Assembly (NCBI GenBank): GCA_035650495.1
Contig: DASRHK010000026.1
Location: 9,856-73,855 of the forward strand
Direction: 5' to 3'
DNA from: Nevskiaceae bacterium
GTDB taxonomy: Bacteria; Pseudomonadota; Gammaproteobacteria; Nevskiales; Nevskiaceae
Length of the DNA: 64,000 nt
Shown here in pieces: positions 1 to 64,000 of the stretch. The first letter of the stretch is position 1. Each line of letters starts with the position of its first letter. The notes beneath the pieces were generated by a model. That model ran no database searches. It was given only the letters and a program-made list of their open reading frames with translations, and was not told the origin of the DNA. Made by a program: the position numbers and the translations under genes.

Positions 1-238
1 CGCGCAGCTCGCTGACGATGGTCTTCAGCACCGATTCGCTGACGTGCCGATGGCCCCACACCGCGTCGAGCAGCGCGTCCTTGCTCATGAGCTGGCCGGG
101 CGCGCGCGCGAGCGTGCACAGCACGTCGAAGGCTTTTGGGGTGAGCGCGATCGGCTGGCCGTCGCGACTGAGACGCGCGTTGGCCTCGTCGAGGTCGAAG
201 CGGTCGAAGCGCAGCGTGAGCGGATCGGGTTGCGCCAT
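1..238 (-). CDS. winged-helix (OmpR/PhoB trans_reg_C-type) DNA-binding protein, 5' fragment; gene runs off the left window edge
   Basis: Reverse-strand translation from ATG at 238: MAQPDPLTLRFDRFDLDEANARLSRDGQPIALTPKAFDVLCTLARAPGQLMSKDALLDAVWGHRHVSESVLKTIVSELR. This fits the trans_reg_C pattern (LTPKxFxxL ... LxxxVWG). It is absent from the ORF track because no stop lies inside the window. Confidence 0.6.
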   Translation of the reverse strand, partial: MAQPDPLTLRFDRFDLDEANARLSRDGQPIALTPKAFDVLCTLARAPGQLMSKDALLDAVWGHRHVSESVLKTIVSELR

Positions 239-285
239 GCGACGGACCCCCGTCCGCGCGCCAGAAATCCAGGACCAGCATATGC

Positions 286-316
286 AAAAAAAAACCGCGG
301 CGCTCGCGCGCCGCGG
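286..316 (-). terminator. Rho-independent terminator after the S8 protease gene
   Basis: 9-bp GC stem ccgcggcgc/gcgccgcgg (295-303 / 308-316) with a 4-nt loop. A9 at 286-294 on the + strand gives a T9 tail on the - strand. The stem lies 37 nt past the protease stop. Confidence 0.75.
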
Positions 317-352
317 TCAGGCGTTCTTGTTATTGGTCTTGGTGACGCTTTC

Positions 353-2401
353 TTATGGGTGTTTCTCGCAGAGCGTGAAGCTGCCGCTGCCGCTGTAGGA
401 ATACACGCGCCAGCGATAAGTGCCGCTGGTGCCGCTGTAGCTGATGCTCTCGCTCGACGTGGTGCCGGTGGAGCTCGCCTTGCTGCTCCACGTGCTGCCG
501 GAGAGCTTGTACAGATAGAGGTCGAAGTCCGCGCCCGCCGGAACGGTCAGCGTCGCCGCGTAAGTGCCGGTGCCGCCGGTGAAGCCGCTGCTCGACGGTG
601 CGTAGTAATTCGCGCCGCTGGTGAGCGAGCCGGTGTACGCCGTGTAACCCGCTGCGCACGATCCGCCGCCGCCACCGCCGCCGGTCGAGTAGCTGCCGGT
701 GAGGCTCACGCCGGAGAACGCGCTGTAGCCGTTGAGCATCACGTAGTAGGTGCCGGCCTGCGCGGTCGCGATGGTGCACGTCTCGGCATTGCCGTTGACG
801 TACGGTCGGCAATCGTAGGACGACGTCGTCGGCATCGAGCCGAACTTCACGTACATGTCCGCGTCGCCGGTGCCGCCCGACATCACGAACTTCAGGCCGG
901 TCGCGCCCGCGGGCACCGCCATCTGGAACTGCAGCTGCGCGCCGGTCGCGCCGGACAGGTTCGTCTGCGCCACGCCGTTGGCGAGAACCGTCGGGCCCGG
1001 TGGCGGCGGAGGCGGCTGGGTCACGCCGCCGAGCGCGGCGTTCGCATCGACGATGCCCGCTCCGCACTGACTGCAGGTCGCGGGAAACGCGCGCGCGGTG
1101 GACTTGAGCGTCGCTTCGATCTGATCCGGCGTGATGCCCGGCGTCTTCGCGATCATCAATGCAGCAACGCCGGAGACATGCGGCGTCGCCATCGACGTGC
1201 CTTGATAGAACGCGTAACTGTCGGCACCCGGACCCTGCGTGCCCGCGTTGAGGGTGGACAGGATGCCGTTCGGATCGGTCGCGCTGGTCTGATCGCCGCC
1301 GGGCGCGGCGATGTCGACGATCGCGCCGTAGTTGGAGTACGACGCCTTGCCGCCGTTGCGGCCGACGGCCGCGACGACGATCGCGCCCGTGCAGTTCGCC
1401 GGGCTCGAGTTCGACGCGTTCTGATTCTCGTTGCCTGCGGCGACGATGAACACGGAGCCGCGCGAGCGCGCGCCGTTGATCGCCGTCTGCGTCGTCGTGT
1501 CGCAGGCGCCGCTGCCGCCGAGCGAGAGCGAGAGGACCTTGGCGACGTTCGGATTCGCGGGAACGCCGCTGACGGTGCCGCCCGACGCCCAGGTGATCGC
1601 GTCGGCGATGTCGGAGGTGTAGCCGCCGCACTTGCCGAGCACGCGTGCCGGGAGGACTTTTGCGTTGTAGGCGACGCCAGCGACGCCGTTGGCGTTGTTC
1701 GTCACCGCGGCGATCGTGCCCGCGACATGGGTGCCGTGCCAGCTCGAGTTCGACGAGCCCGCGCCGGCGCCGCACTGGCCGAGCGAATACCAGTCGCCAG
1801 GATCCTTCGCGTCGGCATCGCGGCCGTCGCCGTCGTTCGACACCGACGTGTCGGAGATGAAGTCGTAGCCGCCGACGATGTTGGCGACGAGATCCGCGTG
1901 CGGACGGTAGCCCGTGTCGATCACGGCCACGACCACGCCCGATCCCGTCGACAGATCCCACGCCGCCGGCAGGCGCAGGCCGCCGTTGGCTTCGAAGTAC
2001 TGCCACTGCTCGTTGTAGCGCGTGTCGTTCGGCGTGAACAGCGCATGCATGATGCGGTCTTCTTCGGCGTACTCGACGGCCGGGTTGTGCTTGAACTCGT
2101 TGATCAGCGCGTTGAGCTCGGCGGCCGGAAGGCGGCGCCCGATCTTCATGACGTCGGCGCCGTTGCCGTTGACGTGCACGTGCGACAGCGGCACCGCCAG
2201 CCGCGCGGCGACGCTCTGCATCAGGCCGCTCACCCGCTGCAGGTGATCCGGCTGCGCGTGGTCTTCCTTGAACTTGACGATGATGCGCTGGGGCGGCCCC
2301 TGCTGATCGAGGAGCTGCGCCGAGGCGCCGAACGAGATTGCCGCGAGCAACACGAAAAGCAGAAACCCGGCCCAGGCACGGGCTTGACGAGCGAGACTCA
2401 T
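353..2401 (-). CDS. secreted subtilisin-like serine protease (peptidase S8) with I9 propeptide and two C-terminal pre-peptidase (PPC) domains
   Basis: Catalytic triad motifs VAVIDTGY, HGTHVAGTIAA and GTSMATPHVSGVAAL. Signal peptide MSLARQARAWAGFLLFVLLAAISFGASA from the ATG at 2401. PPPPPPG and GGGGGG linkers precede the two PPC-like beta domains. Confidence 0.93.
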   Translation of the reverse strand: MSLARQARAWAGFLLFVLLAAISFGASAQLLDQQGPPQRIIVKFKEDHAQPDHLQRVSGLMQSVAARLAVPLSHVHVNGNGADVMKIGRRLPAAELNALINEFKHNPAVEYAEEDRIMHALFTPNDTRYNEQWQYFEANGGLRLPAAWDLSTGSGVVVAVIDTGYRPHADLVANIVGGYDFISDTSVSNDGDGRDADAKDPGDWYSLGQCGAGAGSSNSSWHGTHVAGTIAAVTNNANGVAGVAYNAKVLPARVLGKCGGYTSDIADAITWASGGTVSGVPANPNVAKVLSLSLGGSGACDTTTQTAINGARSRGSVFIVAAGNENQNASNSSPANCTGAIVVAAVGRNGGKASYSNYGAIVDIAAPGGDQTSATDPNGILSTLNAGTQGPGADSYAFYQGTSMATPHVSGVAALMIAKTPGITPDQIEATLKSTARAFPATCSQCGAGIVDANAALGGVTQPPPPPPGPTVLANGVAQTNLSGATGAQLQFQMAVPAGATGLKFVMSGGTGDADMYVKFGSMPTTSSYDCRPYVNGNAETCTIATAQAGTYYVMLNGYSAFSGVSLTGSYSTGGGGGGGSCAAGYTAYTGSLTSGANYYAPSSSGFTGGTGTYAATLTVPAGADFDLYLYKLSGSTWSSKASSTGTTSSESISYSGTSGTYRWRVYSYSGSGSFTLCEKHP

Positions 2402-2612
2402 GAATTCCCCCTGCGAAACGGTCTTTGGTCGCGCCTGCTTCGAGCAGGCTCCGCGCCGCACTGCAGCTTCCCCCGAAACCCCGGCGCATCCAAAAAGGAT
2501 GGCGGAGTCTAGGGACCGGATTTCAGCGCTGCAACGTGAAGTGAGCGTCAGGTTTTCCTGACAGGCGAATCAGGTCTTGGCGCGATCGTATACGCTTCGG
2601 AAATCGAAGCAG

Positions 2613-2981
2613 CTACTGCGTCGAGTAGGTGTCGAGATGCACGCAGTCGGAGGTCGCGAAGGACTTGCGCGCGTAGCGCCATTGCACGAGCGCGTTGATC
2701 GAAGCCTGATCGAACACGCCTTGCGGGCTCGAGTCGAGGACGACCACGTTGAACGGCACGCCGGCGGCGGCGACGTCGTACTGCAGCAGCACCCAGCCGT
2801 CCTGCTTCACCGGCATCGCCTGGCGCGGATAGATCGGGTTGATGCTGTAGAGCTGCTTGAGATTCGCGCACGGGCTGCGCGCATCCATGCCGACCGGCGC
2901 TGGACGCGGCCGCAGGAAGCCATGATCGGCGGGCACGCAGCCGGCCACGCACACGGCCAACAGGATCGCTCCTCCCCTCAT
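2613..2981 (-). CDS. lipoprotein with TonB C-terminal-like domain
   Basis: Lipobox LLAVCVAGC. C-terminal pattern PIYPRQAMPVKQDGWVLLQYDVAAAGVPFNVVVLDSSPQGVFDQASINALVQWRY matches the TonB_C fold signature. Confidence 0.65.
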   Translation of the reverse strand: MRGGAILLAVCVAGCVPADHGFLRPRPAPVGMDARSPCANLKQLYSINPIYPRQAMPVKQDGWVLLQYDVAAAGVPFNVVVLDSSPQGVFDQASINALVQWRYARKSFATSDCVHLDTYSTQ

Positions 2982-3005
2982 CGCCCCCCCGGGTGTGATG
3001 TGACC

Positions 3006-3833
3006 TTAGCGTAGCGCGGGGCCGAGCCGCTCGGCCAGCGCCGTCGCCAGCGGCTTCATGAAGAACGATGCCTCCGGCATGAGGTCGACGCGCCAGCCTT
3101 TTGCGCGGAGCGTGTCCGCGACCACCGGCCCCACGGCGGCGACGCAAGTGCGCGCGAGCCCGCCCGCGAGCGCGTCGGTGGCGCTGCGCGCCTGCGCGAC
3201 GCGCGCCAGACGCTCGACCTGCTGCAAGCTGGTGAAGGCGATCGCGTCGACGCGTCCTGCCGCGATCTCCTCGATCAGCTGCACGATCGCGCGCTCTTCG
3301 GCGGCGTCGGCGTAGACGTACGGCGCGACGGTCGTGACCTGCGCGCCGGCCGCGCGCAGGAAATCGACGAGCGCGCGATTGGGCTCCGTGCCGTAGAGCT
3401 GCACGCCGACGCGACGACCTTGCAGATTCCCGGCGCGCAGCGACTCGATCACGCCGGCGGTCGTCGGCTGCGCGGCGACGAGATCGGGCTTGAGGCCGAG
3501 CTCGCGCATCGCGCGTCCCGGCTTGGGTCCGCGCGCGATCTTGCGCACGCGCGCGAGCTGCTCGACGAAAGCCGCGCGCACATGCGGGCGATGACGATCG
3601 ATGCACGACAGCAACCGGCGCAAGCCTTCACCCGTCAGCAGGATCAGGTCATCGCAGCCACCGGCGGCGAATTTCTCGACCCATGCGAGAACGGGCGCGG
3701 GATCCGGCGCGTCGTGGATCTCCACCATGGGGCAGCGCAGCACCTTGGCGCCGCGGCGCTCGAGCAGCGCGGCGAACACGTCGAGCTCGCGCGATTCCGC
3801 GATCGCGACGACGCGTCCGTCGAGATCGCCCAC
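3006..3833 (-). CDS. uroporphyrinogen-III synthase (HemD/HEM4) family protein
   Basis: 275 aa with two-lobed HEM4-like repeats (VVAIAESRE...LLERRGAKVLRCPMVEI ... RVGVQLYGTEPNRALVDFLRAAGAQVTTVAPYVY ... DAIAFTSLQQVE). Confidence 0.6.
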   Translation of the reverse strand: MGDLDGRVVAIAESRELDVFAALLERRGAKVLRCPMVEIHDAPDPAPVLAWVEKFAAGGCDDLILLTGEGLRRLLSCIDRHRPHVRAAFVEQLARVRKIARGPKPGRAMRELGLKPDLVAAQPTTAGVIESLRAGNLQGRRVGVQLYGTEPNRALVDFLRAAGAQVTTVAPYVYADAAEERAIVQLIEEIAAGRVDAIAFTSLQQVERLARVAQARSATDALAGGLARTCVAAVGPVVADTLRAKGWRVDLMPEASFFMKPLATALAERLGPALR

Positions 3834-3834
3834 G

Positions 3835-4602
3835 CTATTCCCGGTTCACCGTCGCGTCGGCGATGCGCTGGTTGGAGCGGAACAGCACGACCTTCATGAA
3901 GGGCACCGTCGGATCGAACGCGAGGTACTTCGACGCGGCGCGCGCAGCGAGCGCGCGATTGGGATAGGGGCCGTAGGTGTCGCTCATCGCAATCCACACT
4001 TCGGTCGCCGACTGGTAGCGCGTGGAGATGGCCGACAGGCTGGCGCGGCACCAGCGATCGAAGCCTTCCGAGCCGGTGCCATAGGCTTCGACGTCGGCGT
4101 CGCGTCCGGTCGCCGCGGCCGGCGCGTCGAGCGCTTTCGCCAGGTACGGCTTCGCCGCGATCGCCTCCGAATCGACCTTGAAGCCGATGATCTTCCAATC
4201 GCCGTGCTGGCGAGTGAGCGCGACGCGGATGACCGCATCGCCCGCCGCGAACGTGGCGCGCGCGAAGTACAAGGCCGTCACGCTGAGCCCTTTGCTGGTC
4301 AGCGTCATGCTGGCGTCGCCGTCGGCACCGCTGTAGCCCTGCAGCCCGCCGAGCTGACGGAAGCGTCCGAACATGCGCTCGAGCACGCCCTGCCCGACCG
4401 ACTGGATGAGCTCCGGCGCGGCGCGCTCGACGAGCGCCTGCTCGTTCCAGTCGGCGCAGATCGTCTGCACGGAGGCGTCGACGAACGCGCGGCTGTCGCG
4501 GTCGAGCTCCGGTCCCTTGATCGTGGCGTAGACCAGGCCCAGCCCGCCGATGACGACGAGCATCAGCAGCAGCGAGCCCAGGAACATCAGGAAATTTCGC
4601 AT
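3835..4602 (-). CDS. membrane-anchored hypothetical protein
   Basis: ATG at 4602 gives MRNFLMFLGSLLLMLVVIGGLGLVY (N-terminal TM anchor). High GC3 in this frame. Its stop lies 1 nt from the hemD-like start, suggesting an operon. Confidence 0.55.
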   Translation of the reverse strand: MRNFLMFLGSLLLMLVVIGGLGLVYATIKGPELDRDSRAFVDASVQTICADWNEQALVERAAPELIQSVGQGVLERMFGRFRQLGGLQGYSGADGDASMTLTSKGLSVTALYFARATFAAGDAVIRVALTRQHGDWKIIGFKVDSEAIAAKPYLAKALDAPAAATGRDADVEAYGTGSEGFDRWCRASLSAISTRYQSATEVWIAMSDTYGPYPNRALAARAASKYLAFDPTVPFMKVVLFRSNQRIADATVNRE

Positions 4603-4730
4603 GGTGTCGCGCCCGCTCCCCGATCCGGCGACGTCCCGTGATCGCTGGAGTATACGGGGCGAACTTCGCTCGGCGCTCGCGCGTCCAAGTCTGTGACGGC
4701 CCGCGTGGCCGGTCCGGGAGCTCAACTGCC

Positions 4731-5147
4731 ATGAAAGCATTGCATCGATTCAGCCCTGTCCCGCTCGTCGTCCTGATCGCGAGCGTCGCGAGCGCCGCCG
4801 ACCGGCCGAGCGCCGACGACATCGCCAAGGCGCGCGCCGAATGCCACACGCAGACCGCCCGTCTGGCGGAGCTCGAGCGCGACGCCAGCTGGTGCACCGA
4901 CGACCAGAAGCTCTTGCAGACGCGCGACGCCGCGGAGCACAGCTGCGCACACTCCGAGGATCTGCTGATCGCGGCCGGCGTCGAGCCGAAGCCCGCGCAG
5001 CCCAAGGCCGCGCCGCCGGCGCCGCCGTCGATCACGATCACCGAGAAAGTGCGGACGGGCGCGACGCAGACCGCGTCGGCGGAGCCGGTCGCGCAGTTCG
5101 CCGCGATGGAAGTCGATCGCCGCTGCGAGCCGGGCGCGAAGCGCTAG
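4731..5147 (+). CDS. secreted hypothetical protein
   Basis: ATG at 4731. Signal peptide MKALHRFSPVPLVVLIASVASAA, followed by a Cys-containing helical region and a Pro/Ala linker. Confidence 0.5.
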   Translation: MKALHRFSPVPLVVLIASVASAADRPSADDIAKARAECHTQTARLAELERDASWCTDDQKLLQTRDAAEHSCAHSEDLLIAAGVEPKPAQPKAAPPAPPSITITEKVRTGATQTASAEPVAQFAAMEVDRRCEPGAKR

Positions 5148-5896
5148 ACGGAATCGCTCACTGCAATCGCGATGCCGGTGAGGACCAGTCCTCGCCGGAA
5201 CGCGAAGCGCCCGAACAGCCGCCCCTGGTAGGCCTCGACGATCCGCGTGGTCTTGCGCGGATGCACCGCGAAGCTGCCGAGCCCCAGGTTCCAGCCGACG
5301 ACGTCGAGCGCGACGTCCTGGAAGTCGAGCCACTGCGACGTGAGCTCGTACTGGCATTTGTAGAACGATTCCTTCGCGCTGAACATCAGCGCCGCGATCT
5401 GCGCCTGCTCGCGCGGGTCGAGCTGCTCCAGCCAGCGCTGCTCTTCGGGCAGCAGCACTTCGCTCCAGACGTCGCGCGTCACCCGGCCGATCGACTCGAC
5501 GTCGATGCCGATGCCGCGGAAGCGCGAGCGCTCGGCGACCGCGGCCGCGGAGAATCCTTGCGTGTGGGTGATGCTGCCGACCAGCGTCGAAGGCCACTGC
5601 GGGCGGCGGTCGGCCCCGCCGACGAGCGGGTAATCGTGGATGCCGTACTGGGCGAGCGCGCGGCGCGCGCAGAGACGCCCTGCTGCGAATTCCGAAGCGC
5701 GCTTGGCGACGGCTGCTCCGATGTGCTTGCGCTCGGCCGTCGACAGCATCGACGGGTCGCCGGGTCCGGACAGCTCGGCCGTCGCGATGCCCGCGGGCAG
5801 AAGCTCCTGGAACACTGCCGACATGCGCGCGGGATTGCGCGCCCTCGGCTCGTGCGCCATCGACAGATGGGCGCGGGATCCCGGCCTGGTGTGCAT
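5144..5896 (-). CDS. 4'-phosphopantetheinyl transferase, EntD/Sfp type
   Basis: Motifs GSITHTQG, GIGIDVE and FSAKESFYK. GGGGGA Shine-Dalgarno 7 nt upstream of the ATG at 5896. Divergent from the EPS/NRPS-PKS operon. Confidence 0.88.
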   Translation of the reverse strand: MHTRPGSRAHLSMAHEPRARNPARMSAVFQELLPAGIATAELSGPGDPSMLSTAERKHIGAAVAKRASEFAAGRLCARRALAQYGIHDYPLVGGADRRPQWPSTLVGSITHTQGFSAAAVAERSRFRGIGIDVESIGRVTRDVWSEVLLPEEQRWLEQLDPREQAQIAALMFSAKESFYKCQYELTSQWLDFQDVALDVVGWNLGLGSFAVHPRKTTRIVEAYQGRLFGRFAFRRGLVLTGIAIAVSDSV

Positions 5897-6126
5897 CACG
5901 AATTCCCCCGAGTGGTGGTGAGGTTCGTCCGCATGGTGGACGCAGCGTAGGGCGCGTCGCCCTGCACGTCAGTCAGCTAGCGTACAAAGCGTTGAACTTT
6001 TACCTCGCCGTGACGGCTTTTCCCCCGCGCGCAAGCCCGCGAAAACAACGTACGAGAACGGACAGATTCGTCGCCGGATGGGAGCAAGAATCGCCTCCAA
6101 GTTGAACCTCCGGAGAGGGAAACGTC

Positions 6127-7038
6127 ATGTCACTGCACCGTCATCGCTTGCTGTTCGCCATTGCCGCGATCGCGCTCGCCGGCTGCGCAACCGATGCGCC
6201 GCTCGACAACGCCGCGATCGAGATGAAGGACCCGGCGATCGCGCCGACCGTCCACAACGCGGTGTTCCGCACCGAGGCGCCGAAGAAATCGGAAGCCGTC
6301 GATCAGGACGCCGATCCGCTGCTGAAGCTCGGTCCCGGCGACGCCGTGTCGGTGCAGGTGTTCGGACGGCCCGAGATGAGCACGACGACCTACGTCACCG
6401 ATCAGGGCACCATCGACGTTCCGCTCGCGGGCGCCGTGAAAGTCGAAGGCCTGTCGCCCGCGAAAGCGGCGCAGCGCGTCGCCTGGGCGCTGCGCGACGG
6501 ACAGTTCCTCAACGATCCGCACGTCAACATCACGCTGTCGAGCTTCAAGAGCCAGCAGGTCTCGGTGCTCGGCGAAGTGCACACGCCCGGCCGCTTCCCG
6601 ATCGAGTCGCGCACGACGCCGCTCGACCTCCTCGCCCAAGCCGGCGGGCCGACGGAGAACGCGTCCGACGTGATCTACGTCCTGCGTCCCGACGGCAAGG
6701 GCAACGTCTCGCGCTACGTCGTCGACCTCGCCTCGCTGCGCTCCGACGGCGCGCTGCCGCAGCTCTCGCTGCGCGGCGGCGATTCGCTCTACGTGCCGAA
6801 GGCCGATCAGTTCTACATCTACGGCGAAGTGCACACGCCGAACATGTACCGCCTCGAGCCCGGCATGACCGTGCTGCAGGCGATCGCGCGCGGCGGCGGC
6901 ATCACGCCGCGCGGCAGCCCGAGCCGCATCGAGATCAGCCGCCACGCCGAGGACGGCAAGCTCGTCACGGTGAGCGTCAAGCCCACCGACCCCGTGCAGC
7001 CCAACGACGTGATCCGTGTGAAGGAGAGGATTTTCTAA
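6127..7038 (+). CDS. polysaccharide export outer-membrane lipoprotein (Wza/EpsE-like)
   Basis: Lipobox IALAGC. Poly_export motif PGDAVSVQVFG. SLBB-like repeats (LDLLAQAGG..., MTVLQAIARGGGITP; LRGGDSLYVP). Confidence 0.9.
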   Translation: MSLHRHRLLFAIAAIALAGCATDAPLDNAAIEMKDPAIAPTVHNAVFRTEAPKKSEAVDQDADPLLKLGPGDAVSVQVFGRPEMSTTTYVTDQGTIDVPLAGAVKVEGLSPAKAAQRVAWALRDGQFLNDPHVNITLSSFKSQQVSVLGEVHTPGRFPIESRTTPLDLLAQAGGPTENASDVIYVLRPDGKGNVSRYVVDLASLRSDGALPQLSLRGGDSLYVPKADQFYIYGEVHTPNMYRLEPGMTVLQAIARGGGITPRGSPSRIEISRHAEDGKLVTVSVKPTDPVQPNDVIRVKERIF

Positions 7039-8507
7039 TGCAGCCCAACGATCCCAATGCCGGCGCGCTCGCCGTGCCCACGCAAGGCGGCGCGCTCGCG
7101 CATCCCTCCCCGTACGGCTACGGGATGGGACCCGCACCCGGCGCGCCCGCGGGCGGCATGTCGATCCCGCAGATCTTCGCGATCGGCCGCGCGCGCTGGC
7201 GACAGGGCGCGTGGATCGCCGGCGTGGTCATCGTGATGACCGCGCTGGTGACGCTGGTGATCCCGAAGACCTACACCGCGAGCGCGTCGGTGATGGTGAG
7301 CTACGACGTCAACGATCCGCTCGGCGGGCGCGAATTCCCCGCCGGCCTGCTGTCGAGCTACATGTCGACGCAGGTCGAGCTGGTCGGCAGCCCCGCCGTG
7401 CTGCTGCAGGTGGTGGATCAGCTCAAGCTCACGCAGAACAAGGACTACGCGAGCGGCTTCGACGGCGATCCGCGCGCGCTGCGCGAATGGGTGGCGAAGA
7501 AGCTCACGAAGGATCTGGAGATCAAGCAAGGCAACTACGGCAGCCAGCTGATCAACGTCACGGCGTCGGCGAACGACCCGCACCTCGCCGCGTCGATCGC
7601 CAACGAGGTGGTCGAGACCTATTCCGACCAGGCGCATCGCCGCCTGACCGATCCGGCCGCCGACACCGCGCATCGCTACGGCAAGGAGATCGAGGAGCTC
7701 AAGACCAAGGTGCAGGTCGCGCAGCAGAAGCTCGACGACTTCCGCCAGCGCACCAGCATGGTCGACATCCAGGCCAAGGCCGACGTCGACATCGCGCTGT
7801 TGAACGAGCTCGAGCACAAGCTGCTCGACGCCAGGAACGCGCGGCGCAGCGCGGAGTCGAAGCAGTCCTCCGATCCGGGCGTGAGCTCGGCGGTGCTCGG
7901 CTCGACCATGGTGCAGGGCCTGAAGGCGCAGCTCGCGACGCAGGAAGCGCGCATGGCCGAGCTGCGCACCACGCTCGGGCCGCGGCATCCGGACATCGTC
8001 CAGCTCCAGCAGCAGATCGACTCGACGCGCGCATCGCTCAACACCGAAGTGCATCGCTACGCGAGCAGCAACGACGCCGACCTCTCCCAGTCGAAGCAGC
8101 TCGAAGACAAGCTCTCCGCCGCCGTCGAGGAGCAGCGCAAGAAGCTCGTCGACATCCGTCGCATGCAGGACGAAGGCTCGCGCTACCAGATCGAGTTCGA
8201 CACCGCGCAGGCGGCTTACAAGAAAGCGCTCGAAGGCTATGAGCAGGTGATGATCGCCTCGAGCGGCCAGTACACCAACGTGCACATCGTCAATCGCGCG
8301 ACCCCGCCGCTCAAGGCCGCGAAGCCGAAATTCCTGATCAATCTTCTGATGGGCATCGTGTTCGGTGGCGCGCTCGGCGTGGCCATCCCGTTCGCCCGTG
8401 AGCTCGTCGGCCGCCGCGTGCGCTGCCGCGACGATCTGGAGCGGGATCACGGCATCCCGGTCCTCGTCGAGTTCGATCCCATGCCGGCCATCAGGAACGC
8501 ATCATGA
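7038..8507 (+). CDS. polysaccharide chain-length determinant / co-polymerase (Wzz, GumC/EpsF-like)
   Basis: ATG at 7038 overlaps the wza-like stop (TAATG). N-terminal TM WIAGVVIVMTALVTLVIP, a long coiled-coil periplasmic region, and C-terminal TM LLMGIVFGGALGVAIPF. Confidence 0.88.
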   Translation: MQPNDPNAGALAVPTQGGALAHPSPYGYGMGPAPGAPAGGMSIPQIFAIGRARWRQGAWIAGVVIVMTALVTLVIPKTYTASASVMVSYDVNDPLGGREFPAGLLSSYMSTQVELVGSPAVLLQVVDQLKLTQNKDYASGFDGDPRALREWVAKKLTKDLEIKQGNYGSQLINVTASANDPHLAASIANEVVETYSDQAHRRLTDPAADTAHRYGKEIEELKTKVQVAQQKLDDFRQRTSMVDIQAKADVDIALLNELEHKLLDARNARRSAESKQSSDPGVSSAVLGSTMVQGLKAQLATQEARMAELRTTLGPRHPDIVQLQQQIDSTRASLNTEVHRYASSNDADLSQSKQLEDKLSAAVEEQRKKLVDIRRMQDEGSRYQIEFDTAQAAYKKALEGYEQVMIASSGQYTNVHIVNRATPPLKAAKPKFLINLLMGIVFGGALGVAIPFARELVGRRVRCRDDLERDHGIPVLVEFDPMPAIRNAS

Positions 8508-9340
8508 ATTGGGGAAACGTCGTGAATAAGCTGCAACGCCGGCCAGAGCCGGCCGTGGAGCGCTCCACCGAGCTCGACGCGATGCGCGTCGAGCCCGCGC
8601 CGAGCTCCAACGAGCTGCGCCCGCTGCCCGAGAGCGACAACACGGTGCGCCACGTGCAGTTCACCAAGCGCGAGCCCGACCTCTCGCCGCGCGCGAACAC
8701 CAAGCCGTGGGGCAAGCCGAGCGTGCGCCTGCTCCTGCCCTACGACCCGTTCGATCCGCGCAGCGAGAAGATCCGCACGCTGCGCACCGAGCTCGTGTTG
8801 CGCCATCAGGGCCGCGAAGGCGCCAACATGGTCGTGATGATCTCGCCGCAGAACGGCGAAGGCCGCTCGCAGGTCGCCGCCGAGCTCGCGGTCGCGTGCG
8901 CGCAGCTCGGTCGCCGCACGCTGCTGGTCGACGCCGACCTGCGCCGTCCCGCGCAGCACATCCTGTTCATGGCGAAGAACCATCTCGGGCTCGCGCAGGC
9001 GATCGCGCGCGGCGAGCAGCCGCGCTGCAGGCCGGTCGAGGGCCTCGACAATCTCATGCTGGTCACCGCCGGCCCGACGCCGCGCAATCCGCTCGAGCTC
9101 CTCTCCGATCGCGCCTTCCGCGATCTCGTCGAGCACTGGCGCGCGAATTTCGACTTCGTGATCATCGACACGCCGCCCGCGTCGCGCTACGCCGACGCGC
9201 TCGCCGTCTCCTCGCTGGTGCGCCGCTGCGTCGCGCTCGCACGCTCGGGTCACACGCCCTACAACGACACGCGCGACATGATCCGCCGCCTGCAAGCCAC
9301 CGGCTCCGAGGTCCTCGGCGCAGTCATCAACCATTTCTGA
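8504..9340 (+). CDS. BY-kinase-like P-loop ATPase (EpsG / Wzc cytoplasmic-domain type), atypical Walker A
   Basis: Walker A-like ISPQNGEGRS (Arg where Lys is expected), Walker A' LLVDADLRRP, Walker B FVIIDTPP. No Tyr-rich C-terminal tail (ends ...GAVINHF). ATGA overlap with the upstream gene. Confidence 0.8.
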   Translation: MNWGNVVNKLQRRPEPAVERSTELDAMRVEPAPSSNELRPLPESDNTVRHVQFTKREPDLSPRANTKPWGKPSVRLLLPYDPFDPRSEKIRTLRTELVLRHQGREGANMVVMISPQNGEGRSQVAAELAVACAQLGRRTLLVDADLRRPAQHILFMAKNHLGLAQAIARGEQPRCRPVEGLDNLMLVTAGPTPRNPLELLSDRAFRDLVEHWRANFDFVIIDTPPASRYADALAVSSLVRRCVALARSGHTPYNDTRDMIRRLQATGSEVLGAVINHF

Positions 9341-9350
9341 GGAGGGGATC

Positions 9351-10733
9351 GTGGGGGAGATGCGATTCGCGACTCAGGCAGCCCGGGCCGGCAACAGCGA
9401 CGGCTGGCGCGGCGCGCTGGTCGCGCTGATGGCCTGGCTCCTGATCATCCTGATGATCGTGCCGGACAACTTCGACTATCTCGCGCTCAAGGTGAGCGTC
9501 GCGGCGCCGAGCGAAGGCAGCGTGCTGTCGCGCACGCTGTGGATCGCGCTGCTGGTGATCGGCGTCGTCGTCATCCTGTCGCGCGCGGCGCAGGCCTGGC
9601 AGCTGCTGCGCGCGATGAATCCGTTCCTGATCCTGTTCAGCGTCCTCGCGATCGCGAGCGTGGCGTGGTCGATCGATCCCGAAGTCACCATCCGGCGCTC
9701 GATCCGCGTCATCACCTTCTTCGTCGACGCCCTCGCGCTCGGCGTCGCCGGCTGGCATCCTCATCGCTTCCAGAATCTCGTGCGTCCCGTGATCACGCTG
9801 ATGCTCGCGGGATCGATCGTGTTCGGGCTCACCAATCCCGAGCTCGCGATCCACGACGAGAACTCGCCCGAGCTGATCGGCGCGTGGCACGGACTCGCGA
9901 GCCACAAGAACGGTCTCGGCGCGCTCGCCTGCATCGGCGTCATCTTCTGGGCGCACGCCTGGTTCTCGCGCCAGACGCGCGGGTGGCGCGCGCTCATCGG
10001 CCTTTCGATCGCCGCGGCCTGCCTCGTGCTGTCGCGCAGCTCGACGTCGATGATGGTGAGCGTGCTGTCGGTCGCATTCCTCGCGCTGCTGCAGCGCGGA
10101 CCCGCGGCGCTGCGACCGTTCATGCCGTGGCTCGTCGGCCTGTTCATCGGCGCGCTGTTGTTCTATTCGCTCGTGATCCTGCGCGTGATGCCTGGATCCG
10201 ACCTGATGCTGAAGCCGATCGCACATCTCACCGGCAAGGACCTCTCGTTCACGGGCCGCTCCGACATCTGGGACATCATCACCGACCACATCCGCTATCA
10301 CCCGCTGCTCGGCACCGGGCTCGGCGCCTACTGGACCGGCCCTATCCTCGGCACGCAGTCGTATGCGTTCGTCGAGCGGCTGCAGTTCTATCCGGGCTCC
10401 GCGCACAACGGCTATCTCGAGATCACCAACGATCTCGGGCTCGTCGGCCTGCTCTGCCTCGCCGGGTTCATCGTCGTCTTCGTCAAGCAGGCGCTGGCGC
10501 TCGGCCGCTTCGACCACGTGCAGGCGAGCCTCTATCTCGCGCTGTTCCTGCAGCAGGCGTTCACCAACCTGTCCGAGTCGCACTGGCTGTCGGTGCTCTC
10601 GGTGTGCTTCGTGATCATCAGCTTCGCGACGGTGTCGCTCGCGCGCGGCCTGATGGACGTTCGCGCGTGGCAGTGGGCGCAGCAGCGGCGCGCTGCGCAG
10701 ATGAATGGAGTGGCCCATGCCAGCCGCGCCTAG
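9351..10733 (+). CDS. O-antigen ligase / Wzy-type polymerase family membrane protein
   Basis: About 10-12 TM helices. Wzy_C signature region GRSDIWDIITDHIRYHPLLGTGLGAYW ... PGSAHNGYLEITNDLGLVGLL. GTG at 9351 follows a GAGGAGGGG RBS. Confidence 0.8.
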   Translation: MGEMRFATQAARAGNSDGWRGALVALMAWLLIILMIVPDNFDYLALKVSVAAPSEGSVLSRTLWIALLVIGVVVILSRAAQAWQLLRAMNPFLILFSVLAIASVAWSIDPEVTIRRSIRVITFFVDALALGVAGWHPHRFQNLVRPVITLMLAGSIVFGLTNPELAIHDENSPELIGAWHGLASHKNGLGALACIGVIFWAHAWFSRQTRGWRALIGLSIAAACLVLSRSSTSMMVSVLSVAFLALLQRGPAALRPFMPWLVGLFIGALLFYSLVILRVMPGSDLMLKPIAHLTGKDLSFTGRSDIWDIITDHIRYHPLLGTGLGAYWTGPILGTQSYAFVERLQFYPGSAHNGYLEITNDLGLVGLLCLAGFIVVFVKQALALGRFDHVQASLYLALFLQQAFTNLSESHWLSVLSVCFVIISFATVSLARGLMDVRAWQWAQQRRAAQMNGVAHASRA

Positions 10734-11817
10734 GAACTCCGGCGCGATCCCGTCGCTCGACGGCATCCGCGCGATCGCGGTGTCGCTCGTGTTCGCCGCG
10801 CACAGCGGGCTCGAGAACGTCATCCCCGGCGGGCTGGGCGTGACGATCTTCTTCGTGCTGTCGGGCTATCTCATCACCACCCTGATGCGCATCGAGCATG
10901 GCGCGAGCGGCACGGTCAGCTTCAAGGCGTTCTACCTGCGCCGCGTGCTGCGTCTGATGCCGCCGCTCGTCGTCGTCGTGGCGATTGCCGCTGTTCTCGC
11001 GCGACTCGGCATCGCCAACGGCGAGTTCACGCCGGCCGGCCTCGCATCGGTGCTGCTCTACTTCGGCAACTACTTCGTCATCGCGAACGACTTCCACGGC
11101 GTGCCCGAGGGCATCGGCGTGACGTGGTCGCTCGCGGTCGAGGAGCACTACTACCTGTTCTATCCGCCGCTCGCGCTGCTGCTGCTTCGCTTCGCGCGCG
11201 TTCGCGTCTCGGTCGCGCTGCTGGTGACGATGTGCGTCGCCGTGCTCGCGTGGCGCTGCTGGCTCGCCTCGCACGGCGGCTCGGAAGCGTGGATCACGAT
11301 GGCGACCGACACGCGCATCGACGCGATCCTCGCCGGCTGCATCCTCGCCCTCGTCGCCAATCCGTGGCTCGATCCGCCGCGCAGCCGCAATCCGGTCCGC
11401 GATCAGGCGATCCTCGGCGGCTGCATCGCGGTCCTGCTCGCCACGCTCGCGATCCGAAATGAGTTCTTCCGCGAGACGTTCCGCTACACCCTGCAGAGCT
11501 TGGCGATCGCGCCGCTGATCTGGCTCGCCGTCGCCAATCACGATCGGCCAACGTTCCGCTGGCTCGACTCCGCGCCGATGGCGTACGTCGGCAAAGTCTC
11601 TTACACGATCTATCTGTGCCATCACCTGATCCTGTGCGCGCTGCAGAAGCAGCTGCCGGATCTCCCCTGGCTCGCCATCGCGGCGCTCGGCGCGCTGCTC
11701 ACGCTCGCCGTCGCGGAGCCGATGCGGCGTCTCGTCGAAGAGCCCTGCGCGCGGCTGCGCAAGCGCCTGCACGGCAGCCCGGCGCCGCGCGTCGTGCTCG
11801 CGGAGCAAGTCTCATGA
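10717..11817 (+). CDS. acyltransferase family 3 membrane protein (polysaccharide O-acyl/acetyltransferase)
   Basis: N-terminal LDGIRAIAVSLVFAAHSG and WSLAVEEHYYLFYP motifs with multiple TM helices. The start could also be 10705. Confidence 0.85.
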   Translation: MPAAPRNSGAIPSLDGIRAIAVSLVFAAHSGLENVIPGGLGVTIFFVLSGYLITTLMRIEHGASGTVSFKAFYLRRVLRLMPPLVVVVAIAAVLARLGIANGEFTPAGLASVLLYFGNYFVIANDFHGVPEGIGVTWSLAVEEHYYLFYPPLALLLLRFARVRVSVALLVTMCVAVLAWRCWLASHGGSEAWITMATDTRIDAILAGCILALVANPWLDPPRSRNPVRDQAILGGCIAVLLATLAIRNEFFRETFRYTLQSLAIAPLIWLAVANHDRPTFRWLDSAPMAYVGKVSYTIYLCHHLILCALQKQLPDLPWLAIAALGALLTLAVAEPMRRLVEEPCARLRKRLHGSPAPRVVLAEQVS

Positions 11818-12734
11818 TCATCGCCAACCGGACCAGCATCTGCATCGCCACCTATCGAAGGCTCGACCGTCTCGCCGCGCTGCTCGACGACCTCACGCGC
11901 CAGACGGCGCTGCCGCTGGAGGTGATCGTCGTCGACAACGATCCTTCCGGCAGCGCGCACGCGGTGATCGAAGCGCGTCGCGCGTCGGGCACGCCCTTCC
12001 CGATCGTCTATGCGATCCAGCGCGAGAAGAACATCTCGCTCACGCGCAATCGCACGGTGGAGCTCGCGCGCGGCGAGTGGCTCGCCTTCCTCGACGACGA
12101 CGAGCGCGCGCCGGCCGAATGGCTCGAGACCATCACCGGCGCCGCGGCACGCTTCGACGCGACCGGCGTGCTCGGACCGGTCGTGCCCGCGATCCCCGCG
12201 GAAGCGCCGGCCTGGATCCAGCGCGGCAATTTCTACGACTGGCCGCGCTGCTTCACCGGCACGCTGGTGCCGCTCAACCGGCTGCGCTTCGGCAACGTGC
12301 TGCTGCACGCGAGCGCGCTGCGCCGCGAGCATCCGCCGTTCGACCCGGAATACGGCGTCACCGGCGGCGAGGACGGCGATCTGCTGACGCGGCTCGTGCT
12401 CAAGGGCGCGCGCGTCATCTGGTGCGACGAGGCGCAGGTGCGCGAGCCGATCGAGCCCGCGCGCATGCGGCTCGACTGGCTGATGAAGCGCGCGATGCGC
12501 GGCGGCCAGGATTTCGCGCGCCACACGCTCGCGGGCCGCTACGGCGAGCCGACGCAGAAGCGTCGCGTCGCGCTGATGTCGCGCGCCGTCGCGCAATGTG
12601 GGCTCGCCGCTGCCTTCGCGCTGCTCTCGCTGCCGCTCGGACGTCATCGCGCCGCCCATTGGCTGGCGCGCGCCTTCGCCAACTTCGGGAAGCTCTCCGT
12701 GCTCTGGGGCTGGCATTACCGGGAATACGCATGA
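11814..12734 (+). CDS. glycosyltransferase family 2 (non-processive type)
   Basis: ICIATYRRLDRL...VIVVDNDPSGSA and the LAFLDDDE (DxD) motif. ATGA overlap at 11814. Confidence 0.85.
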   Translation: MIIANRTSICIATYRRLDRLAALLDDLTRQTALPLEVIVVDNDPSGSAHAVIEARRASGTPFPIVYAIQREKNISLTRNRTVELARGEWLAFLDDDERAPAEWLETITGAAARFDATGVLGPVVPAIPAEAPAWIQRGNFYDWPRCFTGTLVPLNRLRFGNVLLHASALRREHPPFDPEYGVTGGEDGDLLTRLVLKGARVIWCDEAQVREPIEPARMRLDWLMKRAMRGGQDFARHTLAGRYGEPTQKRRVALMSRAVAQCGLAAAFALLSLPLGRHRAAHWLARAFANFGKLSVLWGWHYREYA

Positions 12735-13930
12735 CCGCTCTCGCGCAGATCCTGCTCTGGCTCGTCTGGCTGCCGACCGCGGCGTGCTGCCTGTACCTCG
12801 CGCTGATGACGCTGCGCTCGGCGACGCCGAAAGCGCCGCCGCCGGCGACGCGCCGCGTGCGCTTCGACGTCATCGTGCCGGCGCACAACGAGGTCGCGCA
12901 CATCGGCCGCACCGTCGCGAGCCTGCGCAAGCTCGACTGGCCGAAGGATCATTTCCGCATCTACGTCGTCGCCGACAACTGCACTGACGACACCGCGCTG
13001 ATGGCGCGCGCCGCCGGCGCGCACGTCCTCGAGCGCAGCGACCCGGATCGCCGCGGCAAGGGCTATGCGCTGCAGCTCGCGTTCCGCGCGAGCCGGCACA
13101 ACGGCTGGGCCGACGCCGTCGTCGTCGTCGACGCCGACACCGAAGTCTCGCCGAATCTGCTCGACGCGTTCGCCGCGCGCATCGAGGCCGGCGCCAACGC
13201 CGTGCAGGCGCGCTACGGCGTGCTCAATCCGCACGCGTCATGGCGCACGCGCCTGATCACGGTCGCGAAAGCGTGCTTTCACATCGTGCGCTCGCGTGCG
13301 CGCGAAGTGAGCGAGCTCTCCTGCGGCATCCGCGGCAACGGCTGGTGCGTGACGCACTGCCTGCTCGCCGAAGTCCCCTACGCCGCGTTCTCGCTCGTCG
13401 AGGACGTCGAATACGGCGCCGCGATCGCAGTCGCCGGGCATCGCGTGCACTACGCCGACGAAGCCGAAGTGCGTGGCGAGATGGCGGCGAGCGATCGCGC
13501 TGCGGCGAGCCAGCGACGACGCTGGGAAGGCGGCCGCTCGCAGCTCCAGCGCGCGCAGCTGCGCCGGCTCTTCGCCGAAGCGTGGCGCTATGGCGATGCG
13601 GTGTGCCTCGACGTCGCGCTCGATCTCCTGGTGCCGCCCCTGTCGCGCATCACGCTCAGCGTCGCGGCGCTGTCGGCGCTCACGCTGATCGCAACGCTGG
13701 TGCATCCGCAGCTGGAAGCGATGCTGCTGCTGCCGGCGTTCTGCGCGATCGCGCTCGCCGCCTACGTCACGCGCGGCTGGCAGCTCTCCGGCATGGGGCT
13801 CGCCGGCATCACCGCGCTGCTGCACGCGCCGCGCTTCGTGCTGTGGAAGCTCACGCTCGCGCTCCGCGGCCCGCACGACGGGCAGTGGATCCGCACCGAG
13901 CGCGAGCAGACGACGAAGGTCGTTCCGTGA
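12731..13930 (+). CDS. membrane glycosyltransferase family 2, synthase-like (QxxRW-bearing)
   Basis: N-terminal TM followed by VIVPAHNE, VVADNCTDDT, VVVVDADT, LVEDVEYG and SQRRRWEGG (Q-R/Q-x-R-W), then C-terminal TM helices. ATGA overlap at 12731. Confidence 0.85.
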   Translation: MTALAQILLWLVWLPTAACCLYLALMTLRSATPKAPPPATRRVRFDVIVPAHNEVAHIGRTVASLRKLDWPKDHFRIYVVADNCTDDTALMARAAGAHVLERSDPDRRGKGYALQLAFRASRHNGWADAVVVVDADTEVSPNLLDAFAARIEAGANAVQARYGVLNPHASWRTRLITVAKACFHIVRSRAREVSELSCGIRGNGWCVTHCLLAEVPYAAFSLVEDVEYGAAIAVAGHRVHYADEAEVRGEMAASDRAAASQRRRWEGGRSQLQRAQLRRLFAEAWRYGDAVCLDVALDLLVPPLSRITLSVAALSALTLIATLVHPQLEAMLLLPAFCAIALAAYVTRGWQLSGMGLAGITALLHAPRFVLWKLTLALRGPHDGQWIRTEREQTTKVVP

Positions 13931-13956
13931 AAGCGAGCGACGCACAGGACCATCCG

Positions 13957-15279
13957 ATGTCGGGCCTGCGCCGGCACGGCGTCTTCGTGCGCATGTTCTC
14001 CAGCGCGGTGATGAGCCAGACCGTGCTGTCGGCGGCGAGCTTCCTGATCGGATTGCTGCTGATCCGCCAGACCAGCGACACGCAGTACGGCCTCTACGTC
14101 CTCGTCGCCAACGCGGTGCTGCTGGTCACGTCGCTGCAGTCTGCGTTCTTCGGTCCGGCGATGGTGATCCGCATGACCCCGCTCGATCGCTCCGGGCGCG
14201 GCGACGTCGTCGGCGGCCTGTATCGCGAGCAGAAGCGCCTGCTGCGCCCGATCGCGTGGACCTGCGTCGCCCTGATCGCGGTCATGCGCGCGAGCAATCT
14301 TGTCAACGACGAGCTCGCCCTGCTCCTGCTCGCCGGACTCGGCGCGTGCATCGCGGTACTCAAGCGCGAGTACTTCCGCACTGCGCTGTTCGCGCATCGC
14401 CGCGCGCACGACGTCCTGCGCGGCGACATGACCTACGTGGTGCTGCTGGTCGGCGGCGCGGCGCTCGCCGCGATGACGCCGATTCCCGCGGCCGCAGCAG
14501 CGGCGACGATGGCGCTCGCCGCGCTGGTCGCCGCCGGCTTGCTGGCGCGCGCGCTCAAGCGCAACGAAGCCTGGAACGAGGCCGGCTTCCCCGGCATCCT
14601 CCAGGAGATCGCGTCGAACGCCGGCTGGGCGACGGCCGGCGCGTCGATCCATTGGTTGTTCAGCCAGGGGTACAGCTACGTCGTCGCAGCGACGCTCGAC
14701 GTCACCGCCGTCGCGGCGATCGCGTCGACGCGATTGCTGCTGATGCCGATCAATCTGCTGTCGACCGGCGTGTCGTCGCTGATGCTGCCGGTGACGTCGG
14801 GCTGGCTCAACGACAACGCGGCGCGCACCGTCTTCGGCCGCTTGCTCGCCGTCGCGTTCGGCTTGATGGTCGCCGCATCCTTCTATCTCGGCGTGATGTG
14901 GCTGTGCCGCGACTGGATCTTCACCACCGTGCTGCGCAAGCAGTTCGAGCATCGCGACGAGCTGCTCCTGCTCTGGTCGGCGGTGTCGCTGGTGATGGTG
15001 CTGCGCGATCAGCTGCGCTATCTGCCGCTCGCGCGCGCTCGCTTCCGTGAGCTCACCGGGCTCGCCGCGCTGTCGGCGACGCTGTCGCTCGCGATCACCT
15101 GGCTCGGCATGGTCCGCTTCGGCGTGCCGGGCGCGCTGTTCGGCGTGCTGACGGGCGAGCTCGCCAGCGTCTGCGGGACCATTTTCCTGTCGCTTCGCGA
15201 GATCACGCAGCCGTCCGAGCCGAAGCAACCGCAGCCGCCGCTCGCTGCATCGACCGCCCGTCTCACGGAGACGGTATGA
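13957..15279 (+). CDS. polysaccharide flippase (Wzx / MOP superfamily)
   Basis: About 12 predicted TM helices in a polysaccharide-biosynthesis-protein pattern. An alternative GTG at 13927 would overlap the upstream stop. Its stop overlaps the NRPS-PKS start. Confidence 0.75.
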   Translation: MSGLRRHGVFVRMFSSAVMSQTVLSAASFLIGLLLIRQTSDTQYGLYVLVANAVLLVTSLQSAFFGPAMVIRMTPLDRSGRGDVVGGLYREQKRLLRPIAWTCVALIAVMRASNLVNDELALLLLAGLGACIAVLKREYFRTALFAHRRAHDVLRGDMTYVVLLVGGAALAAMTPIPAAAAAATMALAALVAAGLLARALKRNEAWNEAGFPGILQEIASNAGWATAGASIHWLFSQGYSYVVAATLDVTAVAAIASTRLLLMPINLLSTGVSSLMLPVTSGWLNDNAARTVFGRLLAVAFGLMVAASFYLGVMWLCRDWIFTTVLRKQFEHRDELLLLWSAVSLVMVLRDQLRYLPLARARFRELTGLAALSATLSLAITWLGMVRFGVPGALFGVLTGELASVCGTIFLSLREITQPSEPKQPQPPLAASTARLTETV

Positions 15280-18200
15280 CGCTGCCCGACGACACGGTAC
15301 GGGGTCGGACAGATCGGCCCATGAGCGCTGACCACAATGCCTCGACGCCTATGAAACACGCGGCCAAGCACATGAATCACGTGCATCAGCACATCTTTGA
15401 ACTGGCTCGGCGGCAGCCGCAGTCCCCCGCGGTCCGGTTTGCGGACCGCACTCAGACCTACGAAGAGCTGGCGAGCCGCGCGCAAGCGATCGCCAACGCC
15501 CTGCGCGAAGCGGGCGCCGGCCGCGGCCGCTGCGTCGCGGTCTGCATGGAGCGCGGCCTCGACATGCCGGCGGCGCTGCTTGGCGTCCTCTCGACCGGCG
15601 CCGCGTATCTGCCGATCGATCCGGCCTTCCCCAGCGAGCGCATCGACGCCATCCTGGAAGACGCCAAGGCCGTCGCGGTCCTGACCTCGCGCGACGTCGC
15701 GATCAAGACGGCGGCGCCGCAGGTCTGCGTCGACGACGTGCGCGAATCGAGCGCCGACGCCGTCGACGTTTCCGACGACGCCGCCGCGTATCTCATCTAC
15801 ACCTCCGGCTCGACCGGCAAGCCGAAAGGCGTGGTCGTCACCCATCGCAACCTCGCCAACTTCCTCGAGTCGATGGCGCTGGAGCCCGGGCTGCGCGGCA
15901 GCGACGTGCTGCTCGCGGTGACGACGATCTCGTTCGACATCGCAGGCCTCGAGCTCTGGCTTCCGCTGACCGTCGGCGCGACCATGGTGATCGCGAGCCG
16001 CGACGACGCGATGGACGGCGAGCGCCTGCGCGCGCTCATCGACGAGCACAAGGTCAGCCTCATGCAGGCGACGCCCTCGACCTGGCGATTGCTCATCGCG
16101 GCCGAATGGAAAGGATCGCCGGGCTTCCGCGCGCTCTGCGGCGGCGAGCCGCTGCCGATCGACCTCGCCAAGCAGCTGCTCGATCGCGGCGTCGAACTGT
16201 GGAACATGTACGGCCCAACGGAGACGACGATCTGGTCGACGCTCTGGCGCGTGACCGAGGCGAAGGGCCCGATCCTCATCGGCAAGCCGATCGCCAACAC
16301 GCAGTGCTACGTGCTCGACGAGAACCGCAAGCAATGCGCGGACGGTGAGACCGGCGAGCTCTACATCGGCGGCGACGGTGTCGCGCGCGGCTATCACGAG
16401 CGCCCCGAGCTCACCGCCGAGAAATTCCTCGACGATCCGTTCCTGCCCGGCAATCGCATGTATCGCACCGGCGATCTCGCGCGCCGTCACGCCAACGGCG
16501 ATCTCGAGTGCCTGGGTCGCATCGACTTCCAGATCAAGCTGCGAGGCTTCCGCATCGAGCCCGGCGACATCGAAGCGGCGCTGCGCGAGCATCCCGCCGT
16601 CGTCGACGCCGCAGTCGGCGTGCGCGAGCGCGCGCCCGGCGACGCGCGGCTCGTTGCCTGGATCCAGTTGCACGACGGCGTCGCCATCGATGCGCCGCAG
16701 CTGCGCGCGCACGTCGCCAACAAGCTGCCTGCCTACATGGTGCCGCAGCACTACGCGCCGATCGCCGAGCTGCCGCGCCTCATCAACGGCAAGCTCGATC
16801 GCAAGTCCCTGCCCGATCCGTTCCAACAGGTGCGGCCTGAAGGCCGACCCACGAGCGAGGCACCGGCCGGCACTGCGCTCGAGGATGCGATCGCCGCGAT
16901 CTGGGCCGACGTCCTCGGCACCACCGAGCCGATCGGCCGCGACGAGCGCTTCTTCGAGCGCGGCGGCACTTCGCTGCAGGCGATCAGCGTGCTCGCGAAG
17001 GTGCGCGCCCTGATCGGCACGCGCGTGCCGGTGACCAAGTTCTTCGCAGCGCCGACGATTGCGCAATTCGCGGCGATGCTGGAGAAGGATTATCCGACGC
17101 GCGGCGCGGACGCTTCCGAGCGAAGCGACGAATCGCGCCAGACGCTTCCCTCCGCCCGGAATGAACGCGGCTCCGGTGACATCGCCGTCATCGGCATGGC
17201 CTGCCGCACGCCGGGCGCGGAGAACGTCCAGCAGTTCTGGCAGATGATCTGCGCCGGGCGCGAAGGTGTCCGCGACCTCACCGACGCCGAGCTCGACGAC
17301 GCCGGCGTGCCGAAATTCGAGCGCGAGCATCCCGCCTACGTGAAGCGCGGCGGCGTGCTGAAGGACGCCTACGCGTTCGACGCGGAGTTCTTCGGCTACA
17401 GCCCGCGCGAAGCGGAGCTGATGGACCCCCAGCATCGCGTCATGCTCGAGACCGCGTGGCACGCGATGGAGGACGCCGGCATCGCACCCTCGAGCGGCGC
17501 GCGCGTCGGCGTCTACGTCGGCGTCGCGCACAACCACTACTTCGATCGCGCGGTCGCCAATCAGCCGGTGCTGCGCTGGGGCGATTCCGGATTCCAGACG
17601 CAGCTCGGCGCCGACAAGGATTACGCGGCGTCGCGCATCGCGTTCAAGCTCGATCTGCGCGGTCCGGCGCTCGCGCTGCAGACCGCGTGCTCGAGCTCGG
17701 GCGTTGCGATCCATCTCGCCTGCCAGGCGCTGCGCGCGGGCGATTGCGACGCGGCGCTCGCCGGCGGCGCGCGCGTCAACGCCCCCGACGCGGGTTACGT
17801 TCACGTCGACGGCGGCCCGCAAGCCATCGACGGCAAGGTGCGGCCGTTCGCGAAAGACGCGAGCGGCATGGTGCTCGCCTCCGGCGCCGCATGCCTCGTG
17901 CTGAAGACGCTGGAGCGCGCGCAAGCCGATGGCGATCGCATCTACGCCGTGATCAAGGGCAGCGCGATCAACAACGACGGCGCCGACAAGATCGCCTTCA
18001 CCGCGCCGTCGCAGGCGGGCCAGGTCGACGTGATCCGTCGCGCGCTCGCCCAGTCGGGCGTCGATCCCGCGAGCGTCGGCTACGTCGAAGCGCACGGCAC
18101 CGGCACGCACATCGGCGATCCGATCGAAGTCGCGGCGCTCGCGCAAGGCTACGAAGCCGCGGAGCGCATCGCGCTCGGCAGCGTGAAGGGCAATGTCGGC

Positions 18201-20117
18201 CATCTCGATGCCGGCGCCGGCGCGATCGGCCTGATCAAGGCCGCGCTCGCGCTGCACCACAAGGCGCTGCCGCCGTCGATCCACTGCGACACGCCGAATC
18301 CCGACTGCGATTTCGAATCGACGCCCTTCTTCGTCAACACCGAATTCAAGCCGTGGCCGGCCGACGGCGTGCGCCGCGCGGCGATCTCGTCGTTCGGTTT
18401 CGGCGGCACCAATTTCCACGCCGTGCTCGAGGAAGCGCCGGCGCGCGCGAAGAGCGAAGCGCATCGATCGCTCCAGCTCCTGCAGATCTCCGCGCGCGAC
18501 GACGCCGCGCTGCAGCGGCAAGCCAAAGCGCTCGCCGATCATCTGCGATCGCATCCGAAGATCGATCTCGCCGACGTCGCCTACTCGCTCGCATCGGGAC
18601 GCGCGCAGTTGCCGCGCCGTGCAGCGATCGTCGCCGAGAATGCCAAGCAGGCCGCGCAGCTGCTCGACGCCGTGAAGCCTTCGGCGCCTGCCAATGAGCA
18701 GCCGAGCCTCGTGATGCTGTTCCCCGGCCAGGGCGCGCAGTACGCCGGCATGGGTGCGCAGCTGTATCGCGAGGAGCGCGTGTTCAGGGAGCGCTTCGAT
18801 CTTTGCGCGGAGATCGCAAAGCCGCTGCTGCAAGCCGATCTGCGCGATCTCCTTTACGGCGAAGACCGCGCTGCCGACGATCTGCTGCGCGAGACGCGTT
18901 TTGCGCAGCCGGCGATCTTCGCCGTCAGTTACGCGACCGCGGAGCTCTGGCGCAGCTGGGGCCTGGAGCCGGTCGCGATGGTCGGCCACAGCGTCGGCGA
19001 ATTCGTCGCCGCGACGCTGGCCGGCGTGTTCTCGGTCGAGGACGCCGTTCGCCTCGTCGCGCAGCGCGGCGCGCTGATGCAGGCGATGCCCTCGGGCGGC
19101 ATGCTCGCGGTTCGCCTCGGCGAGACCGACATCGCGCCGTGGCTGCAGGCCGGCATCGAAGTCGCCGGCTACAACGCGCCGCAACAGACCGTACTCTCCG
19201 GCGATCGCGCCGCGCTCGCCGCGCTGCAGGCAGAATTCTCGTCGCGCAACATCAGCGCGACCATCCTGAAGACCTCGCACGCATTCCACTCCGCGTCGAT
19301 GGATCGCGCGGCCACCGCCTTCGAGAAGATCGTCGCTGGCGTCGCTCGCAATCCGGCGCGCGCGGCGATCCTGTCCACGCGCAGCGGCCGCTTCATGGAC
19401 GCCGACGAGATGTGCGATCCGTCCTACTGGTCGCGCCAGATCCGCGAGCCGGTGCGGTTCGCACCCGCGATCGCGGAGCTCCTCAAGACGCCGGGTCGCG
19501 TCTTCCTCGAATGCGGTCCGGGTCACACGCTCTGCGCAGCGGTGCGCCAGGCGATCGGGCCGAAGCACGACGCGGTCGCGATCAACTCGCTGCCGGCGGA
19601 CGTGCACGGCGCCCCGGCGCTCGAATACGTCCTCGGCGCAGCCGCTCGCCTGTTCACCGCGGGCATCGCGCTCGACGCGCGCAAGCTCTTCGCCGGTGCT
19701 CGCCGCAACCGCATCTCGCTGCCCGGATATCCATTCGCGCGTACCAAGTACTGCCTGCCGATCGGCGCCGACGCGCCCATCGCGGCGCCGATCGCCGAGG
19801 CGCAGCCGCTGCCGACCGCGGTCGCGCCGCCGGCGAGCAACAACGAAGTCGCCGATCCGATGGTCGCGTATCTCCTCGGCGTCTTCGGAGAGCTCACCGG
19901 ACGCCGCTTCAGCGCCGATCAGGCCGACACCGGCTTCTTCGATCTCGGGCTCGACTCGCTCGTGCTCCTGCAGGTTTCCGCGCGGCTCAAGAAGGACCTG
20001 CGCGTGAACCTGCGCTTCCGCGCGCTGCTCGACGAGCACGACAGTGTCAGCGCGCTCGCGCGCGCGCTCGCAGACAACGGCGCGAGCCTCGAGACACCAC
20101 TGGAGGCCACGGCATGA
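15276..20117 (+). CDS. hybrid NRPS-PKS: A - T - KS - AT - ACP
   Basis: A domain: LIYTSGSTGKPKGV, NMYGPTETT, YRTGDLA, LRGFRIEPGDIE, NGKLDR. T domain: FFERGGTSLQA. KS: VIGMACRTPG, TACSSSG, EAHGTGT, GNVGHLDAGAG. AT: FPGQGAQY, GHSVGEF, HAFHS. ACP: LGLDSLVLL. No KR/DH/ER/TE domain. Confidence 0.95.
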   Translation: MTLPDDTVRGRTDRPMSADHNASTPMKHAAKHMNHVHQHIFELARRQPQSPAVRFADRTQTYEELASRAQAIANALREAGAGRGRCVAVCMERGLDMPAALLGVLSTGAAYLPIDPAFPSERIDAILEDAKAVAVLTSRDVAIKTAAPQVCVDDVRESSADAVDVSDDAAAYLIYTSGSTGKPKGVVVTHRNLANFLESMALEPGLRGSDVLLAVTTISFDIAGLELWLPLTVGATMVIASRDDAMDGERLRALIDEHKVSLMQATPSTWRLLIAAEWKGSPGFRALCGGEPLPIDLAKQLLDRGVELWNMYGPTETTIWSTLWRVTEAKGPILIGKPIANTQCYVLDENRKQCADGETGELYIGGDGVARGYHERPELTAEKFLDDPFLPGNRMYRTGDLARRHANGDLECLGRIDFQIKLRGFRIEPGDIEAALREHPAVVDAAVGVRERAPGDARLVAWIQLHDGVAIDAPQLRAHVANKLPAYMVPQHYAPIAELPRLINGKLDRKSLPDPFQQVRPEGRPTSEAPAGTALEDAIAAIWADVLGTTEPIGRDERFFERGGTSLQAISVLAKVRALIGTRVPVTKFFAAPTIAQFAAMLEKDYPTRGADASERSDESRQTLPSARNERGSGDIAVIGMACRTPGAENVQQFWQMICAGREGVRDLTDAELDDAGVPKFEREHPAYVKRGGVLKDAYAFDAEFFGYSPREAELMDPQHRVMLETAWHAMEDAGIAPSSGARVGVYVGVAHNHYFDRAVANQPVLRWGDSGFQTQLGADKDYAASRIAFKLDLRGPALALQTACSSSGVAIHLACQALRAGDCDAALAGGARVNAPDAGYVHVDGGPQAIDGKVRPFAKDASGMVLASGAACLVLKTLERAQADGDRIYAVIKGSAINNDGADKIAFTAPSQAGQVDVIRRALAQSGVDPASVGYVEAHGTGTHIGDPIEVAALAQGYEAAERIALGSVKGNVGHLDAGAGAIGLIKAALALHHKALPPSIHCDTPNPDCDFESTPFFVNTEFKPWPADGVRRAAISSFGFGGTNFHAVLEEAPARAKSEAHRSLQLLQISARDDAALQRQAKALADHLRSHPKIDLADVAYSLASGRAQLPRRAAIVAENAKQAAQLLDAVKPSAPANEQPSLVMLFPGQGAQYAGMGAQLYREERVFRERFDLCAEIAKPLLQADLRDLLYGEDRAADDLLRETRFAQPAIFAVSYATAELWRSWGLEPVAMVGHSVGEFVAATLAGVFSVEDAVRLVAQRGALMQAMPSGGMLAVRLGETDIAPWLQAGIEVAGYNAPQQTVLSGDRAALAALQAEFSSRNISATILKTSHAFHSASMDRAATAFEKIVAGVARNPARAAILSTRSGRFMDADEMCDPSYWSRQIREPVRFAPAIAELLKTPGRVFLECGPGHTLCAAVRQAIGPKHDAVAINSLPADVHGAPALEYVLGAAARLFTAGIALDARKLFAGARRNRISLPGYPFARTKYCLPIGADAPIAAPIAEAQPLPTAVAPPASNNEVADPMVAYLLGVFGELTGRRFSADQADTGFFDLGLDSLVLLQVSARLKKDLRVNLRFRALLDEHDSVSALARALADNGASLETPLEATA

Positions 20118-22093
20118 GCCTCGACGATCGCAGCATCCTGTCCGCCGGCATCGATCGCGACGCGTTCGAGGCCGTCGAGCCGATCACCGAATCGCAGCGC
20201 GAGCTGTGGATGGCGGCCGCGCTCGGCGATCACGTCAACATCGCCTTCAACGAGGGCCTGACCTGGACGCTCGCCGGCACGCTCGACGTGCAGGCGCTCG
20301 AGCGCGCGCTGCAGCACATCGTCGCGCGCCATCAGTCGCTCCGCGCGACGTTCGGCGCCGATGGCGCGTCCATGCGTGTGCTGCGCGAGCTGCCGGTCAC
20401 GCTCGCGCCGATCTCGATCGAGGACGCGCCGGATCGTGATGCCGCGCTTCGCGACGCCGCGAAGAAGCTGACCGGCGCGCCGCTCGATCTCGAGCGCGGC
20501 CCCCTGTTCCGCTTCCAGCTGCTGCGCGCGAGCCCGTCGCTGCACTACCTCTTGTTCGTCGCGCACCACATCGTGTGCGACGGCTGGTCCTACAAGCTGA
20601 TCGGCGAAGAGCTGTGCGCGCTCTACAACCAGGCGCGCGCCGGCCAGCCCCTCGGCCTTCCGCATGCAGCGCAGCCGTACACCGAATACGCGAAGCGCGA
20701 GCGCGACTTCCTCGCCTCCGCCGACGCGCAGGAAAGCCTGCGCTACTGGGTCGACGCGCTGCGCGATCCGCCGATGCCGCTCGCGCTGCCGGGCGACCAT
20801 CCTCGCGCCAGGACGCGCGAATACCAGGCTGCGCGCTACGACCATGTGCTCGACGCCGACCTCACGCGCGCGCTGCGCACGTGCGCGGCTGGGCAGCGCC
20901 TCTCCATCGCGACCGCGCTGTTCGGCGGATTCGCAGTGCTCGCGCATCGACTGACCGGCAACGAAGACCTCGTGCTCGGCATCGCGGCGGCGGGACAGAT
21001 GCAGCACGACCTGCCGCAGGTGGTCGGCCATTGCGTCAACTTCCTGCCCCTGCGGCTGAAGCCGCGCGGCGAGCAGACGCTGCGCGCGTTCCTGCGCGAG
21101 GCACGCGGGTCGATGCTCGACGCGGTCGAGCATCAGGGCATCACGCTGGGCAAGCTGCTCCAGCACCTCAAGATCAAACGTCAGCCGGGACGGCCGCCGC
21201 TGATTGCGGTGACGATGAACCTGGACGGCCGCGACGCGCCGCTGCGCTACGACGGTCTCGACGTGCGCGCACAGCGCATCGAGCGCCAGGCCGAGAACTT
21301 CGAGCTGTTCCTGAACATCGTCGACGAAGGCGAGACGATGACGCTGCAGTGCTCGTACAGTGCCCAGCTGTTCAGCGCCGCGACGATGCGCGCGCACATG
21401 CAGCACTACGAAGCGCTGCTGCGCGCGATGCCTGCGCATCTGGACACCAAGCTCGCGCAGCTGCCGATCGCCGCGAACGCCGGCGCGCATGACGCAGCCG
21501 CGCCGGACGTCCCGGCGCCCAACTTCGTCGAGCTGCGCGGCGTGCAGATCGATCTCTGCGAGATCGAGCGCGCGCTTGCGGCTTGCGACGGCGTCGAAGC
21601 GTGCGCCTGCGACGTGCGCGAGCGCGGCCCCGAGGATCCGCGTCTGGTCGCTTGGGTGCAGCTCAAGCCCGAAGCGGGCGCGACCACTGCCGATCTGCGT
21701 CAGCAGCTGCGCGAGCGCGGTCTCGCTTCGCACCTGCTGCCGCAGCATTTCCGCGTCGTCGACGTGCTCGATCGCGGCGCGTTGCCGGACCCGTTCTCGC
21801 AGGCGGAAGCGCCGGTGGTGGCGAAAGCGCCGCGCACCGAAGTCGAGGAGCGTATCGCGCTGATCTGGCGCGAAGTGCTCGGCCACGACGCGTTCGGCGT
21901 CAGCGATCGCCTGCTCGACGTCGGCGGGCATTCGCTGCTCGCGGTCGAGGTCGCGCTGAAGCTCAAGCAGACGTTCGGCGTGAAGTTGCTGCTGCGCGAA
22001 GTGATGACCGGAACGCTGGCGCAGATCGCGGCAGCCTGCTCGGCGGGCGCGGCGAACGAATCGGTGTCGCTGCCGGCGGCGGCGGGAGCCTGA
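20114..22093 (+). CDS. NRPS condensation protein: C - (adenylation C-terminal subdomain remnant) - T
   Basis: C domain HHIVCDGWS. It is followed directly by an A8-like VELRGVQIDLCEIE and Asub-like sequence, with no A1-A7 core. T domain LLDVGGHSLLAVE. ATGA overlap at 20114. Confidence 0.9.
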   Translation: MSLDDRSILSAGIDRDAFEAVEPITESQRELWMAAALGDHVNIAFNEGLTWTLAGTLDVQALERALQHIVARHQSLRATFGADGASMRVLRELPVTLAPISIEDAPDRDAALRDAAKKLTGAPLDLERGPLFRFQLLRASPSLHYLLFVAHHIVCDGWSYKLIGEELCALYNQARAGQPLGLPHAAQPYTEYAKRERDFLASADAQESLRYWVDALRDPPMPLALPGDHPRARTREYQAARYDHVLDADLTRALRTCAAGQRLSIATALFGGFAVLAHRLTGNEDLVLGIAAAGQMQHDLPQVVGHCVNFLPLRLKPRGEQTLRAFLREARGSMLDAVEHQGITLGKLLQHLKIKRQPGRPPLIAVTMNLDGRDAPLRYDGLDVRAQRIERQAENFELFLNIVDEGETMTLQCSYSAQLFSAATMRAHMQHYEALLRAMPAHLDTKLAQLPIAANAGAHDAAAPDVPAPNFVELRGVQIDLCEIERALAACDGVEACACDVRERGPEDPRLVAWVQLKPEAGATTADLRQQLRERGLASHLLPQHFRVVDVLDRGALPDPFSQAEAPVVAKAPRTEVEERIALIWREVLGHDAFGVSDRLLDVGGHSLLAVEVALKLKQTFGVKLLLREVMTGTLAQIAAACSAGAANESVSLPAAAGA

Positions 22094-22095
22094 CG

Positions 22096-22854
22096 ATGGA
22101 GCCACTCTACTTCGGTCCCGGCGGTCGGCTGTTCGGCCTGCGCTCCGAGCCGATCGGCCCCGCGCGCAAGACCGCCATCCTGATCTGCCACAGCTGGGGC
22201 GTCGAGTACATGCGCAGCTATCGCGCGCTGTTCCTGCTCGCGCAGCAGCTCGGCGCGCGCGGCTTCGAGACGCTGCGCTTCGATTACTCCGGCACCGGAG
22301 ACGCGGCCGAGATGAACGAGGATGCGACGCTCGAGCGCTGGGTCGAGGACATCCGCTGCGCCGCCGACGAGCTGCGCGCGCTCTCCGGCGCCGATCACAT
22401 CTGCCTGCTCGGCCTGCGGCTCGGCGCGCTGCTCGCGATGCGCGCAGCGAGCAGCGGCGTGCAAGCCGAGGCCGCGGCGCTGTGGGACGCGCCCGAATCC
22501 GGACGCCGCTGGATCGGCGAGCTGCAGGAGCTCGACCGCCTGCACTACGCGCACAAGAACCGCTACCTGCCGCCGAAGCTCGCGTTGCAGCCGCTGCCGG
22601 GCGAGATCCTCGGCCGCCGCTGGCCCGAAGAGCTCGACGCCTCGGTGTCGCCGCTGACGCCGCTGGCGCCGCATTCGGTCGCGCAGCTGTTCCATCTGCG
22701 CAGCGCCGATGCCATCGAGATGTCGCTGGACGGCGAAGCAATCAAGCTGCCGGACCCGGCGCACTGGAACGACGTCACCTGGATCACGCGGCCGTGGATC
22801 CCGGCGAGCACGCAGCGCGTGATCGCGGATGCGCTCGCGGAGCGCCTGCAATGA
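22096..22854 (+). CDS. alpha/beta-hydrolase-fold protein, nucleophile position occupied by Arg (GLRLG)
   Basis: Alpha/beta hydrolase layout (AILICHSWG ... ICLLGLRLGALLAM). The start lies 2 nt after the upstream stop. Confidence 0.75.
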   Translation: MEPLYFGPGGRLFGLRSEPIGPARKTAILICHSWGVEYMRSYRALFLLAQQLGARGFETLRFDYSGTGDAAEMNEDATLERWVEDIRCAADELRALSGADHICLLGLRLGALLAMRAASSGVQAEAAALWDAPESGRRWIGELQELDRLHYAHKNRYLPPKLALQPLPGEILGRRWPEELDASVSPLTPLAPHSVAQLFHLRSADAIEMSLDGEAIKLPDPAHWNDVTWITRPWIPASTQRVIADALAERLQ

Positions 22855-23780
22855 AAGAGCGCGCCATCCAGTTCGGGCCGGAGCGCCGGCTGATCGGCAT
22901 CCTGTCGCTGCCGGAGACGGTCGATCCGTCGCTGCCCGCGATCATCGTGCCGAACACCGGCGTGGAGCATCGCGTCGGACCCAATCGCCTGCACATCCGC
23001 CTGTGCCGCGCGTTCGCGCGCCTGGGCTTCGTCAGCCTGCGCATGGACATGTCCGGCATGGGCGACAGCGGACTGCCGCCCGACGGCGGCCGCGGGGATC
23101 CGGTGTCCGACATGCAGGCCGCGATGGAGCAGCTGCAGCGCATGAAGCTCGCCAGCAAGTTCATCCCGGTGGGCTTGTGCTCCGGCGGCAACGACGCGCA
23201 CCTGCTGGCGCGCGTGGACGATCGCGTGGTCGCCGCCGCGTTCATCGACCACTATCAGTACCGCACGCCGCGCGCGTTCTTCATCCAGCTCGCGCAGAAG
23301 CTCAGCGATCCGCGCCGCATCGGCAATTTCCTGCGCCGCAAGTGGGCGGAGCTCTCCGGCAAGCCGCGCACGGAATACGATCCGAATCTCGTCAACTTCT
23401 TCGAGCAGCCGTCGCGCGGCCAATTCCTCGGCGACCTCGAGCGCTTCATGCGCCGGCGCATGGCGCTGTTCTTCCTCTACACGGGCGAGAACCAGAACGT
23501 CTACAACTACGCCGATCAGCTCTACGACGTCTGTCCGCGGCTGCGCGACTATCCGCTGCAATCGCTGCACTACGTGCCGCGCTGCGACCACACCTTCACG
23601 CACGAGGAGATGCGCGCGCAGCTGATCGCGGTGCTCGAGCGCTGGCTGACGACGCACATCCTGAAGCGCGAGGACGAAGACGAGATCGACGTCGTCGAGA
23701 GCGCGAACGATCCGGGCGGCGATCTGCCGCAGGACTTCCCGGCGTTCAGCCCCTTGCCCGGGAAGATGCTGTCGCGCTAG
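22851..23780 (+). CDS. alpha/beta-hydrolase-fold protein with Cys at the nucleophile elbow (GLCSG)
   Basis: PAIIVPNTG ... FIPVGLCSGGNDAHL ... CDHTF. ATGA overlap at 22851. Last gene of the operon. Confidence 0.75.
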   Translation: MKERAIQFGPERRLIGILSLPETVDPSLPAIIVPNTGVEHRVGPNRLHIRLCRAFARLGFVSLRMDMSGMGDSGLPPDGGRGDPVSDMQAAMEQLQRMKLASKFIPVGLCSGGNDAHLLARVDDRVVAAAFIDHYQYRTPRAFFIQLAQKLSDPRRIGNFLRRKWAELSGKPRTEYDPNLVNFFEQPSRGQFLGDLERFMRRRMALFFLYTGENQNVYNYADQLYDVCPRLRDYPLQSLHYVPRCDHTFTHEEMRAQLIAVLERWLTTHILKREDEDEIDVVESANDPGGDLPQDFPAFSPLPGKMLSR

Positions 23781-24499
23781 CTCGCGCGCGCCTTGGCGAT
23801 CAGCTGGGTCGCGTTCTGCAGGTAGTCCTCGAAGGACTGGCCCTTCACCAGGTATTTCCCTTCGATGAGCAGCGTGGGCGTCGAGTGCACGCCGCTGTGC
23901 GCCGCGTAGACGCGCGCGGCCGCGATCTTCGCGGCGACCATGTCGCTCGCCATCGCCTGCTTGAATTTCTCCGGATCGACGCCGAACTGCGCGTAGAACT
24001 TCGCGAGCGTGTCCGCGTCGACGGGCGTGCCTTCGCCGGGAAGCTTGTGGGTCTGATGGATCGCCGCGTACACCGCCTCGTGCGACGTCGCCGCGACGCC
24101 GAGCGCTTCGGCGGCGAAGTACGCGCGCGCGTAGGGCACGAAGTCCGGCCGGAAATCGAGCGGCAGGTAGACCACGTGCACGTATGACGGCAGCGACCGC
24201 CGCCACTGCTCGAGCTTCGGCTCGAACGAATTGCACGCGGGACAGGCGTAGTTGAAGAACTCGGCGACTTCGACCTGTTCCGTGGTCGGCGTGTCGAACG
24301 GGATGCCGTCGGCGACGACTTCGTAGTCGCGGCCTTGCACCAAGCTCGCGCTCATCAGCGGTGCCGCGTCCGAGGATTCCACGGCGCTGGGCGGCGCAGC
24401 CGGGGGCGGCGCGGTCGCGGCGGGCGGTGGCGGCGCCGGTTTCGAGCAGGCAACGAGCGCGGCGGCGAGCACGGCGGTGAGCAATCGGCGGACGGACAC
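23777..24499 (-). CDS. dsbA: thiol:disulfide interchange lipoprotein DsbA
   Basis: Lipobox LVAC, a Pro/Ala linker, thioredoxin motif FFNYACPACN, and the DsbA-like C-terminus TPTLLIEGKYLV. Confidence 0.88.
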   Translation of the reverse strand: MSVRRLLTAVLAAALVACSKPAPPPPAATAPPPAAPPSAVESSDAAPLMSASLVQGRDYEVVADGIPFDTPTTEQVEVAEFFNYACPACNSFEPKLEQWRRSLPSYVHVVYLPLDFRPDFVPYARAYFAAEALGVAATSHEAVYAAIHQTHKLPGEGTPVDADTLAKFYAQFGVDPEKFKQAMASDMVAAKIAAARVYAAHSGVHSTPTLLIEGKYLVKGQSFEDYLQNATQLIAKARAS

Positions 24500-24569
24500 G
24501 ATCAGGTTCTCCAGTGGACGGCGAGCACATTACATCGAACGCTTCCGCCGCGGGAGCGGTCGATACCCT

Positions 24570-25220
24570 GTGAAGAGCCGAGCTCGCGACATCGTGGTCG
24601 TCGGCACCTCCGCCGGCGGCTTCCCTGCGCTCCGCCACCTGCTGGCCGGGCTGCCCGAAGATCTCTCCGGTTCCATTTTCGTCGTGCTGCATCTGGCGCC
24701 GAGCTCTCCCGGCGCGATCCCCGAGCTGCTCGATCGTGTCAGCAAGCTTCCCGTGCGCGCCGCGATCGACGGTCACGCAATCGCGCGCGGCGCGATCTAC
24801 GTGGCACCGGCCGATCGCCATCTGATGCTGATCGACGGCCGCATGCGCGTCGTCCACGGGCCGAAGGAGAACCACCATCGTCCTTCGATCGACGCGCTGT
24901 TCCGATCCGCCGCGGAGCACTACGGCTCGCGCGTCATCGGCGTCATCCTCACCGGCATGCTCGACGACGGGCGACTTGGCCTGCGGACCGTGAAGGATCG
25001 CGGCGGCATCGCCATCGTGCAGAACCCCGCCGACGCCCAGTACCCCGACATGCCCGCGAATGCGGTCCGCGACGTCGAGGTCGATCACGTCGTCAATCTC
25101 GCCGATCTGCCGCCGCTGCTCGTGCGGCTCATGCGCATGCGCGAGATCGGCGAGTCCACCGGAGTCACCTGCCCGACCTGCCACGGCTCGCGCAAGGCAT
25201 CGACGGTGCGCGGCGCGTGA
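24570..25220 (+). CDS. stand-alone CheB-type protein-glutamate methylesterase domain protein (possibly C-terminally truncated)
   Basis: [11 protein letters not shown] (Ser), VVLHL (His), LTGMLDDG (Asp), with no receiver domain. The GTG at 24570 is preferred because the ATG at 24477 would overlap the dsbA 5' end. The ORF ends just after CPTCHG. Confidence 0.7.
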
Positions 25221-25284
25221 GCCATGCGCGGCGGCGCGCCGGCCGCTAAACTCTGCGCCCTTCCCTCGCACCGCCACGAACGCA

Positions 25285-26292
25285 ATGCCGACGAGCACGA
25301 TCTCCCTCACCCGCTTCCTGATCGAAGAGCAGCGCGCCAAGGCGCACATCGAGGGCGACCTGCGCTTGCTGATCGAAGTCGTCGCGCGCGCGTGCAAGGA
25401 GATTGCGATCGCCGTCGGCAAAGGCGCGCTCGGCGGCGTGCTCGGCGAAGCCGGCACCGGCAACGTGCAAGGCGAGGCGCAGAAGAAGCTCGACGTGCTG
25501 TCCAACGAGATCCTGCTCGAGGCCAACGAGTGGGGCGGCCACGTCGCCGGCCTCGCGTCGGAAGAGATGGATCACCCGCACGCGATCCCGCACGATTTCC
25601 CCAAGGGCGGCTATCTGCTGGTGTTCGATCCGCTCGACGGCTCCTCCAACATCGACGTCAACGTCTCCGTCGGCACGATCTTCTCGGTGCTGCGCTGCCC
25701 GGACGGCTTCATCGGCACCGAGGACGAAGCATTCTTGCAGCCGGGCACGACGCAAGTCGCCGCGGGCTATTGCGTGTACGGGCCGTCGACGATCCTGGTG
25801 CTCACGCTCGGCGACGGCACCCACGCGTTCACGCTCGACCGCGAGCTCGGCAGCTTCCGCATGACCAGTCGCAACATCCAGATCCCGCCGGACACGAAGG
25901 AATTCGCGATCAACATGTCGAACCAGCGCTTCTGGGAAGCGCCGGTGAAGCGCTACGTCGACGAGATGGTCGCCGGCAAGCAGGGCCCGCGCGGCGCCGA
26001 CTTCAACATGCGCTGGGTCGCCTCGATGGTCGCCGACGTGCATCGCATCCTCACGCGGGGCGGCATCTTCATGTATCCGCTCGATTCGAAGACCAAGGAC
26101 AAGGGCGGCAAGCTGCGGCTGCTCTACGAAGCCAACCCGATGGCGTTCATCGTCGAGCAGGCCGGCGGCGCGGCGACCACCGGTCGGGAACGGATCATGG
26201 AGCTCAAGCCCGCCAAGCTGCACCAGCGCGTGCCGGTGATCCTCGGCTCACGCAATGAAGTCGAGCGCGTGACGGGCTACCACCGCGGCTGA
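25285..26292 (+). CDS. fbp: fructose-1,6-bisphosphatase class 1
   Basis: [10 protein letters not shown]..., [24 protein letters not shown], and the YECNPMAF-like [15 protein letters not shown]. Confidence 0.95.
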
Positions 26293-26315
26293 AGCGCCGC
26301 CGCGCGCGGCGCGCC

Positions 26316-28262
26316 CTACAACGGCACGCCGAGCTGCCCGGGCTGCGAGGGACCGCCGCGCGTGCGCGTGAACGACAGCGTGTCGCGCCAGCCGCGCGGA
26401 TTCGGATCGTTCGCGCTCTTGCGCACGGGCCGCGACTTGTTGAGCCACGCCGCGAGCGCGCTCACTTTCGGATAGGTGAACAGGTCCATCAGCTCGAGGT
26501 CGCGGCGGATCTCGACGCGGATCATCGCGTGCGCCTGCTCGAGCTGCAGCGAAGTGCCGCCCTGATCGAAGAAGTTGTCGTGCAGGCCGACGCTGTCGTT
26601 GCCGAGCACTTCGCGGAAGATGCGCAGCAGCTTGCCCTCGATGCTGTCGGCCGACATCAGGCTGCGGCTCGGCGGCGGCGGCGGCACGCGCTCGGCGAGC
26701 GCGGCGCGATCGACGCGGCCGTTGGACGCGAGCGGGAGCACGTCGACCACCTGCACCACGCACGGGACCATGAAGTCCGGCAGCATCATCTGCATGTACG
26801 CGCGCAGCTCGCCGGTCGACACCGCGCTGCCGGCCGGCGGCGTGACGAAGGCCGCGAGCTGTCGCTGCTCCACCTCGCCCACCGCGATGACCGCGACGTC
26901 GTTGATCATGCCGCTGCGCCGTGCCGCGGCTTCGACGCGATCGAGGTCGACCCGCTTGCCGCTGCTGCGCACGCTGCGATCGCCGCGCGAGATGAGCTCG
27001 AGCGCGCCGTCCGCGCGACGGCGCACGCGATCGCCGGTGCGGAACACGCGCTGCACCGTGCCTGCGGCATGGGTGAAGCGCTCGGTGGTGAACTGCGAGC
27101 GATTGAGATAGCCGTGCGCGAGCCCGGCGCCGCCGATGTAGAGCTCACCCTCGCGCTCGTCGTTGATGACGCGGCGCGCCTCGTCGAGCACGAGCGCCTG
27201 CGTCTGCGCGACCGCGGTTCCGATCGGCAGCGCGTCGACCACCGGCGTGTCGACCGCAACCACGTGCGAGCACGCGAGCGCCGCCGTCTCGGTCGGGCCG
27301 TAAGCGATGACGATGCGGGTGCCGGTCAGCGCCTGGCGCGCGCGCTCGACGTGCACGGTCGACGGCAGGTCGCCGCCGACGATGAGCTGGCGCAGCGATT
27401 TCAGGGTGTCGATCCGCTGATCGACCATCTGGTGGAACACGCCGGCGTTGAGCCATGCGGTGGTCACACCGTGGCGATGGATGGTCTCGGCGATGCCTTC
27501 GAGCGACGGATGCATCGCCGACACGATCGCGAGCTTGCTGCCGTTGAGCAGCGCGCCCCAGACCTCGAAGCTCGCCGCGTCGTAAGCGAGCGGCGACAGC
27601 TGCAGCATGACTTGCTCGGGACCGAGCTCGATGCCGTCGAGCGATTGCGCGAAGCGCAGCAGCGCGCGATGCGGGATCTGCACGCCGCGCGGCTGCGCGT
27701 TCGGCGCGCACGTGTAGAGCACGCAGGCGAGGTCCTCGGCGCCGATGACCGGCATGGTGAGCATGTTGCGCCGCGTGTGCAGCGGCGCCTCGGGACCGAC
27801 GTCGAGCGTCGGACAGCTCCAGAAATGCGGCACGCGGCTCTGGCGCAGCTGCTCTTCCTGCACCAGCATCAGCGCCGGCGTCGCGTCGTCGCAGATGTAG
27901 CGCAGCTGCTTGGCGGAATGCGTGGGATCGAACGGCAGGCAGGTGCCGCCGGCCTTGAGGATGCCGATCATCGCGGCGATCGTCTCGGGGCCGCGCGGCG
28001 CGAACAGCCCGACCATGGTGCCGCGGCCGACGCCCATGTCGACCAGCTTGCGGGCGACGGCGTCGGAGCGCGCGTCGAGCGCCCAGTAGGACAGCTCGCG
28101 ATGCCCGCACACCATCGCGGTGCGCGAGCCGGAGCGCTCGACCTGCTTGCGGAAGGCGTCCTGGATCGACTGCGGACGCATCAGGCTCTGCAGGCGCTCC
28201 TGCAGCGCGCTCTGCCGGCTGGGTTGTTCTGCGAGTGACATGGCTGGAGCCCCTCTCGTCAA
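26316..28262 (-). CDS. stand-alone NRPS A-T didomain protein with degenerate adenylation core motifs
   Basis: A-domain fold (AYGPTETA, FRTGDRV). However, A3 reads LYTCAPNAQPRGV instead of YTSGSTGxPKG, and A10 reads NGRVDR instead of NGKxDR. The T domain FFDQGGTSLQ is intact. Confidence 0.88.
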   Translation of the reverse strand: MTRGAPAMSLAEQPSRQSALQERLQSLMRPQSIQDAFRKQVERSGSRTAMVCGHRELSYWALDARSDAVARKLVDMGVGRGTMVGLFAPRGPETIAAMIGILKAGGTCLPFDPTHSAKQLRYICDDATPALMLVQEEQLRQSRVPHFWSCPTLDVGPEAPLHTRRNMLTMPVIGAEDLACVLYTCAPNAQPRGVQIPHRALLRFAQSLDGIELGPEQVMLQLSPLAYDAASFEVWGALLNGSKLAIVSAMHPSLEGIAETIHRHGVTTAWLNAGVFHQMVDQRIDTLKSLRQLIVGGDLPSTVHVERARQALTGTRIVIAYGPTETAALACSHVVAVDTPVVDALPIGTAVAQTQALVLDEARRVINDEREGELYIGGAGLAHGYLNRSQFTTERFTHAAGTVQRVFRTGDRVRRRADGALELISRGDRSVRSSGKRVDLDRVEAAARRSGMINDVAVIAVGEVEQRQLAAFVTPPAGSAVSTGELRAYMQMMLPDFMVPCVVQVVDVLPLASNGRVDRAALAERVPPPPPSRSLMSADSIEGKLLRIFREVLGNDSVGLHDNFFDQGGTSLQLEQAHAMIRVEIRRDLELMDLFTYPKVSALAAWLNKSRPVRKSANDPNPRGWRDTLSFTRTRGGPSQPGQLGVPL

Positions 28263-28341
28263 CAGTTGCCTGGCGGTGCCCCCGGCCGCGCATGCACGCG
28301 TTGACTCAGGGCCATCGTGCCGAAGGGCCTTCGCGCGATCT

Positions 28342-28355
28342 GTCCGTTAGCGGAC
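28342..28355. promoter_or_regulatory. inverted repeat GTCCG-N4-CGGAC (copy 1), upstream of the A-T gene
   Basis: gtccgttagcggac is a perfect 5+4+5 palindrome. It lies 12 nt past the stop of the secreted-protein gene and about 80 nt upstream of the A-T start. Confidence 0.4.
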
Positions 28356-28366
28356 TCATGCGCGCG

Positions 28367-29029
28367 TCACAGGCAGGGACAGGTCAGGATCCCGGACTGC
28401 GCGTGCGAGATGACGATGTCGGCGCCGGCCACGCCGGCTACGCCGGGGATGATCAGATGGATCGCGTTCACCGAGATCGTGTTGACGTCGGGATGCGTCT
28501 GCTCGTTCATGATCAGCGTGCCGATGCCGATCAGCGTGCGCTTGTCGTTGACCTTGTGGTTCCAGGTGATGCCCTTGCCGTTGATGGTCAGGTTGACGAG
28601 GTTCGCCATGCCCGCCGTGCTCACGGTCATCGAGTCCTCGTGACAGCGCGCCTCCGAATCGGCCTCGATGAGATCGGCCTTGATCGTCACGCCGTGCGCC
28701 TTGATCACGAGCTTCTGCACCGCCGCGCTCGCCGCGCTGACGTCGTTGTCGCCCGAGGCGACGGCGCTCAGCGTCTGCGAGTGGACTTCGGTCGGCGCGG
28801 GATTGTCGAAGGTCACCACGGTCGCGTCGCGCGTCGCACCGGTCGGATCGATCTCGCCGGTGTCGGCGACGACGACCTTGGTGCTCGACTTCAGCAGGTT
28901 CGCCTGCGCGTTGACCACGGTGGCGCGGCCGGAATACGCGGTCACGCCGCCGCAGGCGTGAGCCGATTGCCAACTGCAGATCGCCGCCGCCACCAGCACG
29001 GGCGCGACCAGACGGGTACGAGAGTCCAT
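28367..29029 (-). CDS. secreted hypothetical beta-rich protein
   Basis: ATG at 29029. Signal peptide MDSRTRLVAPVLVAAAICSWQSAHA. Ser/Thr/Val-rich sequence ending ...ILTCPCL, with no PEP-CTERM or LPXTG tail. Confidence 0.6.
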   Translation of the reverse strand: MDSRTRLVAPVLVAAAICSWQSAHACGGVTAYSGRATVVNAQANLLKSSTKVVVADTGEIDPTGATRDATVVTFDNPAPTEVHSQTLSAVASGDNDVSAASAAVQKLVIKAHGVTIKADLIEADSEARCHEDSMTVSTAGMANLVNLTINGKGITWNHKVNDKRTLIGIGTLIMNEQTHPDVNTISVNAIHLIIPGVAGVAGADIVISHAQSGILTCPCL

Positions 29030-29095
29030 GACACGAAGCCTCCAGATGCACTCTCTCCCTGGCGATCTTGTAGCCCGGCCGCCAGCGCGTTTTCT

Positions 29096-29145
29096 GTCCG
29101 CTAAAGGACGCCTGAAAGCGACACTTTTTAGGTCCGCGATCGGAC
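29096..29145. promoter_or_regulatory. two further GTCC(G)-N-(C)GGAC inverted repeats in the divergent promoter region
   Basis: gtccgctaaaggac (29096-29109, 4-bp arms) and gtccgcgatcggac (29132-29145, perfect 5+4+5). They lie between the secreted-protein gene (start 29029, - strand) and the priming transferase (start 29210, + strand). Confidence 0.4.
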
Positions 29146-29209
29146 GGAACGTCGCCGCCCGCCGACCCATGATGGCCTCGCATCTCGACGCTGCTCGGAG
29201 GCAGCCCCG

Positions 29210-29986
29210 ATGGCCAACGATCTACGCGATCCAGGGTTCCTGGAAGGTCCCCACGGCACCACGCCGATGTCCCTGCTCGCCCCCTTCCGGTGGGTCGTCG
29301 CCGAGCGCCTGCCGCTGTCGCACGCGCAGGTCATCGGCTCCTACCTGCTGCAGGCGCCGCCGCCACCGATCCCGCGCCACATCGCGCTGATCAAGCGCGC
29401 GATGGACATCGTCGGCGCCACCATCGCGCTCCTGCTCGCATCGCCGATCCTGCTGTTCACCATCATCGCGCTGTGGCGCAGCGGCGGACCGATCTTCTTC
29501 TCGCAGACGCGCATCGGGCTCAACGGCCAGAGCTTCCGCTGCTGGAAATTCCGCTCGATGGTGCCCAACGCCGAGGGCGTCCTGAAGGCGCTGCTCGAGC
29601 GCGATCCGGCGTTGCGCGCCGAATGGATGTGCGGCCAGAAGCTCAAGCGCGATCCGCGCATCACCCGGCTCGGCCATTTCATCCGCAAGACCAGCATCGA
29701 CGAGCTGCCGCAGCTGTGGAACGTGCTGCGCGGCGACATGAGCCTGGTCGGCGCGCGGCCGATCCTGCCGAGCCAGATCGTTCACTACGGCCGCAATGCG
29801 AAGTGGTATCTCGCGATGCGCCCGGGCATCACCGGCCTGTGGCAGGTGACCGCGCGCGGCGACGACGACTTCGACCGGCGCGTGCGGCTCGACTGCGCCT
29901 ACGCGCGCAACTACCGCTTCAGCAAGGACGTCTACATCCTGTTCAAGACGGTGTTCGTGGTCCTCTCGGGCCGCGGCGCGATGTAA
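29210..29986 (+). CDS. polyprenyl-phosphate sugar phosphotransferase (bacterial sugar transferase, WbaP/EpsB C-terminal type)
   Basis: KRAMDIVGATIALLLASPILL, PIFFSQTRIGLNGQSFRCWKFRSM, KRDPRITRLGHFIRKTSIDELPQLWNVLRGDMSLVGARP. The start may instead be 29267. Confidence 0.92.
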   Translation: MANDLRDPGFLEGPHGTTPMSLLAPFRWVVAERLPLSHAQVIGSYLLQAPPPPIPRHIALIKRAMDIVGATIALLLASPILLFTIIALWRSGGPIFFSQTRIGLNGQSFRCWKFRSMVPNAEGVLKALLERDPALRAEWMCGQKLKRDPRITRLGHFIRKTSIDELPQLWNVLRGDMSLVGARPILPSQIVHYGRNAKWYLAMRPGITGLWQVTARGDDDFDRRVRLDCAYARNYRFSKDVYILFKTVFVVLSGRGAM

Positions 29987-29995
29987 TCCATCGTC

Positions 29996-31093
29996 ATGCG
30001 AGGGCTCGCATTCATCGCGCTCCTCTGCGCCGCGCTCTGCGCGCACGCCTCGTCATGGCCCGACTGGGATCGCTTCGCCGATCGCTTCGTCGAGCCTGAC
30101 GGCCGCGTGGTCGATCTCACCTTCGATCAGAAGAGCACGTCCGAAGGCCAGAGCTACGGCATGTTCTTCGCGCTGGTCGCCAACGATCGCGCGCGCTTCG
30201 ACCAGATCCTGCGCTGGACCAACGACAACCTCGCCGGCGGCAAGCTCGGGGAGCGCCTGCCCGCGTGGCACTGGGGCAAGCGCGACGATGGCAGCTGGGG
30301 CGTGATCGACGACAACGCCGCCGCCGACGGCGAATTGTGGATGGCGTACTCGCTGCTGCAGGCCTCGCAGCTCTGGAACGATCCGGGTTACATGGTGCTC
30401 GCGCGCAAGCTGATGGCGCAGATCGCCAGGCAGGAGGTCGCGCACGTCGACGACGCGCACGCATGGCTGCTGCCGGGACCGGTCGGCTTCGTCATCGACG
30501 GCAACCGCCTGCGCATCGATCCCTCCTATCTGCCGCAGTTCGTGTTCGCGGCGTTCGCCCAGGCCGATCCGCAAGGTCCCTGGGAGACGATCTGGAAGAC
30601 CTACGCCGAAGCCGCGCCGAAGATCTACGCGTCGGGTCTCGCGCCCGATCTGTTCATCGTCGAGCCGAACGGCCGCATCTCGCCGGATCCCGAGCGCGGC
30701 ATCGGCAGCTATGACGCGATTCGCGTCTATCTGTGGGCCGGCATGTCGGGGCGTCGCGGCGAGCCGCTGCTGCGCGAGCTCAGCCGCTTCGACGACATCG
30801 TGCGCGCGCGGGGACGTCCGCCGGAGAAAGTCGATCCCGCGAGTGGCGCCATGCTCGGCGATTTCTCGCCGATCGGATTCTCGGGCGCGGTGCTGCCGTA
30901 TCTGCAAGCGCTCGGCGATGCGATGACGCTGCGCAAGCAGCAGGTGCGCCTGAAGATCTCGCAGCTCGCGGCGACGGCGGGTGCGTCGACCGCCTACTAC
31001 GATCAGGCGTTGATCCTCTTCGGCAAGGGCTGGGTCGACGGCGCGTATCGCTTGGACGACGACGGCCGGCTCGTCCCGGGCTGGTCGAGATAG
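29996..31093 (+). CDS. glycoside hydrolase family 8 endoglucanase (BcsZ-like)
   Basis: Signal peptide, GH8 signature STSEGQSYGMFFAL, plus AADGELWMAYSL and SYDAIRVYLW. Confidence 0.88.
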   Translation: MRGLAFIALLCAALCAHASSWPDWDRFADRFVEPDGRVVDLTFDQKSTSEGQSYGMFFALVANDRARFDQILRWTNDNLAGGKLGERLPAWHWGKRDDGSWGVIDDNAAADGELWMAYSLLQASQLWNDPGYMVLARKLMAQIARQEVAHVDDAHAWLLPGPVGFVIDGNRLRIDPSYLPQFVFAAFAQADPQGPWETIWKTYAEAAPKIYASGLAPDLFIVEPNGRISPDPERGIGSYDAIRVYLWAGMSGRRGEPLLRELSRFDDIVRARGRPPEKVDPASGAMLGDFSPIGFSGAVLPYLQALGDAMTLRKQQVRLKISQLAATAGASTAYYDQALILFGKGWVDGAYRLDDDGRLVPGWSR

Positions 31094-31902
31094 CTGCGGC
31101 GCTCGCGCAGGTACGCAGCGTCGTTGGACGCCGGACGCAGCAGGAACTGCGTGCGGCCGAGCAAGCCGAAGATGCGCGGACCGCGCACCAGATAACGCGA
31201 AGCCAGCCGCCGCGGGCTCTGCAGCAGCCGGTACAGCCACTCGAGCCCGCACTTGCGCATCCACTGTGGTGCGCGCTTCTCCTCGCCGGTCAGGAAATTC
31301 ACCGACGCTCCGACGCACAGCGCCATGCCGTGCGCCGCGCGGCGCTCGCGCAGCTTCTGCGCGACGATCTCCTGCTGCGGCGACCCCACCGCGAGCAGGC
31401 AGAAGCGGAACGGGCTGTGCGCCTCGATGAACTCGAGGCACTCCTCCACGGCCGCGCGATCGCGGATGAAGCCCATCGGCGGATTGAAGTGGGCGAGATC
31501 GGTTAGCCCGAAGCGCTCGCGCAGCTTCTGCGCCTGCTCGGCCGTGCCGCCGATCAGCACGAGCTTGTCGTTTGGCGCGATCACCTTGGTGAACAGCGAC
31601 GCGACGAGATCGCTGCCCGTGCAGACCGGCAGCCGCACGCCGCGGAACAGCCGCAGCAGATGTGCGATCAACCGGCTGTCGAGCAGCACATACGCCGCCG
31701 ACGCGTAGAGCGAGCGGAATTTCGGATCGTCGTGCAACCGCAGCACGTGATCGGCGTTGGGCGTCACGACGTAGCCGTAGCGGCGATCGCCGAAGCCCGC
31801 CGCGACGCCCGTGAACTGGCCGAGATCGAAATCGTCGATCGGGCACGGCACTGGCGGCGGCGAATAAGGCGCGAGCGGGAGCTGGTCGATGACGCGGTCC
31901 AT
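31003..31902 (-). CDS. WecB/TagA/CpsF family (GT26) glycosyltransferase
   Basis: YVVTPNADHV, LLDSRLIA, LIGGTAE, FCLLAVGSPQQE, GVGASVNFLTGEEKRAPQWMRKCGLEWLYRL. ATG at 31902. The C-terminal 45-aa tail overlaps the GH8 gene convergently. Confidence 0.82.
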   Translation of the reverse strand: MDRVIDQLPLAPYSPPPVPCPIDDFDLGQFTGVAAGFGDRRYGYVVTPNADHVLRLHDDPKFRSLYASAAYVLLDSRLIAHLLRLFRGVRLPVCTGSDLVASLFTKVIAPNDKLVLIGGTAEQAQKLRERFGLTDLAHFNPPMGFIRDRAAVEECLEFIEAHSPFRFCLLAVGSPQQEIVAQKLRERRAAHGMALCVGASVNFLTGEEKRAPQWMRKCGLEWLYRLLQSPRRLASRYLVRGPRIFGLLGRTQFLLRPASNDAAYLRERRSYLDQPGTSRPSSSKRYAPSTQPLPKRINA

Positions 31903-31987
31903 GACCGCATGTTCGCCGCGCCATGGATCGGGGTCTGTCCGGGGACGGACACTGCGCCAGTCCCTCGGTACGGGACCGTACATTGGC

Positions 31988-33247
31988 TCAGACGCTCGGG
32001 GTGTCGGGATTGAACACGGGCTCGACGCGCTGCGGCTCGTCGCTCGGCGTCCCCATCGGATAGCTGAGCCGGATCTGCCCGCCGACGAAGGCATCGTTGA
32101 AGCGCTCTTCAGCGAGCGTGGAGCGCCGGTCGCGATAGCCGCCGAAAATCCGCAAGCCGAGCCAGTCGAACAGCTGGTAGCCGAGCGCGATCTGGCTCAG
32201 ATGGATCTCGTCGACGCGGCCGCCGGGCTCGTTGGAGAACTCGGAGAGCCGCTGGAACTTGCTGTGCGTGAACGTGTAGCCGCCTTCGAGACGGATCTTC
32301 AGCGTCGGCTGCCAGGCGATCTCGCCGCCCGCACCGGTGTCGACGACGACGTCCGCGCCGGCGAGATAGCCGCCCATGCGGCGGAAGCCTTCGAGCTTGA
32401 GCGAGGTCAGCGCGGTGAGGTCGCGCCTGTAGGCGATGTCGCCGGAGAAGCCGTTGACGGTCAGGCCGTCCCCTTGCAGATGCGTGTAGCCGAGATCGGC
32501 GTCGAATTCGGAGATCTCGCTCGCCTTGTAATTGAGCGTGAGGTCGCCGGTGGTCGTGCGGAAGCGCGGCGCGTCGGGAATGCCGCTGAAGCGGCCTTCG
32601 CCATAGCTGCCCTCGACGCCGACGGAGAAGCGCGCCTCCGTCGTGTACTTGAGGCCCGCAGTTCCGGTCGATTGGCGCAGCGCGAAGTCCGGGAAATCGG
32701 GCTGCGTAGGGTCGGCGCTGGTCAGCGGCGAGTCGAGCTCGTAGTAGTGGCCGCCCGTCTCCAGGCGCCAGTGCGGGCCGAAGTTGACGTTGAGCGTGGC
32801 GTCGCCCGCGCGCTCGGTCTCCAGCGTGAGCTCGGTGTCACGGCGGTTGATGAACGATGCCGCGCGGCGCGTCTGGTGGGCGTCGATCGAGCCGTCGACG
32901 CGCTCCTGCGCATTCCAGCGGATGCCCGCCTTCGCCGTGTACTCGTTGTGATCGAGCTCGTCGAAGTAGTCGTAGTCGTAGCGCCGCCCCTCGAAGCCGG
33001 CGAAGATGCGCTGCAGCCCGAACCGGTAGCCGGCGTCGACGCCGGCCATCGCTTCGAAAATCGAATCATCGCGCCGCGGATCGCCGCGGAATTTCTCGGC
33101 GAGCGCCCGCGACAGGCTGAACACGTTGGAATCGTACATCTCCTGCGCTGCGAGGTACGGGTCCGCGTAGACCTCTGCGGCGGCAATTCCGGGACACAGC
33201 AGCACGGCTGCTGTGACGACCGACTTGCGAACGTCGCGCGACGCCAT
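31988..33247 (-). CDS. EPS-locus outer-membrane beta-barrel protein (EpsL-like / uncharacterised)
   Basis: Signal peptide MASRDVRKSVVTAAVLLCPGIAAA. Alternating beta-strand pattern with aromatic-ended strands, and a C-terminal ...FVGGQIRLSY segment. Confidence 0.6.
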   Translation of the reverse strand: MASRDVRKSVVTAAVLLCPGIAAAEVYADPYLAAQEMYDSNVFSLSRALAEKFRGDPRRDDSIFEAMAGVDAGYRFGLQRIFAGFEGRRYDYDYFDELDHNEYTAKAGIRWNAQERVDGSIDAHQTRRAASFINRRDTELTLETERAGDATLNVNFGPHWRLETGGHYYELDSPLTSADPTQPDFPDFALRQSTGTAGLKYTTEARFSVGVEGSYGEGRFSGIPDAPRFRTTTGDLTLNYKASEISEFDADLGYTHLQGDGLTVNGFSGDIAYRRDLTALTSLKLEGFRRMGGYLAGADVVVDTGAGGEIAWQPTLKIRLEGGYTFTHSKFQRLSEFSNEPGGRVDEIHLSQIALGYQLFDWLGLRIFGGYRDRRSTLAEERFNDAFVGGQIRLSYPMGTPSDEPQRVEPVFNPDTPSV

Positions 33248-33301
33248 TGGCTCCTCCCCTGACGCGCCGAGGCCACGGCGCGGGCAAATGGATGTCGGTG
33301 A

Positions 33302-34261
33302 TTACCTCGCCGGATGCGGATCGAAGAACGCGCCGTTGGCTGCCGGACGCATGTCGCTCGCGAAGCGCTTCACCATCATCGGCGAGCGCTCGCTGCCCGG
33401 CGCCGGCGGCACCTGCAGGTGCAATGCGGAGTGCGCGGCCGTCGGCAGCGAGGCAGCGACGGTGCGCGCGTCGCCCGTCGAGAGCGGCGGCGCCGTCTCG
33501 GCGAACTCGCGCTTCACGGCGTGATAGCACTCGCAGGCCTGGCGCTCGAGGCGGATGCGATCCAGCACGAGGATCTTGCCGCGCTGGCAGCGCAGCAGGC
33601 CGCCTTTGCGCAGCCGGCTCGCGGCTTCGGTGACGCCGGCGCGGCGCACGCCGAGCGCGTTGGCGATCATCTCCTGCGTGAGGCTCAGCTGGTTCGAATC
33701 GCTGCGATCGAGCGCCATCAGCAGCCAGCGGCACAGCTGCTGCTCCACGGTGTGATGGCGATTGCACACGGCCATCTGCGCCGACTGCATCAGGAGCGCC
33801 TGCATGTAGCGCAGCAGGACCTGGCGCACGGCCGGCGAGCGATTGAATTCCTCGCGCAGCAGCGACACCTTCATGCGGTACGCAAGTCCGGCGACCTGGA
33901 CCACCGCCTGCGTCGTGCCGGAGCTGCCGGCGACGAACAGATTGACGCCGACGACACCTTCATTGCCGACGCTGGCGACTTCGGTGCTGCCGCCGTCCTC
34001 CGTCAGGCACACCATCGAGACGATGGCATCGACAGGGAAATAGACGTAGCTCGCGACCATTCCCGGCTCGGCGAGCACCTGGCCGCTCGACAGGCGAACC
34101 AGGTCGAGCGAGGCGCCCCAGCGGCGCAGCTCGTCCGACGGGAACGCTTGCAGAAGACGATTGCGGAACAGCTTGCGCGGGCTCTCCGCGGCTTCCCAAT
34201 GAACAGATCCGACCACGGGCTCGACGCGCTCGACGACCCGAACGGCACTTGTTTTTGTCAT
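33302..34261 (-). CDS. Crp/Fnr family transcriptional regulator with extended C-terminus
   Basis: cNMP-binding-like barrel (YVYFPVDAIVSMV...GNEGVVG). HTH LSLTQEMIANALGVRRAGVTEAASRL, then RLERQACECY. ATG at 34261. About 55 extra C-terminal residues. Confidence 0.8.
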   Translation of the reverse strand: MTKTSAVRVVERVEPVVGSVHWEAAESPRKLFRNRLLQAFPSDELRRWGASLDLVRLSSGQVLAEPGMVASYVYFPVDAIVSMVCLTEDGGSTEVASVGNEGVVGVNLFVAGSSGTTQAVVQVAGLAYRMKVSLLREEFNRSPAVRQVLLRYMQALLMQSAQMAVCNRHHTVEQQLCRWLLMALDRSDSNQLSLTQEMIANALGVRRAGVTEAASRLRKGGLLRCQRGKILVLDRIRLERQACECYHAVKREFAETAPPLSTGDARTVAASLPTAAHSALHLQVPPAPGSERSPMMVKRFASDMRPAANGAFFDPHPAR

Positions 34262-34553
34262 AAAAGCAGTCTCCGACGAAACACTGCTGGTGTTGCATGT
34301 CCCGGCAGTGCTGGCTTTCGTCCTCAGCGCCACCGGGTTTCTCTTCCCTGGCGCCATTCAGCAAGAGGGATGCCAGCGGCGGATTTCGCTTGCGGCACTC
34401 GTGGCTTGCGTGCGGTTCCGCACCTCCACGGATCGCGAACGTACGGTGTTGCGTTGCCTTTCAGCGACGTGCGCAAACGGCGCATCGCTCAAGTCATTGA
34501 TCACACGTCGCTTTGCGCTGTCTCTGTGCAGCGACGCCGGGGCGTACAAAAGA

Positions 34554-34569
34554 TGTGACGCAGATCACG
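34554..34569. promoter_or_regulatory. CRP-type palindrome TGTGA-N6-TCACG
   Basis: tgtgacgcagatcacg lies in the 445-bp divergent intergenic region between the Crp-family gene and the receiver gene. It matches the TGTGA-N6-TCACA consensus at 9/10 positions. Confidence 0.4.
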
Positions 34570-34706
34570 TCCGCTGAGTACGGTTCCGTACGCAAGCGGC
34601 GCGGGTTCATTGCAGGCCGCAAGAGATAGGAAGTACTGCACGCGCGCCGCGCGCAGCGACCGATCGAATAATCAAAGCGTTCGCAATCGCCGGCGCCGGA
34701 GCGTGT

Positions 34707-35120
34707 ATGAGCAAGATCCTGGTCATCGACGACGATCCGATGATCGTCGCCATCTACCGCAACGCGTTCTCCAAGCAGGGCTTCGAGGTCGACGTCGCCG
34801 AGGACGGCGCGGTGGGCCTGCAGAAATTCCATCTGGCCAAGCCCGACATCGTCCTGCTCGACATCAACATCCCCGGCTTGAACGGGCTCGACTGGCTGCA
34901 CACGATCCGCCACGAGCCGGGGCTCGATAAATTCCCGGTCGTCGTGCTCACCGGCGGCAACACCCGCGCCAACGTCATGTCGGCGTGGAGCTCCGGCGCC
35001 ACCTGCGTGATGTTGAAGTCGCGCGACGAGCCGCAACGCGTGATCGACGTGGTGAAAGCGGTCCTCGGCAATCACGGGCCGCAGACCTGGGGAGCCGACG
35101 CCGGCGCGCGGCATCACTAG
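34707..35120 (+). CDS. single-domain response regulator (CheY-like receiver)
   Basis: ILVIDDDP, DIVLLDINIPGLNG, PVVVLTG, and K in ...MLKS. Confidence 0.88.
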   Translation: MSKILVIDDDPMIVAIYRNAFSKQGFEVDVAEDGAVGLQKFHLAKPDIVLLDINIPGLNGLDWLHTIRHEPGLDKFPVVVLTGGNTRANVMSAWSSGATCVMLKSRDEPQRVIDVVKAVLGNHGPQTWGADAGARHH

Positions 35121-35192
35121 CAACCGCAGCTTGCGGCACCCGCGGCGGCGGGACATGATCGTTCCCCCGCCACCGGACTGGTCAGCCGCTGC

Positions 35193-37703
35193 ATGGGCAA
35201 GCGCTCGCCTGCACCGACGCAGACGCATCCCGAAAGTCGTCGCTGGTTGTTCGCCAACGCGGTCCTCGACGAAAGCTCGCTCGAGCTGCGCATCGGCGGC
35301 GACCGCGTCGACCTCGAGCACAAGCCGTTCGAGGTCCTGCGCTTCCTCCTGCAGCACGCGGGAGAAGTCGTCACCAAGGACGAGCTGCTCGCCGCCGTCT
35401 GGCCAGGCCGCGTCCTCTCCGACACCGTGCTCGCCAAAAGCATCGGGCGGCTGCGCAAGGCGCTCGGCGACAAGGACGAGACGGTCATCAAGACCGTGCA
35501 TCGATACGGCTACCGCCTGGTTGCCCCCGTCCACGTCGAGGTCGAGCACGCGCCGGAGCCGACGCGCTTCGATTTCGGCGTCGGCGATCGCCCGGTGCAT
35601 CGGCCGCTGTGGAGCCTGGTGCGGCGTCTCGGCAGCGGCGGCCATGGCGAAGCCTGGCTCGGCGTCCATGACAAGACCCGCGAGCAGCGCGTGTTCAAGT
35701 TCGCCGTCGACGAGCCCTCGCTCGCCGCGCTGAAGCGCGAAGTCACCCTGTTCCGATTCCTCAACGACAGCCTCGGCGCCAAGGCGCGCATCGTCGCGAT
35801 CCTCGACTGGAACTTCGAGCAGCCGCCCTGCTTCATCGAGAGCGCGTACATCGCCGGCGGCAGCCTGCTCGACTGGGCGGAGCGCAGCGGCGGGCTCGAC
35901 CGCGTTCCGCTCGGCGTGCGCATCGACGTCGCCGCGCAGATCGCGGAAGCGCTCGGCGCCGTGCATTCGGTCGGAGCGCTGCACAAGGACCTCAAGCCGT
36001 CCAACGTTCTCGTCGATCCGGGTGCCAACGCAACGCCACTGATCCGGCTCGCCGACTTCGGCAGCGGCGGCATGCTCGATCCGCGCAAGCTCGAGGCGCT
36101 CGGCATCACCCGCCTCGGCTTCACCAAGACGCTGACCGCGCTGAATGCGACGTCCGGCGGCACGCCGCTCTATCTCGCGCCGGAATTGCTGGCGGGCCAG
36201 CCGCCGACGGTGAAGGCGGACATCTACGCGCTCGGCGTCGTGCTCTATCAGCTGGTGGCCGGCAATTTCCGCCGGCCGATGGCGCATGGCTGGGAGCGCG
36301 ACATCGCCGACGAGCTCCTCGCCGAGTGCATCAACGACGCCGCGCAGGGCGATCCCGAACGCCGCCTGGGCGATGCGGCGATGCTCGCGCTGCGATTGCG
36401 CTCGCTGGAAGAGGAGCGCGAGCGTCGACGGCGTGAGCGCTCGACGCGTGAGAGAGCGCAAGCGGTCGAGCGCGCGGAGGCGGCCGCCGCCACCAGCCGC
36501 GCGGTCGCCGATTTCCTCAGCAAGGACCTGTTCTCCGTGGTCGGCGCAAAGCCGCTGCGCGATCTGACTGCGCGCGAGCTTCTCGACGCCGCTTCCGCAA
36601 AGCTCGCAGATCGTTTCGACGACATGCCGCTCGCCGCCGCGCAGATCCATTCCGCGCTCGGCAACGCGTTCTTCAACATGCAGGCGCTCGACGCCGCCGA
36701 GAAGCATTTCGAGGAAGCGGTGGGGATCTATGAGCGGCTCGAAGGTCCGGCCTCGATCGACGTCGTCGCCAACGCCGCGCGGCTGGTCTCGGTGAAGACC
36801 GTCCTCGGCAAGTTCGACGTGCTGCCCCGCTTTCGCCTGGTGCTCAGGCAAGCGCAGGCGCAGCTCGGCAGCACGGGCGAGGTGCTCGATCTCGTGCATG
36901 CGCTTGCGACCGCGGCGCTGGTCCGAGGCTACTGGCGTGAAGCGGCCGATCACTTCGGCGAGCTCGTCGACGCCTCGCTGTCGAACGGCGACGCGACGAA
37001 AGTCGGCAATGCGCAGACCTATCTGGCGTTCTGCCTCATGCGGCTCGGCGAGCTCGAGCAAGCGCTGGCGCTCGTGAGCGATGCCAAGACCGCGCTCACC
37101 GGCGCGCTGGGTCCGTCGCAGATGCCGGTCGCGCTGGCTCAGGAGCTTCGCGGCCGCGTTCTCGTCGAGATGTCGCGCTTCGAGGAAGCCGAAAGCGATC
37201 TCACGGCTTCGCTCGAGATCATCCGCGCATGGTCGCCGGAAGACCGTTCGCCGCTGGTGCTTTCCGGCGAGCTCGCGATCGGGGTCCTGCGGCTGCGGCA
37301 ACGTCGCTTCGCCGAGGCCGTCGCGATCCTCGAGCGCGTCGTCGACGGCATCGCAACCTGGGGCTGGTCCGCGCAGCGCGACGAGAGCGCCGAAGCGCGG
37401 ATGGTGCTCGCGGAAGCCCTCGAAGGCGCCGGCCGCCTGCGCGACGCCGAAAGCCAGATGCGGGCGGCGCTGGAAGTTGCGCAGCAGGCGCATGGAGCGC
37501 AGCACCCGCTGCTGCAGCAGATCCGCTTGAGCCTCGCGCGGATCCATCGCGAAGCGGGCGATGACGGTCCGGCGCGCGAGCTCCTCGCGTCGATCGACAA
37601 GGACGTGCTGCGCCAGCTGCGGCCGGGGCATCCGTTGCTGGTCGAGCTGCGTCGCCTCGAGCGCGCATCGCAAGTCGCAAGAGGCGCGGGACCCGCGAGC
37701 TGA
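35193..37703 (+). CDS. winged-helix DNA-binding / Ser-Thr protein kinase / TPR fusion protein
   Basis: N-terminal trans_reg_C (LEHKPFEVLRFLL...LLAAVWPG...HRYGYRL). Kinase motifs LGSGGHGEAW, VFKFA, HKDLKPSNVLV, LADFGSG, GTPLYLAPE. About 400 aa of TPR-like helical repeats follow. Confidence 0.9.
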   Translation: MGKRSPAPTQTHPESRRWLFANAVLDESSLELRIGGDRVDLEHKPFEVLRFLLQHAGEVVTKDELLAAVWPGRVLSDTVLAKSIGRLRKALGDKDETVIKTVHRYGYRLVAPVHVEVEHAPEPTRFDFGVGDRPVHRPLWSLVRRLGSGGHGEAWLGVHDKTREQRVFKFAVDEPSLAALKREVTLFRFLNDSLGAKARIVAILDWNFEQPPCFIESAYIAGGSLLDWAERSGGLDRVPLGVRIDVAAQIAEALGAVHSVGALHKDLKPSNVLVDPGANATPLIRLADFGSGGMLDPRKLEALGITRLGFTKTLTALNATSGGTPLYLAPELLAGQPPTVKADIYALGVVLYQLVAGNFRRPMAHGWERDIADELLAECINDAAQGDPERRLGDAAMLALRLRSLEEERERRRRERSTRERAQAVERAEAAAATSRAVADFLSKDLFSVVGAKPLRDLTARELLDAASAKLADRFDDMPLAAAQIHSALGNAFFNMQALDAAEKHFEEAVGIYERLEGPASIDVVANAARLVSVKTVLGKFDVLPRFRLVLRQAQAQLGSTGEVLDLVHALATAALVRGYWREAADHFGELVDASLSNGDATKVGNAQTYLAFCLMRLGELEQALALVSDAKTALTGALGPSQMPVALAQELRGRVLVEMSRFEEAESDLTASLEIIRAWSPEDRSPLVLSGELAIGVLRLRQRRFAEAVAILERVVDGIATWGWSAQRDESAEARMVLAEALEGAGRLRDAESQMRAALEVAQQAHGAQHPLLQQIRLSLARIHREAGDDGPARELLASIDKDVLRQLRPGHPLLVELRRLERASQVARGAGPAS

Positions 37704-37719
37704 GCTTCAGCCCGAAGCG

Positions 37720-37733
37720 CCTCCAATTGGAGG
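37720..37733. promoter_or_regulatory. perfect 14-bp palindrome CCTCCAATTGGAGG (copy 1), 40 nt upstream of the radical SAM gene
   Basis: Read directly from the sequence. An identical copy lies at 42576-42589, and an 11/14 match at 40872-40885. Confidence 0.5.
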
Positions 37734-37772
37734 GCGATTCGCGGGCTCCGGAAGCGCACCCTGTGCGCAGCC

Positions 37773-38744
37773 ATGAAACTCGCGCTGCTCATCACCGCTC
37801 ACTGCAACGCCGGCTGCACGCACTGCAGCACCAGCTGCGGTCCGCATCGAAGCGAGCATCTGTCGCGCGAGCAGATCTTCCGCCTGATCGACGAAGCGGC
37901 GGAGCTCAACGGCAGCGAGAAGCTGCGCGTGCTGCTAAGCGGCGGCGAGCCGTTCCTCGCCTTCGACTTGCTGCTCGACGTCGTCCGCCATGCGCGGGAC
38001 AAGCGCGCGATCGTCACCTGCGTGACCAACGCGTATTGGGCGACGTCGATCGAGAAGGCGCGCGATCTGCTGCGTCAGCTCAAGGCAGCGGGCTTGCGCA
38101 GCTTCGCGATCAGCACCAGCCGCTTCCATCAGCAGTTCATCAAGAGACAGCGCGTCGAGCGCGCTTTGCAAGCGAGCCGCGACGTGGGATTGCGCTGCAC
38201 CCTGAAGTACGTTCGCGTGCGCGACGATTCGCTGGACGAGCGCGGCGTCCGGTCATGGGCGACCAGCGCCGGCGCGCACGACGTGCAGGATTTCCCGCTC
38301 CTGCCCCATCTGCGCGCGGGCGCGAGCGCGCCGGAATCGAGCTACATCCGTGACGCCGGCGTGCCGACGGGAACCTGTCCCGGCGCGATCCTGACGGTGC
38401 GCGAGGACGGACGCGCATTCACGTGCTGCACGCCCGGCGCCTTCACCACGCTCCTGCAAGTGGGGCACGCAACGCGCGACTCGCTGCGCGACGTCAATGC
38501 GCGCTTCCACGTCGGCGGCGTGCAGCAGATCCTGCGCCGCAAGGGGCCCGGCGAGTTCCTCGAAGCCATCCGCGCACGAGCGCAGGCGCATCGGCTGCGC
38601 TCGAGCTACGCCAGCGTCTGCGATCTGTGCACGCACATCGCAGCCGATCCGGTCCTTGGCGCCATCGCGACCGAAGTTGCCGACGCTTTCGAAGTGCGAC
38701 AAGTGAGCGCGCTTGTCGAATCCGCCATCACCGTCACCTGCTAG
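37773..38744 (+). CDS. radical SAM enzyme with C-terminal Cys-rich (SPASM/twitch-like) region; candidate peptide maturase
   Basis: CNAGCTHC (Cx3Cx2C) at residues 11-18. SGGEPFL SAM-binding motif. C-terminal TCPGAILTVREDGRAFTCC and VCDLC. Confidence 0.85.
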   Translation: MKLALLITAHCNAGCTHCSTSCGPHRSEHLSREQIFRLIDEAAELNGSEKLRVLLSGGEPFLAFDLLLDVVRHARDKRAIVTCVTNAYWATSIEKARDLLRQLKAAGLRSFAISTSRFHQQFIKRQRVERALQASRDVGLRCTLKYVRVRDDSLDERGVRSWATSAGAHDVQDFPLLPHLRAGASAPESSYIRDAGVPTGTCPGAILTVREDGRAFTCCTPGAFTTLLQVGHATRDSLRDVNARFHVGGVQQILRRKGPGEFLEAIRARAQAHRLRSSYASVCDLCTHIAADPVLGAIATEVADAFEVRQVSALVESAITVTC

Positions 38745-38757
38745 AGGAGAAACATCC

Positions 38758-39060
38758 ATGTCGCTTACGATCGCAGAACACACCGAGCTGCTCGGCCGCA
38801 TCGCGTCCGACCGCCAGTTCCGCAGCCTCCTGCTCACGAGCCCCCGCAAGGCCGCCTGCGAGCTCGGCATCACGCTCTCCGAAAGCGAGGAAGGCCAGAT
38901 CCTTTCCGGGCTGCGCGCCATCCACCGCGACGGCACCGACCGACTGCCGAGCGATGCGCAGACGGCGCCCTTCCTGTTCTCCGTCTTGCTCACGCACGAC
39001 GATGCGGGAGACGAGGATGAGGATCCGCCGAAGGGATCAGAGCGCCGTCGGCCCCACTAG
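38758..39060 (+). CDS. 100-aa peptide with NHLP/Nif11-like leader; candidate RiPP precursor
   Basis: AGGAGA RBS 7 nt upstream, and the start is 13 nt after the radical SAM stop. ELLGRIASDRQFRSLLLTSPRKAACELGITLSE fits the NHLP leader pattern (D-x-x-F-K/R-x-x-L-L-x-x-P-K/R-x-A-x-x-E-x-G-I/V-x-L/I-x-E). High GC3. Confidence 0.6.
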   Translation: MSLTIAEHTELLGRIASDRQFRSLLLTSPRKAACELGITLSESEEGQILSGLRAIHRDGTDRLPSDAQTAPFLFSVLLTHDDAGDEDEDPPKGSERRRPH

Positions 39061-40836
39061 ATTCCAGGCGCGCAGCGATCCGAAGAACGCGAGCAGCAGC
39101 GCGCTGAAGAGCGCGAGGTCCTGACGCTCGGCCTGGGTCCACTGCTCGTGGACCCAGGCGTGCAGGGTCAGCTGCAGAATGATGCGCGTCAGCTGCGAAG
39201 CAAGGACGATGAGGGCGAGTCCGTTCCGGAAGGATTCCGGATACGCATAGACGAGCGCGATCCCGCCCGTCGCGAAGCTCTCTCGCAGGAGCGACCATCC
39301 CGTGAGATTCAGCGCGGCCACCATCGCCGCGATCTCCATCACAGGGCGCGCGCAGGGACTCGCGCGACTCGCTGCTCGGCTCGTGGCGTGCCACGCCAGC
39401 ACGAGGTGAAAGCCGGTCGCGGCGTGCGCCAGCAATTCGCGATGGAACGTCGGCGCCTGCGACGCCTCGACCTTGTACGCCGGAGCGAACGCTGCCGGCC
39501 CGAGCATGTGGCTGACCTTGCCGTCCGCATCCTCCACGAAAGCAACCATCTCGTGGCTGCCGTCCTGGCGGAACACGCCGCGGTCGATCTCCGACCATTC
39601 CCGGCGGCCGGCGAGATTGGAGATCTGCAGCGTCCCGCGAGGCGTCGCGGACACTTTCATCTCGTAATCCGGCATCGCCAGCAGCAGGCATTTCTCCTGG
39701 CGGCGATGCGAATGCGGCGTCGCGAGATAGGTGCCGACGTAGCGGTTCGCGGACGTCGATCGCAGCGCCACGCTGATCGAGCGCCGCTGCGGCAACAGCG
39801 CGTCCATCAAGGTCGCGACGAACGCCTGCAGCCGCCGCGCGGGAATCCGCGTGTTCACGACGACGAAGATGCCCACCTGTTCTTCGGGCACCAGCACGAG
39901 CTGCGAGACAAAGCAGATCGTCGCGCCCTGATGCCCCACCGCGCGGCGTCCCCGCAGATTGATTTCATAGAAGCCGAGCCCGGCGCCGTTGACCATCGGA
40001 TGCGGATCCAGCACGCGGCTGTGCATGAGCCGCATCGTGCTCGCCTGCAGTGTCGAGACCCCGGTGCCGAGATGAGCGCGCATGAAGCGGAGCATGTCGT
40101 CGGCCGTCGTGCTCATGCTTCCGGCAGGCCCGATCGAATGAAAGTACTCGAAGCCGTGCTCGATCAAGGCGCCATCGCTGCCGCGGTGATAGCCCGCGGC
40201 GAGCTGGCGCGCCATCTCGCGAGGCAGCGGCTCGCGAAAGGAGCTTCGGTCCATGCCGAGCGGCTCGAACAGATGGCGCTCGACGCAATCGTCGAAGGGC
40301 ATGCGGGCGCGGCGCGCCACGATGTGACCTGCGAGCGCGATCCCCCAGTTCGAGTACGACGCTCCGCGACCGTCGCAGAAATCGACGGTGGGCGCCCGGA
40401 CTTGGGCGGGCTTGTTGATCGCGAGATTGTCGGCGAGCGGCAAGAGATCGGCGGCGCTTCGCTTGACCATGTAGCCGAGCTGGTTCTCCTCGAAGCCCGC
40501 CGTGTGCGTCAGGAGATTCCTGAGCGTGACCGGACGCCCGTAGCCCGGCGGGATCTGCAGGCGCGGCTCCAGGTACTGATTGATGTCCGCGTCGAGATCC
40601 AGCTCGCCGCGCTCGACCAGCTGCATCGCCGCGGTCGCGGTGACGAGCTTCGACGTCGAGCCGATGCGGAACAACGTGCTCCGGCTCGCCTTCGCGCGCG
40701 TGCGCACGTCTGCGAAGCCGGCGCCTGTGGAAAGCGAGCGCGAGCCGGGACCGGCGATCGCGAGGGCGAGACCAGCCACCTCCAGCGCAGGGATCGATTC
40801 CTCGATGAGCTGCTCCAGGCGTGCCGTCCCTAGCAT
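39037..40836 (-). CDS. beta-lactamase-fold serine hydrolase (class C / PBP4*-like) with C-terminal transmembrane helices
   Basis: SxxK motif IGSTSK, YSNWG (Y-x-N) and HQGA motifs. The C-terminal 120 aa contain 3-4 hydrophobic helices. The 3' end overlaps the peptide gene by 24 nt. Confidence 0.85.
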   Translation of the reverse strand: MLGTARLEQLIEESIPALEVAGLALAIAGPGSRSLSTGAGFADVRTRAKASRSTLFRIGSTSKLVTATAAMQLVERGELDLDADINQYLEPRLQIPPGYGRPVTLRNLLTHTAGFEENQLGYMVKRSAADLLPLADNLAINKPAQVRAPTVDFCDGRGASYSNWGIALAGHIVARRARMPFDDCVERHLFEPLGMDRSSFREPLPREMARQLAAGYHRGSDGALIEHGFEYFHSIGPAGSMSTTADDMLRFMRAHLGTGVSTLQASTMRLMHSRVLDPHPMVNGAGLGFYEINLRGRRAVGHQGATICFVSQLVLVPEEQVGIFVVVNTRIPARRLQAFVATLMDALLPQRRSISVALRSTSANRYVGTYLATPHSHRRQEKCLLLAMPDYEMKVSATPRGTLQISNLAGRREWSEIDRGVFRQDGSHEMVAFVEDADGKVSHMLGPAAFAPAYKVEASQAPTFHRELLAHAATGFHLVLAWHATSRAASRASPCARPVMEIAAMVAALNLTGWSLLRESFATGGIALVYAYPESFRNGLALIVLASQLTRIILQLTLHAWVHEQWTQAERQDLALFSALLLAFFGSLRAWNLVGPTAL

Positions 40837-40871
40837 CGGATGAATCTACGGGCTTCGTCCTCGCGCGGAAG

Positions 40872-40885
40872 CCCCCAATTGAAGC
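40872..40885. promoter_or_regulatory. degenerate copy (11/14) of the CCTCCAATTGGAGG palindrome
   Basis: cccccaattgaagc lies in the divergent region between the serine hydrolase (start 40836, - strand) and the LuxR gene (start 40992, + strand). Confidence 0.25.
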
Positions 40886-40991
40886 AACGGCGTCGCGATC
40901 AAGATTCTTTCAACGCTTCTTCAACCTTCGGTCAGGACTCTCGCGTTCCTGGGCAATACCGTGACTGCGGAGAGTGTGGTTGGAGGTTCCG

Positions 40992-41579
40992 ATGACTTTC
41001 ATTCAAGACCGCCCTTCCGGCCGCGAATCCGAAGTCCTTCTTGAAACGCTGGACCGCATGTGGGAGGCCGTTGCGATGCTGGGCCATTCCCGGCAGATCG
41101 TCTTCGCCAACCGTGCGGCCGCTCAGATCCTGCAACGCGGAGCCGGCATCGGCTTGTCGCCCGACGGACGCCTGATCACGACGCCCGAAGCGTCGGAGGC
41201 GGTCGAGCGTGTGCTCTGCGACAAAGCGCCGCCGGCGCCGGTCGCCGTTCCGCGCACGGACGAGCCGCCGCTCGTGCTCAACCTGCATCCGCTGCCCGAT
41301 GCATTGAAGGGCGGCTTCGGCGCGGTCGCGCTGATGTTCATCAGCGATCCCGCGCGGAAACCGGCGGATCAGAGCGCTGCGCTGCGATCGGCGTTCGGGC
41401 TGACCAACGCCGAGGCGCGCGTCGCGCAGTCGCTCAGCGAGGGCGCGTCGCTCAAGCAGATCGCCTGGGCGAACCACATCACCTACGAGACCGTCCGCTC
41501 CCATCTGCGGCGGACCCTCGGGAAGGTCGGCGTGCGCAGGCAGGCCGAGCTCGTCCGGATCGCCCATGCGCTGCGCTGA
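40992..41579 (+). CDS. LuxR-family transcriptional regulator (PAS-like N-terminus + HTH_LuxR)
   Basis: GGAGG RBS. C-terminal LTNAEARVAQSLSEGASLKQIAWANHITYETVRSHLRRTLGKVGV. Confidence 0.85.
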   Translation: MTFIQDRPSGRESEVLLETLDRMWEAVAMLGHSRQIVFANRAAAQILQRGAGIGLSPDGRLITTPEASEAVERVLCDKAPPAPVAVPRTDEPPLVLNLHPLPDALKGGFGAVALMFISDPARKPADQSAALRSAFGLTNAEARVAQSLSEGASLKQIAWANHITYETVRSHLRRTLGKVGVRRQAELVRIAHALR

Positions 41580-41618
41580 AGCCTGAAGCGCCGACGCTCC
41601 GACGCCGGCTCCGCTCGA

Positions 41619-42029
41619 ATGTCCCCGAAACGAACCGCGGGCCCGCAACGCCAGGGCGCGAGCGCGCTGATCGTCGACGACGACGCGATCCATCGAAGAA
41701 CGGCATCCATGCTCATGCGCTCGCTCGGCTTCGATCTCGAAACGGCAGCCAACGGCCAGGAAGCGTTGCAGGCGCTCGAGCACCGGCGCTTCGACGTCGT
41801 GCTGATGGATCTGCACATGCCGGTGATGGATGGGATCACGGCAACGCGGGAGATCCACCAGCGCTGGCCAGCGCCGCAGCGCCCGATGATCGTCGCCGTC
41901 ACCGCCACCGACATCCCAGGCGAGCGCGCCCGCTATCTCGAAGCGGGCGCGGCGGCGTGCCTGTCGAAGCCGATCGATCGGCACCAGCTCGCCGACGTGC
42001 TCGCGCCGCTGCTCAGGGCTCAGGCGTAG
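41619..42029 (+). CDS. single-domain response regulator (receiver)
   Basis: ALIVDDD, DVVLMDLHMPVMDG, MIVAVTA, LSKP. Confidence 0.85.
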   Translation: MSPKRTAGPQRQGASALIVDDDAIHRRTASMLMRSLGFDLETAANGQEALQALEHRRFDVVLMDLHMPVMDGITATREIHQRWPAPQRPMIVAVTATDIPGERARYLEAGAAACLSKPIDRHQLADVLAPLLRAQA

Positions 42030-42110
42030 GAGCAGCAGTCGCCAGCCGTCGTTCTCGAGCGTCATTGCCTCGATCAGTCATAATCCGGCTGCATCCCAAA
42101 GGCACGACGA

Positions 42111-42602
42111 ATGGCCACGATCGCGGAAGTCCTGAAACAGCAGATCGCCGACCTGACCGACAAGGCGATCAAGAAACACGTCGCGGATCTGCGCGCGATG
42201 GCAGCTCAACAGGATCGCACCATCGCCCGACTCAAGAGCCAGGTCTCGGCGCTCGAGCAACAGCTGGCCGGTGCGCGACGCTCGGGAAGCGCGAGACGCA
42301 AAGCGGCGCCGACGTCGGCCGACGGCCGCAGCAGCATGCGCTTCCAGGCGAAAGGCCTGGTCTCGCTCCGGGCACGGCTGGGCTTGAGCAGAGCAAAATT
42401 CGGCAAGCTCGTGGGCGTCAGCGGCATCTCCGTCTACAACTGGGAGCGCAGGCGGGCGAAGCCCCGACCCGCATTGCTCTTGCAGATTGCGGAGCTGCGG
42501 CATCTCGGCAAGAAGGAAGCACAGGCGCGTCTGCGTGCGGCCGGCGTCCGCCGCTCGAACACGATGCGAAAAAACCCTCCAATTGGAGGCCGTCAGAAGT
42601 AG
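42111..42602 (+). CDS. coiled-coil + XRE-type helix-turn-helix protein
   Basis: N-terminal heptad-like region, then LRARLGLSRAKFGKLVGVSGISVYNWERRRAKP (XRE/Cro-like HTH). The 3' end contains palindrome copy 2. Confidence 0.65.
   Translation: MATIAEVLKQQIADLTDKAIKKHVADLRAMAAQQDRTIARLKSQVSALEQQLAGARRSGSARRKAAPTSADGRSSMRFQAKGLVSLRARLGLSRAKFGKLVGVSGISVYNWERRRAKPRPALLLQIAELRHLGKKEAQARLRAAGVRRSNTMRKNPPIGGRQK
42576..42589. promoter_or_regulatory. perfect 14-bp palindrome CCTCCAATTGGAGG (copy 2)
   Basis: Identical to 37720-37733. It lies in the last codons of the HTH gene, 100 nt upstream of the Cys-rich ORF. Confidence 0.5.
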
Positions 42603-42688
42603 CGCGGGTGATCTATACATCACCTGCCGATTGCGCAGGTGACGTCAGCCGCCCAATCGACGGTCCCAAAGTCGAGCCGGGGGGTTCC

Positions 42689-42955
42689 ATGCAGATCAAG
42701 CAGCCATCGTTGTGCGCGCGTTGTGTCGCCTTGTTCACCTCGCAGGTCGAGTGCGACGTCAGCTCTTGCCGCGTCGAGACCTGGTGGTGCCCTCACTCCG
42801 CCGCGCTGGCCATCTGCGTCGTCAACGGCGCGCAGATGTCGCAGATCACGATCCAAGGCCCGCTCACGGACAGCGAAGCGCACGAGCGCATCCGCGAGTT
42901 CGCGGAAGGCTGCCCGATCGCGAACGAGAGTTCGGGCTCGAGCCTGCGGCAGTAA
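42689..42955 (+). CDS. small Cys-rich hypothetical protein (88 aa)
   Basis: High GC3 begins only at ATG 42689; the upstream part of the same open frame has low GC3. Seven Cys residues (CARC...C...C...C). A strong terminator starts at the stop codon. Confidence 0.4.
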   Translation: MQIKQPSLCARCVALFTSQVECDVSSCRVETWWCPHSAALAICVVNGAQMSQITIQGPLTDSEAHERIREFAEGCPIANESSGSSLRQ

Positions 42956-42988
42956 AAAAAAGGGCTGACTCGTGTCAGCCCTGCTTTT
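42954..42988. terminator. bidirectional Rho-independent terminator
   Basis: A8 run, 8-bp stem gggctgac/gtcagccc (42962-69 / 42974-81), 4-nt loop, then T4. It sits between the + strand ORF and the - strand tRNA. Confidence 0.8.
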
Positions 42989-42989
42989 C

Positions 42990-43082
42990 TGGCGGAGGGA
43001 GAGGGATTCGAACCCTCGATACAGCTTTTGACTGTATACACGCTTTCCAGGCGTGCTCCTTAAACCACTCGGACATCCCTCC
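42990..43082 (-). tRNA. tRNA-Ser (anticodon GGA)
   Basis: Reverse complement: GGAGGGATGTCCGAGTGGTTTAAGGAGCACGCCTGGAAAGCGTGTATACAGTCAAAAGCTGTATCGAGGGTTCGAATCCCTCTCCCTCCGCCA. 7-bp acceptor stem, GGTTCGAATCC T-arm, long variable arm, anticodon loop CT-GGA-AA, and encoded CCA. Confidence 0.93.
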
Positions 43083-43112
43083 GGGGAAACTTCGCGAGCC
43101 GATTTTACGCCG

Positions 43113-43406
43113 CTAGCCCGCCGGCTTCGGCGTCGGCTCGCTCGGCATCGGAGGCGGACGGTCCAGGCACTCGATCTTCTCCTCGCCCTTCGCGTCCTTC
43201 ACCTTGCGGCCGTACGGGACGGCCTCGCCGCTCGCCGGCGGGATCTTGAGCGCGGCGTTGGATTCGGGAATCTTCAGCCCTTCGACCGGCTGCAGCGGCG
43301 GCACCGACTTCGCGTGCGTGTACGGCTGATCGCCGAGGCAATAGCTGTGGCTCGCGCATCCGCACAGCAGCGCCGCGCTCGCGGCGATCGCAAACGATCT
43401 CGACAT
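43113..43406 (-). CDS. small lipoprotein downstream of dapA (in the BamC/NlpB position but much shorter)
   Basis: MSRSFAIAASAALLCGC lipobox. The ATG overlaps the dapA stop (ATGA). Confidence 0.65.
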   Translation of the reverse strand: MSRSFAIAASAALLCGCASHSYCLGDQPYTHAKSVPPLQPVEGLKIPESNAALKIPPASGEAVPYGRKVKDAKGEEKIECLDRPPPMPSEPTPKPAG

Positions 43407-44284
43407 CAAAGCGCTCCAGCCGCGCGCAACGCTTGGCGCACGGTTTCGTAATGTTCTTTCGCCAGGGGCACCAGCGGCAGGCGGATGCCCTCGCCGATCT
43501 TCTTCATCTGCTGCAAGGCCCACTTTGCAGGAATCGGGTTCGGCTCGACGAACAGGTGCTTGTGCAGCCCGGCCAGCTTGGCGTCGATCGCCTCGGCCTT
43601 TGCGCGATCGCCTTGCATCGCCGCGGCGCACATCTCGTGCATCAAGCGCGGCGCGACGTTCGCGGTGACGGAGATGTCGCCGACGCAACCCATCAGGATC
43701 GATTCGCGCGCGGTGGCGTCGTCGCCCGACAGCAGCGCAAAGTCCTTCTTCATCTTGAGATCGATCAGCTCGCGGATGCGCGAGAGCTCACCCTTCGCTT
43801 CTTTCAGCCCGACGACGTTCTTGATCTGCGCGAGTCGCGCGACGGTCGCGGGCAGCATGTCGCAGCCGGTGCGGCCGGGCACGTTGTAGAGGATGATCGG
43901 GATGTCGACCGATTCCGCGATCTTCTTGTAATGCTGGTAGAGGCCTTCCTGCGGCGGCTTGTTGTAGTACGGCGTGACCAGGAGACAGGCGTCGACACCG
44001 GCGCCTTTCGCAGCTTCGGTGAGCTCGATCGCTTCCGTCGTCGAATTCGCGCCGGTGCCGCCGATCACCGGGACTCTTTTTTGCGAGAGCTCGACGATGC
44101 GCCGGATCACTTCGATGTGCTCGTCGACGCCGAGCGTCGCCGACTCGCCGGTGGTCCCCACCGCGACGATCGCGTCGGTCCCTTCGGCAATGTGCCACTC
44201 GACGAGGCCGGCGAGGCTGTCGAAGTCGACAGCGCCGTCCGGGTACATGGGAGTGACCAGCGCGACGATGCTGCCGGTGATCAT
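43406..44284 (-). CDS. dapA: 4-hydroxy-tetrahydrodipicolinate synthase
   Basis: GSIVALVTPM, AVGTTGES, LLVTPYYNKP, ILYNVPGRTG. Confidence 0.95.
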   Translation of the reverse strand: MITGSIVALVTPMYPDGAVDFDSLAGLVEWHIAEGTDAIVAVGTTGESATLGVDEHIEVIRRIVELSQKRVPVIGGTGANSTTEAIELTEAAKGAGVDACLLVTPYYNKPPQEGLYQHYKKIAESVDIPIILYNVPGRTGCDMLPATVARLAQIKNVVGLKEAKGELSRIRELIDLKMKKDFALLSGDDATARESILMGCVGDISVTANVAPRLMHEMCAAAMQGDRAKAEAIDAKLAGLHKHLFVEPNPIPAKWALQQMKKIGEGIRLPLVPLAKEHYETVRQALRAAGAL

Positions 44285-44369
44285 GCGAGGCGTTTTGGCG
44301 TCGAACAGGGGCTTTGCGGGGCGCAAGTATACCGCCTAAACTTCCGCCCAAAATCCGCTGCCCCCAAGA

Positions 44370-44918
44370 ATGTCGTCCTCCTCCAAGAACGAGAACACGC
44401 TCGCCATTGCGGTCCTGGCGGGACATCGCGCCCAATTGCCCCTGGAGTTGTTCAAGGCGATCCGGGAGCGCGGCTGCGAGGTGGAGGACTGCCGCATCGC
44501 GCCGATCGGCGACCAGATGGCGGCGAGCTTCCTCGTCTCCGGCAACTGGAGCGCGCTCGGCCGGCTCGAGACGGCCCTGCCGGGCCTCGCGGAGAAGCTC
44601 GGCCTGCAGGTGCAGTTCTCGCGCAGCGAACCGCGCACGCAGAACGCCGAATACCGTCCCTACGCCGGCGAAGTGATCGCGCCCCAGCAGAAGGACCTGC
44701 TCGTCCACATCCTGGAATTCTTCCAGGGCCAGGATGTCGAGGTGGCGGAGATCTCCACGCAGAAGTACCAGTCCACCCACACCGGTGCGGGGATGTGCAG
44801 CGTGCAGATGGTGCTGCACGTGCCGGTCAACCAGCATCCCCAGGCGCTGCGCGAATCGTTCATGGATTTGTGCGACGATCTCAACGCCGACGGCATGCTC
44901 GATCCGATCAAGACATGA
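44370..44918 (+). CDS. gcvR: glycine cleavage system transcriptional repressor (tandem ACT domains)
   Basis: Two ACT-like halves. Conserved position divergent from dapA and upstream of bcp, as in enterobacteria. Confidence 0.75.
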   Translation: MSSSSKNENTLAIAVLAGHRAQLPLELFKAIRERGCEVEDCRIAPIGDQMAASFLVSGNWSALGRLETALPGLAEKLGLQVQFSRSEPRTQNAEYRPYAGEVIAPQQKDLLVHILEFFQGQDVEVAEISTQKYQSTHTGAGMCSVQMVLHVPVNQHPQALRESFMDLCDDLNADGMLDPIKT

Positions 44919-44928
44919 GAACTGTTTG

Positions 44929-45378
<450 letters not shown>

Positions 45379-45449
45379 CCTTGGCAAAAGAAGCTTCTCC
45401 CTCCCCCAAGCCGGCCGACCATGCATCGGTCGCGCCGCAATCCGGTGCG

Positions 45450-46859
45450 ATGAAAAAGAAAATCTTCGTCCTCGACACCAACGTGCTGCTGCACGATCCC
45501 TCGAGCCTGTTCCGGTTCGAGGAGCACGACCTGTTCGTCCCGATGGTGGTGCTCGAGGAGCTCGACGCCGCCAAGAAAGGCACGAGCGAAATCTCGCGCA
45601 ACGCGCGCCAGGTCAGCCGATTCCTCGACGAGCTGATGAAGGACAAGGATCACGCGCAGATCGAGCACGGGCTGCAGCTGCCGGCCTCGCAGCTCGGCAG
45701 CGCCGCGACCGACAAGCCCGCGTCGGGCCGTCTCTATTTCCAGACCAAGCCGCCCGACGCGTCGCTGCCGCCGCTGATGCCCGGCAACAAGCCGGACAAC
45801 TCGATCCTCGTCACCGCGCTCGGACTGCAGGGCGAGCATCCCGGCCGCAAGATCACGCTGGTGTCGAAAGACATCAACCTGCGCATCAAGGCCGCGATCG
45901 TCGGCGTCCACACCGAGGATTACTACAACGACCAGGTCCTCGACGATCTCAAGCTCCTGCCGACCGGCTACGCCACCCTGCCGCCGGAGTTCTGGCAATC
46001 GCACGGCGAAGGCATGGAGTCGTGGCAGGACGACGGCGGCCACGCGCGCTATCGCGTGAAGGGTCCGCTGGTGAAGGATTTCTATCCGAACGAATTCCTG
46101 TCGCTCGCCGACGAGTCCGAGCGCGGGCTCGAGCTGCGCGTCACCGCGCGCAACGGCAATGCCGCCGAGCTCGAAGTGACGCGCGACTATCGCGAAGGCA
46201 AGTCGGCGGTCTGGGGCATCCACGCCAAGAACCGCGAGCAGAATTTCGCGCTCAATCTGTTGATGGATCCGGACGTCGACTTCGTCACGCTGCTCGGCGC
46301 TGCCGGCACCGGCAAGACGCTGCTGACGCTCGCGGCGGGGCTGGCGCAGACGCTCGACGAGCCGAAGTACCGCGAGATCATCATGACGCGCGTCACCGTG
46401 CCGCTCGGCGAGGACATCGGCTTCCTGCCCGGCACCGAAGAGGAAAAGATGACGCCGTGGATGGGCGCGCTGATGGACAACCTCGAAGTGCTGACGCAGA
46501 CGAGCGAGGCCGGCGATTGGGAGCGCGCCGCGACCAACGAATTGCTGGCGAAGCGCATCAAGATCCGCTCGCTCAACTTCATGCGCGGCCGCACGTTCCT
46601 CAACCGCTTCATCATCATCGACGAGGCGCAGAACCTGACGTCGAAGCAGATGCGCACGATGATCACGCGCTGCGGGCCGGGCACCAAGATGGTCTGCCTC
46701 GGCAACCTCGCGCAGATCGACACGCCTTATCTTTCGGAGACGACGTCGGGGCTCACCTTCGTCGTCGACCGCTTCCGCGGCTGGGCGCACGGCGGGCATG
46801 TCACGCTCGCGCGCGGCGAGCGCTCGCGGCTGGCGGCGCACGCGTCGGACATCCTGTGA
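45450..46859 (+). CDS. PIN domain + PhoH-like ATPase (PhoH2/YlaK family)
   Basis: PIN: FVLDTNVLLHDP...VLEELD. PhoH: LLGAAGTGKTLLTLA (Walker A), FIIIDEAQNLT (Walker B). An alternative start at 45381 is possible. Confidence 0.9.
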   Translation: MKKKIFVLDTNVLLHDPSSLFRFEEHDLFVPMVVLEELDAAKKGTSEISRNARQVSRFLDELMKDKDHAQIEHGLQLPASQLGSAATDKPASGRLYFQTKPPDASLPPLMPGNKPDNSILVTALGLQGEHPGRKITLVSKDINLRIKAAIVGVHTEDYYNDQVLDDLKLLPTGYATLPPEFWQSHGEGMESWQDDGGHARYRVKGPLVKDFYPNEFLSLADESERGLELRVTARNGNAAELEVTRDYREGKSAVWGIHAKNREQNFALNLLMDPDVDFVTLLGAAGTGKTLLTLAAGLAQTLDEPKYREIIMTRVTVPLGEDIGFLPGTEEEKMTPWMGALMDNLEVLTQTSEAGDWERAATNELLAKRIKIRSLNFMRGRTFLNRFIIIDEAQNLTSKQMRTMITRCGPGTKMVCLGNLAQIDTPYLSETTSGLTFVVDRFRGWAHGGHVTLARGERSRLAAHASDIL

Positions 46860-46866
46860 GCGGTTC

Positions 46867-47205
46867 ATGAGTTTCCTGGGAAAACTGGTGGGCGGCGTGA
46901 AAGACACTGCACTCGGCGTCTCGCTGAAGTCCTTCCTGAACGAGCGCTTCGCCGACTACGGCGACGTGCTCGACTGCGAAGTCGACACCAAGTCCAATCG
47001 CGTGCAGGTGCACGTCAAGCTGCGCGGCGAGCGCGAGCCGATCACCGCCGCGATCGAGAAATACGAGATCAAGGACACGTCCGAAGGCCGCGTCGTCGTG
47101 CTGCACAAATTCTCGACGTCGCGCGAGTGGATCACCAAGCTCCTCACGCGGATCTTCTCCGGCAAGCAGTACAAATTGCCGGGCGCGGTCGCGAAACTGC
47201 TCTGA
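46867..47205 (+). CDS. hypothetical small protein
   Basis: 112 aa with high GC3. ATG lies 7 nt after the phoH2 stop. No recognisable motif. Confidence 0.5.
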   Translation: MSFLGKLVGGVKDTALGVSLKSFLNERFADYGDVLDCEVDTKSNRVQVHVKLRGEREPITAAIEKYEIKDTSEGRVVVLHKFSTSREWITKLLTRIFSGKQYKLPGAVAKLL

Positions 47206-47218
47206 ACGCTACGAAGCC

Positions 47219-47980
47219 GTGACCGCGCAGCTCGCCGGTCTCCTCGGCTTCGCCTTCCTCGCGGGATTCATCGACTCCGTCGCCGGCGGCGGCGGGCTCA
47301 TCCAGGTCCCTGCTCTCTTCATCCTGATGCCCGGCACCGAGGCGGCGACGCTGCTCGGCACCAACAAGTGCGCGAGCATCTGGGGAACGCTCTCCGCGAC
47401 GATCCAGTACTCGCGGCAAGTGCCGATGATCTGGCGCTCGGTGCTGCCGACGTGCGTCGGCGCGCTCATCTTCGGCTTCCTCGGCGCGCGCACTGTCGCG
47501 CACGTGCCGAGCGACTTCATGCGGCCGGCGGTCCTCGTGCTGCTCGTCGCGGTGCTGATCTACACGCTGTGGCGGAAAAACTTCGGCCAGCTGCACGCGC
47601 CGAAGCTCTCGCACTCGGAGCAGTTCTGGGTCGGGCTCGCGACCGGCGCGGCGCTCGGCTTCTACGACGGCTTCTTCGGCCCCGGCACCGGCAGCTTCCT
47701 GATCTTCGCGTTCATCGGCCTGTTCGGGTTTTCGTTCCTCGCGGCGTCCGCATCCGCGAAAGTCGTCAACGTGATCACCAATCTCGCGGCGCTGATCTAT
47801 TTCGTCGCGGCCGGTCACGTGCTGTACGACGTCGCTGCGCCGATGGCGGTGTGCAACGTCGCCGGCTCGCTCGTCGGATCGCATCTCGCGATCCGCAAGG
47901 GGAGCGCGTTCGTGCGGACCATCTTCATCGTCGTCGTGAGCGCATTGATCCTGCGCTTCGCGATCGACCTGATCTCTTAG
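47219..47980 (+). CDS. TauE/SafE (DUF81) family anion exporter membrane protein
   Basis: GFIDSVAGGGGLIQVPAL, repeated in the second half (GFYDGFFGPGTGSF). GTG start. Confidence 0.85.
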   Translation: MTAQLAGLLGFAFLAGFIDSVAGGGGLIQVPALFILMPGTEAATLLGTNKCASIWGTLSATIQYSRQVPMIWRSVLPTCVGALIFGFLGARTVAHVPSDFMRPAVLVLLVAVLIYTLWRKNFGQLHAPKLSHSEQFWVGLATGAALGFYDGFFGPGTGSFLIFAFIGLFGFSFLAASASAKVVNVITNLAALIYFVAAGHVLYDVAAPMAVCNVAGSLVGSHLAIRKGSAFVRTIFIVVVSALILRFAIDLIS

Positions 47981-48912
47981 GCGCGGTCGGAATCGAACGC
48001 GATCGCGCTCGCGACGCTGGGCAAGCCGAGCTTCAGCATCAGCAGCCGATCGATCCCGAGCGCGACGCCGGCGCATTGCGGCATGCCTGACGCGAGCGCG
48101 TCGATGAGATGCGCGTCATACGGCGGCACGACCTTGCCCTGCTCTCTGCGCCACGCCTGATCGGCCTCGAAGCGTCTGCGCTGCTCGGCTGCGTCCGTCA
48201 GCTCGTGGAATCCGTTCGCGAGCTCGATGCCTTTCCAGAACAGCTCGAAGCGCTCTGCCACCGGAGGATCGTCATCGCGCACGCGCGCGAGCGCAGCCTG
48301 CGACGCAGGAAAGTCGTAAAGGAACGTCGGCTCTTGCAGGGCCGGAGCGACGAGGATCGACATCGCGACGTCGAGCCACGCATCCCATTCGCTCAACGAT
48401 TCCGGCAACGTGATGCACGCCGCGTCGAACGCGTGACGCGCGGCGTCGCGGTCCTCGATGAAAGGATCGAATCGCGCGTGCCGCAGGAACGCTTGTCGAT
48501 AAGTGAGACTCTCGATCTTCTTCGACTGCGGCACCAGCGCCGAGAACAGACCCTCGACCTCGTCCATGAGCTGCCAGTGATCCCAGCCCGGGCGATACCA
48601 CTCGAGCATGGTGAACTCGGGATTGTGATGGCGGCCCGCCTCGTCGACGCGGAAGACGTGGCAGAGCTGATAGATCGGCCCGCTGCCGGCGGCGAGCAGG
48701 CGCTTCATCGCGAATTCGGGCGACGTGTGCAGCCAGCGATCGTCCGGCGAGACGGCGAAGCTGTCGATGTGGCGATCGACCGTCGCGCGCCGCGACAGGA
48801 TCGGCGTGTCGACTTCCATCACGCCGCGCGCTGAAAAAAAAGCGCGGACGGAGGCCAGAAGCTCCGCCCGCGCCTTGAGCGTCTCGAGCGTGGCGCTGGG
48901 GCGCCAGCTCAT
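47977..48912 (-). CDS. epmA: EF-P-lysine lysyltransferase (PoxA/GenX)
   Basis: Class II aaRS-like motifs: VDTPIL, LHTSPEFAMKRLL, CHVFR..E.GRHHNPEFTMLEWY, GVALGIDRLLM. Confidence 0.92.
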   Translation of the reverse strand: MSWRPSATLETLKARAELLASVRAFFSARGVMEVDTPILSRRATVDRHIDSFAVSPDDRWLHTSPEFAMKRLLAAGSGPIYQLCHVFRVDEAGRHHNPEFTMLEWYRPGWDHWQLMDEVEGLFSALVPQSKKIESLTYRQAFLRHARFDPFIEDRDAARHAFDAACITLPESLSEWDAWLDVAMSILVAPALQEPTFLYDFPASQAALARVRDDDPPVAERFELFWKGIELANGFHELTDAAEQRRRFEADQAWRREQGKVVPPYDAHLIDALASGMPQCAGVALGIDRLLMLKLGLPSVASAIAFDSDRA

Positions 48913-48916
48913 CGGA

Positions 48917-49486
48917 TTATTTTCCGGCGCGCGCCAGGTATTCCGCGGTGCGCGTGTCGACCTTGATCAGCTCGCCGATCTGCACGAACAGCGGCACGCG
49001 GACGACCGCGCCGGTCTCGAGCGTCGCGGGCTTGCCGCCGCCGCCGGAGGTGTCGCCGCGCAGGCCCGGGTCGGTCTCGGTGATCTTGAGGACGACGGTG
49101 TTCGGAGCCGAGACCGACAAGGGAACGCCGTTCCACAGCAGTACGCGGCAGGTCTCCTCGCCCTTCAGCCACTTCGCGGCGTCCTCGCAGGCAACCTTGC
49201 CGGCCTGGATCTGCTCGTAGGTGGCGGGGTTCATGAAGTGCCAGAACTCGCCGTCGTTATAGAGGTACTGCATGTCCACTTCCTCGATATCGGCGGACTC
49301 CAGCGTGTCGCCCGACTTCAGCGTGCGCTCGAGCACGCGGCCGTTCTTGAGGTTGCGGATCTTGATGGTGTTGGTGGCCTGGCCCTTGCCGGGCTTGCGG
49401 TACTCGTTGTCGATCACCGAGTACGGCTCGCCGTCGATCAGGACCTTGGTCCCGGACTTCATTTCGTTGGTGCTGACTGAACTCAT
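48917..49486 (-). CDS. efp: elongation factor P
   Basis: [16 protein letters not shown]...KPGKGQA (modifiable Lys), and ...[12 protein letters not shown]. Confidence 0.95.
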
Positions 49487-49568
49487 GTCGATTTCTTGTT
49501 GAAATAACGGGCGAGCCCCGAGGTTTTCACTAGGGTCGCGCCGCTGGGGGACGGTAAAATGGGCGCGA

Positions 49569-50603
49569 ATGATACCAAACCTTGCCCCGGAAACGGTGCG
49601 CCCGCTGCCCGTCTGGCAGCGCGCACTGCAGGACGCGTTCACGCGTCCGGCCGAGCTCCTCGACTTCCTCGGCATCGATCCGTCGCTGCCGATCTTGGAG
49701 CTCGCGCAGCGGCGCGCGTTCCCGCTGCGCGTGCCCCGCGGTTACGCTGCGCGCATGCGCAAAGGCGATCCGCGCGATCCGCTGTTCCTGCAGGTCTGGC
49801 CGTCGCCGCGCGAAGCGGACGTCGTCGAGGGCTTCAGCGAGGATGCGGTCGGCGATCTTGCGAAGCTCAAGGACGGCGGGCTGATCCAAAAATATGAAGG
49901 CCGCGCGCTGGTCGTCGCCACGGGCGCGTGCGGTGTGCACTGCCGCTTCTGCTTCCGCCGGCACTTCCCGTACAGCGACGCGCTCGCCTCCCGCGATCAC
50001 TGGCAGTCGGCGCTGAAGCAGATCGCGGCCGACCGCAGCATCTCGGAAGTGATCCTCTCCGGCGGCGATCCGCTCTCGCTCACCGACGACAAGCTCGCGG
50101 AGCTCACCGAAGCGCTCGAGTTCGTCGGGCACGTCAAGCGCCTGCGCATCCACACGCGCCAGCCGATCGTGCTGCCTGAGCGCGTCGACGAGGGACTGCT
50201 CTGCTGGCTCGCCCGCGGACGTCTGCAAAAAGTCATGGTAGTGCACGCCAACCACGCCAACGAGATCGACGCCGCAGTCGCGGCGGCGCTGCGGTCGATT
50301 CGCGATGCCGGCGTCACGGTCCTCAATCAATCCGTGCTGCTGCGCGGCGTCAATGACAACGTCGACGCCCAGCACGATCTCGCGGTGCGACTGTTTGAAT
50401 GCGGGGCGATGCCCTACTATCTGCACCTGCTCGATCGGGTCCAGGGAACGGCCCACTTCGAGGTACGCCCGGAGGAGGGCGCAAGCATCGTGCAGCAACT
50501 GTCCGCAAGATTGCCCGGCTATCTCGTGCCCAAGCTCGTGCGCGAAGAAGCTGGCGCGCCCGCGAAGACTCCGGTTCTCGGGCCGGCGGCGGTGCTGCCG
50601 TGA
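49569..50603 (+). CDS. epmB: EF-P beta-lysylation protein, lysine 2,3-aminomutase-like radical SAM
   Basis: [11 protein letters not shown] radical SAM motif, SGGDPL, YYLHLLD. Confidence 0.92.
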
Positions 50604-52657
50604 ACACTGCGCGCAAGCCGGCCGCCGGACACGCCGCGAACCTGCTCATCCTGTGCGGGCTCGAGAACGACGCGCGGCAGCTCGAGAGCTATTTGCGCAA
50701 CGCCGGCCACAACGTCCGCGCGCGCTGGATCGGCGAGATGAAGCAGCTCGAAGAGCAGCTGCAGACGAGCGCGCCCGACATGGTTCTCGTCGCCGACAGC
50801 GTGCGCGACGCCAAGCCCGCGGACGTCACCGAAATCTGCATCGGCACCTATCCCGAGCTGCCGGTGATCTGGCTCACCGAGCAGCCGCGCGCCGAGCTGT
50901 TGTCGGCCGCGCTCGGCCGCGGCGCGGCGGATGTGTGCTCGACCGCCTCGCCCGCCGACCTGAAGCATTTCGAGCGCGTGTTCGTGCGCGAGATCGCCGC
51001 GGTCGCGCGACGGCGCGAGCTCAACGAGCTGCGCAATCGCGTCGCGGCGGCGGAGACGCTGTCGCAGCAGCTGCTCATCGCCAATCCGGAAGCGCTCATC
51101 TACGTGCAGGAAGGCATCGTCACGCGCGCCAATCCCGCCTTCGCGCAACTGGTCGGCGCCGACAAGCCGGACGACGTGAGCGGTCATCCGCTGATGGACT
51201 ACATCGTGCCGGACAACCGCACCGCGGTGCGCCAGCATCTGAAGCACGTGACGCTCGGCCAGCTCGAAGGCGAGCAGGTGACGTTCGCGCTCGCCGGCAA
51301 GGAAGGCAAGAAAGTCGAAGTGCGCTCGCGCTGGAAGCGCACGACGCTCGACGGCGAGCCCGCGATCGAGCTGACCATGCGCAGCGACGCGCCGGTCGAG
51401 GCGAAATCCGGCGCCAAGCCCGCCGCCGGCGGCGGCGGGCCGGGTCGCATCACGTTCCTGAAGGCGCTCGCGGGGGAGCGTCCGCCGAACACCCAGCGCT
51501 ATCTGATGTTCCTCACGGTCGACGGCTTCCTGTCGATGGAGGAGCGCCTCGGCCTGCAGAGCGCGGAGGAGGCCGTGCTCGAGCTCATCGAATTCCTGGG
51601 ACGCCGGCTCGCCGGCGCTCGCGCGCTCTGCCGCTTCTCGACCGACGAGATCGCGGCGATGCTCGACTGCCCGCCCGACTTCGACGTCGAAGGCCTGATC
51701 TCGACGCTGGTCCGCGACGTCGCGGCCGAAGTCTTCCACACTTCGTTCCACGAAGCGCATCTGACCGTGACGGTGCTCGCCTTCCCGCTCGGGCAGGAGA
51801 ACGTCGACAGCGCGCTGCACGATCTGGTGCGCGAGGCGCGCAAGCAATCCAAGCAGGGCGGCAACAAGTCCGCGGTGCTCGGACCGGTCGCGAAGACCAA
51901 TCTCGCCGAGCGCGAGCTCGCGCGTCGCGCCGCACAGGTCAAGGCGGCGCTCGAGCACAACCAGCTGCGGCTCGCCTACCAGTCCATCGCGAGCCTCGAA
52001 GGCGACACGCGCCAGCACCAGGACGTGCTCGTGCGCATGATCGACAGCGAAGGCCAGGAGACGGTCGCCGCCGATTTCATCGCCGCGGCCGAGAAGCATG
52101 GCCTGATCCGCGCCGTGGATCGCTGGGTGGTCGCGCAGATCCTGACGCTGATCGGCGAGCGCAAGTCGGTCACCGACGCGCCGTCGATGTTCGTGCGCAT
52201 CTCGGAAGAGACGCTGCGCTTCGGCGACGAGTTCCTGACCTGGCTGCGCACCAAGCTGCAGGCGCGTCCGCTGAAAGCCGAGGAGCTCGTGTTCGAGCTG
52301 CCGGAATCGGTGCTGCAGAACCACGTCGCCAAGGGCAAGGAGTTCTGCGACGCGCTGCGCAAGCTCGGCGTCGAGATCTGCATCGGCTATTTCGGCGGTA
52401 GCCCGCAAGCGGAGCGCCTGCTCGAGACGATCCCCGCGCGCTACGTGAAGTTCCATCCGCAGTTCACGCAGCGCTTCGGCGATCCGGCGATGCAGAAGCG
52501 GCTCAACGCGCTGCTCACGGCGGTCAAGCCGAAGAACATCAAGACCATCTGCTCGCACATCGAAGATGCGAATCAGATGGCGAAGCTCTGGCAGCTCGGG
52601 ATCAACTTCATCCAGGGCCGCAGGATTCAGGAGCCAGAGGTTCTGCGGCTTAGTTGA
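50600..52657 (+). CDS. REC-like / PAS / degenerate GGDEF / degenerate EAL protein (FimX-like candidate c-di-GMP receptor)
   Basis: RFSTDEI in place of RxGGDEF. YQSIASL...QDVLVR in place of YQPI...EALxR. ELPES, IGYFGG (for DDFGTG) and FIQGRR (for GQGY). The GTG at 50600 overlaps the epmB stop. Confidence 0.8.
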   Translation: MNTARKPAAGHAANLLILCGLENDARQLESYLRNAGHNVRARWIGEMKQLEEQLQTSAPDMVLVADSVRDAKPADVTEICIGTYPELPVIWLTEQPRAELLSAALGRGAADVCSTASPADLKHFERVFVREIAAVARRRELNELRNRVAAAETLSQQLLIANPEALIYVQEGIVTRANPAFAQLVGADKPDDVSGHPLMDYIVPDNRTAVRQHLKHVTLGQLEGEQVTFALAGKEGKKVEVRSRWKRTTLDGEPAIELTMRSDAPVEAKSGAKPAAGGGGPGRITFLKALAGERPPNTQRYLMFLTVDGFLSMEERLGLQSAEEAVLELIEFLGRRLAGARALCRFSTDEIAAMLDCPPDFDVEGLISTLVRDVAAEVFHTSFHEAHLTVTVLAFPLGQENVDSALHDLVREARKQSKQGGNKSAVLGPVAKTNLAERELARRAAQVKAALEHNQLRLAYQSIASLEGDTRQHQDVLVRMIDSEGQETVAADFIAAAEKHGLIRAVDRWVVAQILTLIGERKSVTDAPSMFVRISEETLRFGDEFLTWLRTKLQARPLKAEELVFELPESVLQNHVAKGKEFCDALRKLGVEICIGYFGGSPQAERLLETIPARYVKFHPQFTQRFGDPAMQKRLNALLTAVKPKNIKTICSHIEDANQMAKLWQLGINFIQGRRIQEPEVLRLS

Positions 52658-52771
52658 TCGGCGGTCCGGGCCGCGTCGAGGCTTTGCGGGACCGCCGTGA
52701 ATACGTCCATGTAGGCTACGGACGCGCCGTCCATGGCGCGTACGTTCCCGCAAATCCTCAACGCGTCCCGA

Positions 52772-53650
52772 TCATGCAGCAGCCTGAAGCCGCGCGATCC
52801 TCTGCTCGATCGGCGGGTGGCTCGCAAAGAGCTGACGCACGCCGCCGCCGTTGATCCCGAACGCGCTCATCTGTTGCGGCAGCGTGGAGGGATGCGCGGC
52901 GCCGAGGCGCTGGAGCGCGCTGATCATCTTGCGCTTGCCGGCCAGGTGCGCGCCGCCGGCGTCGGCGCGGTACTCGCGATACCGCGAGAACCAGGCGACG
53001 ATCATCGAGGCGAGGATGCCGAAGAGCATCTCGAGCACCATCACCGTGAAGAAGTAGCCGATGCCCGCGCCGCCGCGATTGTCGTCACGGCCGCCGCGCA
53101 GCGCGTTGTCGACGACGTAGCCGACGACGCGCGCCAGGAAGATCACGAAGGTGTTGAGCACGCCCTGGATCAGCGTGAGCGTGACCATGTCGCCGTTGGC
53201 GACGTGGCTGATCTCGTGGCCGAGCACGGCCTCGACCTCGTCCTGGTTCATGCTGTGCAGCAGGCCGGACGAAACCGCGACGAGCGCCTTGTTCTTGCTC
53301 ATGCCGGTCGCGAACGCGTTCATCTCGGGACCGTCGTAGATCGCGACTTCCGGCATGCCGATGTTGGCGCTTCGCGCCAGCCGCTGCACCGTCTGCAGCA
53401 GCCACGCTTCCGCGGAGCTCTGCGGCTGATCGATCACGCGCGCGCCGGTCGTCCACTTGGCGATCGACTTCGACATCGCGAGGGAGATGAACGCGCCGCC
53501 CATGCCGAAGATCGCTGCGAAGATCAGGAGCTGCTGGACGTTGAGGCCATTCGCGTAGAGCCAGCGGTCGGCACCGACGAGGTGCACCACGACCGACAGC
53601 ACCAGCATGACCGCGAGGTTCGTAGCGAGAAACAGCACGATGCGCTTCAT
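52772..53650 (-). CDS. htpX: zinc metalloprotease HtpX
   Basis: [12 protein letters not shown] (HExxH), four TM segments, and the typical HtpX C-terminus [12 protein letters not shown]. Confidence 0.95.
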
Positions 53651-53710
53651 AGACGTTTCAAATCCCCGGAACAGTCCTTACGGACCAAAGTGAGGGCTTT
53701 GACCAGAAAT

Positions 53711-55942
<2,232 letters not shown>

Positions 55943-55945
55943 GAC

Positions 55946-56737
55946 TTAGCTCTCTTTCAATCCCGCGCCGACGGCCTTCTGGAGAACCTTGGTCGCGCCG
56001 ACCTTGATCTGCAGGGTGCCGAACCAGCCGGGGAACAACGCAGCGATTCGATTGAGGACGCGCAGCCCGAACGGGGCGACCGCGATCTCGGGGATGTTGC
56101 GCTCGATGGCTTTCACCACCGCGTGGGCGACGTCGGTCGTGGTGTTGGTGCCGATGCCTTTTGGCACCTTGCCGCCGCTCGCGACGAACATGCCGGCGTC
56201 GCGGATGATGCCGGGGAACACGCAGGACACGCCGATGTTCGCCTCGTGCAGGTCGAGCCGAAGGCACTGCGCGAATCCGCGCAGCCCGTACTTGCTCGCG
56301 CTGTAGATCGCCGACATCGGCGAGGCCATCAAGCCGGCGAGCGAGGAGACGAACACCATGTGACCGCCGCCGCGCCGGCTCATCGAGCCGATCAGCCCGC
56401 GCGCGAGCAGGATCGGCGCGCGCAGGTTCACGTCGAGCACGTGCGCAATCTCGTCATTCGACCAGTTGCTGATGTGGACCGTGCCGGGCAGGCCGGCATT
56501 GGCGACGAGGACGTCGACGTCGCCGAGCTTCGCCAGCAGATCGGCGATGCCGTCGGGATGGCTGATGTCCGCGACGATGCTTTCGGCATCGAGCTCCGAG
56601 CGAAGCTGCGCCAGCACGTCGGGCTTTCGGCCGGTGAGCACGAGCTTCGCGCCGCGCGCCGCGAGCTCGCGCGCGATCGCGCCGCCGATGCCGCCGCTCG
56701 CGCCGGTGACGAGGACGCGCTTGCCTTGCAGCTTCAC
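55946..56737 (-). CDS. short-chain dehydrogenase/reductase (SDR)
   Basis: TGASGGIGGAIA (TGxxxGxG), NAG, and YSASK (YxxxK). The GTG start overlaps the parE stop, and its own stop lies 3 nt before the parC start. Confidence 0.88.
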   Translation of the reverse strand: MKLQGKRVLVTGASGGIGGAIARELAARGAKLVLTGRKPDVLAQLRSELDAESIVADISHPDGIADLLAKLGDVDVLVANAGLPGTVHISNWSNDEIAHVLDVNLRAPILLARGLIGSMSRRGGGHMVFVSSLAGLMASPMSAIYSASKYGLRGFAQCLRLDLHEANIGVSCVFPGIIRDAGMFVASGGKVPKGIGTNTTTDVAHAVVKAIERNIPEIAVAPFGLRVLNRIAALFPGWFGTLQIKVGATKVLQKAVGAGLKES

Positions 56738-58629
56738 GCTGCGAGCTCGGCCTTGTCGCCTTCTTTTTCCAGCCAGTCGCGGCGATCCGACGCGCGCTTC
56801 TTGGCGAGCAGCATGTCCATCAGCTTCTCGGCGGGCTTGTCGTCGAGCGTGAGCTGCACGAGCCGGCGCGTATCCGGATCCATCGTCGTCTCACGCAGCT
56901 GCATGGGATTCATCTCGCCGAGGCCCTTGAAGCGCGTCACCGAGATGTTGCCGCGGATCTTCTCCGCCTTGATGCGATCCATGATGCCGTCGCGCTCGGC
57001 TTCGTCGAGCGCGTAGAACACGTTCTTGCCCACGTCGATGCGGAACAGCGGCGGCATCGCGATGTAGATGTGCCCCGCCTCGACCAGCGGCTTGTAGTGA
57101 CGCAGGAACAGCGCGCACAGCAGCGTCGCGATGTGCAGCCCGTCGGAGTCGGCGTCGGCGAGCACGCAGACCTTGCCGTAGCGAAGCTTGGAAATATCGA
57201 GCGAACCAGGCTCGACGCCGATCGCAACCGTGATGTCGTGGATCGCCTCCGACGCGAGCGCCTCGGCCGCGTCGACTTCCCAGGTGTTGAGGATCTTGCC
57301 GCGCATCGGCATGACCGCCTGGAAATTGCGATCGCGCGCCTGCTTCGCCGAGCCGCCGGCGGAATCGCCTTCGACGAGAAAGAGCTCGGTGAGCGTCACG
57401 TCGTCGTTGACGCAATCGGCGAGCTTGCCCGGCAATGCGGGACCCGACGTCACTTTCTTGCGCTCGACCTGCTTGGACGCCTTCAGGCGCTTGTTCGCGT
57501 TCGCGATGACGATCTGCGCGATCGACTCGCCTTCCTGCGGATGCTGATTGAGCCAGAGGCTGAACGCGTCGTGCACGGTGCCGCCGACGAAGGTCGCGGA
57601 GTCGCGCGACGCGAGGCGCTCCTTGGTCTGTCCGGCGAACTGCGGATCCTGCATCTTCACCGACAGCACGTAGGCGACGCCCTGCCAGACGTCTTCCGGC
57701 GCGAGCTTCAGTCCGCGCGGCAGGAGATTGCGGAACTCGCAGAACTCGCGGATCGCTTCGGTGAGACCGGTGCGCAGTCCGTTGACGTGCGTGCCGCCCT
57801 GCTCGGTCGGAATGAGATTGACGTAGCTCTCGCCGATGAGATCGCTGCCTTCCGGCACCCACGCGAGCGCCCACTCGGCTTCTTCACGCTCCGCCTTGAA
57901 GGTGCCGGTGAACGGCGTGGCAGGCAGCGCTTTCTGTCCCGCGAGTCCTTCGACGAGATAGTCGACCAGGCCGTTCGCGTACTGCCAGCTCGACTTCTCC
58001 TTGTTGATCTTGTCGTCGAAGTCGACCTTCAAGCCCGGCGCGAGCACCGCTTTCGCGCGCAGCACCTGCTTCAATTTCGAGACGAGGAATTTCGGCGAGT
58101 CGAAATATTTCTCGTTGGGCCAGAAGCGCACCGAGGTTCCGCTGCGACGCTGGCCGACGGTGCCGACCTGCTTCAGCGGTCCGGTCTTCTCGCCGTCCTT
58201 GAAGCTCATCGCGTACTCGATGCCGCCGCGATAGACATGCACCTCGAGCTTCTGCGACAGCGCGTTCACCACCGACACGCCGACGCCGTGCAGGCCGCCG
58301 GAGAACTTGTAGGTCTTGTCGGAGAACTTCGCGCCCGAGTGCAGGCGGCACAGGATCAGCTCGACGCCGGTGACCTTGTGCTGCGGATGGATGTCGACCG
58401 GCATGCCGCGGCCGTTGTCGACGACCTGCAGCGAGCCGTCCTCGAACAGCGTGACGTCGATCAGGTCGGCGTGGCCGGCGAGCGCTTCGTCGACGGCGTT
58501 GTCGATGACTTCCTGGGCAAGGTGGTTGGGGCGGGCGGTATCGGTGTACATGCCCGGCCGGCGCCGGACCGGATCGAGACCGGAAAGGACCTCGATCTGC
58601 TCGGCTGAGTATTGGTTGGCGTTCGCCAT
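56734..58629 (-). CDS. parE: DNA topoisomerase IV subunit B
   Basis: GLDPVRRRPGMYT, GHKE ATPase motifs (VDNGRGMPV, GGLHGVG), EGDSAGG, PMRGKILN. Confidence 0.95.
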   Translation of the reverse strand: MANANQYSAEQIEVLSGLDPVRRRPGMYTDTARPNHLAQEVIDNAVDEALAGHADLIDVTLFEDGSLQVVDNGRGMPVDIHPQHKVTGVELILCRLHSGAKFSDKTYKFSGGLHGVGVSVVNALSQKLEVHVYRGGIEYAMSFKDGEKTGPLKQVGTVGQRRSGTSVRFWPNEKYFDSPKFLVSKLKQVLRAKAVLAPGLKVDFDDKINKEKSSWQYANGLVDYLVEGLAGQKALPATPFTGTFKAEREEAEWALAWVPEGSDLIGESYVNLIPTEQGGTHVNGLRTGLTEAIREFCEFRNLLPRGLKLAPEDVWQGVAYVLSVKMQDPQFAGQTKERLASRDSATFVGGTVHDAFSLWLNQHPQEGESIAQIVIANANKRLKASKQVERKKVTSGPALPGKLADCVNDDVTLTELFLVEGDSAGGSAKQARDRNFQAVMPMRGKILNTWEVDAAEALASEAIHDITVAIGVEPGSLDISKLRYGKVCVLADADSDGLHIATLLCALFLRHYKPLVEAGHIYIAMPPLFRIDVGKNVFYALDEAERDGIMDRIKAEKIRGNISVTRFKGLGEMNPMQLRETTMDPDTRRLVQLTLDDKPAEKLMDMLLAKKRASDRRDWLEKEGDKAELAA

Positions 58630-58687
58630 CTAATGGATCGTGTTCAATCGCGAAAAAATCGCGGGAACGGTAACCAAGCGATGCCGC

Positions 58688-59923
58688 TCACGCAAGATTG
58701 ACTTTCGCGACAGTGCCCTTCCCCGCCTCGCTTTGCAGCGTCAGCGTCCAGCCGCAGCGCTGCGCGAGCGTGCGGGCGATGTAGAGCCCCATGCCGCTGC
58801 CGCCGTGCCGGCCCTTGGTGCCGGGCTCGAAAACCGTCTTCAGCTGCTCGGGCGTCATGCCTTCGCCGTCGTCGGCGACGCTGATGGCGTGCCGGTCGAA
58901 ATCGATGCGGATCTCCCCGCCGGGCGCGGCGCGGATCGCATTGCGCAAAAGATTGGTGAAGACGATCCCGAGCAGCGCCGGCGGCGCGCGCAGGCTCGCG
59001 CGCGCCTTCGACGCCCATACGATCTGCGTCTGCTGCTCTTGCGCCGGCGTGACGTAGGGCTCGGCGGCTTGCGGGAGGAATTGCTCCAGCGCGATTTCAT
59101 GCGCCGCCGGCAGCTCGCGGCCTTGCGACAGGGCGAGCAAGGCATCGAGATCGGCGACGGCGTCGGCAACGCCGCGCTGGATCCGGTCGAGCACTTGCGG
59201 CGGCGCGTCCGGCATCAGCGCGAGCACGTCCGCAGCGCCGCGGATCGCGGCGAGCGGCGTGCGCAGCTCGTGGCTCGCGGCGGAGGCGAACGCGCGCTCG
59301 CGCTCGATCAGCGCGTCGATGCGCGCCATGTGATCGTTGAGCGCCGCGACGATGATCTCGAGGTCGCCGTCCTCCTCCCAGCTTTCCAGCCGCTGGCCTC
59401 GCTGGGCCGGATCGATCGCCCGGATGCGCGTGACCAGGTCCTCGAACGGCCCGAGCGCCTGGCGCGCGATCCATCCGCTCATCAGCCAGGCCGCGAGCGC
59501 GACCGCACCTACGCCGGCCACGAGCGCCGCGTGCAGCCAGCGCTCGCGCTCGGAGAAGACGTGGACGTCATAAAGCAGCCACGCGCGATCGCCCGCAGCG
59601 AGATCGCGGACGACGACGTGATAGCGGCCCTCGTCCAGCGGAAAGTCGCGATAGGAGCCCGGTCCGAGGTCGGCCAGCTCGGGAGGCACTGCTTGATGCG
59701 TCAGCGCGGGCCGCAGATAACGCAAGCCGGCCGCGGGACTCGTCTTCGAGGGGTCGATGCTGGCGTAGACGTCGAGCTCGCGCTGGAGGACGCGATCGAG
59801 CGTGGTCGATTCGATCCAGTCGTTGCTGATCCAGAGCAGCGCCGCGAGCGCGCTCGCGAGGCCGACGGAAAGGCTGATCAGCGAAGCGGCGAGACGCCGG
59901 CGAAGATCAAGCGGCATCGCCAT
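58688..59923 (-). CDS. sensor histidine kinase (two TM, HAMP-like, HisKA + HATPase_c)
   Basis: H-box SHELRTPLAAI, N-box LLRNAIRA, G-boxes DDGEGM and GSGMGL. The start (59923 or 59917) overlaps the 3' end of the regulator gene. Confidence 0.88.
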   Translation of the reverse strand: MAMPLDLRRRLAASLISLSVGLASALAALLWISNDWIESTTLDRVLQRELDVYASIDPSKTSPAAGLRYLRPALTHQAVPPELADLGPGSYRDFPLDEGRYHVVVRDLAAGDRAWLLYDVHVFSERERWLHAALVAGVGAVALAAWLMSGWIARQALGPFEDLVTRIRAIDPAQRGQRLESWEEDGDLEIIVAALNDHMARIDALIERERAFASAASHELRTPLAAIRGAADVLALMPDAPPQVLDRIQRGVADAVADLDALLALSQGRELPAAHEIALEQFLPQAAEPYVTPAQEQQTQIVWASKARASLRAPPALLGIVFTNLLRNAIRAAPGGEIRIDFDRHAISVADDGEGMTPEQLKTVFEPGTKGRHGGSGMGLYIARTLAQRCGWTLTLQSEAGKGTVAKVNLA

Positions 59924-60584
59924 CGGCGGACAGGCGATAGCCTGCGCCGTGGATCGTGCGAAGCAGCTTCTTCCCGAACGGACGATCGATCGCGGCGCGC
60001 AGCGCGTGCATGTGGACGCGCAGCACGTCATCCTGCGGCGCGTCGTCACCCCAGATCAGCTGCTCGAGCTCCGAGCGGCGGACGACGCGGTGCGATTCCC
60101 GCATCAGGACTTCGAGCAGCTTGCGCGTCGTCGGATTGAGCGCGATCGGCTTGCCGGCGCGCTTCGCCTCGAGCGTCTGCGGGTCGTATTGCAGGTCCGC
60201 GACGTGCAGCGTCGCGGACGGCGGACGGCTGCGCCGTACCAATGCCTCGAGGCGCACCTTCAGCTCGGCGAGCGCGAACGGCTTGACCAGATAGTCGTCG
60301 GCGCCCGCTTCGAAGCCCGCGACCTTGTCCGCCGTCGAATCGAGCGCGGTGAGCATGAGGATCGGCACGCGCCGGCCTTCGCTGCGCAGGCGGCGGCAGA
60401 CGTCATCGCCCGAGAGCTTCGGCAGCATGCGATCGAGCACCACGGCGTCGAAGTCGTGCTGCGTCGCGAGCTCGAGCGCCTTCTGACCGTTGGGAGCGAT
60501 CTCGACCCGATGGCCGAGGCCCGACAGGTAGTCGCTGATATTGGCCGCAATCGGCCGGTGATCTTCGACGACGAGAACGCGCAT
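59907..60584 (-). CDS. OmpR-family response regulator
   Basis: MRVLVVEDH, DAVVLDRMLP, ILMLTA, VKPF, then wHTH LTTRKLLEVL...IHGAGYRL. It is only the last 226 codons of the 920-aa track ORF. Confidence 0.92.
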   Translation of the reverse strand: MRVLVVEDHRPIAANISDYLSGLGHRVEIAPNGQKALELATQHDFDAVVLDRMLPKLSGDDVCRRLRSEGRRVPILMLTALDSTADKVAGFEAGADDYLVKPFALAELKVRLEALVRRSRPPSATLHVADLQYDPQTLEAKRAGKPIALNPTTRKLLEVLMRESHRVVRRSELEQLIWGDDAPQDDVLRVHMHALRAAIDRPFGKKLLRTIHGAGYRLSADGDAA

Positions 60585-60626
60585 GAGCGCGAAGTTTACG
60601 GGCCTTTGAACCCGCGCGAACCTTGC

Positions 60627-60645
60627 TTTAACATTGCATTTACAA
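60627..60645. promoter_or_regulatory. direct repeat TTAACA-N5-TTTACA (candidate OmpR-family binding site)
   Basis: tttaacattgcatttacaa has hexamers at 11-bp phasing. It lies in the 84-bp divergent region between the response regulator and the TonB-dependent receptor. Confidence 0.3.
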
Positions 60646-60668
60646 CGTCGCACCCTGGGGGAATCGCC

Positions 60669-62804
60669 GTGATCCGTCTCTATCGCCTGCCGCTGGCAGG
60701 TTGCCTCGCCTTTTTCGCGTCGTGGGCCGTCGCCGCCGACAACGACGCCGCGCCGACCGAGCTCGATCAGGTCCAGGTCACCGCCACGCGCGAGCCGGAG
60801 CTCGTCGATCGCGTACCGGCGTCGATCACGGTGGTCAGCGGCAATGAGATCCGCGCGCGCGGTGCGAACGATCTGCGGACCGCGCTCGAGCTGGTCGCCG
60901 GCATCGACGGCACGCCCGGCGGCGATTCCGGTCCCGCGGGCTCGGTGCCCGCGATGTGGGGCTGGCGCGAGCAGGACAACTATCTGCTCGTCGTCGACGG
61001 CATTCCGTGGGGCGGCGCGTTCAATCCGGCGACGCCTTCCGTCGATCTCACCGACGTCGAGCGCATCGAGATCCTGCGCGGCGCGGCGCCGGTGATGTTC
61101 GGCGCGACGTCGTTCAGCGGCGTCATCCACGTGATCCATTTCGCCGCCGGCGAATCGCCGACGACGATCAGCGTCGGCGGCGGCAGCTACGGCAGCGCGT
61201 TCGGCTCCGGCAATACGAGCTTGCCGGCGATGGGACCGTTCAAGCAATCGCTCGCCGCGAACATCGAGCGCCGCAAGTTCAGCGTCGATCGCGAGGACTA
61301 CGAGCGCTATCACCTGTTCTATCGCGGCACCGCTGATCTCGGCGTAGGTCGCCTGCGCATCGACGGCGACATCTCGCTGGTGCCGCAGACGCCGGCCAAC
61401 GTGATCTTCCGCAACGGAGCGCAGCTGCGCACGGACATCCTGCCCGTCGACGCGAATCACAATCCGTCGGACGCCAAGCTCGATCAGGATCGCTATCACC
61501 TCGTCGTCGGCTTCGACAGCGACGTGGGCGTGGGCCAGTGGTCGACGAGCGTCGCGTTCACGCGCACGTTCGACGACATCATGCGCGGCTTCCTGCGCGA
61601 CTACGCGCCCGACACCGGCGCTGAGGCCGGCGACACCGAGAAGCCCGACGACTTCGACGCCGACGGCTTCCAGCAGAAGCGCCAGATCACCGACGTCTAT
61701 TTCGACACGCACCTCACGAGCCACATCGGCGACGCGCTCGTGTGGACCACCGGCATCGAGCACTTCTACGGCAAGGGCAAGCAGAACGCGGTCAACTTCG
61801 GCTACTTCGTGAGCCTCGACGGCCAGGATGCACCCGCCGGCGCCGATCAGCATCCCGACGAGCTGGTGCGCTCGGAGGACGAGCGCAACTTCACCGGCCT
61901 CTACACGCAGATCGACTGGCACGTCGCGTCGAACTTCGACGTCGTCGCCGGCGTGCGCCTGAACCACACGCGCGAGAGAGCCCAAGGCCAGGAGATCGCC
62001 AACGACGAGGATCAGATGGAGGTCGGCGAGCTGATGACCGACAGCCGCACGAAGACGCGCGTTGCCGGCGTGGTCGGCGCGAGCTGGACTGCGTATCACC
62101 AGGACAAGAATCGCGTCACCGTCTACGCCGACTATCGCAACACCTACAAGCCGGTCGCAGTCGACTTCGGACCGGAAGCGGAAGTCGAGCTCGGCGCGCC
62201 GGAAACCTCCGCGAGCTACGAGGTCGGCGTCAAGGGCGTCGCGCTCGACGGCAAGTACGAGTACGACGCGTCGGTGTTCATGATGGACGTCGAGAACCTG
62301 CTCACGTTCGACGATCTCGGTGCGCCGATCGCCAACGGCAAGGCGCGCTTCCAGGGCGCCGAGTACGAAGGCCGCTTCGAGCTCGCGAAGGATCTCAAGC
62401 TCGCGCTGAACTACGCGTATCACGACTCGCGCTTCAAGCGGCTCAAGGTCGATCCGGACACCGACGTCAGCAACAATCGCCTCGAGCTCTCGCCCTACAA
62501 CATCGCGGGTGCCGGATTGCTGTATCTGCCGATGCAGGGCTTCAACGCCGCTGTGGTCGGTCGCTACAACGGGCCGACGCGCCTCAACAAGCGCAACACG
62601 GCGCCGCATGGCGGCTACTCGGTGCTCGACGCGTCGATCGGCTACAACTTCGGCCGCGTCGGCCTGCACGTGAACGGCTACAACCTCACCGATCGGCGGG
62701 ATCCGGTCGCGGAGAGCGAGCTCGCGGAAGTCGTGTCGGGCGCGTCGAGCTACTTCCTGATGCCGGCGCGCACGATCATGGGCAGCATCTCGCTCGCGCT
62801 GTAA
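60669..62804 (+). CDS. TonB-dependent outer-membrane receptor
   Basis: Signal peptide, TonB-box-like DQVQVTAT, plug motifs (ITVVSGNEIRARGANDLRTALELVAG, VDGIPWGG, IEILRGAAPVMFGA), and a C-terminal beta-barrel ending in an aromatic-rich strand. GTG start at 60669. Confidence 0.9.
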   Translation: MIRLYRLPLAGCLAFFASWAVAADNDAAPTELDQVQVTATREPELVDRVPASITVVSGNEIRARGANDLRTALELVAGIDGTPGGDSGPAGSVPAMWGWREQDNYLLVVDGIPWGGAFNPATPSVDLTDVERIEILRGAAPVMFGATSFSGVIHVIHFAAGESPTTISVGGGSYGSAFGSGNTSLPAMGPFKQSLAANIERRKFSVDREDYERYHLFYRGTADLGVGRLRIDGDISLVPQTPANVIFRNGAQLRTDILPVDANHNPSDAKLDQDRYHLVVGFDSDVGVGQWSTSVAFTRTFDDIMRGFLRDYAPDTGAEAGDTEKPDDFDADGFQQKRQITDVYFDTHLTSHIGDALVWTTGIEHFYGKGKQNAVNFGYFVSLDGQDAPAGADQHPDELVRSEDERNFTGLYTQIDWHVASNFDVVAGVRLNHTRERAQGQEIANDEDQMEVGELMTDSRTKTRVAGVVGASWTAYHQDKNRVTVYADYRNTYKPVAVDFGPEAEVELGAPETSASYEVGVKGVALDGKYEYDASVFMMDVENLLTFDDLGAPIANGKARFQGAEYEGRFELAKDLKLALNYAYHDSRFKRLKVDPDTDVSNNRLELSPYNIAGAGLLYLPMQGFNAAVVGRYNGPTRLNKRNTAPHGGYSVLDASIGYNFGRVGLHVNGYNLTDRRDPVAESELAEVVSGASSYFLMPARTIMGSISLAL

Positions 62805-62813
62805 GGCGCGCCG

Positions 62814-63284
62814 TCAGAACGTGACCGTAACGGTAATGGTGTCGCTGTAGCTCCCGACTGCGGCGTTCTGCCGCGCCGGGATTCGGCCGTAGACGGTGTG
62901 ATTGGCGGTCGTGCCGAGCAGTACGACGAGAAAGCCGGTGCTGATGTGCGAGGTGCCGCTGGTGCCATCGCCCCAGACCAGCAAGCGCGTGACGTCGGTA
63001 TAGAGGTTGTAGTTGAGGCGGTTCGCACCCGACGCCATCTGCCGGCTCGCGTAACTGCCGGAAACGCCGGTCGACAAGTCGACCGTGTAGTTGACGAACA
63101 GGCTGATCAGATTCGTGCAGGTCACCGTGACCTGCCCCGTCGAATCGGTCGCCAGCGCCGACAGCGGATCGTAATTGCCGAACGCGACGGCCTGCGCGCT
63201 GGTGTTGCACGACAGCGCTGCCATCGCGGGCAGCGGTGCGGCGAGCGCAAGCGCGATCACGAGGCGCGACATCGTGACGCTCAT
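62814..63284 (-). CDS. spore-coat-U (SCPU) domain / Csu-type fimbrial subunit
   Basis: Signal peptide, then ALSCNTSAQAVAFGNYDP...VTVTCTN...YNLYTD...VYGRIPARQNAAVGSYSDTITVTVTF, typical of CsuA/B-like pilins. The ATG overlaps the usher stop. Confidence 0.82.
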   Translation of the reverse strand: MSVTMSRLVIALALAAPLPAMAALSCNTSAQAVAFGNYDPLSALATDSTGQVTVTCTNLISLFVNYTVDLSTGVSGSYASRQMASGANRLNYNLYTDVTRLLVWGDGTSGTSHISTGFLVVLLGTTANHTVYGRIPARQNAAVGSYSDTITVTVTF

Positions 63285-64000
63285 GGCTTGGGGGAGACGC
63301 ATCGGACGATCATCGGTTGCTCGGCAGTTTGCGCCACCACGCCCACCTTCGCCACGCAATGCGCGCCGGGACCGCTGACGATCAGCTCGTGCTCGCCGGG
63401 GAGCGCGCGGACGAACACGCGACCGTCGCTGCCGATCGGATAGCGCTCGCGCGTTTCGGCATCCTTCACCACAGCGTCGCTCGGGATCGGCTTGCCGTGC
63501 GCGTCGATCAACGCGAACTCGGCGCCGACTCGTGCGCCGGGATTGAAGTCGACCACCAGGCCGCTGCGACCGCGCGGAACCGCGGTGCGCTTGAGGCTCT
63601 CGAGCGGCCACTCGATCGGCACTTCGTCCTCGTGCAGCGAGATCGCGTTCTCCTCGTACGGCCTCAGTTCCGGCACCAGCGCAGAGCCGCTCGCGCCCGT
63701 GCGCGCGACGAGACGGTTGTCCTCGTACACACCGACGTCCGCCAGGCCGCCGGCGTGCACGACCGCGAAGCTGCCTTGCACGGGCCGCGTCAGATACGTG
63801 TCGCCGCCGAGGTAGACCAGCGCGGCTGCCGCGTCGAGGCGTACGCCGCGACCCGCCGGATCGTCCACCGCTTCGCCGGAGAAATGCCCGAACTGCGTGC
63901 CCAGGTCGGCGCGCACGTCTTCGTGCCGGAACGGTCCGGTCTCGACGTCGGCGCGCCAGCCCCAGCCGAGCGGTCCGCGCATGTTCTGCTGCACGGAGCC
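63281..64000 (-). CDS. fimbrial outer-membrane usher, C-terminal part (gene continues past the right window edge)
   Basis: PapC-like C-terminal pattern (LVPELRPYEENAISLHEDEVPIEW...AVPRGRSGLVVDF; PapC_C-like FALIDAHGKPIPSDAVV...IGSDGRVFV). The frame stays open to position 64000. Confidence 0.8.
   Translation of the reverse strand, partial: GSVQQNMRGPLGWGWRADVETGPFRHEDVRADLGTQFGHFSGEAVDDPAGRGVRLDAAAALVYLGGDTYLTRPVQGSFAVVHAGGLADVGVYEDNRLVARTGASGSALVPELRPYEENAISLHEDEVPIEWPLESLKRTAVPRGRSGLVVDFNPGARVGAEFALIDAHGKPIPSDAVVKDAETRERYPIGSDGRVFVRALPGEHELIVSGPGAHCVAKVGVVAQTAEQPMIVRCVSPKP

What the first reader, a model, noticed from the sequence alone, without database searches (positions are those of the whole stretch)
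6127..23780. 17.6-kb translationally coupled operon joining Wza/Wzz/Wzy/Wzx exopolysaccharide machinery to an NRPS-PKS assembly line
Twelve same-strand genes run from the exporter to the second hydrolase, with start/stop overlaps at almost every junction: TAATG at 7036-7040 and ATGA at 8504, 11814, 12731, 15276, 20114 and 22851. The largest spacer is 10 nt, or 26 nt if the flippase uses ATG 13957. The flippase stop overlaps the start of a 1613-aa A-T-KS-AT-ACP megasynthase. NRPS/PKS genes normally form their own secondary-metabolite clusters. Here the layout implies co-expression with Wzx/Wzy-type assembly. That suggests a glycine-plus-malonate-derived acyl unit built for attachment to the repeat unit, the polymer or its lipid anchor. 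I know of no characterised EPS pathway with this design. It resembles, but is not the same as, the poorly understood acyl-CoA ligase/ACP/decarboxylase/hydrolase sets of exosortase-A (PEP-CTERM) EPS loci.
Basis: partly seen in the sequence, partly recalled or inferred. Interest (0 to 1): 0.85.

Follow-up and report, generated by a model that had tools for sequence, protein, structure and literature searches.

The report
Polysaccharide operon fused to NRPS-PKS line
A Nevskiaceae bacterium carries one tightly packed 12-gene operon that joins a standard slime-polysaccharide export and assembly kit to a small peptide-polyketide assembly line, and the same pairing in differently arranged relatives suggests, without proving, that the polysaccharide receives an unusual assembly-line-made decoration.

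Summary
Twelve + strand genes (6127-23780) abut or overlap at every junction. They encode Wza, Wzz, BY-kinase, Wzy, an AT3 acyltransferase, two GT2s, a structurally confirmed Wzx, then A-T-KS-AT-ACP, a C-T protein and two alpha/beta-fold proteins.

New points:
- g10 has lost its adenylation core, yet this A-less form is conserved under purifying selection in three relatives.
- The two "hydrolases" belong to a very large uncharacterised paired family. One partner has an invariant Arg at the nucleophile elbow; the other has a Cys-Asp-His triad. They are distantly related to the exosortase-A "hydrolase 2/1" families, are sometimes fused, and are almost always next to TE-less NRPS(-PKS) genes.
- The same NRPS-PKS/hydrolase/PPTase cassette sits beside Wzx-type polysaccharide loci in at least five different arrangements.
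- 77 of 80 loci with this EPS cassette lack an NRPS-PKS directly after wzx, so the module is accessory.
- A divergent Sfp-type PPTase, a stand-alone A-T gene and the priming transferase lie just outside the reported span.

Best reading (about 0.45): carrier-protein-dependent decoration of the polysaccharide with a Gly-like-plus-malonate unit. Main rival (about 0.3): a co-regulated free metabolite. No characterised precedent was found.

The parts
5144..5899 (-). Sfp-type 4'-phosphopantetheinyl transferase, divergent from the operon
   Evidence: Pfam 4PPT_N + ACPS. NCBIfam Npt/PptT-like. A PPTase also accompanies the NRPS-PKS/hydrolase cassette in L084, L086, L168 and the P0147 contig.
5900..6126 (.). 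Divergent intergenic region; presumed promoter region of the operon (inferred)
   Evidence: It is the only sizeable non-coding gap upstream. The sigma-70 consensus scan found nothing, which is uninformative at 68% GC.
6127..7038 (+). g1: outer-membrane polysaccharide export protein (Wza/EpsE-like)
   Evidence: Poly_export + SLBB domains. TIGR03028 EpsE 244 bits, cut-off 263.
7038..8507 (+). g2: polysaccharide co-polymerase (Wzz/EpsF-like)
   Evidence: GNVR and Wzz domains. TIGR03017 EpsF 297 bits, below cut-off.
8504..9340 (+). g3: BY-type tyrosine autokinase (EpsG-like), separate from the co-polymerase
   Evidence: TIGR01007 126 bits, above cut-off 108. TIGR03029 EpsG 168 bits.
9351..10733 (+). 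g4: Wzy_C-family polymerase or ligase
   Evidence: PF04932, 65 bits.
10705..11817 (+). g5: AT3-family membrane acyltransferase
   Evidence: PF01757, 111 bits.
11814..12734 (+). g6: GT2 glycosyltransferase
   Evidence: PF00535.
12731..13930 (+). g7: GT2 glycosyltransferase, EpsU-like
   Evidence: NF041865, 488 bits, cut-off 700.
13957..15279 (+). g8: Wzx-type MOP flippase
   Evidence: No Pfam hit. AF2 model pLDDT 91.6; best PDB match is the WzxE lipid III flippase, TM 0.78/0.83.
15276..20117 (+). g9: hybrid NRPS-PKS, A(Gly-like)-T-KS-AT(malonyl)-ACP; no KR, DH, ER, AMT or TE
   Evidence: Pfam and TIGR01733 (438 bits, above cut-off). Motifs: S566, C805/H940/H978, GHSVG + HAFH, S1562. Specificity code DILQACMIWK.
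20114..22093 (+). g10: C-[A C-terminal subdomain remnant]-T; adenylation core deleted
   Evidence: Pfam. Alignment with the 1077-aa orthologue of L082 shows the deletion. HHIVCDG and GGHSL motifs are intact. The same A-less form occurs in P0232-P0234, with omega 0.21-0.28.
22096..22854 (+). g11: 'hydrolase 2'-like alpha/beta-fold protein with Arg at the nucleophile elbow (GLRLG)
   Evidence: TIGR03101, 76 bits, below cut-off. Arg invariant in 62 homologues, with no conserved His or Asp in the C-terminal half.
22851..23780 (+). g12: 'hydrolase 1'-like alpha/beta hydrolase with invariant Cys110-Asp133-His247
   Evidence: TIGR03100, 56 bits, below cut-off. Alignment A2. AF2 model pLDDT 86.
26316..28262 (-). 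Stand-alone A-T didomain protein; possible trans-loading partner (inferred)
   Evidence: Pfam AMP-binding + PP-binding. Relatives carry divergent A-T-TE or C-A-T-TE genes beside wza.
29210..29986 (+). Priming polyprenyl-phosphate sugar-phosphate transferase (WbaP C-terminal type)
   Evidence: Bac_transf, 215 bits. TIGR03022/03025 below cut-offs.
29996..31093 (+). GH8 endoglucanase, BcsZ-like
   Evidence: NF008305, 408 bits, above cut-off 299.
31003..31902 (-). WecG/TagA-family glycosyltransferase
   Evidence: PF03808. TIGR00696, 77 bits, above cut-off 69.
31988..33247 (-). EpsL-like outer-membrane beta-barrel protein
   Evidence: TIGR03014, 120 bits, below cut-off. Homologues sit beside the cassette in L084, L086 and L168.

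Best explanation
The region is a Wzx/Wzy-dependent exopolysaccharide operon of a Nevskiaceae bacterium. A compact, thioesterase-less NRPS-PKS line has been fused into it as an accessory tailoring module.

Shown from sequence:
- The divergent Sfp-type PPTase can supply the phosphopantetheine arms.
- g9 has an amino-acid-type A domain with a Gly-like code, a T domain, an active KS, a malonyl-type AT and an ACP. It has no reductive or aminotransferase domain.
- g10 has an intact C domain and T domain but no adenylation core.
- g11 and g12 are a conserved Arg-elbow / Cys-triad alpha/beta-fold pair.

Inferred mechanism:
- g9 builds a gamma-amino-beta-ketoacyl thioester (4-amino-3-oxobutanoyl-S-ACP if the starter is glycine).
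- The g10 C domain joins it to an amino acid on its own T domain. That T domain would be loaded in trans, by the g9 A domain or by the stand-alone A-T at 26316-28262.
- The Cys enzyme g12, working with the non-catalytic partner g11, takes the chain off the carrier. It passes it to a hydroxyl or amino group of the undecaprenyl-diphosphate-linked repeat unit on the cytoplasmic face.
- The operon's own Wzx, Wzy and Wza then flip, polymerise and export the decorated unit.
For: All junctions are overlaps or gaps of at most 26 nt, with no terminator-like site at the wzx/NRPS junction.

The wzx-NRPS start/stop overlap recurs in L082 (74% Wzx identity) and in a Nevskia MAG, L068 (50%).

The same [A-T-KS-AT-ACP(-AMT)]-[C-A-T]-hyd2-hyd1(-PPTase) cassette lies beside polysaccharide genes in other orders:
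- L084: upstream of Bac_transf, WecG, wza, wzz, kinase, wzy and AT3.
- L168: beside a different locus with GT4, a GT2-Polysacc_synt fusion, an EpsL-like gene and Bac_transf.
- L065: C-A-hyd2-hyd1 before GT2, EpsU, Wzx and AT3.
- L087: a minimal A-T + hyd2 + hyd1 set next to GT4, GLF, an epimerase and GH genes.

Fused hyd2-hyd1 proteins lie a few kb from Wzx homologues in L036 and L053. In L036 the fusion is flanked by a DltB-like MBOAT and an EpsL gene.

The only curated relatives of g11 and g12 are the exosortase-A EPS-associated hydrolase 2/1 families.

At least 11 related EPS cassettes also carry a divergent (C-)A-T(-TE) gene beside wza.

The operon has no TE domain and no small-molecule exporter; its transport proteins are Wzx and Wza.

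The A-less g10 is under purifying selection (omega 0.15-0.28), so the module is in use.

No GC discontinuity separates the halves.
Against: Nothing here shows a covalent link between the product and the polysaccharide.

77 of 80 related EPS cassettes lack an NRPS-PKS directly after wzx, so the machinery does not need the module.

Among 38 metagenomic hyd1 loci of at least 8 kb, nearly all contain NRPS genes, but only 6 show EPS genes detectable with the window's proteins. L085, L090/L091 and the P0147 contig show none nearby.

A-domain codes vary widely across the family (Val-, Thr-, Ser-, Pro- and Gly-like), as is typical of secondary metabolites.

The fold search gives g12 only generic esterase, lipase and trans-thioesterase matches at TM about 0.5-0.57, with no transferase signature.

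Which A domain loads the g10 T domain is unknown.

The Gly assignment rests on a 7-8 of 10 code match, using a GrsA reference sequence recalled from memory.
Confidence: 0.45

Rival explanations
1. The NRPS-PKS/hydrolase cassette makes a free small molecule, and it shares the transcript with the EPS genes only for co-regulation, for example during biofilm formation. The product could be a short beta-ketoacyl dipeptide or the tetramic acid that such an N-(beta-ketoacyl)-aminoacyl thioester can form. The Cys hydrolase g12 would release it by hydrolysis or cyclisation.
For: In the wider family the hyd2/hyd1 pair is above all an NRPS companion: 35 of 38 loci have A domains and only 6 of 38 have detectable EPS genes. 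Substrate codes are diverse. Most related EPS cassettes work without the module. The g10 C domain resembles ordinary NRPS C domains that accept acyl donors; its best PDB match is PvdL C1. Top fold matches of g12 include a trans-acting PKS thioesterase, DcsB.
Against: The operon has no dedicated exporter, regulator or tailoring gene. The cassette repeatedly sits beside polysaccharide loci in different arrangements, and two of those loci are of a different type. The hyd fusion lies next to a DltB-like MBOAT and EpsL. The only curated relatives of the hydrolases are EPS-system-associated. No Dieckmann-cyclase-like structure was among the top 50 fold matches.
Confidence: 0.3
2. The assembly-line product is not a side decoration. 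It is a primer, terminal cap or anchor to which the polymer is ligated, and the Wzy_C-family protein g4 acts as the ligase rather than the polymerase.
For: g4 belongs to the family that includes O-antigen ligases (PF04932). PKS-like genes are said to be needed for a capsule lipid carrier in Sinorhizobium rkp-1; this is from my own knowledge and was not checked here.
Against: g4 homologues are present in nearly all related cassettes that lack the NRPS-PKS. The product has no long acyl chain, because there is one extension and no FAAL. No other Wzy candidate was found in the window.
Confidence: 0.1
3. The adjacency is an accident of genome rearrangement or horizontal insertion and has no functional meaning.
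For: The module is absent from most related cassettes. The hydrolase family has thousands of members in many contexts.
Against: The start/stop overlap at the junction is conserved in three genomes down to 50% Wzx identity. Association with polysaccharide loci recurs in at least five arrangements. There is no compositional break.
Confidence: 0.08
4. The NRPS half is decaying: the A-less g10 is a pseudogene remnant.
For: About 418 aa with motifs A1-A8 are deleted, and so is the A10 Lys motif.
Against: The reading frame and the C and T motifs are intact. The same architecture persists in relatives at 79-85% identity. Omega is 0.21-0.28 overall and 0.15-0.17 in the remnant itself, at dS 0.39-0.47.
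Confidence: 0.03

Closest known systems
Exosortase-A (XrtA/PEP-CTERM) EPS-locus set: acyl-CoA ligase (TIGR03098), ACP, PLP decarboxylase (TIGR03099), hydrolase 1 (TIGR03100), hydrolase 2 (TIGR03101); function uncharacterised
   Same: An adenylating enzyme and a carrier protein are followed by a pair of dissimilar alpha/beta-fold proteins inside an EPS locus. g11 and g12 hit exactly these two models, in the order hydrolase 2 then hydrolase 1. The EPS core resembles the EpsE/F/G/L families.
   Different: All scores are below the family cut-offs. No exosortase, PEP-CTERM protein or decarboxylase was found in the window. A full NRPS-PKS plus a C-T module replaces the ligase and ACP.
DltABCD (D-alanylation of teichoic acids) and Vibrio cholerae AlmEFG (glycine on lipid A; PMC4278540)
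   Same: An NRPS-type A domain loads a small amino acid on a carrier protein, and the amino acid is then transferred to a cell-surface glycoconjugate. AlmE uses glycine. A DltB-like MBOAT sits beside the hyd2-hyd1 fusion in relative L036.
   Different: Here there are also a PKS extension and a condensation step. The window has no MBOAT or AlmG-type transferase, and the proposed transferase is a Cys alpha/beta hydrolase. The Dlt details are from my own knowledge.
MycA/ItuA-type initiation module of iturin lipopeptides (acyl ligase-ACP-KS-AMT-C-A-T)
   Same: The commonest form of this cassette in relatives is A-T-KS-AT-ACP-AMT followed by C-A-T. This is the same logic of extension, transamination and condensation.
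   Different: The starter is an amino acid, not a fatty acid. The line stops after one condensation and has no TE. The window and L082 lack the AMT domain. The MycA architecture is from my own knowledge.
Collimonas arenae carenaemin (PMC8313283)
   Same: The authors propose that a hybrid PKS/NRPS core is attached to a sugar of a Wzy-pathway repeat unit and exported through that pathway.
   Different: It involves two separate chromosomal loci and a different, larger assembly line. The product is a diffusible antifungal, and the coupling is hypothetical there too.
Myxococcus xanthus EPS pathway proteins (EpsU, EpsD, EpsY, EpsV, EpsA, EpsZ NCBIfam models)
   Same: g7 scores 488 bits on the EpsU model. 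Weaker hits link g1, g2, g6, the WecG-type GT and the priming transferase to the other models.
   Different: All scores are below the equivalog cut-offs. To my knowledge no NRPS/PKS is part of that pathway.

Membership tests
Wzx/Wzy-dependent polysaccharide pathway | OPX exporter (Wza) plus PCP and BY-kinase | tested here: met
   Poly_export/SLBB domains; Wzz/GNVR domains; TIGR01007 at 126 bits, above cut-off 108.
Wzx/Wzy-dependent polysaccharide pathway | Wzx flippase of the MOP superfamily | tested here: met
   No Pfam or PDB sequence hit. The AF2 model (pLDDT 91.6) best matches WzxE, TM 0.78/0.83.
Wzx/Wzy-dependent polysaccharide pathway | Wzy polymerase, priming phosphoglycosyl transferase and glycosyltransferases | tested here: met
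   Wzy_C (g4), two GT2s, Bac_transf at 29210-29986 and WecG at 31003-31902. Polymerase versus ligase activity of g4 is not testable here.
Exosortase-A system-associated ligase/ACP/decarboxylase/hydrolase set | Hydrolase 1 and hydrolase 2 reach the TIGR03100/TIGR03101 cut-offs | tested here: not met
   g12 scores 56 bits against cut-off 168; g11 scores 76 bits against cut-off 203. They are distant relatives only.
Exosortase-A system-associated ligase/ACP/decarboxylase/hydrolase set | Exosortase and PEP-CTERM proteins in the locus or genome | tested here: not met
   None among the window proteins scanned. The choice-of-anchor P protein ends without a sorting tail. The rest of the genome was not available.
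Exosortase-A system-associated ligase/ACP/decarboxylase/hydrolase set | PLP-dependent decarboxylase (TIGR03099) and ligase_PEP_1 (TIGR03098) | tested here: not met
   No decarboxylase was found. The g9 A domain scores 240 bits on TIGR03098 against cut-off 592, and is better explained by TIGR01733.
Type I hybrid NRPS-PKS assembly line | A, T, KS, AT, ACP and C domains with intact catalytic motifs, plus a PPTase | tested here: met
Type I hybrid NRPS-PKS assembly line | Complete second module (C-A-T) and an integrated release domain (TE or R) | tested here: not met
   The A core of g10 is deleted. No TE or R domain is present. Release is presumably by g11/g12.
MycA-type beta-amino-acid-forming module | Aminotransferase (class III) domain after the ACP | tested here: not met
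   tblastn with the AMT domain of L084 finds nothing in the window. The domain is present in L068, L084, L086 and at least 14 metagenomic loci.
Dlt/AlmEFG-type carrier-protein-dependent aminoacylation of surface glycoconjugates | A domain plus carrier protein dedicated to a glycan locus | tested here: met
   g9, g10 and the stand-alone A-T lie within the EPS locus.
Dlt/AlmEFG-type carrier-protein-dependent aminoacylation of surface glycoconjugates | Dedicated transferase (MBOAT DltB or AlmG-type) and demonstrated transfer to the glycan | not testable with these tools
   The window has no MBOAT; an AT3 acyltransferase (g5) and the Cys hydrolase g12 are the candidates. A DltB-like gene occurs in relative L036. 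Transfer needs biochemistry.

The most novel reading that the evidence does not exclude
A new class of exopolysaccharide whose repeat unit is covalently tailored by a hybrid NRPS-PKS product (a Gly-like starter plus a malonate-derived beta-ketoacyl unit, possibly joined to a second amino acid). A previously unrecognised two-protein transacylase would off-load it: an Arg-elbow pseudo-hydrolase paired with a Cys-Asp-His alpha/beta hydrolase. The same mechanism would then explain the long-unassigned 'hydrolase 1/2, exosortase A system-associated' families and thousands of TE-less NRPS loci that carry this pair.
Probability: 0.35. Interest if true: 0.85.

Novelty: new variant of a known kind. Interest (0 to 1): 0.66.

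Why it matters
Wzx/Wzy polysaccharides are normally decorated by simple CoA- or nucleotide-activated groups. Assembly-line chemistry feeding a polysaccharide pathway would widen the known chemical space of bacterial matrices and capsules.

It would also give a concrete, testable function to two things. One is a very large uncharacterised alpha/beta-fold pair family: about 3,200 clusters at 50% identity with E <= 1e-30. The other is the exosortase-associated hydrolase 1/2 genes.

If the product instead proves to be a free metabolite, the conserved Arg/Cys pair would still be a new off-loading device for TE-less NRPS lines. The conserved A-less C-T module would be a clean case for studying trans-loading.

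Tried and rejected
- The consensus promoter/terminator scan of 5000-24800 found no promoter, and the only terminator-like sites lie inside g4 and g12. At 68% GC this is uninformative.
- The pseudogene hypothesis for g10 was rejected by conservation and dN/dS.
- An assembly artefact was rejected because independent contigs share the arrangement.
- A recent horizontal insertion got no support from base composition. Flanking repeats were not searched.
- The idea that g12 is a Dieckmann cyclase (tetramate route) got no support from the PDB profile search or the fold search, which gave only generic esterases, lipases and DcsB. It is not excluded.
- Exosortase system membership: no exosortase or PEP-CTERM tail was found.
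- A profile search of Wzx homologues against PDB sequences found nothing; only the fold comparison worked.
- Rfam found only a tRNA.
- Literature searches on exosortase-associated ligase/hydrolase genes, NRPS/PKS with Wzx/Wzy, and Nevskia or relatives found no description of this design. The closest was the carenaemin hypothesis. One search failed on syntax.
- My simple GC3 gene caller failed on loci of about 60% GC, so the ORF listing was used instead.

Full report
SOURCE AND LAYOUT

Exact protein look-ups place the window in a 75-kb contig of a metagenome-assembled 'Nevskiaceae bacterium' (proteins HZP11302-HZP11337). GC is about 68% throughout, with no break across the finding. Third-position GC (0.88-0.93) identifies twelve consecutive + strand genes from 6127 to 23780. 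A convergent DsbA gene follows at 23777-24499, and a divergent gene lies upstream at 5144-5899.

Junction distances are -1, -4, +10, -29, -4, -4, +26, -4, -4, +2 and -4 nt. The 13957 start of the flippase fits the N-termini of 33 homologues. The 15276 start of the megasynthase has a GGAG 5 nt upstream, and it is conserved together with its first residues in an 85%-identical relative. NCBI's annotation uses 15351.

THE POLYSACCHARIDE HALF

g1-g8 are:
- g1: a Wza/EpsE-like exporter.
- g2: a Wzz/EpsF-like co-polymerase.
- g3: a separate EpsG-like BY-kinase.
- g4: a Wzy_C protein.
- g5: an AT3 acyltransferase.
- g6: a GT2 glycosyltransferase.
- g7: an EpsU-like GT2.
- g8: a polytopic membrane protein with no Pfam hit.

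An AlphaFold model of g8 (pLDDT 91.6) best matches the WzxE lipid III flippase (TM 0.78/0.83), ahead of MATE and MurJ. The 'flippase' call is therefore right.

More of the locus lies outside the reported span:
- a priming transferase at 29210-29986;
- a BcsZ-like GH8 at 29996-31093;
- a WecG-type GT at 31003-31902 (-);
- an EpsL-like outer-membrane barrel at 31988-33247 (-);
- a Crp-type regulator at 33302-34216 (-).

No exosortase or PEP-CTERM protein was found among the window proteins scanned.

THE ASSEMBLY-LINE HALF

g9 (1613 aa) is A-T-KS-AT-ACP, and all catalytic residues are present: S566; C805/H940/H978; GHSVG with the malonyl-type HAFH; S1562. Its A domain is of the amino-acid type (TIGR01733 at 438 bits, cut-off 317; Asp235 and Lys517 present). 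Its ten-residue code is DILQACMIWK, close to the canonical glycine code. g9 has no KR, DH, ER, aminotransferase or TE domain.

g10 (659 aa) is a C domain (HHIVCDG), then only the C-terminal subdomain of an A domain, then a T domain (GGHSL). Alignment with the 1077-aa orthologue in the closest genome shows an in-frame loss of motifs A1-A8, and of the A10 lysine motif as well. This is not decay:
- The same 653-666-aa architecture occurs in three further relatives at 79-85% identity.
- dN/dS against two of them is 0.21 and 0.28 overall, and 0.15-0.17 within the remnant, at dS 0.39-0.47.

The g10 C domain is most similar to C1 of PvdL. From my own knowledge, that domain takes an acyl donor.

The divergent upstream gene is an Sfp-type PPTase. 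A stand-alone A-T protein is encoded at 26316-28262 (-).

THE TWO 'HYDROLASES'

g11 and g12 weakly but specifically hit the NCBIfam models 'hydrolase 2' and 'hydrolase 1, exosortase A system-associated' (76 and 56 bits, both below cut-off).

In 40 homologues of g12, G-L-C110-S-G, D133 and D246-H247 are invariant. This is a Cys-Asp-His triad. In 62 homologues of g11 the nucleophile position is always Arg (G-x-R108-x-G). Cys31 is nearly invariant, and no His or Asp is conserved in the C-terminal half. g11 is therefore unlikely to be a hydrolase.

The two proteins are fused into one polypeptide, with the Arg and Cys retained, in loci L036 and L053. This argues that they act as a complex.

The g12 model (pLDDT 86) matches only generic esterases, lipases, a PETase and the trans-acting thioesterase DcsB, at TM about 0.5-0.57. 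The family is very large: 3,182 clusters at 50% identity with E <= 1e-30 and 7,530 with E <= 1e-10.

COMPARATIVE CONTEXT CENTRED ON THE FLIPPASE

Eighty genome loci centred on g8 homologues show that the g1-g8 cassette is widespread. It occurs in Nevskia, Steroidobacteraceae, Lysobacteraceae, Burkholderiales and others.

Only two of these loci have an NRPS-PKS directly after wzx, as the window does: L002/L082 (74% identity, with a complete C-A-T) and the Nevskia MAG L068. In both, start and stop overlap.

NRPS-type genes nonetheless recur around this cassette:
- At least 11 loci have a divergent A-T-TE or C-A-T-TE gene beside wza.
- L065 has C-A-hyd2-hyd1 just upstream of GT2-EpsU-Wzx-AT3.
- L036, L037 and L053 have hyd2/hyd1 genes a few kb from wzx; in L036 and L053 the two are fused.
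- In L036 the fusion is flanked by a DltB-like MBOAT (169 bits) and an EpsL gene.

COMPARATIVE CONTEXT CENTRED ON THE CYS HYDROLASE

Neighbourhoods of g12 homologues show a conserved cassette: [A-T-KS-AT-ACP, usually with an aminotransferase domain]-[C-A-T]-hyd2-hyd1, often with a PPTase.
- L084: the cassette lies upstream of Bac_transf, WecG, wza, wzz, kinase, wzy and AT3. This is the same EPS cassette in a different order.
- L168: it lies beside a different polysaccharide locus with GT4, a GT2-Polysacc_synt fusion, GT2, an EpsL-like gene and Bac_transf.
- L087: a minimal A-T + hyd2 + hyd1 set lies beside GT4, UDP-galactopyranose mutase, an epimerase and glycoside hydrolases.

Against this, 38 more distant metagenomic loci of at least 8 kb gave these counts: hyd2 in 37, A domains in 35, C domains in 26, aminotransferase domains in 14 and KS domains in 10. 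EPS genes detectable with the window's proteins appeared in only 6. This test probably undercounts glycan genes. A-domain codes across the family are diverse.

INTERPRETATION

Firmly shown:
- The operon structure.
- The domain content, including the A-less module that is kept by selection.
- The unusual Arg/Cys alpha/beta-fold pair and its distant kinship with the exosortase-associated hydrolases.
- The repeated, rearrangement-independent neighbourhood of this cassette with Wzx-type polysaccharide loci in the window's wider lineage.

Inferred:
- The chemistry: a gamma-amino-beta-ketoacyl unit from a Gly-like starter and malonate, then condensation with an amino acid loaded in trans.
- Above all, the fate of the product.

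I favour transfer to the lipid-linked repeat unit by g12 with g11 (confidence about 0.45). The grounds are the lack of a TE or exporter, the glycan contexts, the MBOAT neighbour and the EPS-linked curated relatives.

The main rival is a free metabolite that is merely co-transcribed with the EPS genes (about 0.3). It is supported by the NRPS-dominated contexts of the wider family and by the variable substrates. An anchor or primer role, chance adjacency and gene decay are less likely.

COMPARISON WITH KNOWN SYSTEMS

The region works most like carrier-protein-dependent decoration of surface glycoconjugates: Dlt, and AlmEFG, which puts glycine on lipid A (PMC4278540). It also resembles the uncharacterised ligase/ACP/decarboxylase/hydrolase set of exosortase-A loci. 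It fails the membership tests for that set: scores are below cut-offs, and no exosortase, PEP-CTERM protein or decarboxylase is present.

In relatives, the assembly-line logic parallels the MycA-type extend, transaminate and condense module. The window lacks the aminotransferase domain.

The only literature precedent I found for coupling an NRPS/PKS product to a Wzy pathway is the unproven proposal for Collimonas carenaemin, which involves two separate loci (PMC8313283). Other searches returned nothing relevant.

I rate the finding a new variant of a known kind, with interest 0.66.

Noticed in passing
window 26316-28262 (-): The stand-alone A-T protein has a code of roughly DAFWQIAALR, and its A10 motif reads NGRVDR. 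The normally invariant catalytic Lys517 is therefore Arg. It lies between the two halves of the EPS locus and could be the trans-loading partner of the A-less g10, or it could be inactive.
   Followed up: partly
window 28367-29029 (-): A secreted 'choice-of-anchor P' family protein (94 bits, cut-off 27) lies directly upstream of the A-T gene. It has a signal peptide but no PEP-CTERM or other sorting tail, and it ends ...SGILTCPCL.
   Followed up: partly
L036 1248-3179 (-) and 4419-5963 (-); L053 17657-19546 (+): Natural fusions of hyd2 (Arg elbow) and hyd1 (Cys elbow) form single proteins of about 630-640 aa. In L036 a DltB-like MBOAT (TIGR04091, 169 bits) and an EpsL gene lie beside the fusion, a few kb from a Wzx homologue.
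   Followed up: partly
L083 6426-7874 and 11208-12704 (-); same layout in many of L007-L071: The commonest form of the related EPS cassette has an extra 482-aa gene with no Pfam hit between the AT3 and GT2 genes. It also has a convergent FemAB-like Acetyltransf_6 gene after wzx. This hints at another route of aminoacyl decoration in cassettes that lack the NRPS-PKS.
   Followed up: no
L085 (Candidatus Binatia MAG) 3936-18784: The cassette is split and duplicated: A-T; C-A-T; hyd2; hyd1; KS-AT-ACP; C-A-T fused to a hyd2-like domain; a second hyd1 paralogue. A GH5 cellulase with CBM2 follows.
   Followed up: no
window 29996-31093 (+) / 31003-31902 (-): The BcsZ-like GH8 endoglucanase (408 bits, above cut-off) converges on the WecG-type GT, and their 3' ends overlap by about 90 nt. 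A cellulase-type enzyme in the locus suggests a beta-glucan-like backbone.
   Followed up: no
window 35193-37703 (+): An 836-aa protein combines an N-terminal OmpR-type DNA-binding domain (Trans_reg_C), a Ser/Thr protein kinase domain and TPR repeats. A stand-alone response regulator lies next to it at 34707-35120.
   Followed up: no
window 24570-25220 (+): A CheB methylesterase domain protein without a receiver domain (216 aa) lies between the operon and the rest of the EPS locus. The Binatia locus L085 has a CheB/CheR/PAS fusion next to its cassette.
   Followed up: no
window 47977-48912 (-) and 49569-50603 (+): A truncated class II tRNA-synthetase-like gene (311 aa) and a radical SAM gene are divergently arranged. 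The layout looks like the EpmA/EpmB elongation factor P lysylation pair, which is ordinary housekeeping. A tRNA gene lies at 42993-43082 (-).
   Followed up: no
window 15276 vs 15351: Public annotations disagree on the g9 start: JGI gives 1613 aa and NCBI gives 1588 aa. The Shine-Dalgarno sequence and conservation in L170 favour 15276. The first 34 residues are not conserved in L082, where the gene starts at a GTG overlapping the wzx stop.
   Followed up: yes

What the first reader, a model, noticed from the sequence alone, without database searches (positions are those of the whole stretch)
37773..39060. Radical SAM enzyme coupled to an NHLP-like 100-aa peptide with a Cys-free acidic core: candidate new RiPP system
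A 323-aa radical SAM protein carries Cx3Cx2C at residues 11-18, a GGEPFL motif, and extra C-terminal cysteines (TCPG...G...FTCC and VCDLC), suggesting a reduced SPASM/twitch cluster. Thirteen nt after its stop, preceded by an AGGAGA RBS, begins a 100-codon ORF. Residues 8-45 of that ORF fit the nitrile-hydratase-like leader peptide pattern used by proteusins and other RiPPs: EHTELLGRIASDRQFRSLLLTSPRKAACELGITLSESEE. The putative core is LSGLRAIHRDGTDRLPSDAQTAPFLFSVLLTHDDAGDEDEDPPKGSERRRPH. It has no Cys, which argues against sactipeptide or ranthipeptide thioethers. It has no Gly-Gly cleavage site and no YG splice motif. No cyclodehydratase, LanM or C39-ABC exporter is nearby. The remaining options are epimerisation, C-methylation, or C-C/C-O crosslinks at the His-x-Asp (HRD, HDD) or Phe-x-Phe/Ser sites. 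Radical SAM maturases for Nif11/NHLP-class peptides exist, but this short enzyme, this core and this gene context do not match any class I can name.
Basis: partly seen in the sequence, partly recalled or inferred. Interest (0 to 1): 0.8.

Follow-up and report, generated by a model that had tools for sequence, protein, structure and literature searches.

The report
EpeE-like epimerase with NHLP-type precursor peptide
This is a real, conserved gene cassette in soil Gammaproteobacteria in which a relative of the Bacillus peptide epimerase EpeE/YydG sits next to a small precursor peptide with a nitrile-hydratase-like leader, probably making a peptide with D-amino acids, a pairing I did not find described in the papers searched.

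Summary
The radical SAM gene is 37773-38744 (323 aa). An AGGAGA ribosome-binding site follows, and the 100-codon ORF runs 38758-39060. The ORF is a real gene: five orthologues exist, dN/dS is 0.16-0.25, and the block PFxFSVLLTHDD is invariant. Its residues 10-45 match NHLP-clan leader models (NF038399, E 7.5e-8, below cut-off).

It is a full-length homologue of the peptide epimerase EpeE/YydG. EpeE is the only PDB hit (E 1.9e-21). The auxiliary-cluster cysteines and the H-donor Cys (C219 = EpeE C223) are present.

It is not an orthologue. It scores 125 bits against a 300-bit cut-off, EpeE Asp210 aligns to Ile, there is no EpeP/EpeAB, and the host is Gram-negative.

Across about 35 related loci the enzyme almost always follows a wHTH-Ser/Thr-kinase-TPR protein. 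NHLP-type peptides co-occur with a membrane-anchored S12 (D-peptidase-like) hydrolase. Two homologues have enzyme and peptide in one reading frame.

Most likely the enzyme epimerises hydrophobic core residues (inferred). I rate it a new variant of a known kind, of moderate to high interest.

The parts
35193..37703 (+). 836-aa protein: OmpR/PhoB-type winged-helix DNA-binding domain, then a Ser/Thr protein kinase, then TPR repeats. It is the conserved upstream partner of the radical SAM gene.
   Evidence: Pfam Trans_reg_C, Pkinase and TPR_12/TPR_MalT. Present immediately upstream on the same strand in 26 of 28 family loci that have upstream DNA, at 28-81% identity. HKDLKPxN is present in the 25 loci where this part of the kinase gene is held; the downstream DFG (DLG in L014, L016) is seen in 24, the exception being the frameshifted L002.
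37773..38744 (+). 323-aa radical SAM enzyme of the EpeE/YydG type. It has the Cx3Cx2C cluster (C11, C15, C18), one auxiliary [4Fe-4S] site (C202, C218, C283, C286) and a putative H-atom donor, C219.
   Evidence: TIGR04078 E 4.6e-36, 124.9 bits, full length. PDB hits are EpeE only, E 1.9e-21 for the single sequence and 1e-41 for the family profile. The cluster cysteines are invariant in 81 homologues, and C219 is present in 70 of 81.
38745..38750 (+). Ribosome-binding site AGGAGA, 7 nt before the peptide ATG.
   Evidence: Read directly from the sequence. GAGGAGAAACATCC precedes the ATG in L083 and GAGGAAACACGC in L081.
38758..39060 (+). 100-aa precursor peptide: NHLP-clan leader, conserved hydrophobic core, acidic tail, and RPH at the C-terminus.
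   Evidence: Five orthologues. dN/dS 0.16-0.25. Annotated by NCBI as a hypothetical protein.
38785..38892 (+). Leader segment (residues 10-45) that matches the NHLP-clan profiles.
   Evidence: NF038399 E 7.5e-8, TIGR04509 1.2e-4, TIGR03793 0.02, Pfam PF14407 9.5e-5. A leader HMM built from 11 such peptides finds, in about 1.3 Mb of loci searched in six frames, only ORFs close to EpeE-like genes, from directly adjacent to about 0.9 kb away (L003).
38968..39003 (+). Invariant core block P71-F-x-F-S-V-L-L-T-H-D-D82, the proposed site of modification.
   Evidence: Identical in all five orthologues except for L/I/V at position 73. Other family peptides carry a hydrophobic V/I/L/F patch at the same place.
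39037..40836 (-). 599-aa S12 (beta-lactamase-fold) serine hydrolase with C-terminal hydrophobic helices. It is convergent with the peptide gene and overlaps it by 24 nt.
   Evidence: Pfam Beta-lactamase E 1.4e-58. Motifs STSK60, YSN161 and HQG302. Best PDB relatives are Pab87 and alkaline D-peptidase. Found with 11 of 15 NHLP-type loci and 0 of 13 other family loci.

Best explanation
A four-gene RiPP-type cassette: regulator, maturase, precursor and hydrolase.

1. The 100-aa product of 38758-39060 is a precursor peptide with a helical NHLP-clan leader of about 60 residues.
2. The radical SAM enzyme cleaves SAM at the C11/C15/C18 cluster. It abstracts the C-alpha hydrogen of one or more hydrophobic residues in the invariant core PFxFSVLLTHDD. 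Cys219 then returns a hydrogen atom from the opposite face, giving D-residues, as EpeE does with Val and Ile of EpeX. The C202/C218/C283/C286 cluster would re-reduce the thiyl radical.
3. The S12 hydrolase has relatives that are D-stereospecific peptidases. It then either trims the modified peptide at or near the D-residue (leader or tail removal) or protects the producer.
4. The wHTH-kinase-TPR protein is the cassette's own transcriptional regulator.

Shown here: the genes, their homologies, the catalytic residues, the linkage, and purifying selection. Inferred: the chemistry, the target residues, and the roles of the hydrolase and the kinase.
For: - Enzyme homology: TIGR04078 (YydG epimerase) is by far the best family, at 124.9 bits against at most 41 bits for any other. 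EpeE is the only PDB sequence hit and covers residues 5-288. The profile E-value is 1e-41.
- Enzyme fold: the model of homologue P0009 has pLDDT about 98 over the enzyme domain. It matches EpeE at TM 0.83-0.85, while the next fold scores 0.55.
- Catalytic residues: C219 aligns with EpeE C223, the experimentally supported H-atom donor (PMC13012085). The spacing C202-x15-C218 is identical to EpeE C206-x15-C222.
- Enzyme-peptide linkage:
  - A small ORF lies next to the enzyme gene in nearly all family loci.
  - It is NHLP-type in 15 of them.
  - Two divergent homologues, P0009 from a cultured Fontimonas and P0012, have enzyme and peptide in one reading frame.
  - More distant EpeE-like genes (L027, L091, L118) also sit next to NHLP peptides. 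One has a GG site followed by the core FIFKNH.
- The peptide is under purifying selection.
- S12 enzymes acting on D-residue-containing peptides are documented: ClbP, BogQ, TriF, Lip3/Lip7 (PMC12903863). S12 presence tracks the peptide type.
- The kinase is cassette-specific. Genomes with two cassettes have two kinases.
Against: - The enzyme is below the YydG equivalog cut-off (125 against 300 bits) and only about 20-25% identical to EpeE.
- EpeE Asp210, proposed to supply the proton when the thiyl radical is reduced (PMC13012085), aligns to Ile206 and is hydrophobic throughout the family.
- 11 of 81 homologues lack the donor Cys, so the chemistry may not be uniform in the clade.
- The peptide's NHLP scores are below the curated cut-offs.
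- No exporter or recognised leader peptidase was seen.
- The window's S12 lacks the signal peptide that its homologues in other loci have.
- No experiment exists for any member.
Confidence: 0.6

Rival explanations
1. Same enzyme-peptide pair, different radical chemistry. After C-alpha (or C-beta) hydrogen abstraction the radical is not quenched stereo-inverted. It leads instead to a crosslink, a desaturation or a backbone scission.
For: Asp210 of EpeE is not conserved. 11 of 81 family enzymes lack the donor Cys. Two of these, L002 and L003, have Cys in their peptide cores, which hints at plasticity. Mutating C223 in EpeE causes peptide breakage (PMC8326336).
Against: The window enzyme keeps the donor Cys in the same CC motif and with the same spacing as EpeE. 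The core has no Cys and no obvious crosslink partners conserved across the family. There is no B12 domain for methylation.
Confidence: 0.22
2. The small protein is not a substrate. It is a folded NHLP-like accessory or regulatory partner, for example a ligand or anti-activator of the kinase-TPR protein, and the radical SAM enzyme acts on something else.
For: The most constant partner of the enzyme is the kinase-TPR protein, not a particular peptide. The downstream ORFs are very diverse, and some are about 200 aa. NHLP leaders are structured domains (PMC12537861 abstract), and the model gives helices at pLDDT 67-89.
Against: In-frame enzyme-peptide fusions exist. The most conserved part of the peptide is the short hydrophobic block after the leader, not the leader itself. 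EpeE-type enzymes are known only as peptide modifiers (PMC8326336). NHLP peptides recur next to more distant EpeE-like genes that lack the kinase (L012 and L017).
Confidence: 0.12
3. The 100-codon ORF is a chance open frame in a G+C-rich genome.
For: Long spurious ORFs are common here. The 3' end overlaps the S12 gene by 24 nt.
Against: dN/dS is 0.16-0.25 with dS 0.7-1.6. There are five orthologues with an invariant block. There is a ribosome-binding site and significant NHLP-clan profile hits.
Confidence: 0.02

Closest known systems
Epipeptide system of Bacillus subtilis (epeXEPAB / yydFGHIJ); enzyme EpeE = YydG, PDB 8AI1-8AI6
   Same: Enzyme size (323 against 319 aa) and fold. Radical SAM cluster plus a single auxiliary cluster in an extended twitch domain. 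A CC motif carrying the H-atom donor Cys. No RRE domain. A hydrophobic core as the likely target. The precursor gene is adjacent (PMC13012085).
   Different: About 20-25% identity, and below the equivalog cut-off. Asp210 is replaced by Ile. The precursor is 100 aa with an NHLP-clan leader, not the 49-aa EpeX. There is no EpeP protease and no EpeAB ABC transporter. Instead there are a kinase-TPR regulator and an S12 hydrolase. The host is a Gammaproteobacterium, whereas epipeptides are described as restricted to Bacillota (PMC13012085).
Proteusins (polytheonamides, landornamide): NHLP/Nif11 precursors epimerised by PoyD/OspD-type radical SAM enzymes
   Same: An NHLP-type leader on the precursor. 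The expected product is a peptide with D-residues at hydrophobic positions, installed irreversibly by a radical SAM enzyme with a Cys H-donor (PMC8326336).
   Different: The epimerase family is unrelated. PoyD-type enzymes have one cluster and an RRE. The window enzyme's best match is TIGR04078, and TIGR04517 (PoyD) is not among its 25 best families.
S12 D-stereospecific peptidases attached to natural-product pathways (ClbP, BogQ, TriF, Lip3/Lip7)
   Same: Beta-lactamase fold with the SxxK, YxN and (H/K)xG motifs. Genomic or ecological coupling to peptides that contain D-residues. A C-terminal membrane domain, as in ClbP.
   Different: Those enzymes act on non-ribosomal peptides. ClbP is not among the 60 best PDB hits. 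There are four C-terminal helices here rather than the three of ClbP (my recollection for ClbP). The window copy has no signal peptide.

Membership tests
YydG/EpeE radical SAM peptide epimerase (TIGR04078) | Cx3Cx2C radical SAM cluster near the N-terminus | tested here: met
   C11, C15 and C18 are invariant in 81 homologues.
YydG/EpeE radical SAM peptide epimerase (TIGR04078) | One auxiliary [4Fe-4S] cluster in an extended twitch (T-SPASM) domain | tested here: met
   C202, C218, C283 and C286 are invariant and align with the EpeE cysteines at identical spacing. This rests on alignment only; no metal analysis was possible.
YydG/EpeE radical SAM peptide epimerase (TIGR04078) | H-atom donor Cys223 (second Cys of the CC motif) | tested here: met
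   Window C219 aligns with C223. It is present in 70 of 81 family members. Its role is taken from PMC13012085.
YydG/EpeE radical SAM peptide epimerase (TIGR04078) | Asp210, the proposed proton donor for thiyl reduction | tested here: not met
   It aligns without gaps to Ile206, and the position is hydrophobic across the family. Its role is taken from PMC13012085.
YydG/EpeE radical SAM peptide epimerase (TIGR04078) | Score at or above the curated equivalog cut-off (300 bits) | tested here: not met
   124.9 bits. Eight other clade members score 97.8-140.8 bits.
YydG/EpeE radical SAM peptide epimerase (TIGR04078) | EpeE fold | tested here: met
   The model of the 55%-identical homologue P0009 matches 8AI1-8AI6 at TM 0.83-0.85, against 0.55 for the next fold. 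The window protein itself was not modelled.
YydG/EpeE radical SAM peptide epimerase (TIGR04078) | L-to-D epimerisation activity on the adjacent peptide | not testable with these tools
   Needs co-expression, D2O labelling and chiral analysis.
Epipeptide gene cluster (epeXEPAB) | Short EpeX-like precursor, EpeP membrane protease, EpeAB ABC transporter; Bacillota host | tested here: not met
   The precursor is 100 aa and of the NHLP clan. The neighbours are a kinase-TPR protein, an S12 hydrolase, LuxR-type and receiver proteins. The host is a Nevskiaceae MAG.
NHLP leader peptide family (TIGR03793) / NHLP clan (NF038399, TIGR04509) | Profile score above the curated cut-off | tested here: not met
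   NF038399 scores 32.3 against 40, TIGR04509 22 against 34, TIGR03793 14.7 against 50.9. The E-values are 7.5e-8, 1.2e-4 and 0.02, and the same three models hit all 10 related peptides. The L017 peptide passes NF038399 at 45.3. This supports clan-level relatedness, not family membership.
NHLP leader peptide family (TIGR03793) / NHLP clan (NF038399, TIGR04509) | Double-glycine type leader cleavage site with a C39 peptidase/ABC exporter | tested here: not met
   There is no GG in the peptide and no C39-ABC gene was seen at 33-44 kb. A more distant locus, L027, does have VSGG.
Proteusins | PoyD/OspD-type radical SAM epimerase (TIGR04517) with an RRE | tested here: not met
   TIGR04517 is not among the 25 best families for the enzyme, and the best is TIGR04078.
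S12 D-stereospecific peptidases (ClbP-like) | SxxK, YxN and (H/K)xG catalytic motifs plus a C-terminal membrane anchor | tested here: met
   STSK60, YSN161 and HQG302. Hydrophobic C-terminal helices are weak in the window copy and clear (four) in L001, L005, L006, L008 and L010.
S12 D-stereospecific peptidases (ClbP-like) | Specific relatedness to ClbP, and D-specific cleavage | tested here: inconclusive
   The best PDB relatives are Pab87 (2qmi), IS11 and alkaline D-peptidase (4y7p). ClbP is not in the best 60. Activity is not testable here.

The most novel reading that the evidence does not exclude
A Gram-negative 'NHLP-epipeptide' pathway forming a closed circuit. An EpeE-type epimerase writes D-residues into the hydrophobic core of an NHLP-clan precursor. 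A membrane-anchored S12 D-stereospecific peptidase reads those D-residues to release (or detoxify) the product; I found no report of such a peptidase in RiPP maturation. The mature peptide is then sensed by the TPR domain of the cassette's own wHTH-Ser/Thr-kinase regulator, which would make it a peptide-signalling module rather than only an antibiotic. Clade members that lost the donor Cys would have switched to other C-alpha radical outcomes.
Probability: 0.15. Interest if true: 0.8.

Novelty: new variant of a known kind. Interest (0 to 1): 0.55.

Why it matters
Two kinds of radical SAM peptide epimerase are known. PoyD-type enzymes act on NHLP/Nif11 precursors (proteusins). EpeE acts on a short-leader precursor, and a 2026 paper describes epipeptides as restricted to Bacillota (PMC13012085).

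This cassette combines the EpeE-type catalyst with the proteusin-type leader in Proteobacteria. The same combination also occurs in Verrucomicrobiota, Planctomycetota and Alphaproteobacteria. If the chemistry is confirmed, several things follow:

- It extends epipeptide-like D-amino-acid RiPPs to Gram-negative bacteria.
- It gives a compact, RRE-less epimerase that must recognise a structured NHLP leader.
- It offers a natural enzyme-substrate fusion for structural work.
- It suggests a RiPP role for S12 D-peptidases, so far tied to non-ribosomal peptides.
- Variants lacking the donor Cys are a natural experiment on how the fate of a C-alpha radical is controlled.

Two cultured strains, Fontimonas sp. 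SYSU GA230001 and Solimonas aquatica DSM 25927, carry family members, so the hypothesis can be tested directly.

Tried and rejected
- (protein 2) and one search used 38759 as the start and so read the wrong frame. Their 'no hit' results are void. One of the three large protein searches was lost this way.
- The promoter/terminator scan of 34400-41200 found nothing above shuffled expectation.
- I tested whether the S12 protein is specifically ClbP-like. ClbP is not among the 60 best PDB hits, so I claim only S12 or D-peptidase-like.
- I modelled the natural fusion P0009 to see how leader and core dock on the enzyme. The tool returns no coordinates or PAE. The linker (residues 327-353) and the core (after about residue 430) have low confidence, so nothing can be said about docking.
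- The word-indexed search suggested a sharp gap between this clade (at least 191 bits) and everything else (at most 95 bits). The exhaustive search does not bear this out. It shows about 25 clusters at E below 1e-50, followed by a continuum of full-length EpeE-like proteins at 25-35% identity. I therefore dropped the idea of an isolated clade.
- The response-regulator, Crp-like and other window neighbours are not conserved with the cassette. The LuxR-type gene recurs only in L004 (64% identity) and in the close relatives L081/L082.
- C-methylation and Cys-based thioether chemistry were rejected for this peptide. There is no B12 domain and no Cys in the core.
Full report
**Observation**

The window is 67.7% G+C. 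It carries a 323-aa ORF at 37773-38744. After the stop (TAG, 38742-38744) comes AGGAGA (38745-38750), and then a 100-codon ORF runs from the ATG at 38758 to 39060.

I first translated the small ORF from 38759, which is one base off. The negative results for the peptide are therefore void. All later calls use 38758.

**The small ORF is a gene**

- Enzymes 80% identical to the window's are each followed, on other contigs, by a called gene of 102-112 aa and then a convergent beta-lactamase-fold gene.
- The five orthologous peptides are P0121-P0125, of which P0123 is the window's own, annotated by NCBI as a hypothetical protein of a Nevskiaceae MAG.
- They share ELLGRIA(S/T)DR(Q/R)FR in the leader and an invariant block PF(L/I/V)FSVLLTHDD. 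An acidic tail follows, and four of the five end in RPH.
- Pairwise dN/dS is 0.16-0.25 at dS 0.7-1.6, the same range as the enzyme's 0.12-0.21.

**The leader is NHLP-like**

In the right frame, residues 10-45 match three NCBIfam models and one Pfam model:

| Model | E-value | Bits | Cut-off |
|---|---|---|---|
| NF038399 (Os1348 family NHLP clan) | 7.5e-8 | 32.3 | 40 |
| TIGR04509 (NHLP-related RiPP peptide) | 1.2e-4 | 22 | 34 |
| TIGR03793 (NHLP leader) | 0.02 | 14.7 | 50.9 |
| Pfam PF14407 | 9.5e-5 | 23.1 | 48 |

The same models hit all nine other peptides I took from related loci, and one of these passes the NF038399 cut-off. So the relationship is at clan level and below family thresholds.

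I built a leader HMM from 11 such peptides and ran it over six-frame translations of the window, the 35 family loci and 128 other loci. That is about 1.3 Mb in all. It found only ORFs close to EpeE-like genes, from directly adjacent to about 0.9 kb away in L003.

**The enzyme is an EpeE/YydG homologue**

- TIGR04078 (YydG family radical SAM peptide epimerase) matches at E 4.6e-36 and 124.9 bits over profile positions 7-292 of 309. The next family scores 41 bits.
- Against all PDB sequences the only hits are the EpeE entries 8AI1-8AI6. The E-value is 1.9e-21 for the single sequence and 1e-41 for a 27-sequence profile.
- An AlphaFold2 model of the homologue P0009 (55% identical) has pLDDT about 98 over the enzyme domain. 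Its nine best PDB matches are all EpeE, at TM 0.83-0.85 and rmsd 3.0 A. The next fold, BlsE, scores 0.55.
- EpeE has a radical SAM cluster, one auxiliary cluster in an extended twitch domain, and Cys223 as the H-atom donor that completes the inversion (PMC13012085; PMC8326336).
- In the window protein C202, C218, C283 and C286 align with the auxiliary-cluster cysteines. C219 aligns with C223. The C-x15-CC spacing is identical.
- In 81 homologues the seven cluster cysteines are invariant, and the donor Cys is present in 70.

**It is not an orthologue**

- The score is far below the 300-bit equivalog cut-off, as it is for eight other clade members tested.
- Asp210 of EpeE, proposed to deliver the proton when the thiyl radical is reduced, aligns to Ile206. 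This position is hydrophobic across the family.
- There is no EpeP protease or EpeAB transporter.
- The host is a Gammaproteobacterium. A 2026 paper states that epipeptides are restricted to Bacillota.
- The exhaustive search of 1.84 billion representatives gives about 25 clusters at E below 1e-50. Beyond them lies a continuum of full-length EpeE-like proteins at 25-35% identity. The clade is thus one branch of a large, mostly unstudied EpeE-like group.

**Neighbourhood**

I collected 25 family loci from species genomes, 7 from metagenomes and 3 through exact-protein look-ups. Most come from Nevskiales and Steroidobacteraceae. Single loci come from Verrucomicrobiia, Planctomycetota and Alsobacter.

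1. *Kinase-TPR protein.* An 830-890-aa protein with an OmpR-type wHTH, a Ser/Thr kinase and TPR repeats lies immediately upstream on the same strand. This holds in 26 of 28 loci that have upstream DNA. The catalytic loop HKDLKPxN is present in the 25 loci where this part of the gene is held, and the downstream DFG in 24 (DLG in two; not seen in the frameshifted L002). MAGs with two cassettes have two such kinases.
2. *Small ORF.* One lies next to the enzyme gene nearly everywhere (upstream of it in L006), but its type varies. It is NHLP-type in 15 loci. Elsewhere it is a roughly 200-aa 'LPPWGQ' protein, or a basic roughly 100-aa ORF followed by a caspase-like gene.
3. *S12 hydrolase.* It accompanies 11 of 15 NHLP-type loci, in either orientation, and none of 13 other loci with enough downstream DNA. 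Fisher's test gives about 6e-5, but the loci are phylogenetically non-independent.
4. *Fusions.* In P0009 (cultured Fontimonas sp. SYSU GA230001) and P0012 (74% identical to it), enzyme and peptide form one open reading frame. An internal ATG is preceded by GGGGAGA.

**The S12 protein**

It has the STSK, YSN and HQG motifs. Its best solved relatives are Pab87, IS11, alkaline D-peptidase and a DD-carboxypeptidase.

Homologues in L001, L005, L006, L008 and L010 have a signal peptide and four C-terminal transmembrane helices. The window and L081 copies lack the signal peptide and have weaker helices.

S12 enzymes that cut at D-residues of natural-product peptides are documented: ClbP, BogQ, TriF and Lip3/Lip7 (PMC12903863). 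All of them act on non-ribosomal peptides.

**Mechanism proposed**

The precursor is bound through its helical leader. The enzyme abstracts the C-alpha hydrogen of one or more residues in F72-T79, and C219 donates a hydrogen from the other face. The S12 hydrolase then processes the D-containing peptide or degrades it. The kinase-TPR protein controls transcription.

The homologies, the residues and the linkage are shown here. The chemistry, the sites and the roles of the partners are inferred. I put 0.6 on this overall reading, 0.22 on a different radical outcome on the same peptide, 0.12 on the small protein not being the substrate, and 0.02 on a spurious ORF.

**Novelty**

Full-text searches for YydG with NHLP, for EpeE-like or YydG-like enzymes, and for RiPP epimerases with S12 or D-peptidases found no description of this pairing. 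The only trace is a passing 'YydG-like' annotation next to a Vibrio bacteriocin gene. The library lacks many subscription papers, including the EpeE structure paper, so earlier bioinformatic mention cannot be excluded.

I rate this a new variant of a known kind, the radical SAM peptide epimerase RiPPs. Interest is 0.55. It is a solid, testable genome-mining lead that crosses two RiPP paradigms and breaks a stated taxonomic limit, but no chemistry has been shown.

Noticed in passing
P0021 = L002 6001-6996 and P0022 = L003 6001-7008 (plus P0010, P0017, P0025, P0030, P0038, P0043, P0103, P0109, P0116): 11 of 81 family enzymes have A, G, S or P, or a gap, instead of the Cys aligned with the EpeE donor C223. 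The L002 and L003 peptides have Cys in their cores (NLGVCAVNH; GPLCPKND...AWDCSK). This might mark a switch from epimerisation to capture of the C-alpha radical by a thiol.
   Followed up: partly
L001 6001-7353 (Fontimonas sp. SYSU GA230001) and protein P0012: The enzyme and the NHLP-type peptide form one open reading frame of 450 and 454 aa. The linker is basic, and an internal ATG is preceded by GGGGAGA. This is either a natural enzyme-substrate fusion or a lost stop codon with independent initiation.
   Followed up: partly
L011 6960-7544, L013, L086 2947-3534, L088 5985-6584, L090, L020: Family loci without an NHLP-type peptide carry a roughly 200-aa downstream protein with a conserved 'LPPWGQ(M/F)(D/E/N)...W...LWP(V/T/E)Y' region of unknown function.
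   Followed up: no
L015 about 6962-7310, L025 6974-7830, L084 4361-4970: A third cassette type: a roughly 100-aa ORF with a very basic N-terminus. In L025 and L084 a caspase-like (C14) ORF (AVLVGIN.Y...L.GC.NDV) follows it.
   Followed up: no
L012 831-1800 (Alsobacter) and L017 7042-7840 (Planctomycetota): These loci lack the kinase and the S12 gene. The peptide ends in ...VAW(V/I)-COOH, and the next ORF resembles the N-terminus of B12-binding radical SAM RiPP maturases (judged by eye, not searched).
   Followed up: no
L027 5076-5853, L091 4771-5016, L118 293-559: More distant EpeE-like genes (about 30% identity) also sit next to NHLP peptides. L027 has two canonical ones, and one of them has a VSGG site followed by the six-residue core FIFKNH.
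   Followed up: partly
window 39037-39060: The 3' ends of the peptide gene and the convergent S12 gene overlap by 24 nt. The same overlap (21-42 nt) occurs in the close relatives L081, L083 and the P0002 contig.
   Followed up: no
window 39037-40836 compared with L001, L005, L006, L008, L010: The S12 hydrolase of the window and L081 clade has no signal peptide, has weaker C-terminal helices, and is convergent. In L001, L006, L008 and L010 it is co-directional with a signal peptide and four clear transmembrane helices. L005 has the signal peptide and helices but is convergent. The catalytic domain may therefore lie on different sides of the membrane.
   Followed up: partly
L004 7319-7810: In this NHLP-type locus a TonB-dependent-receptor-like ORF (judged by eye from the plug-domain sequence) follows the peptide, where the S12 gene lies in other loci.
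   Followed up: no
L002 1880-4439: The kinase-TPR gene of this Panacagrimonas MAG is split into two frames (two tblastn segments). This is either a frameshift, a pseudogene, or an assembly error.
   Followed up: no
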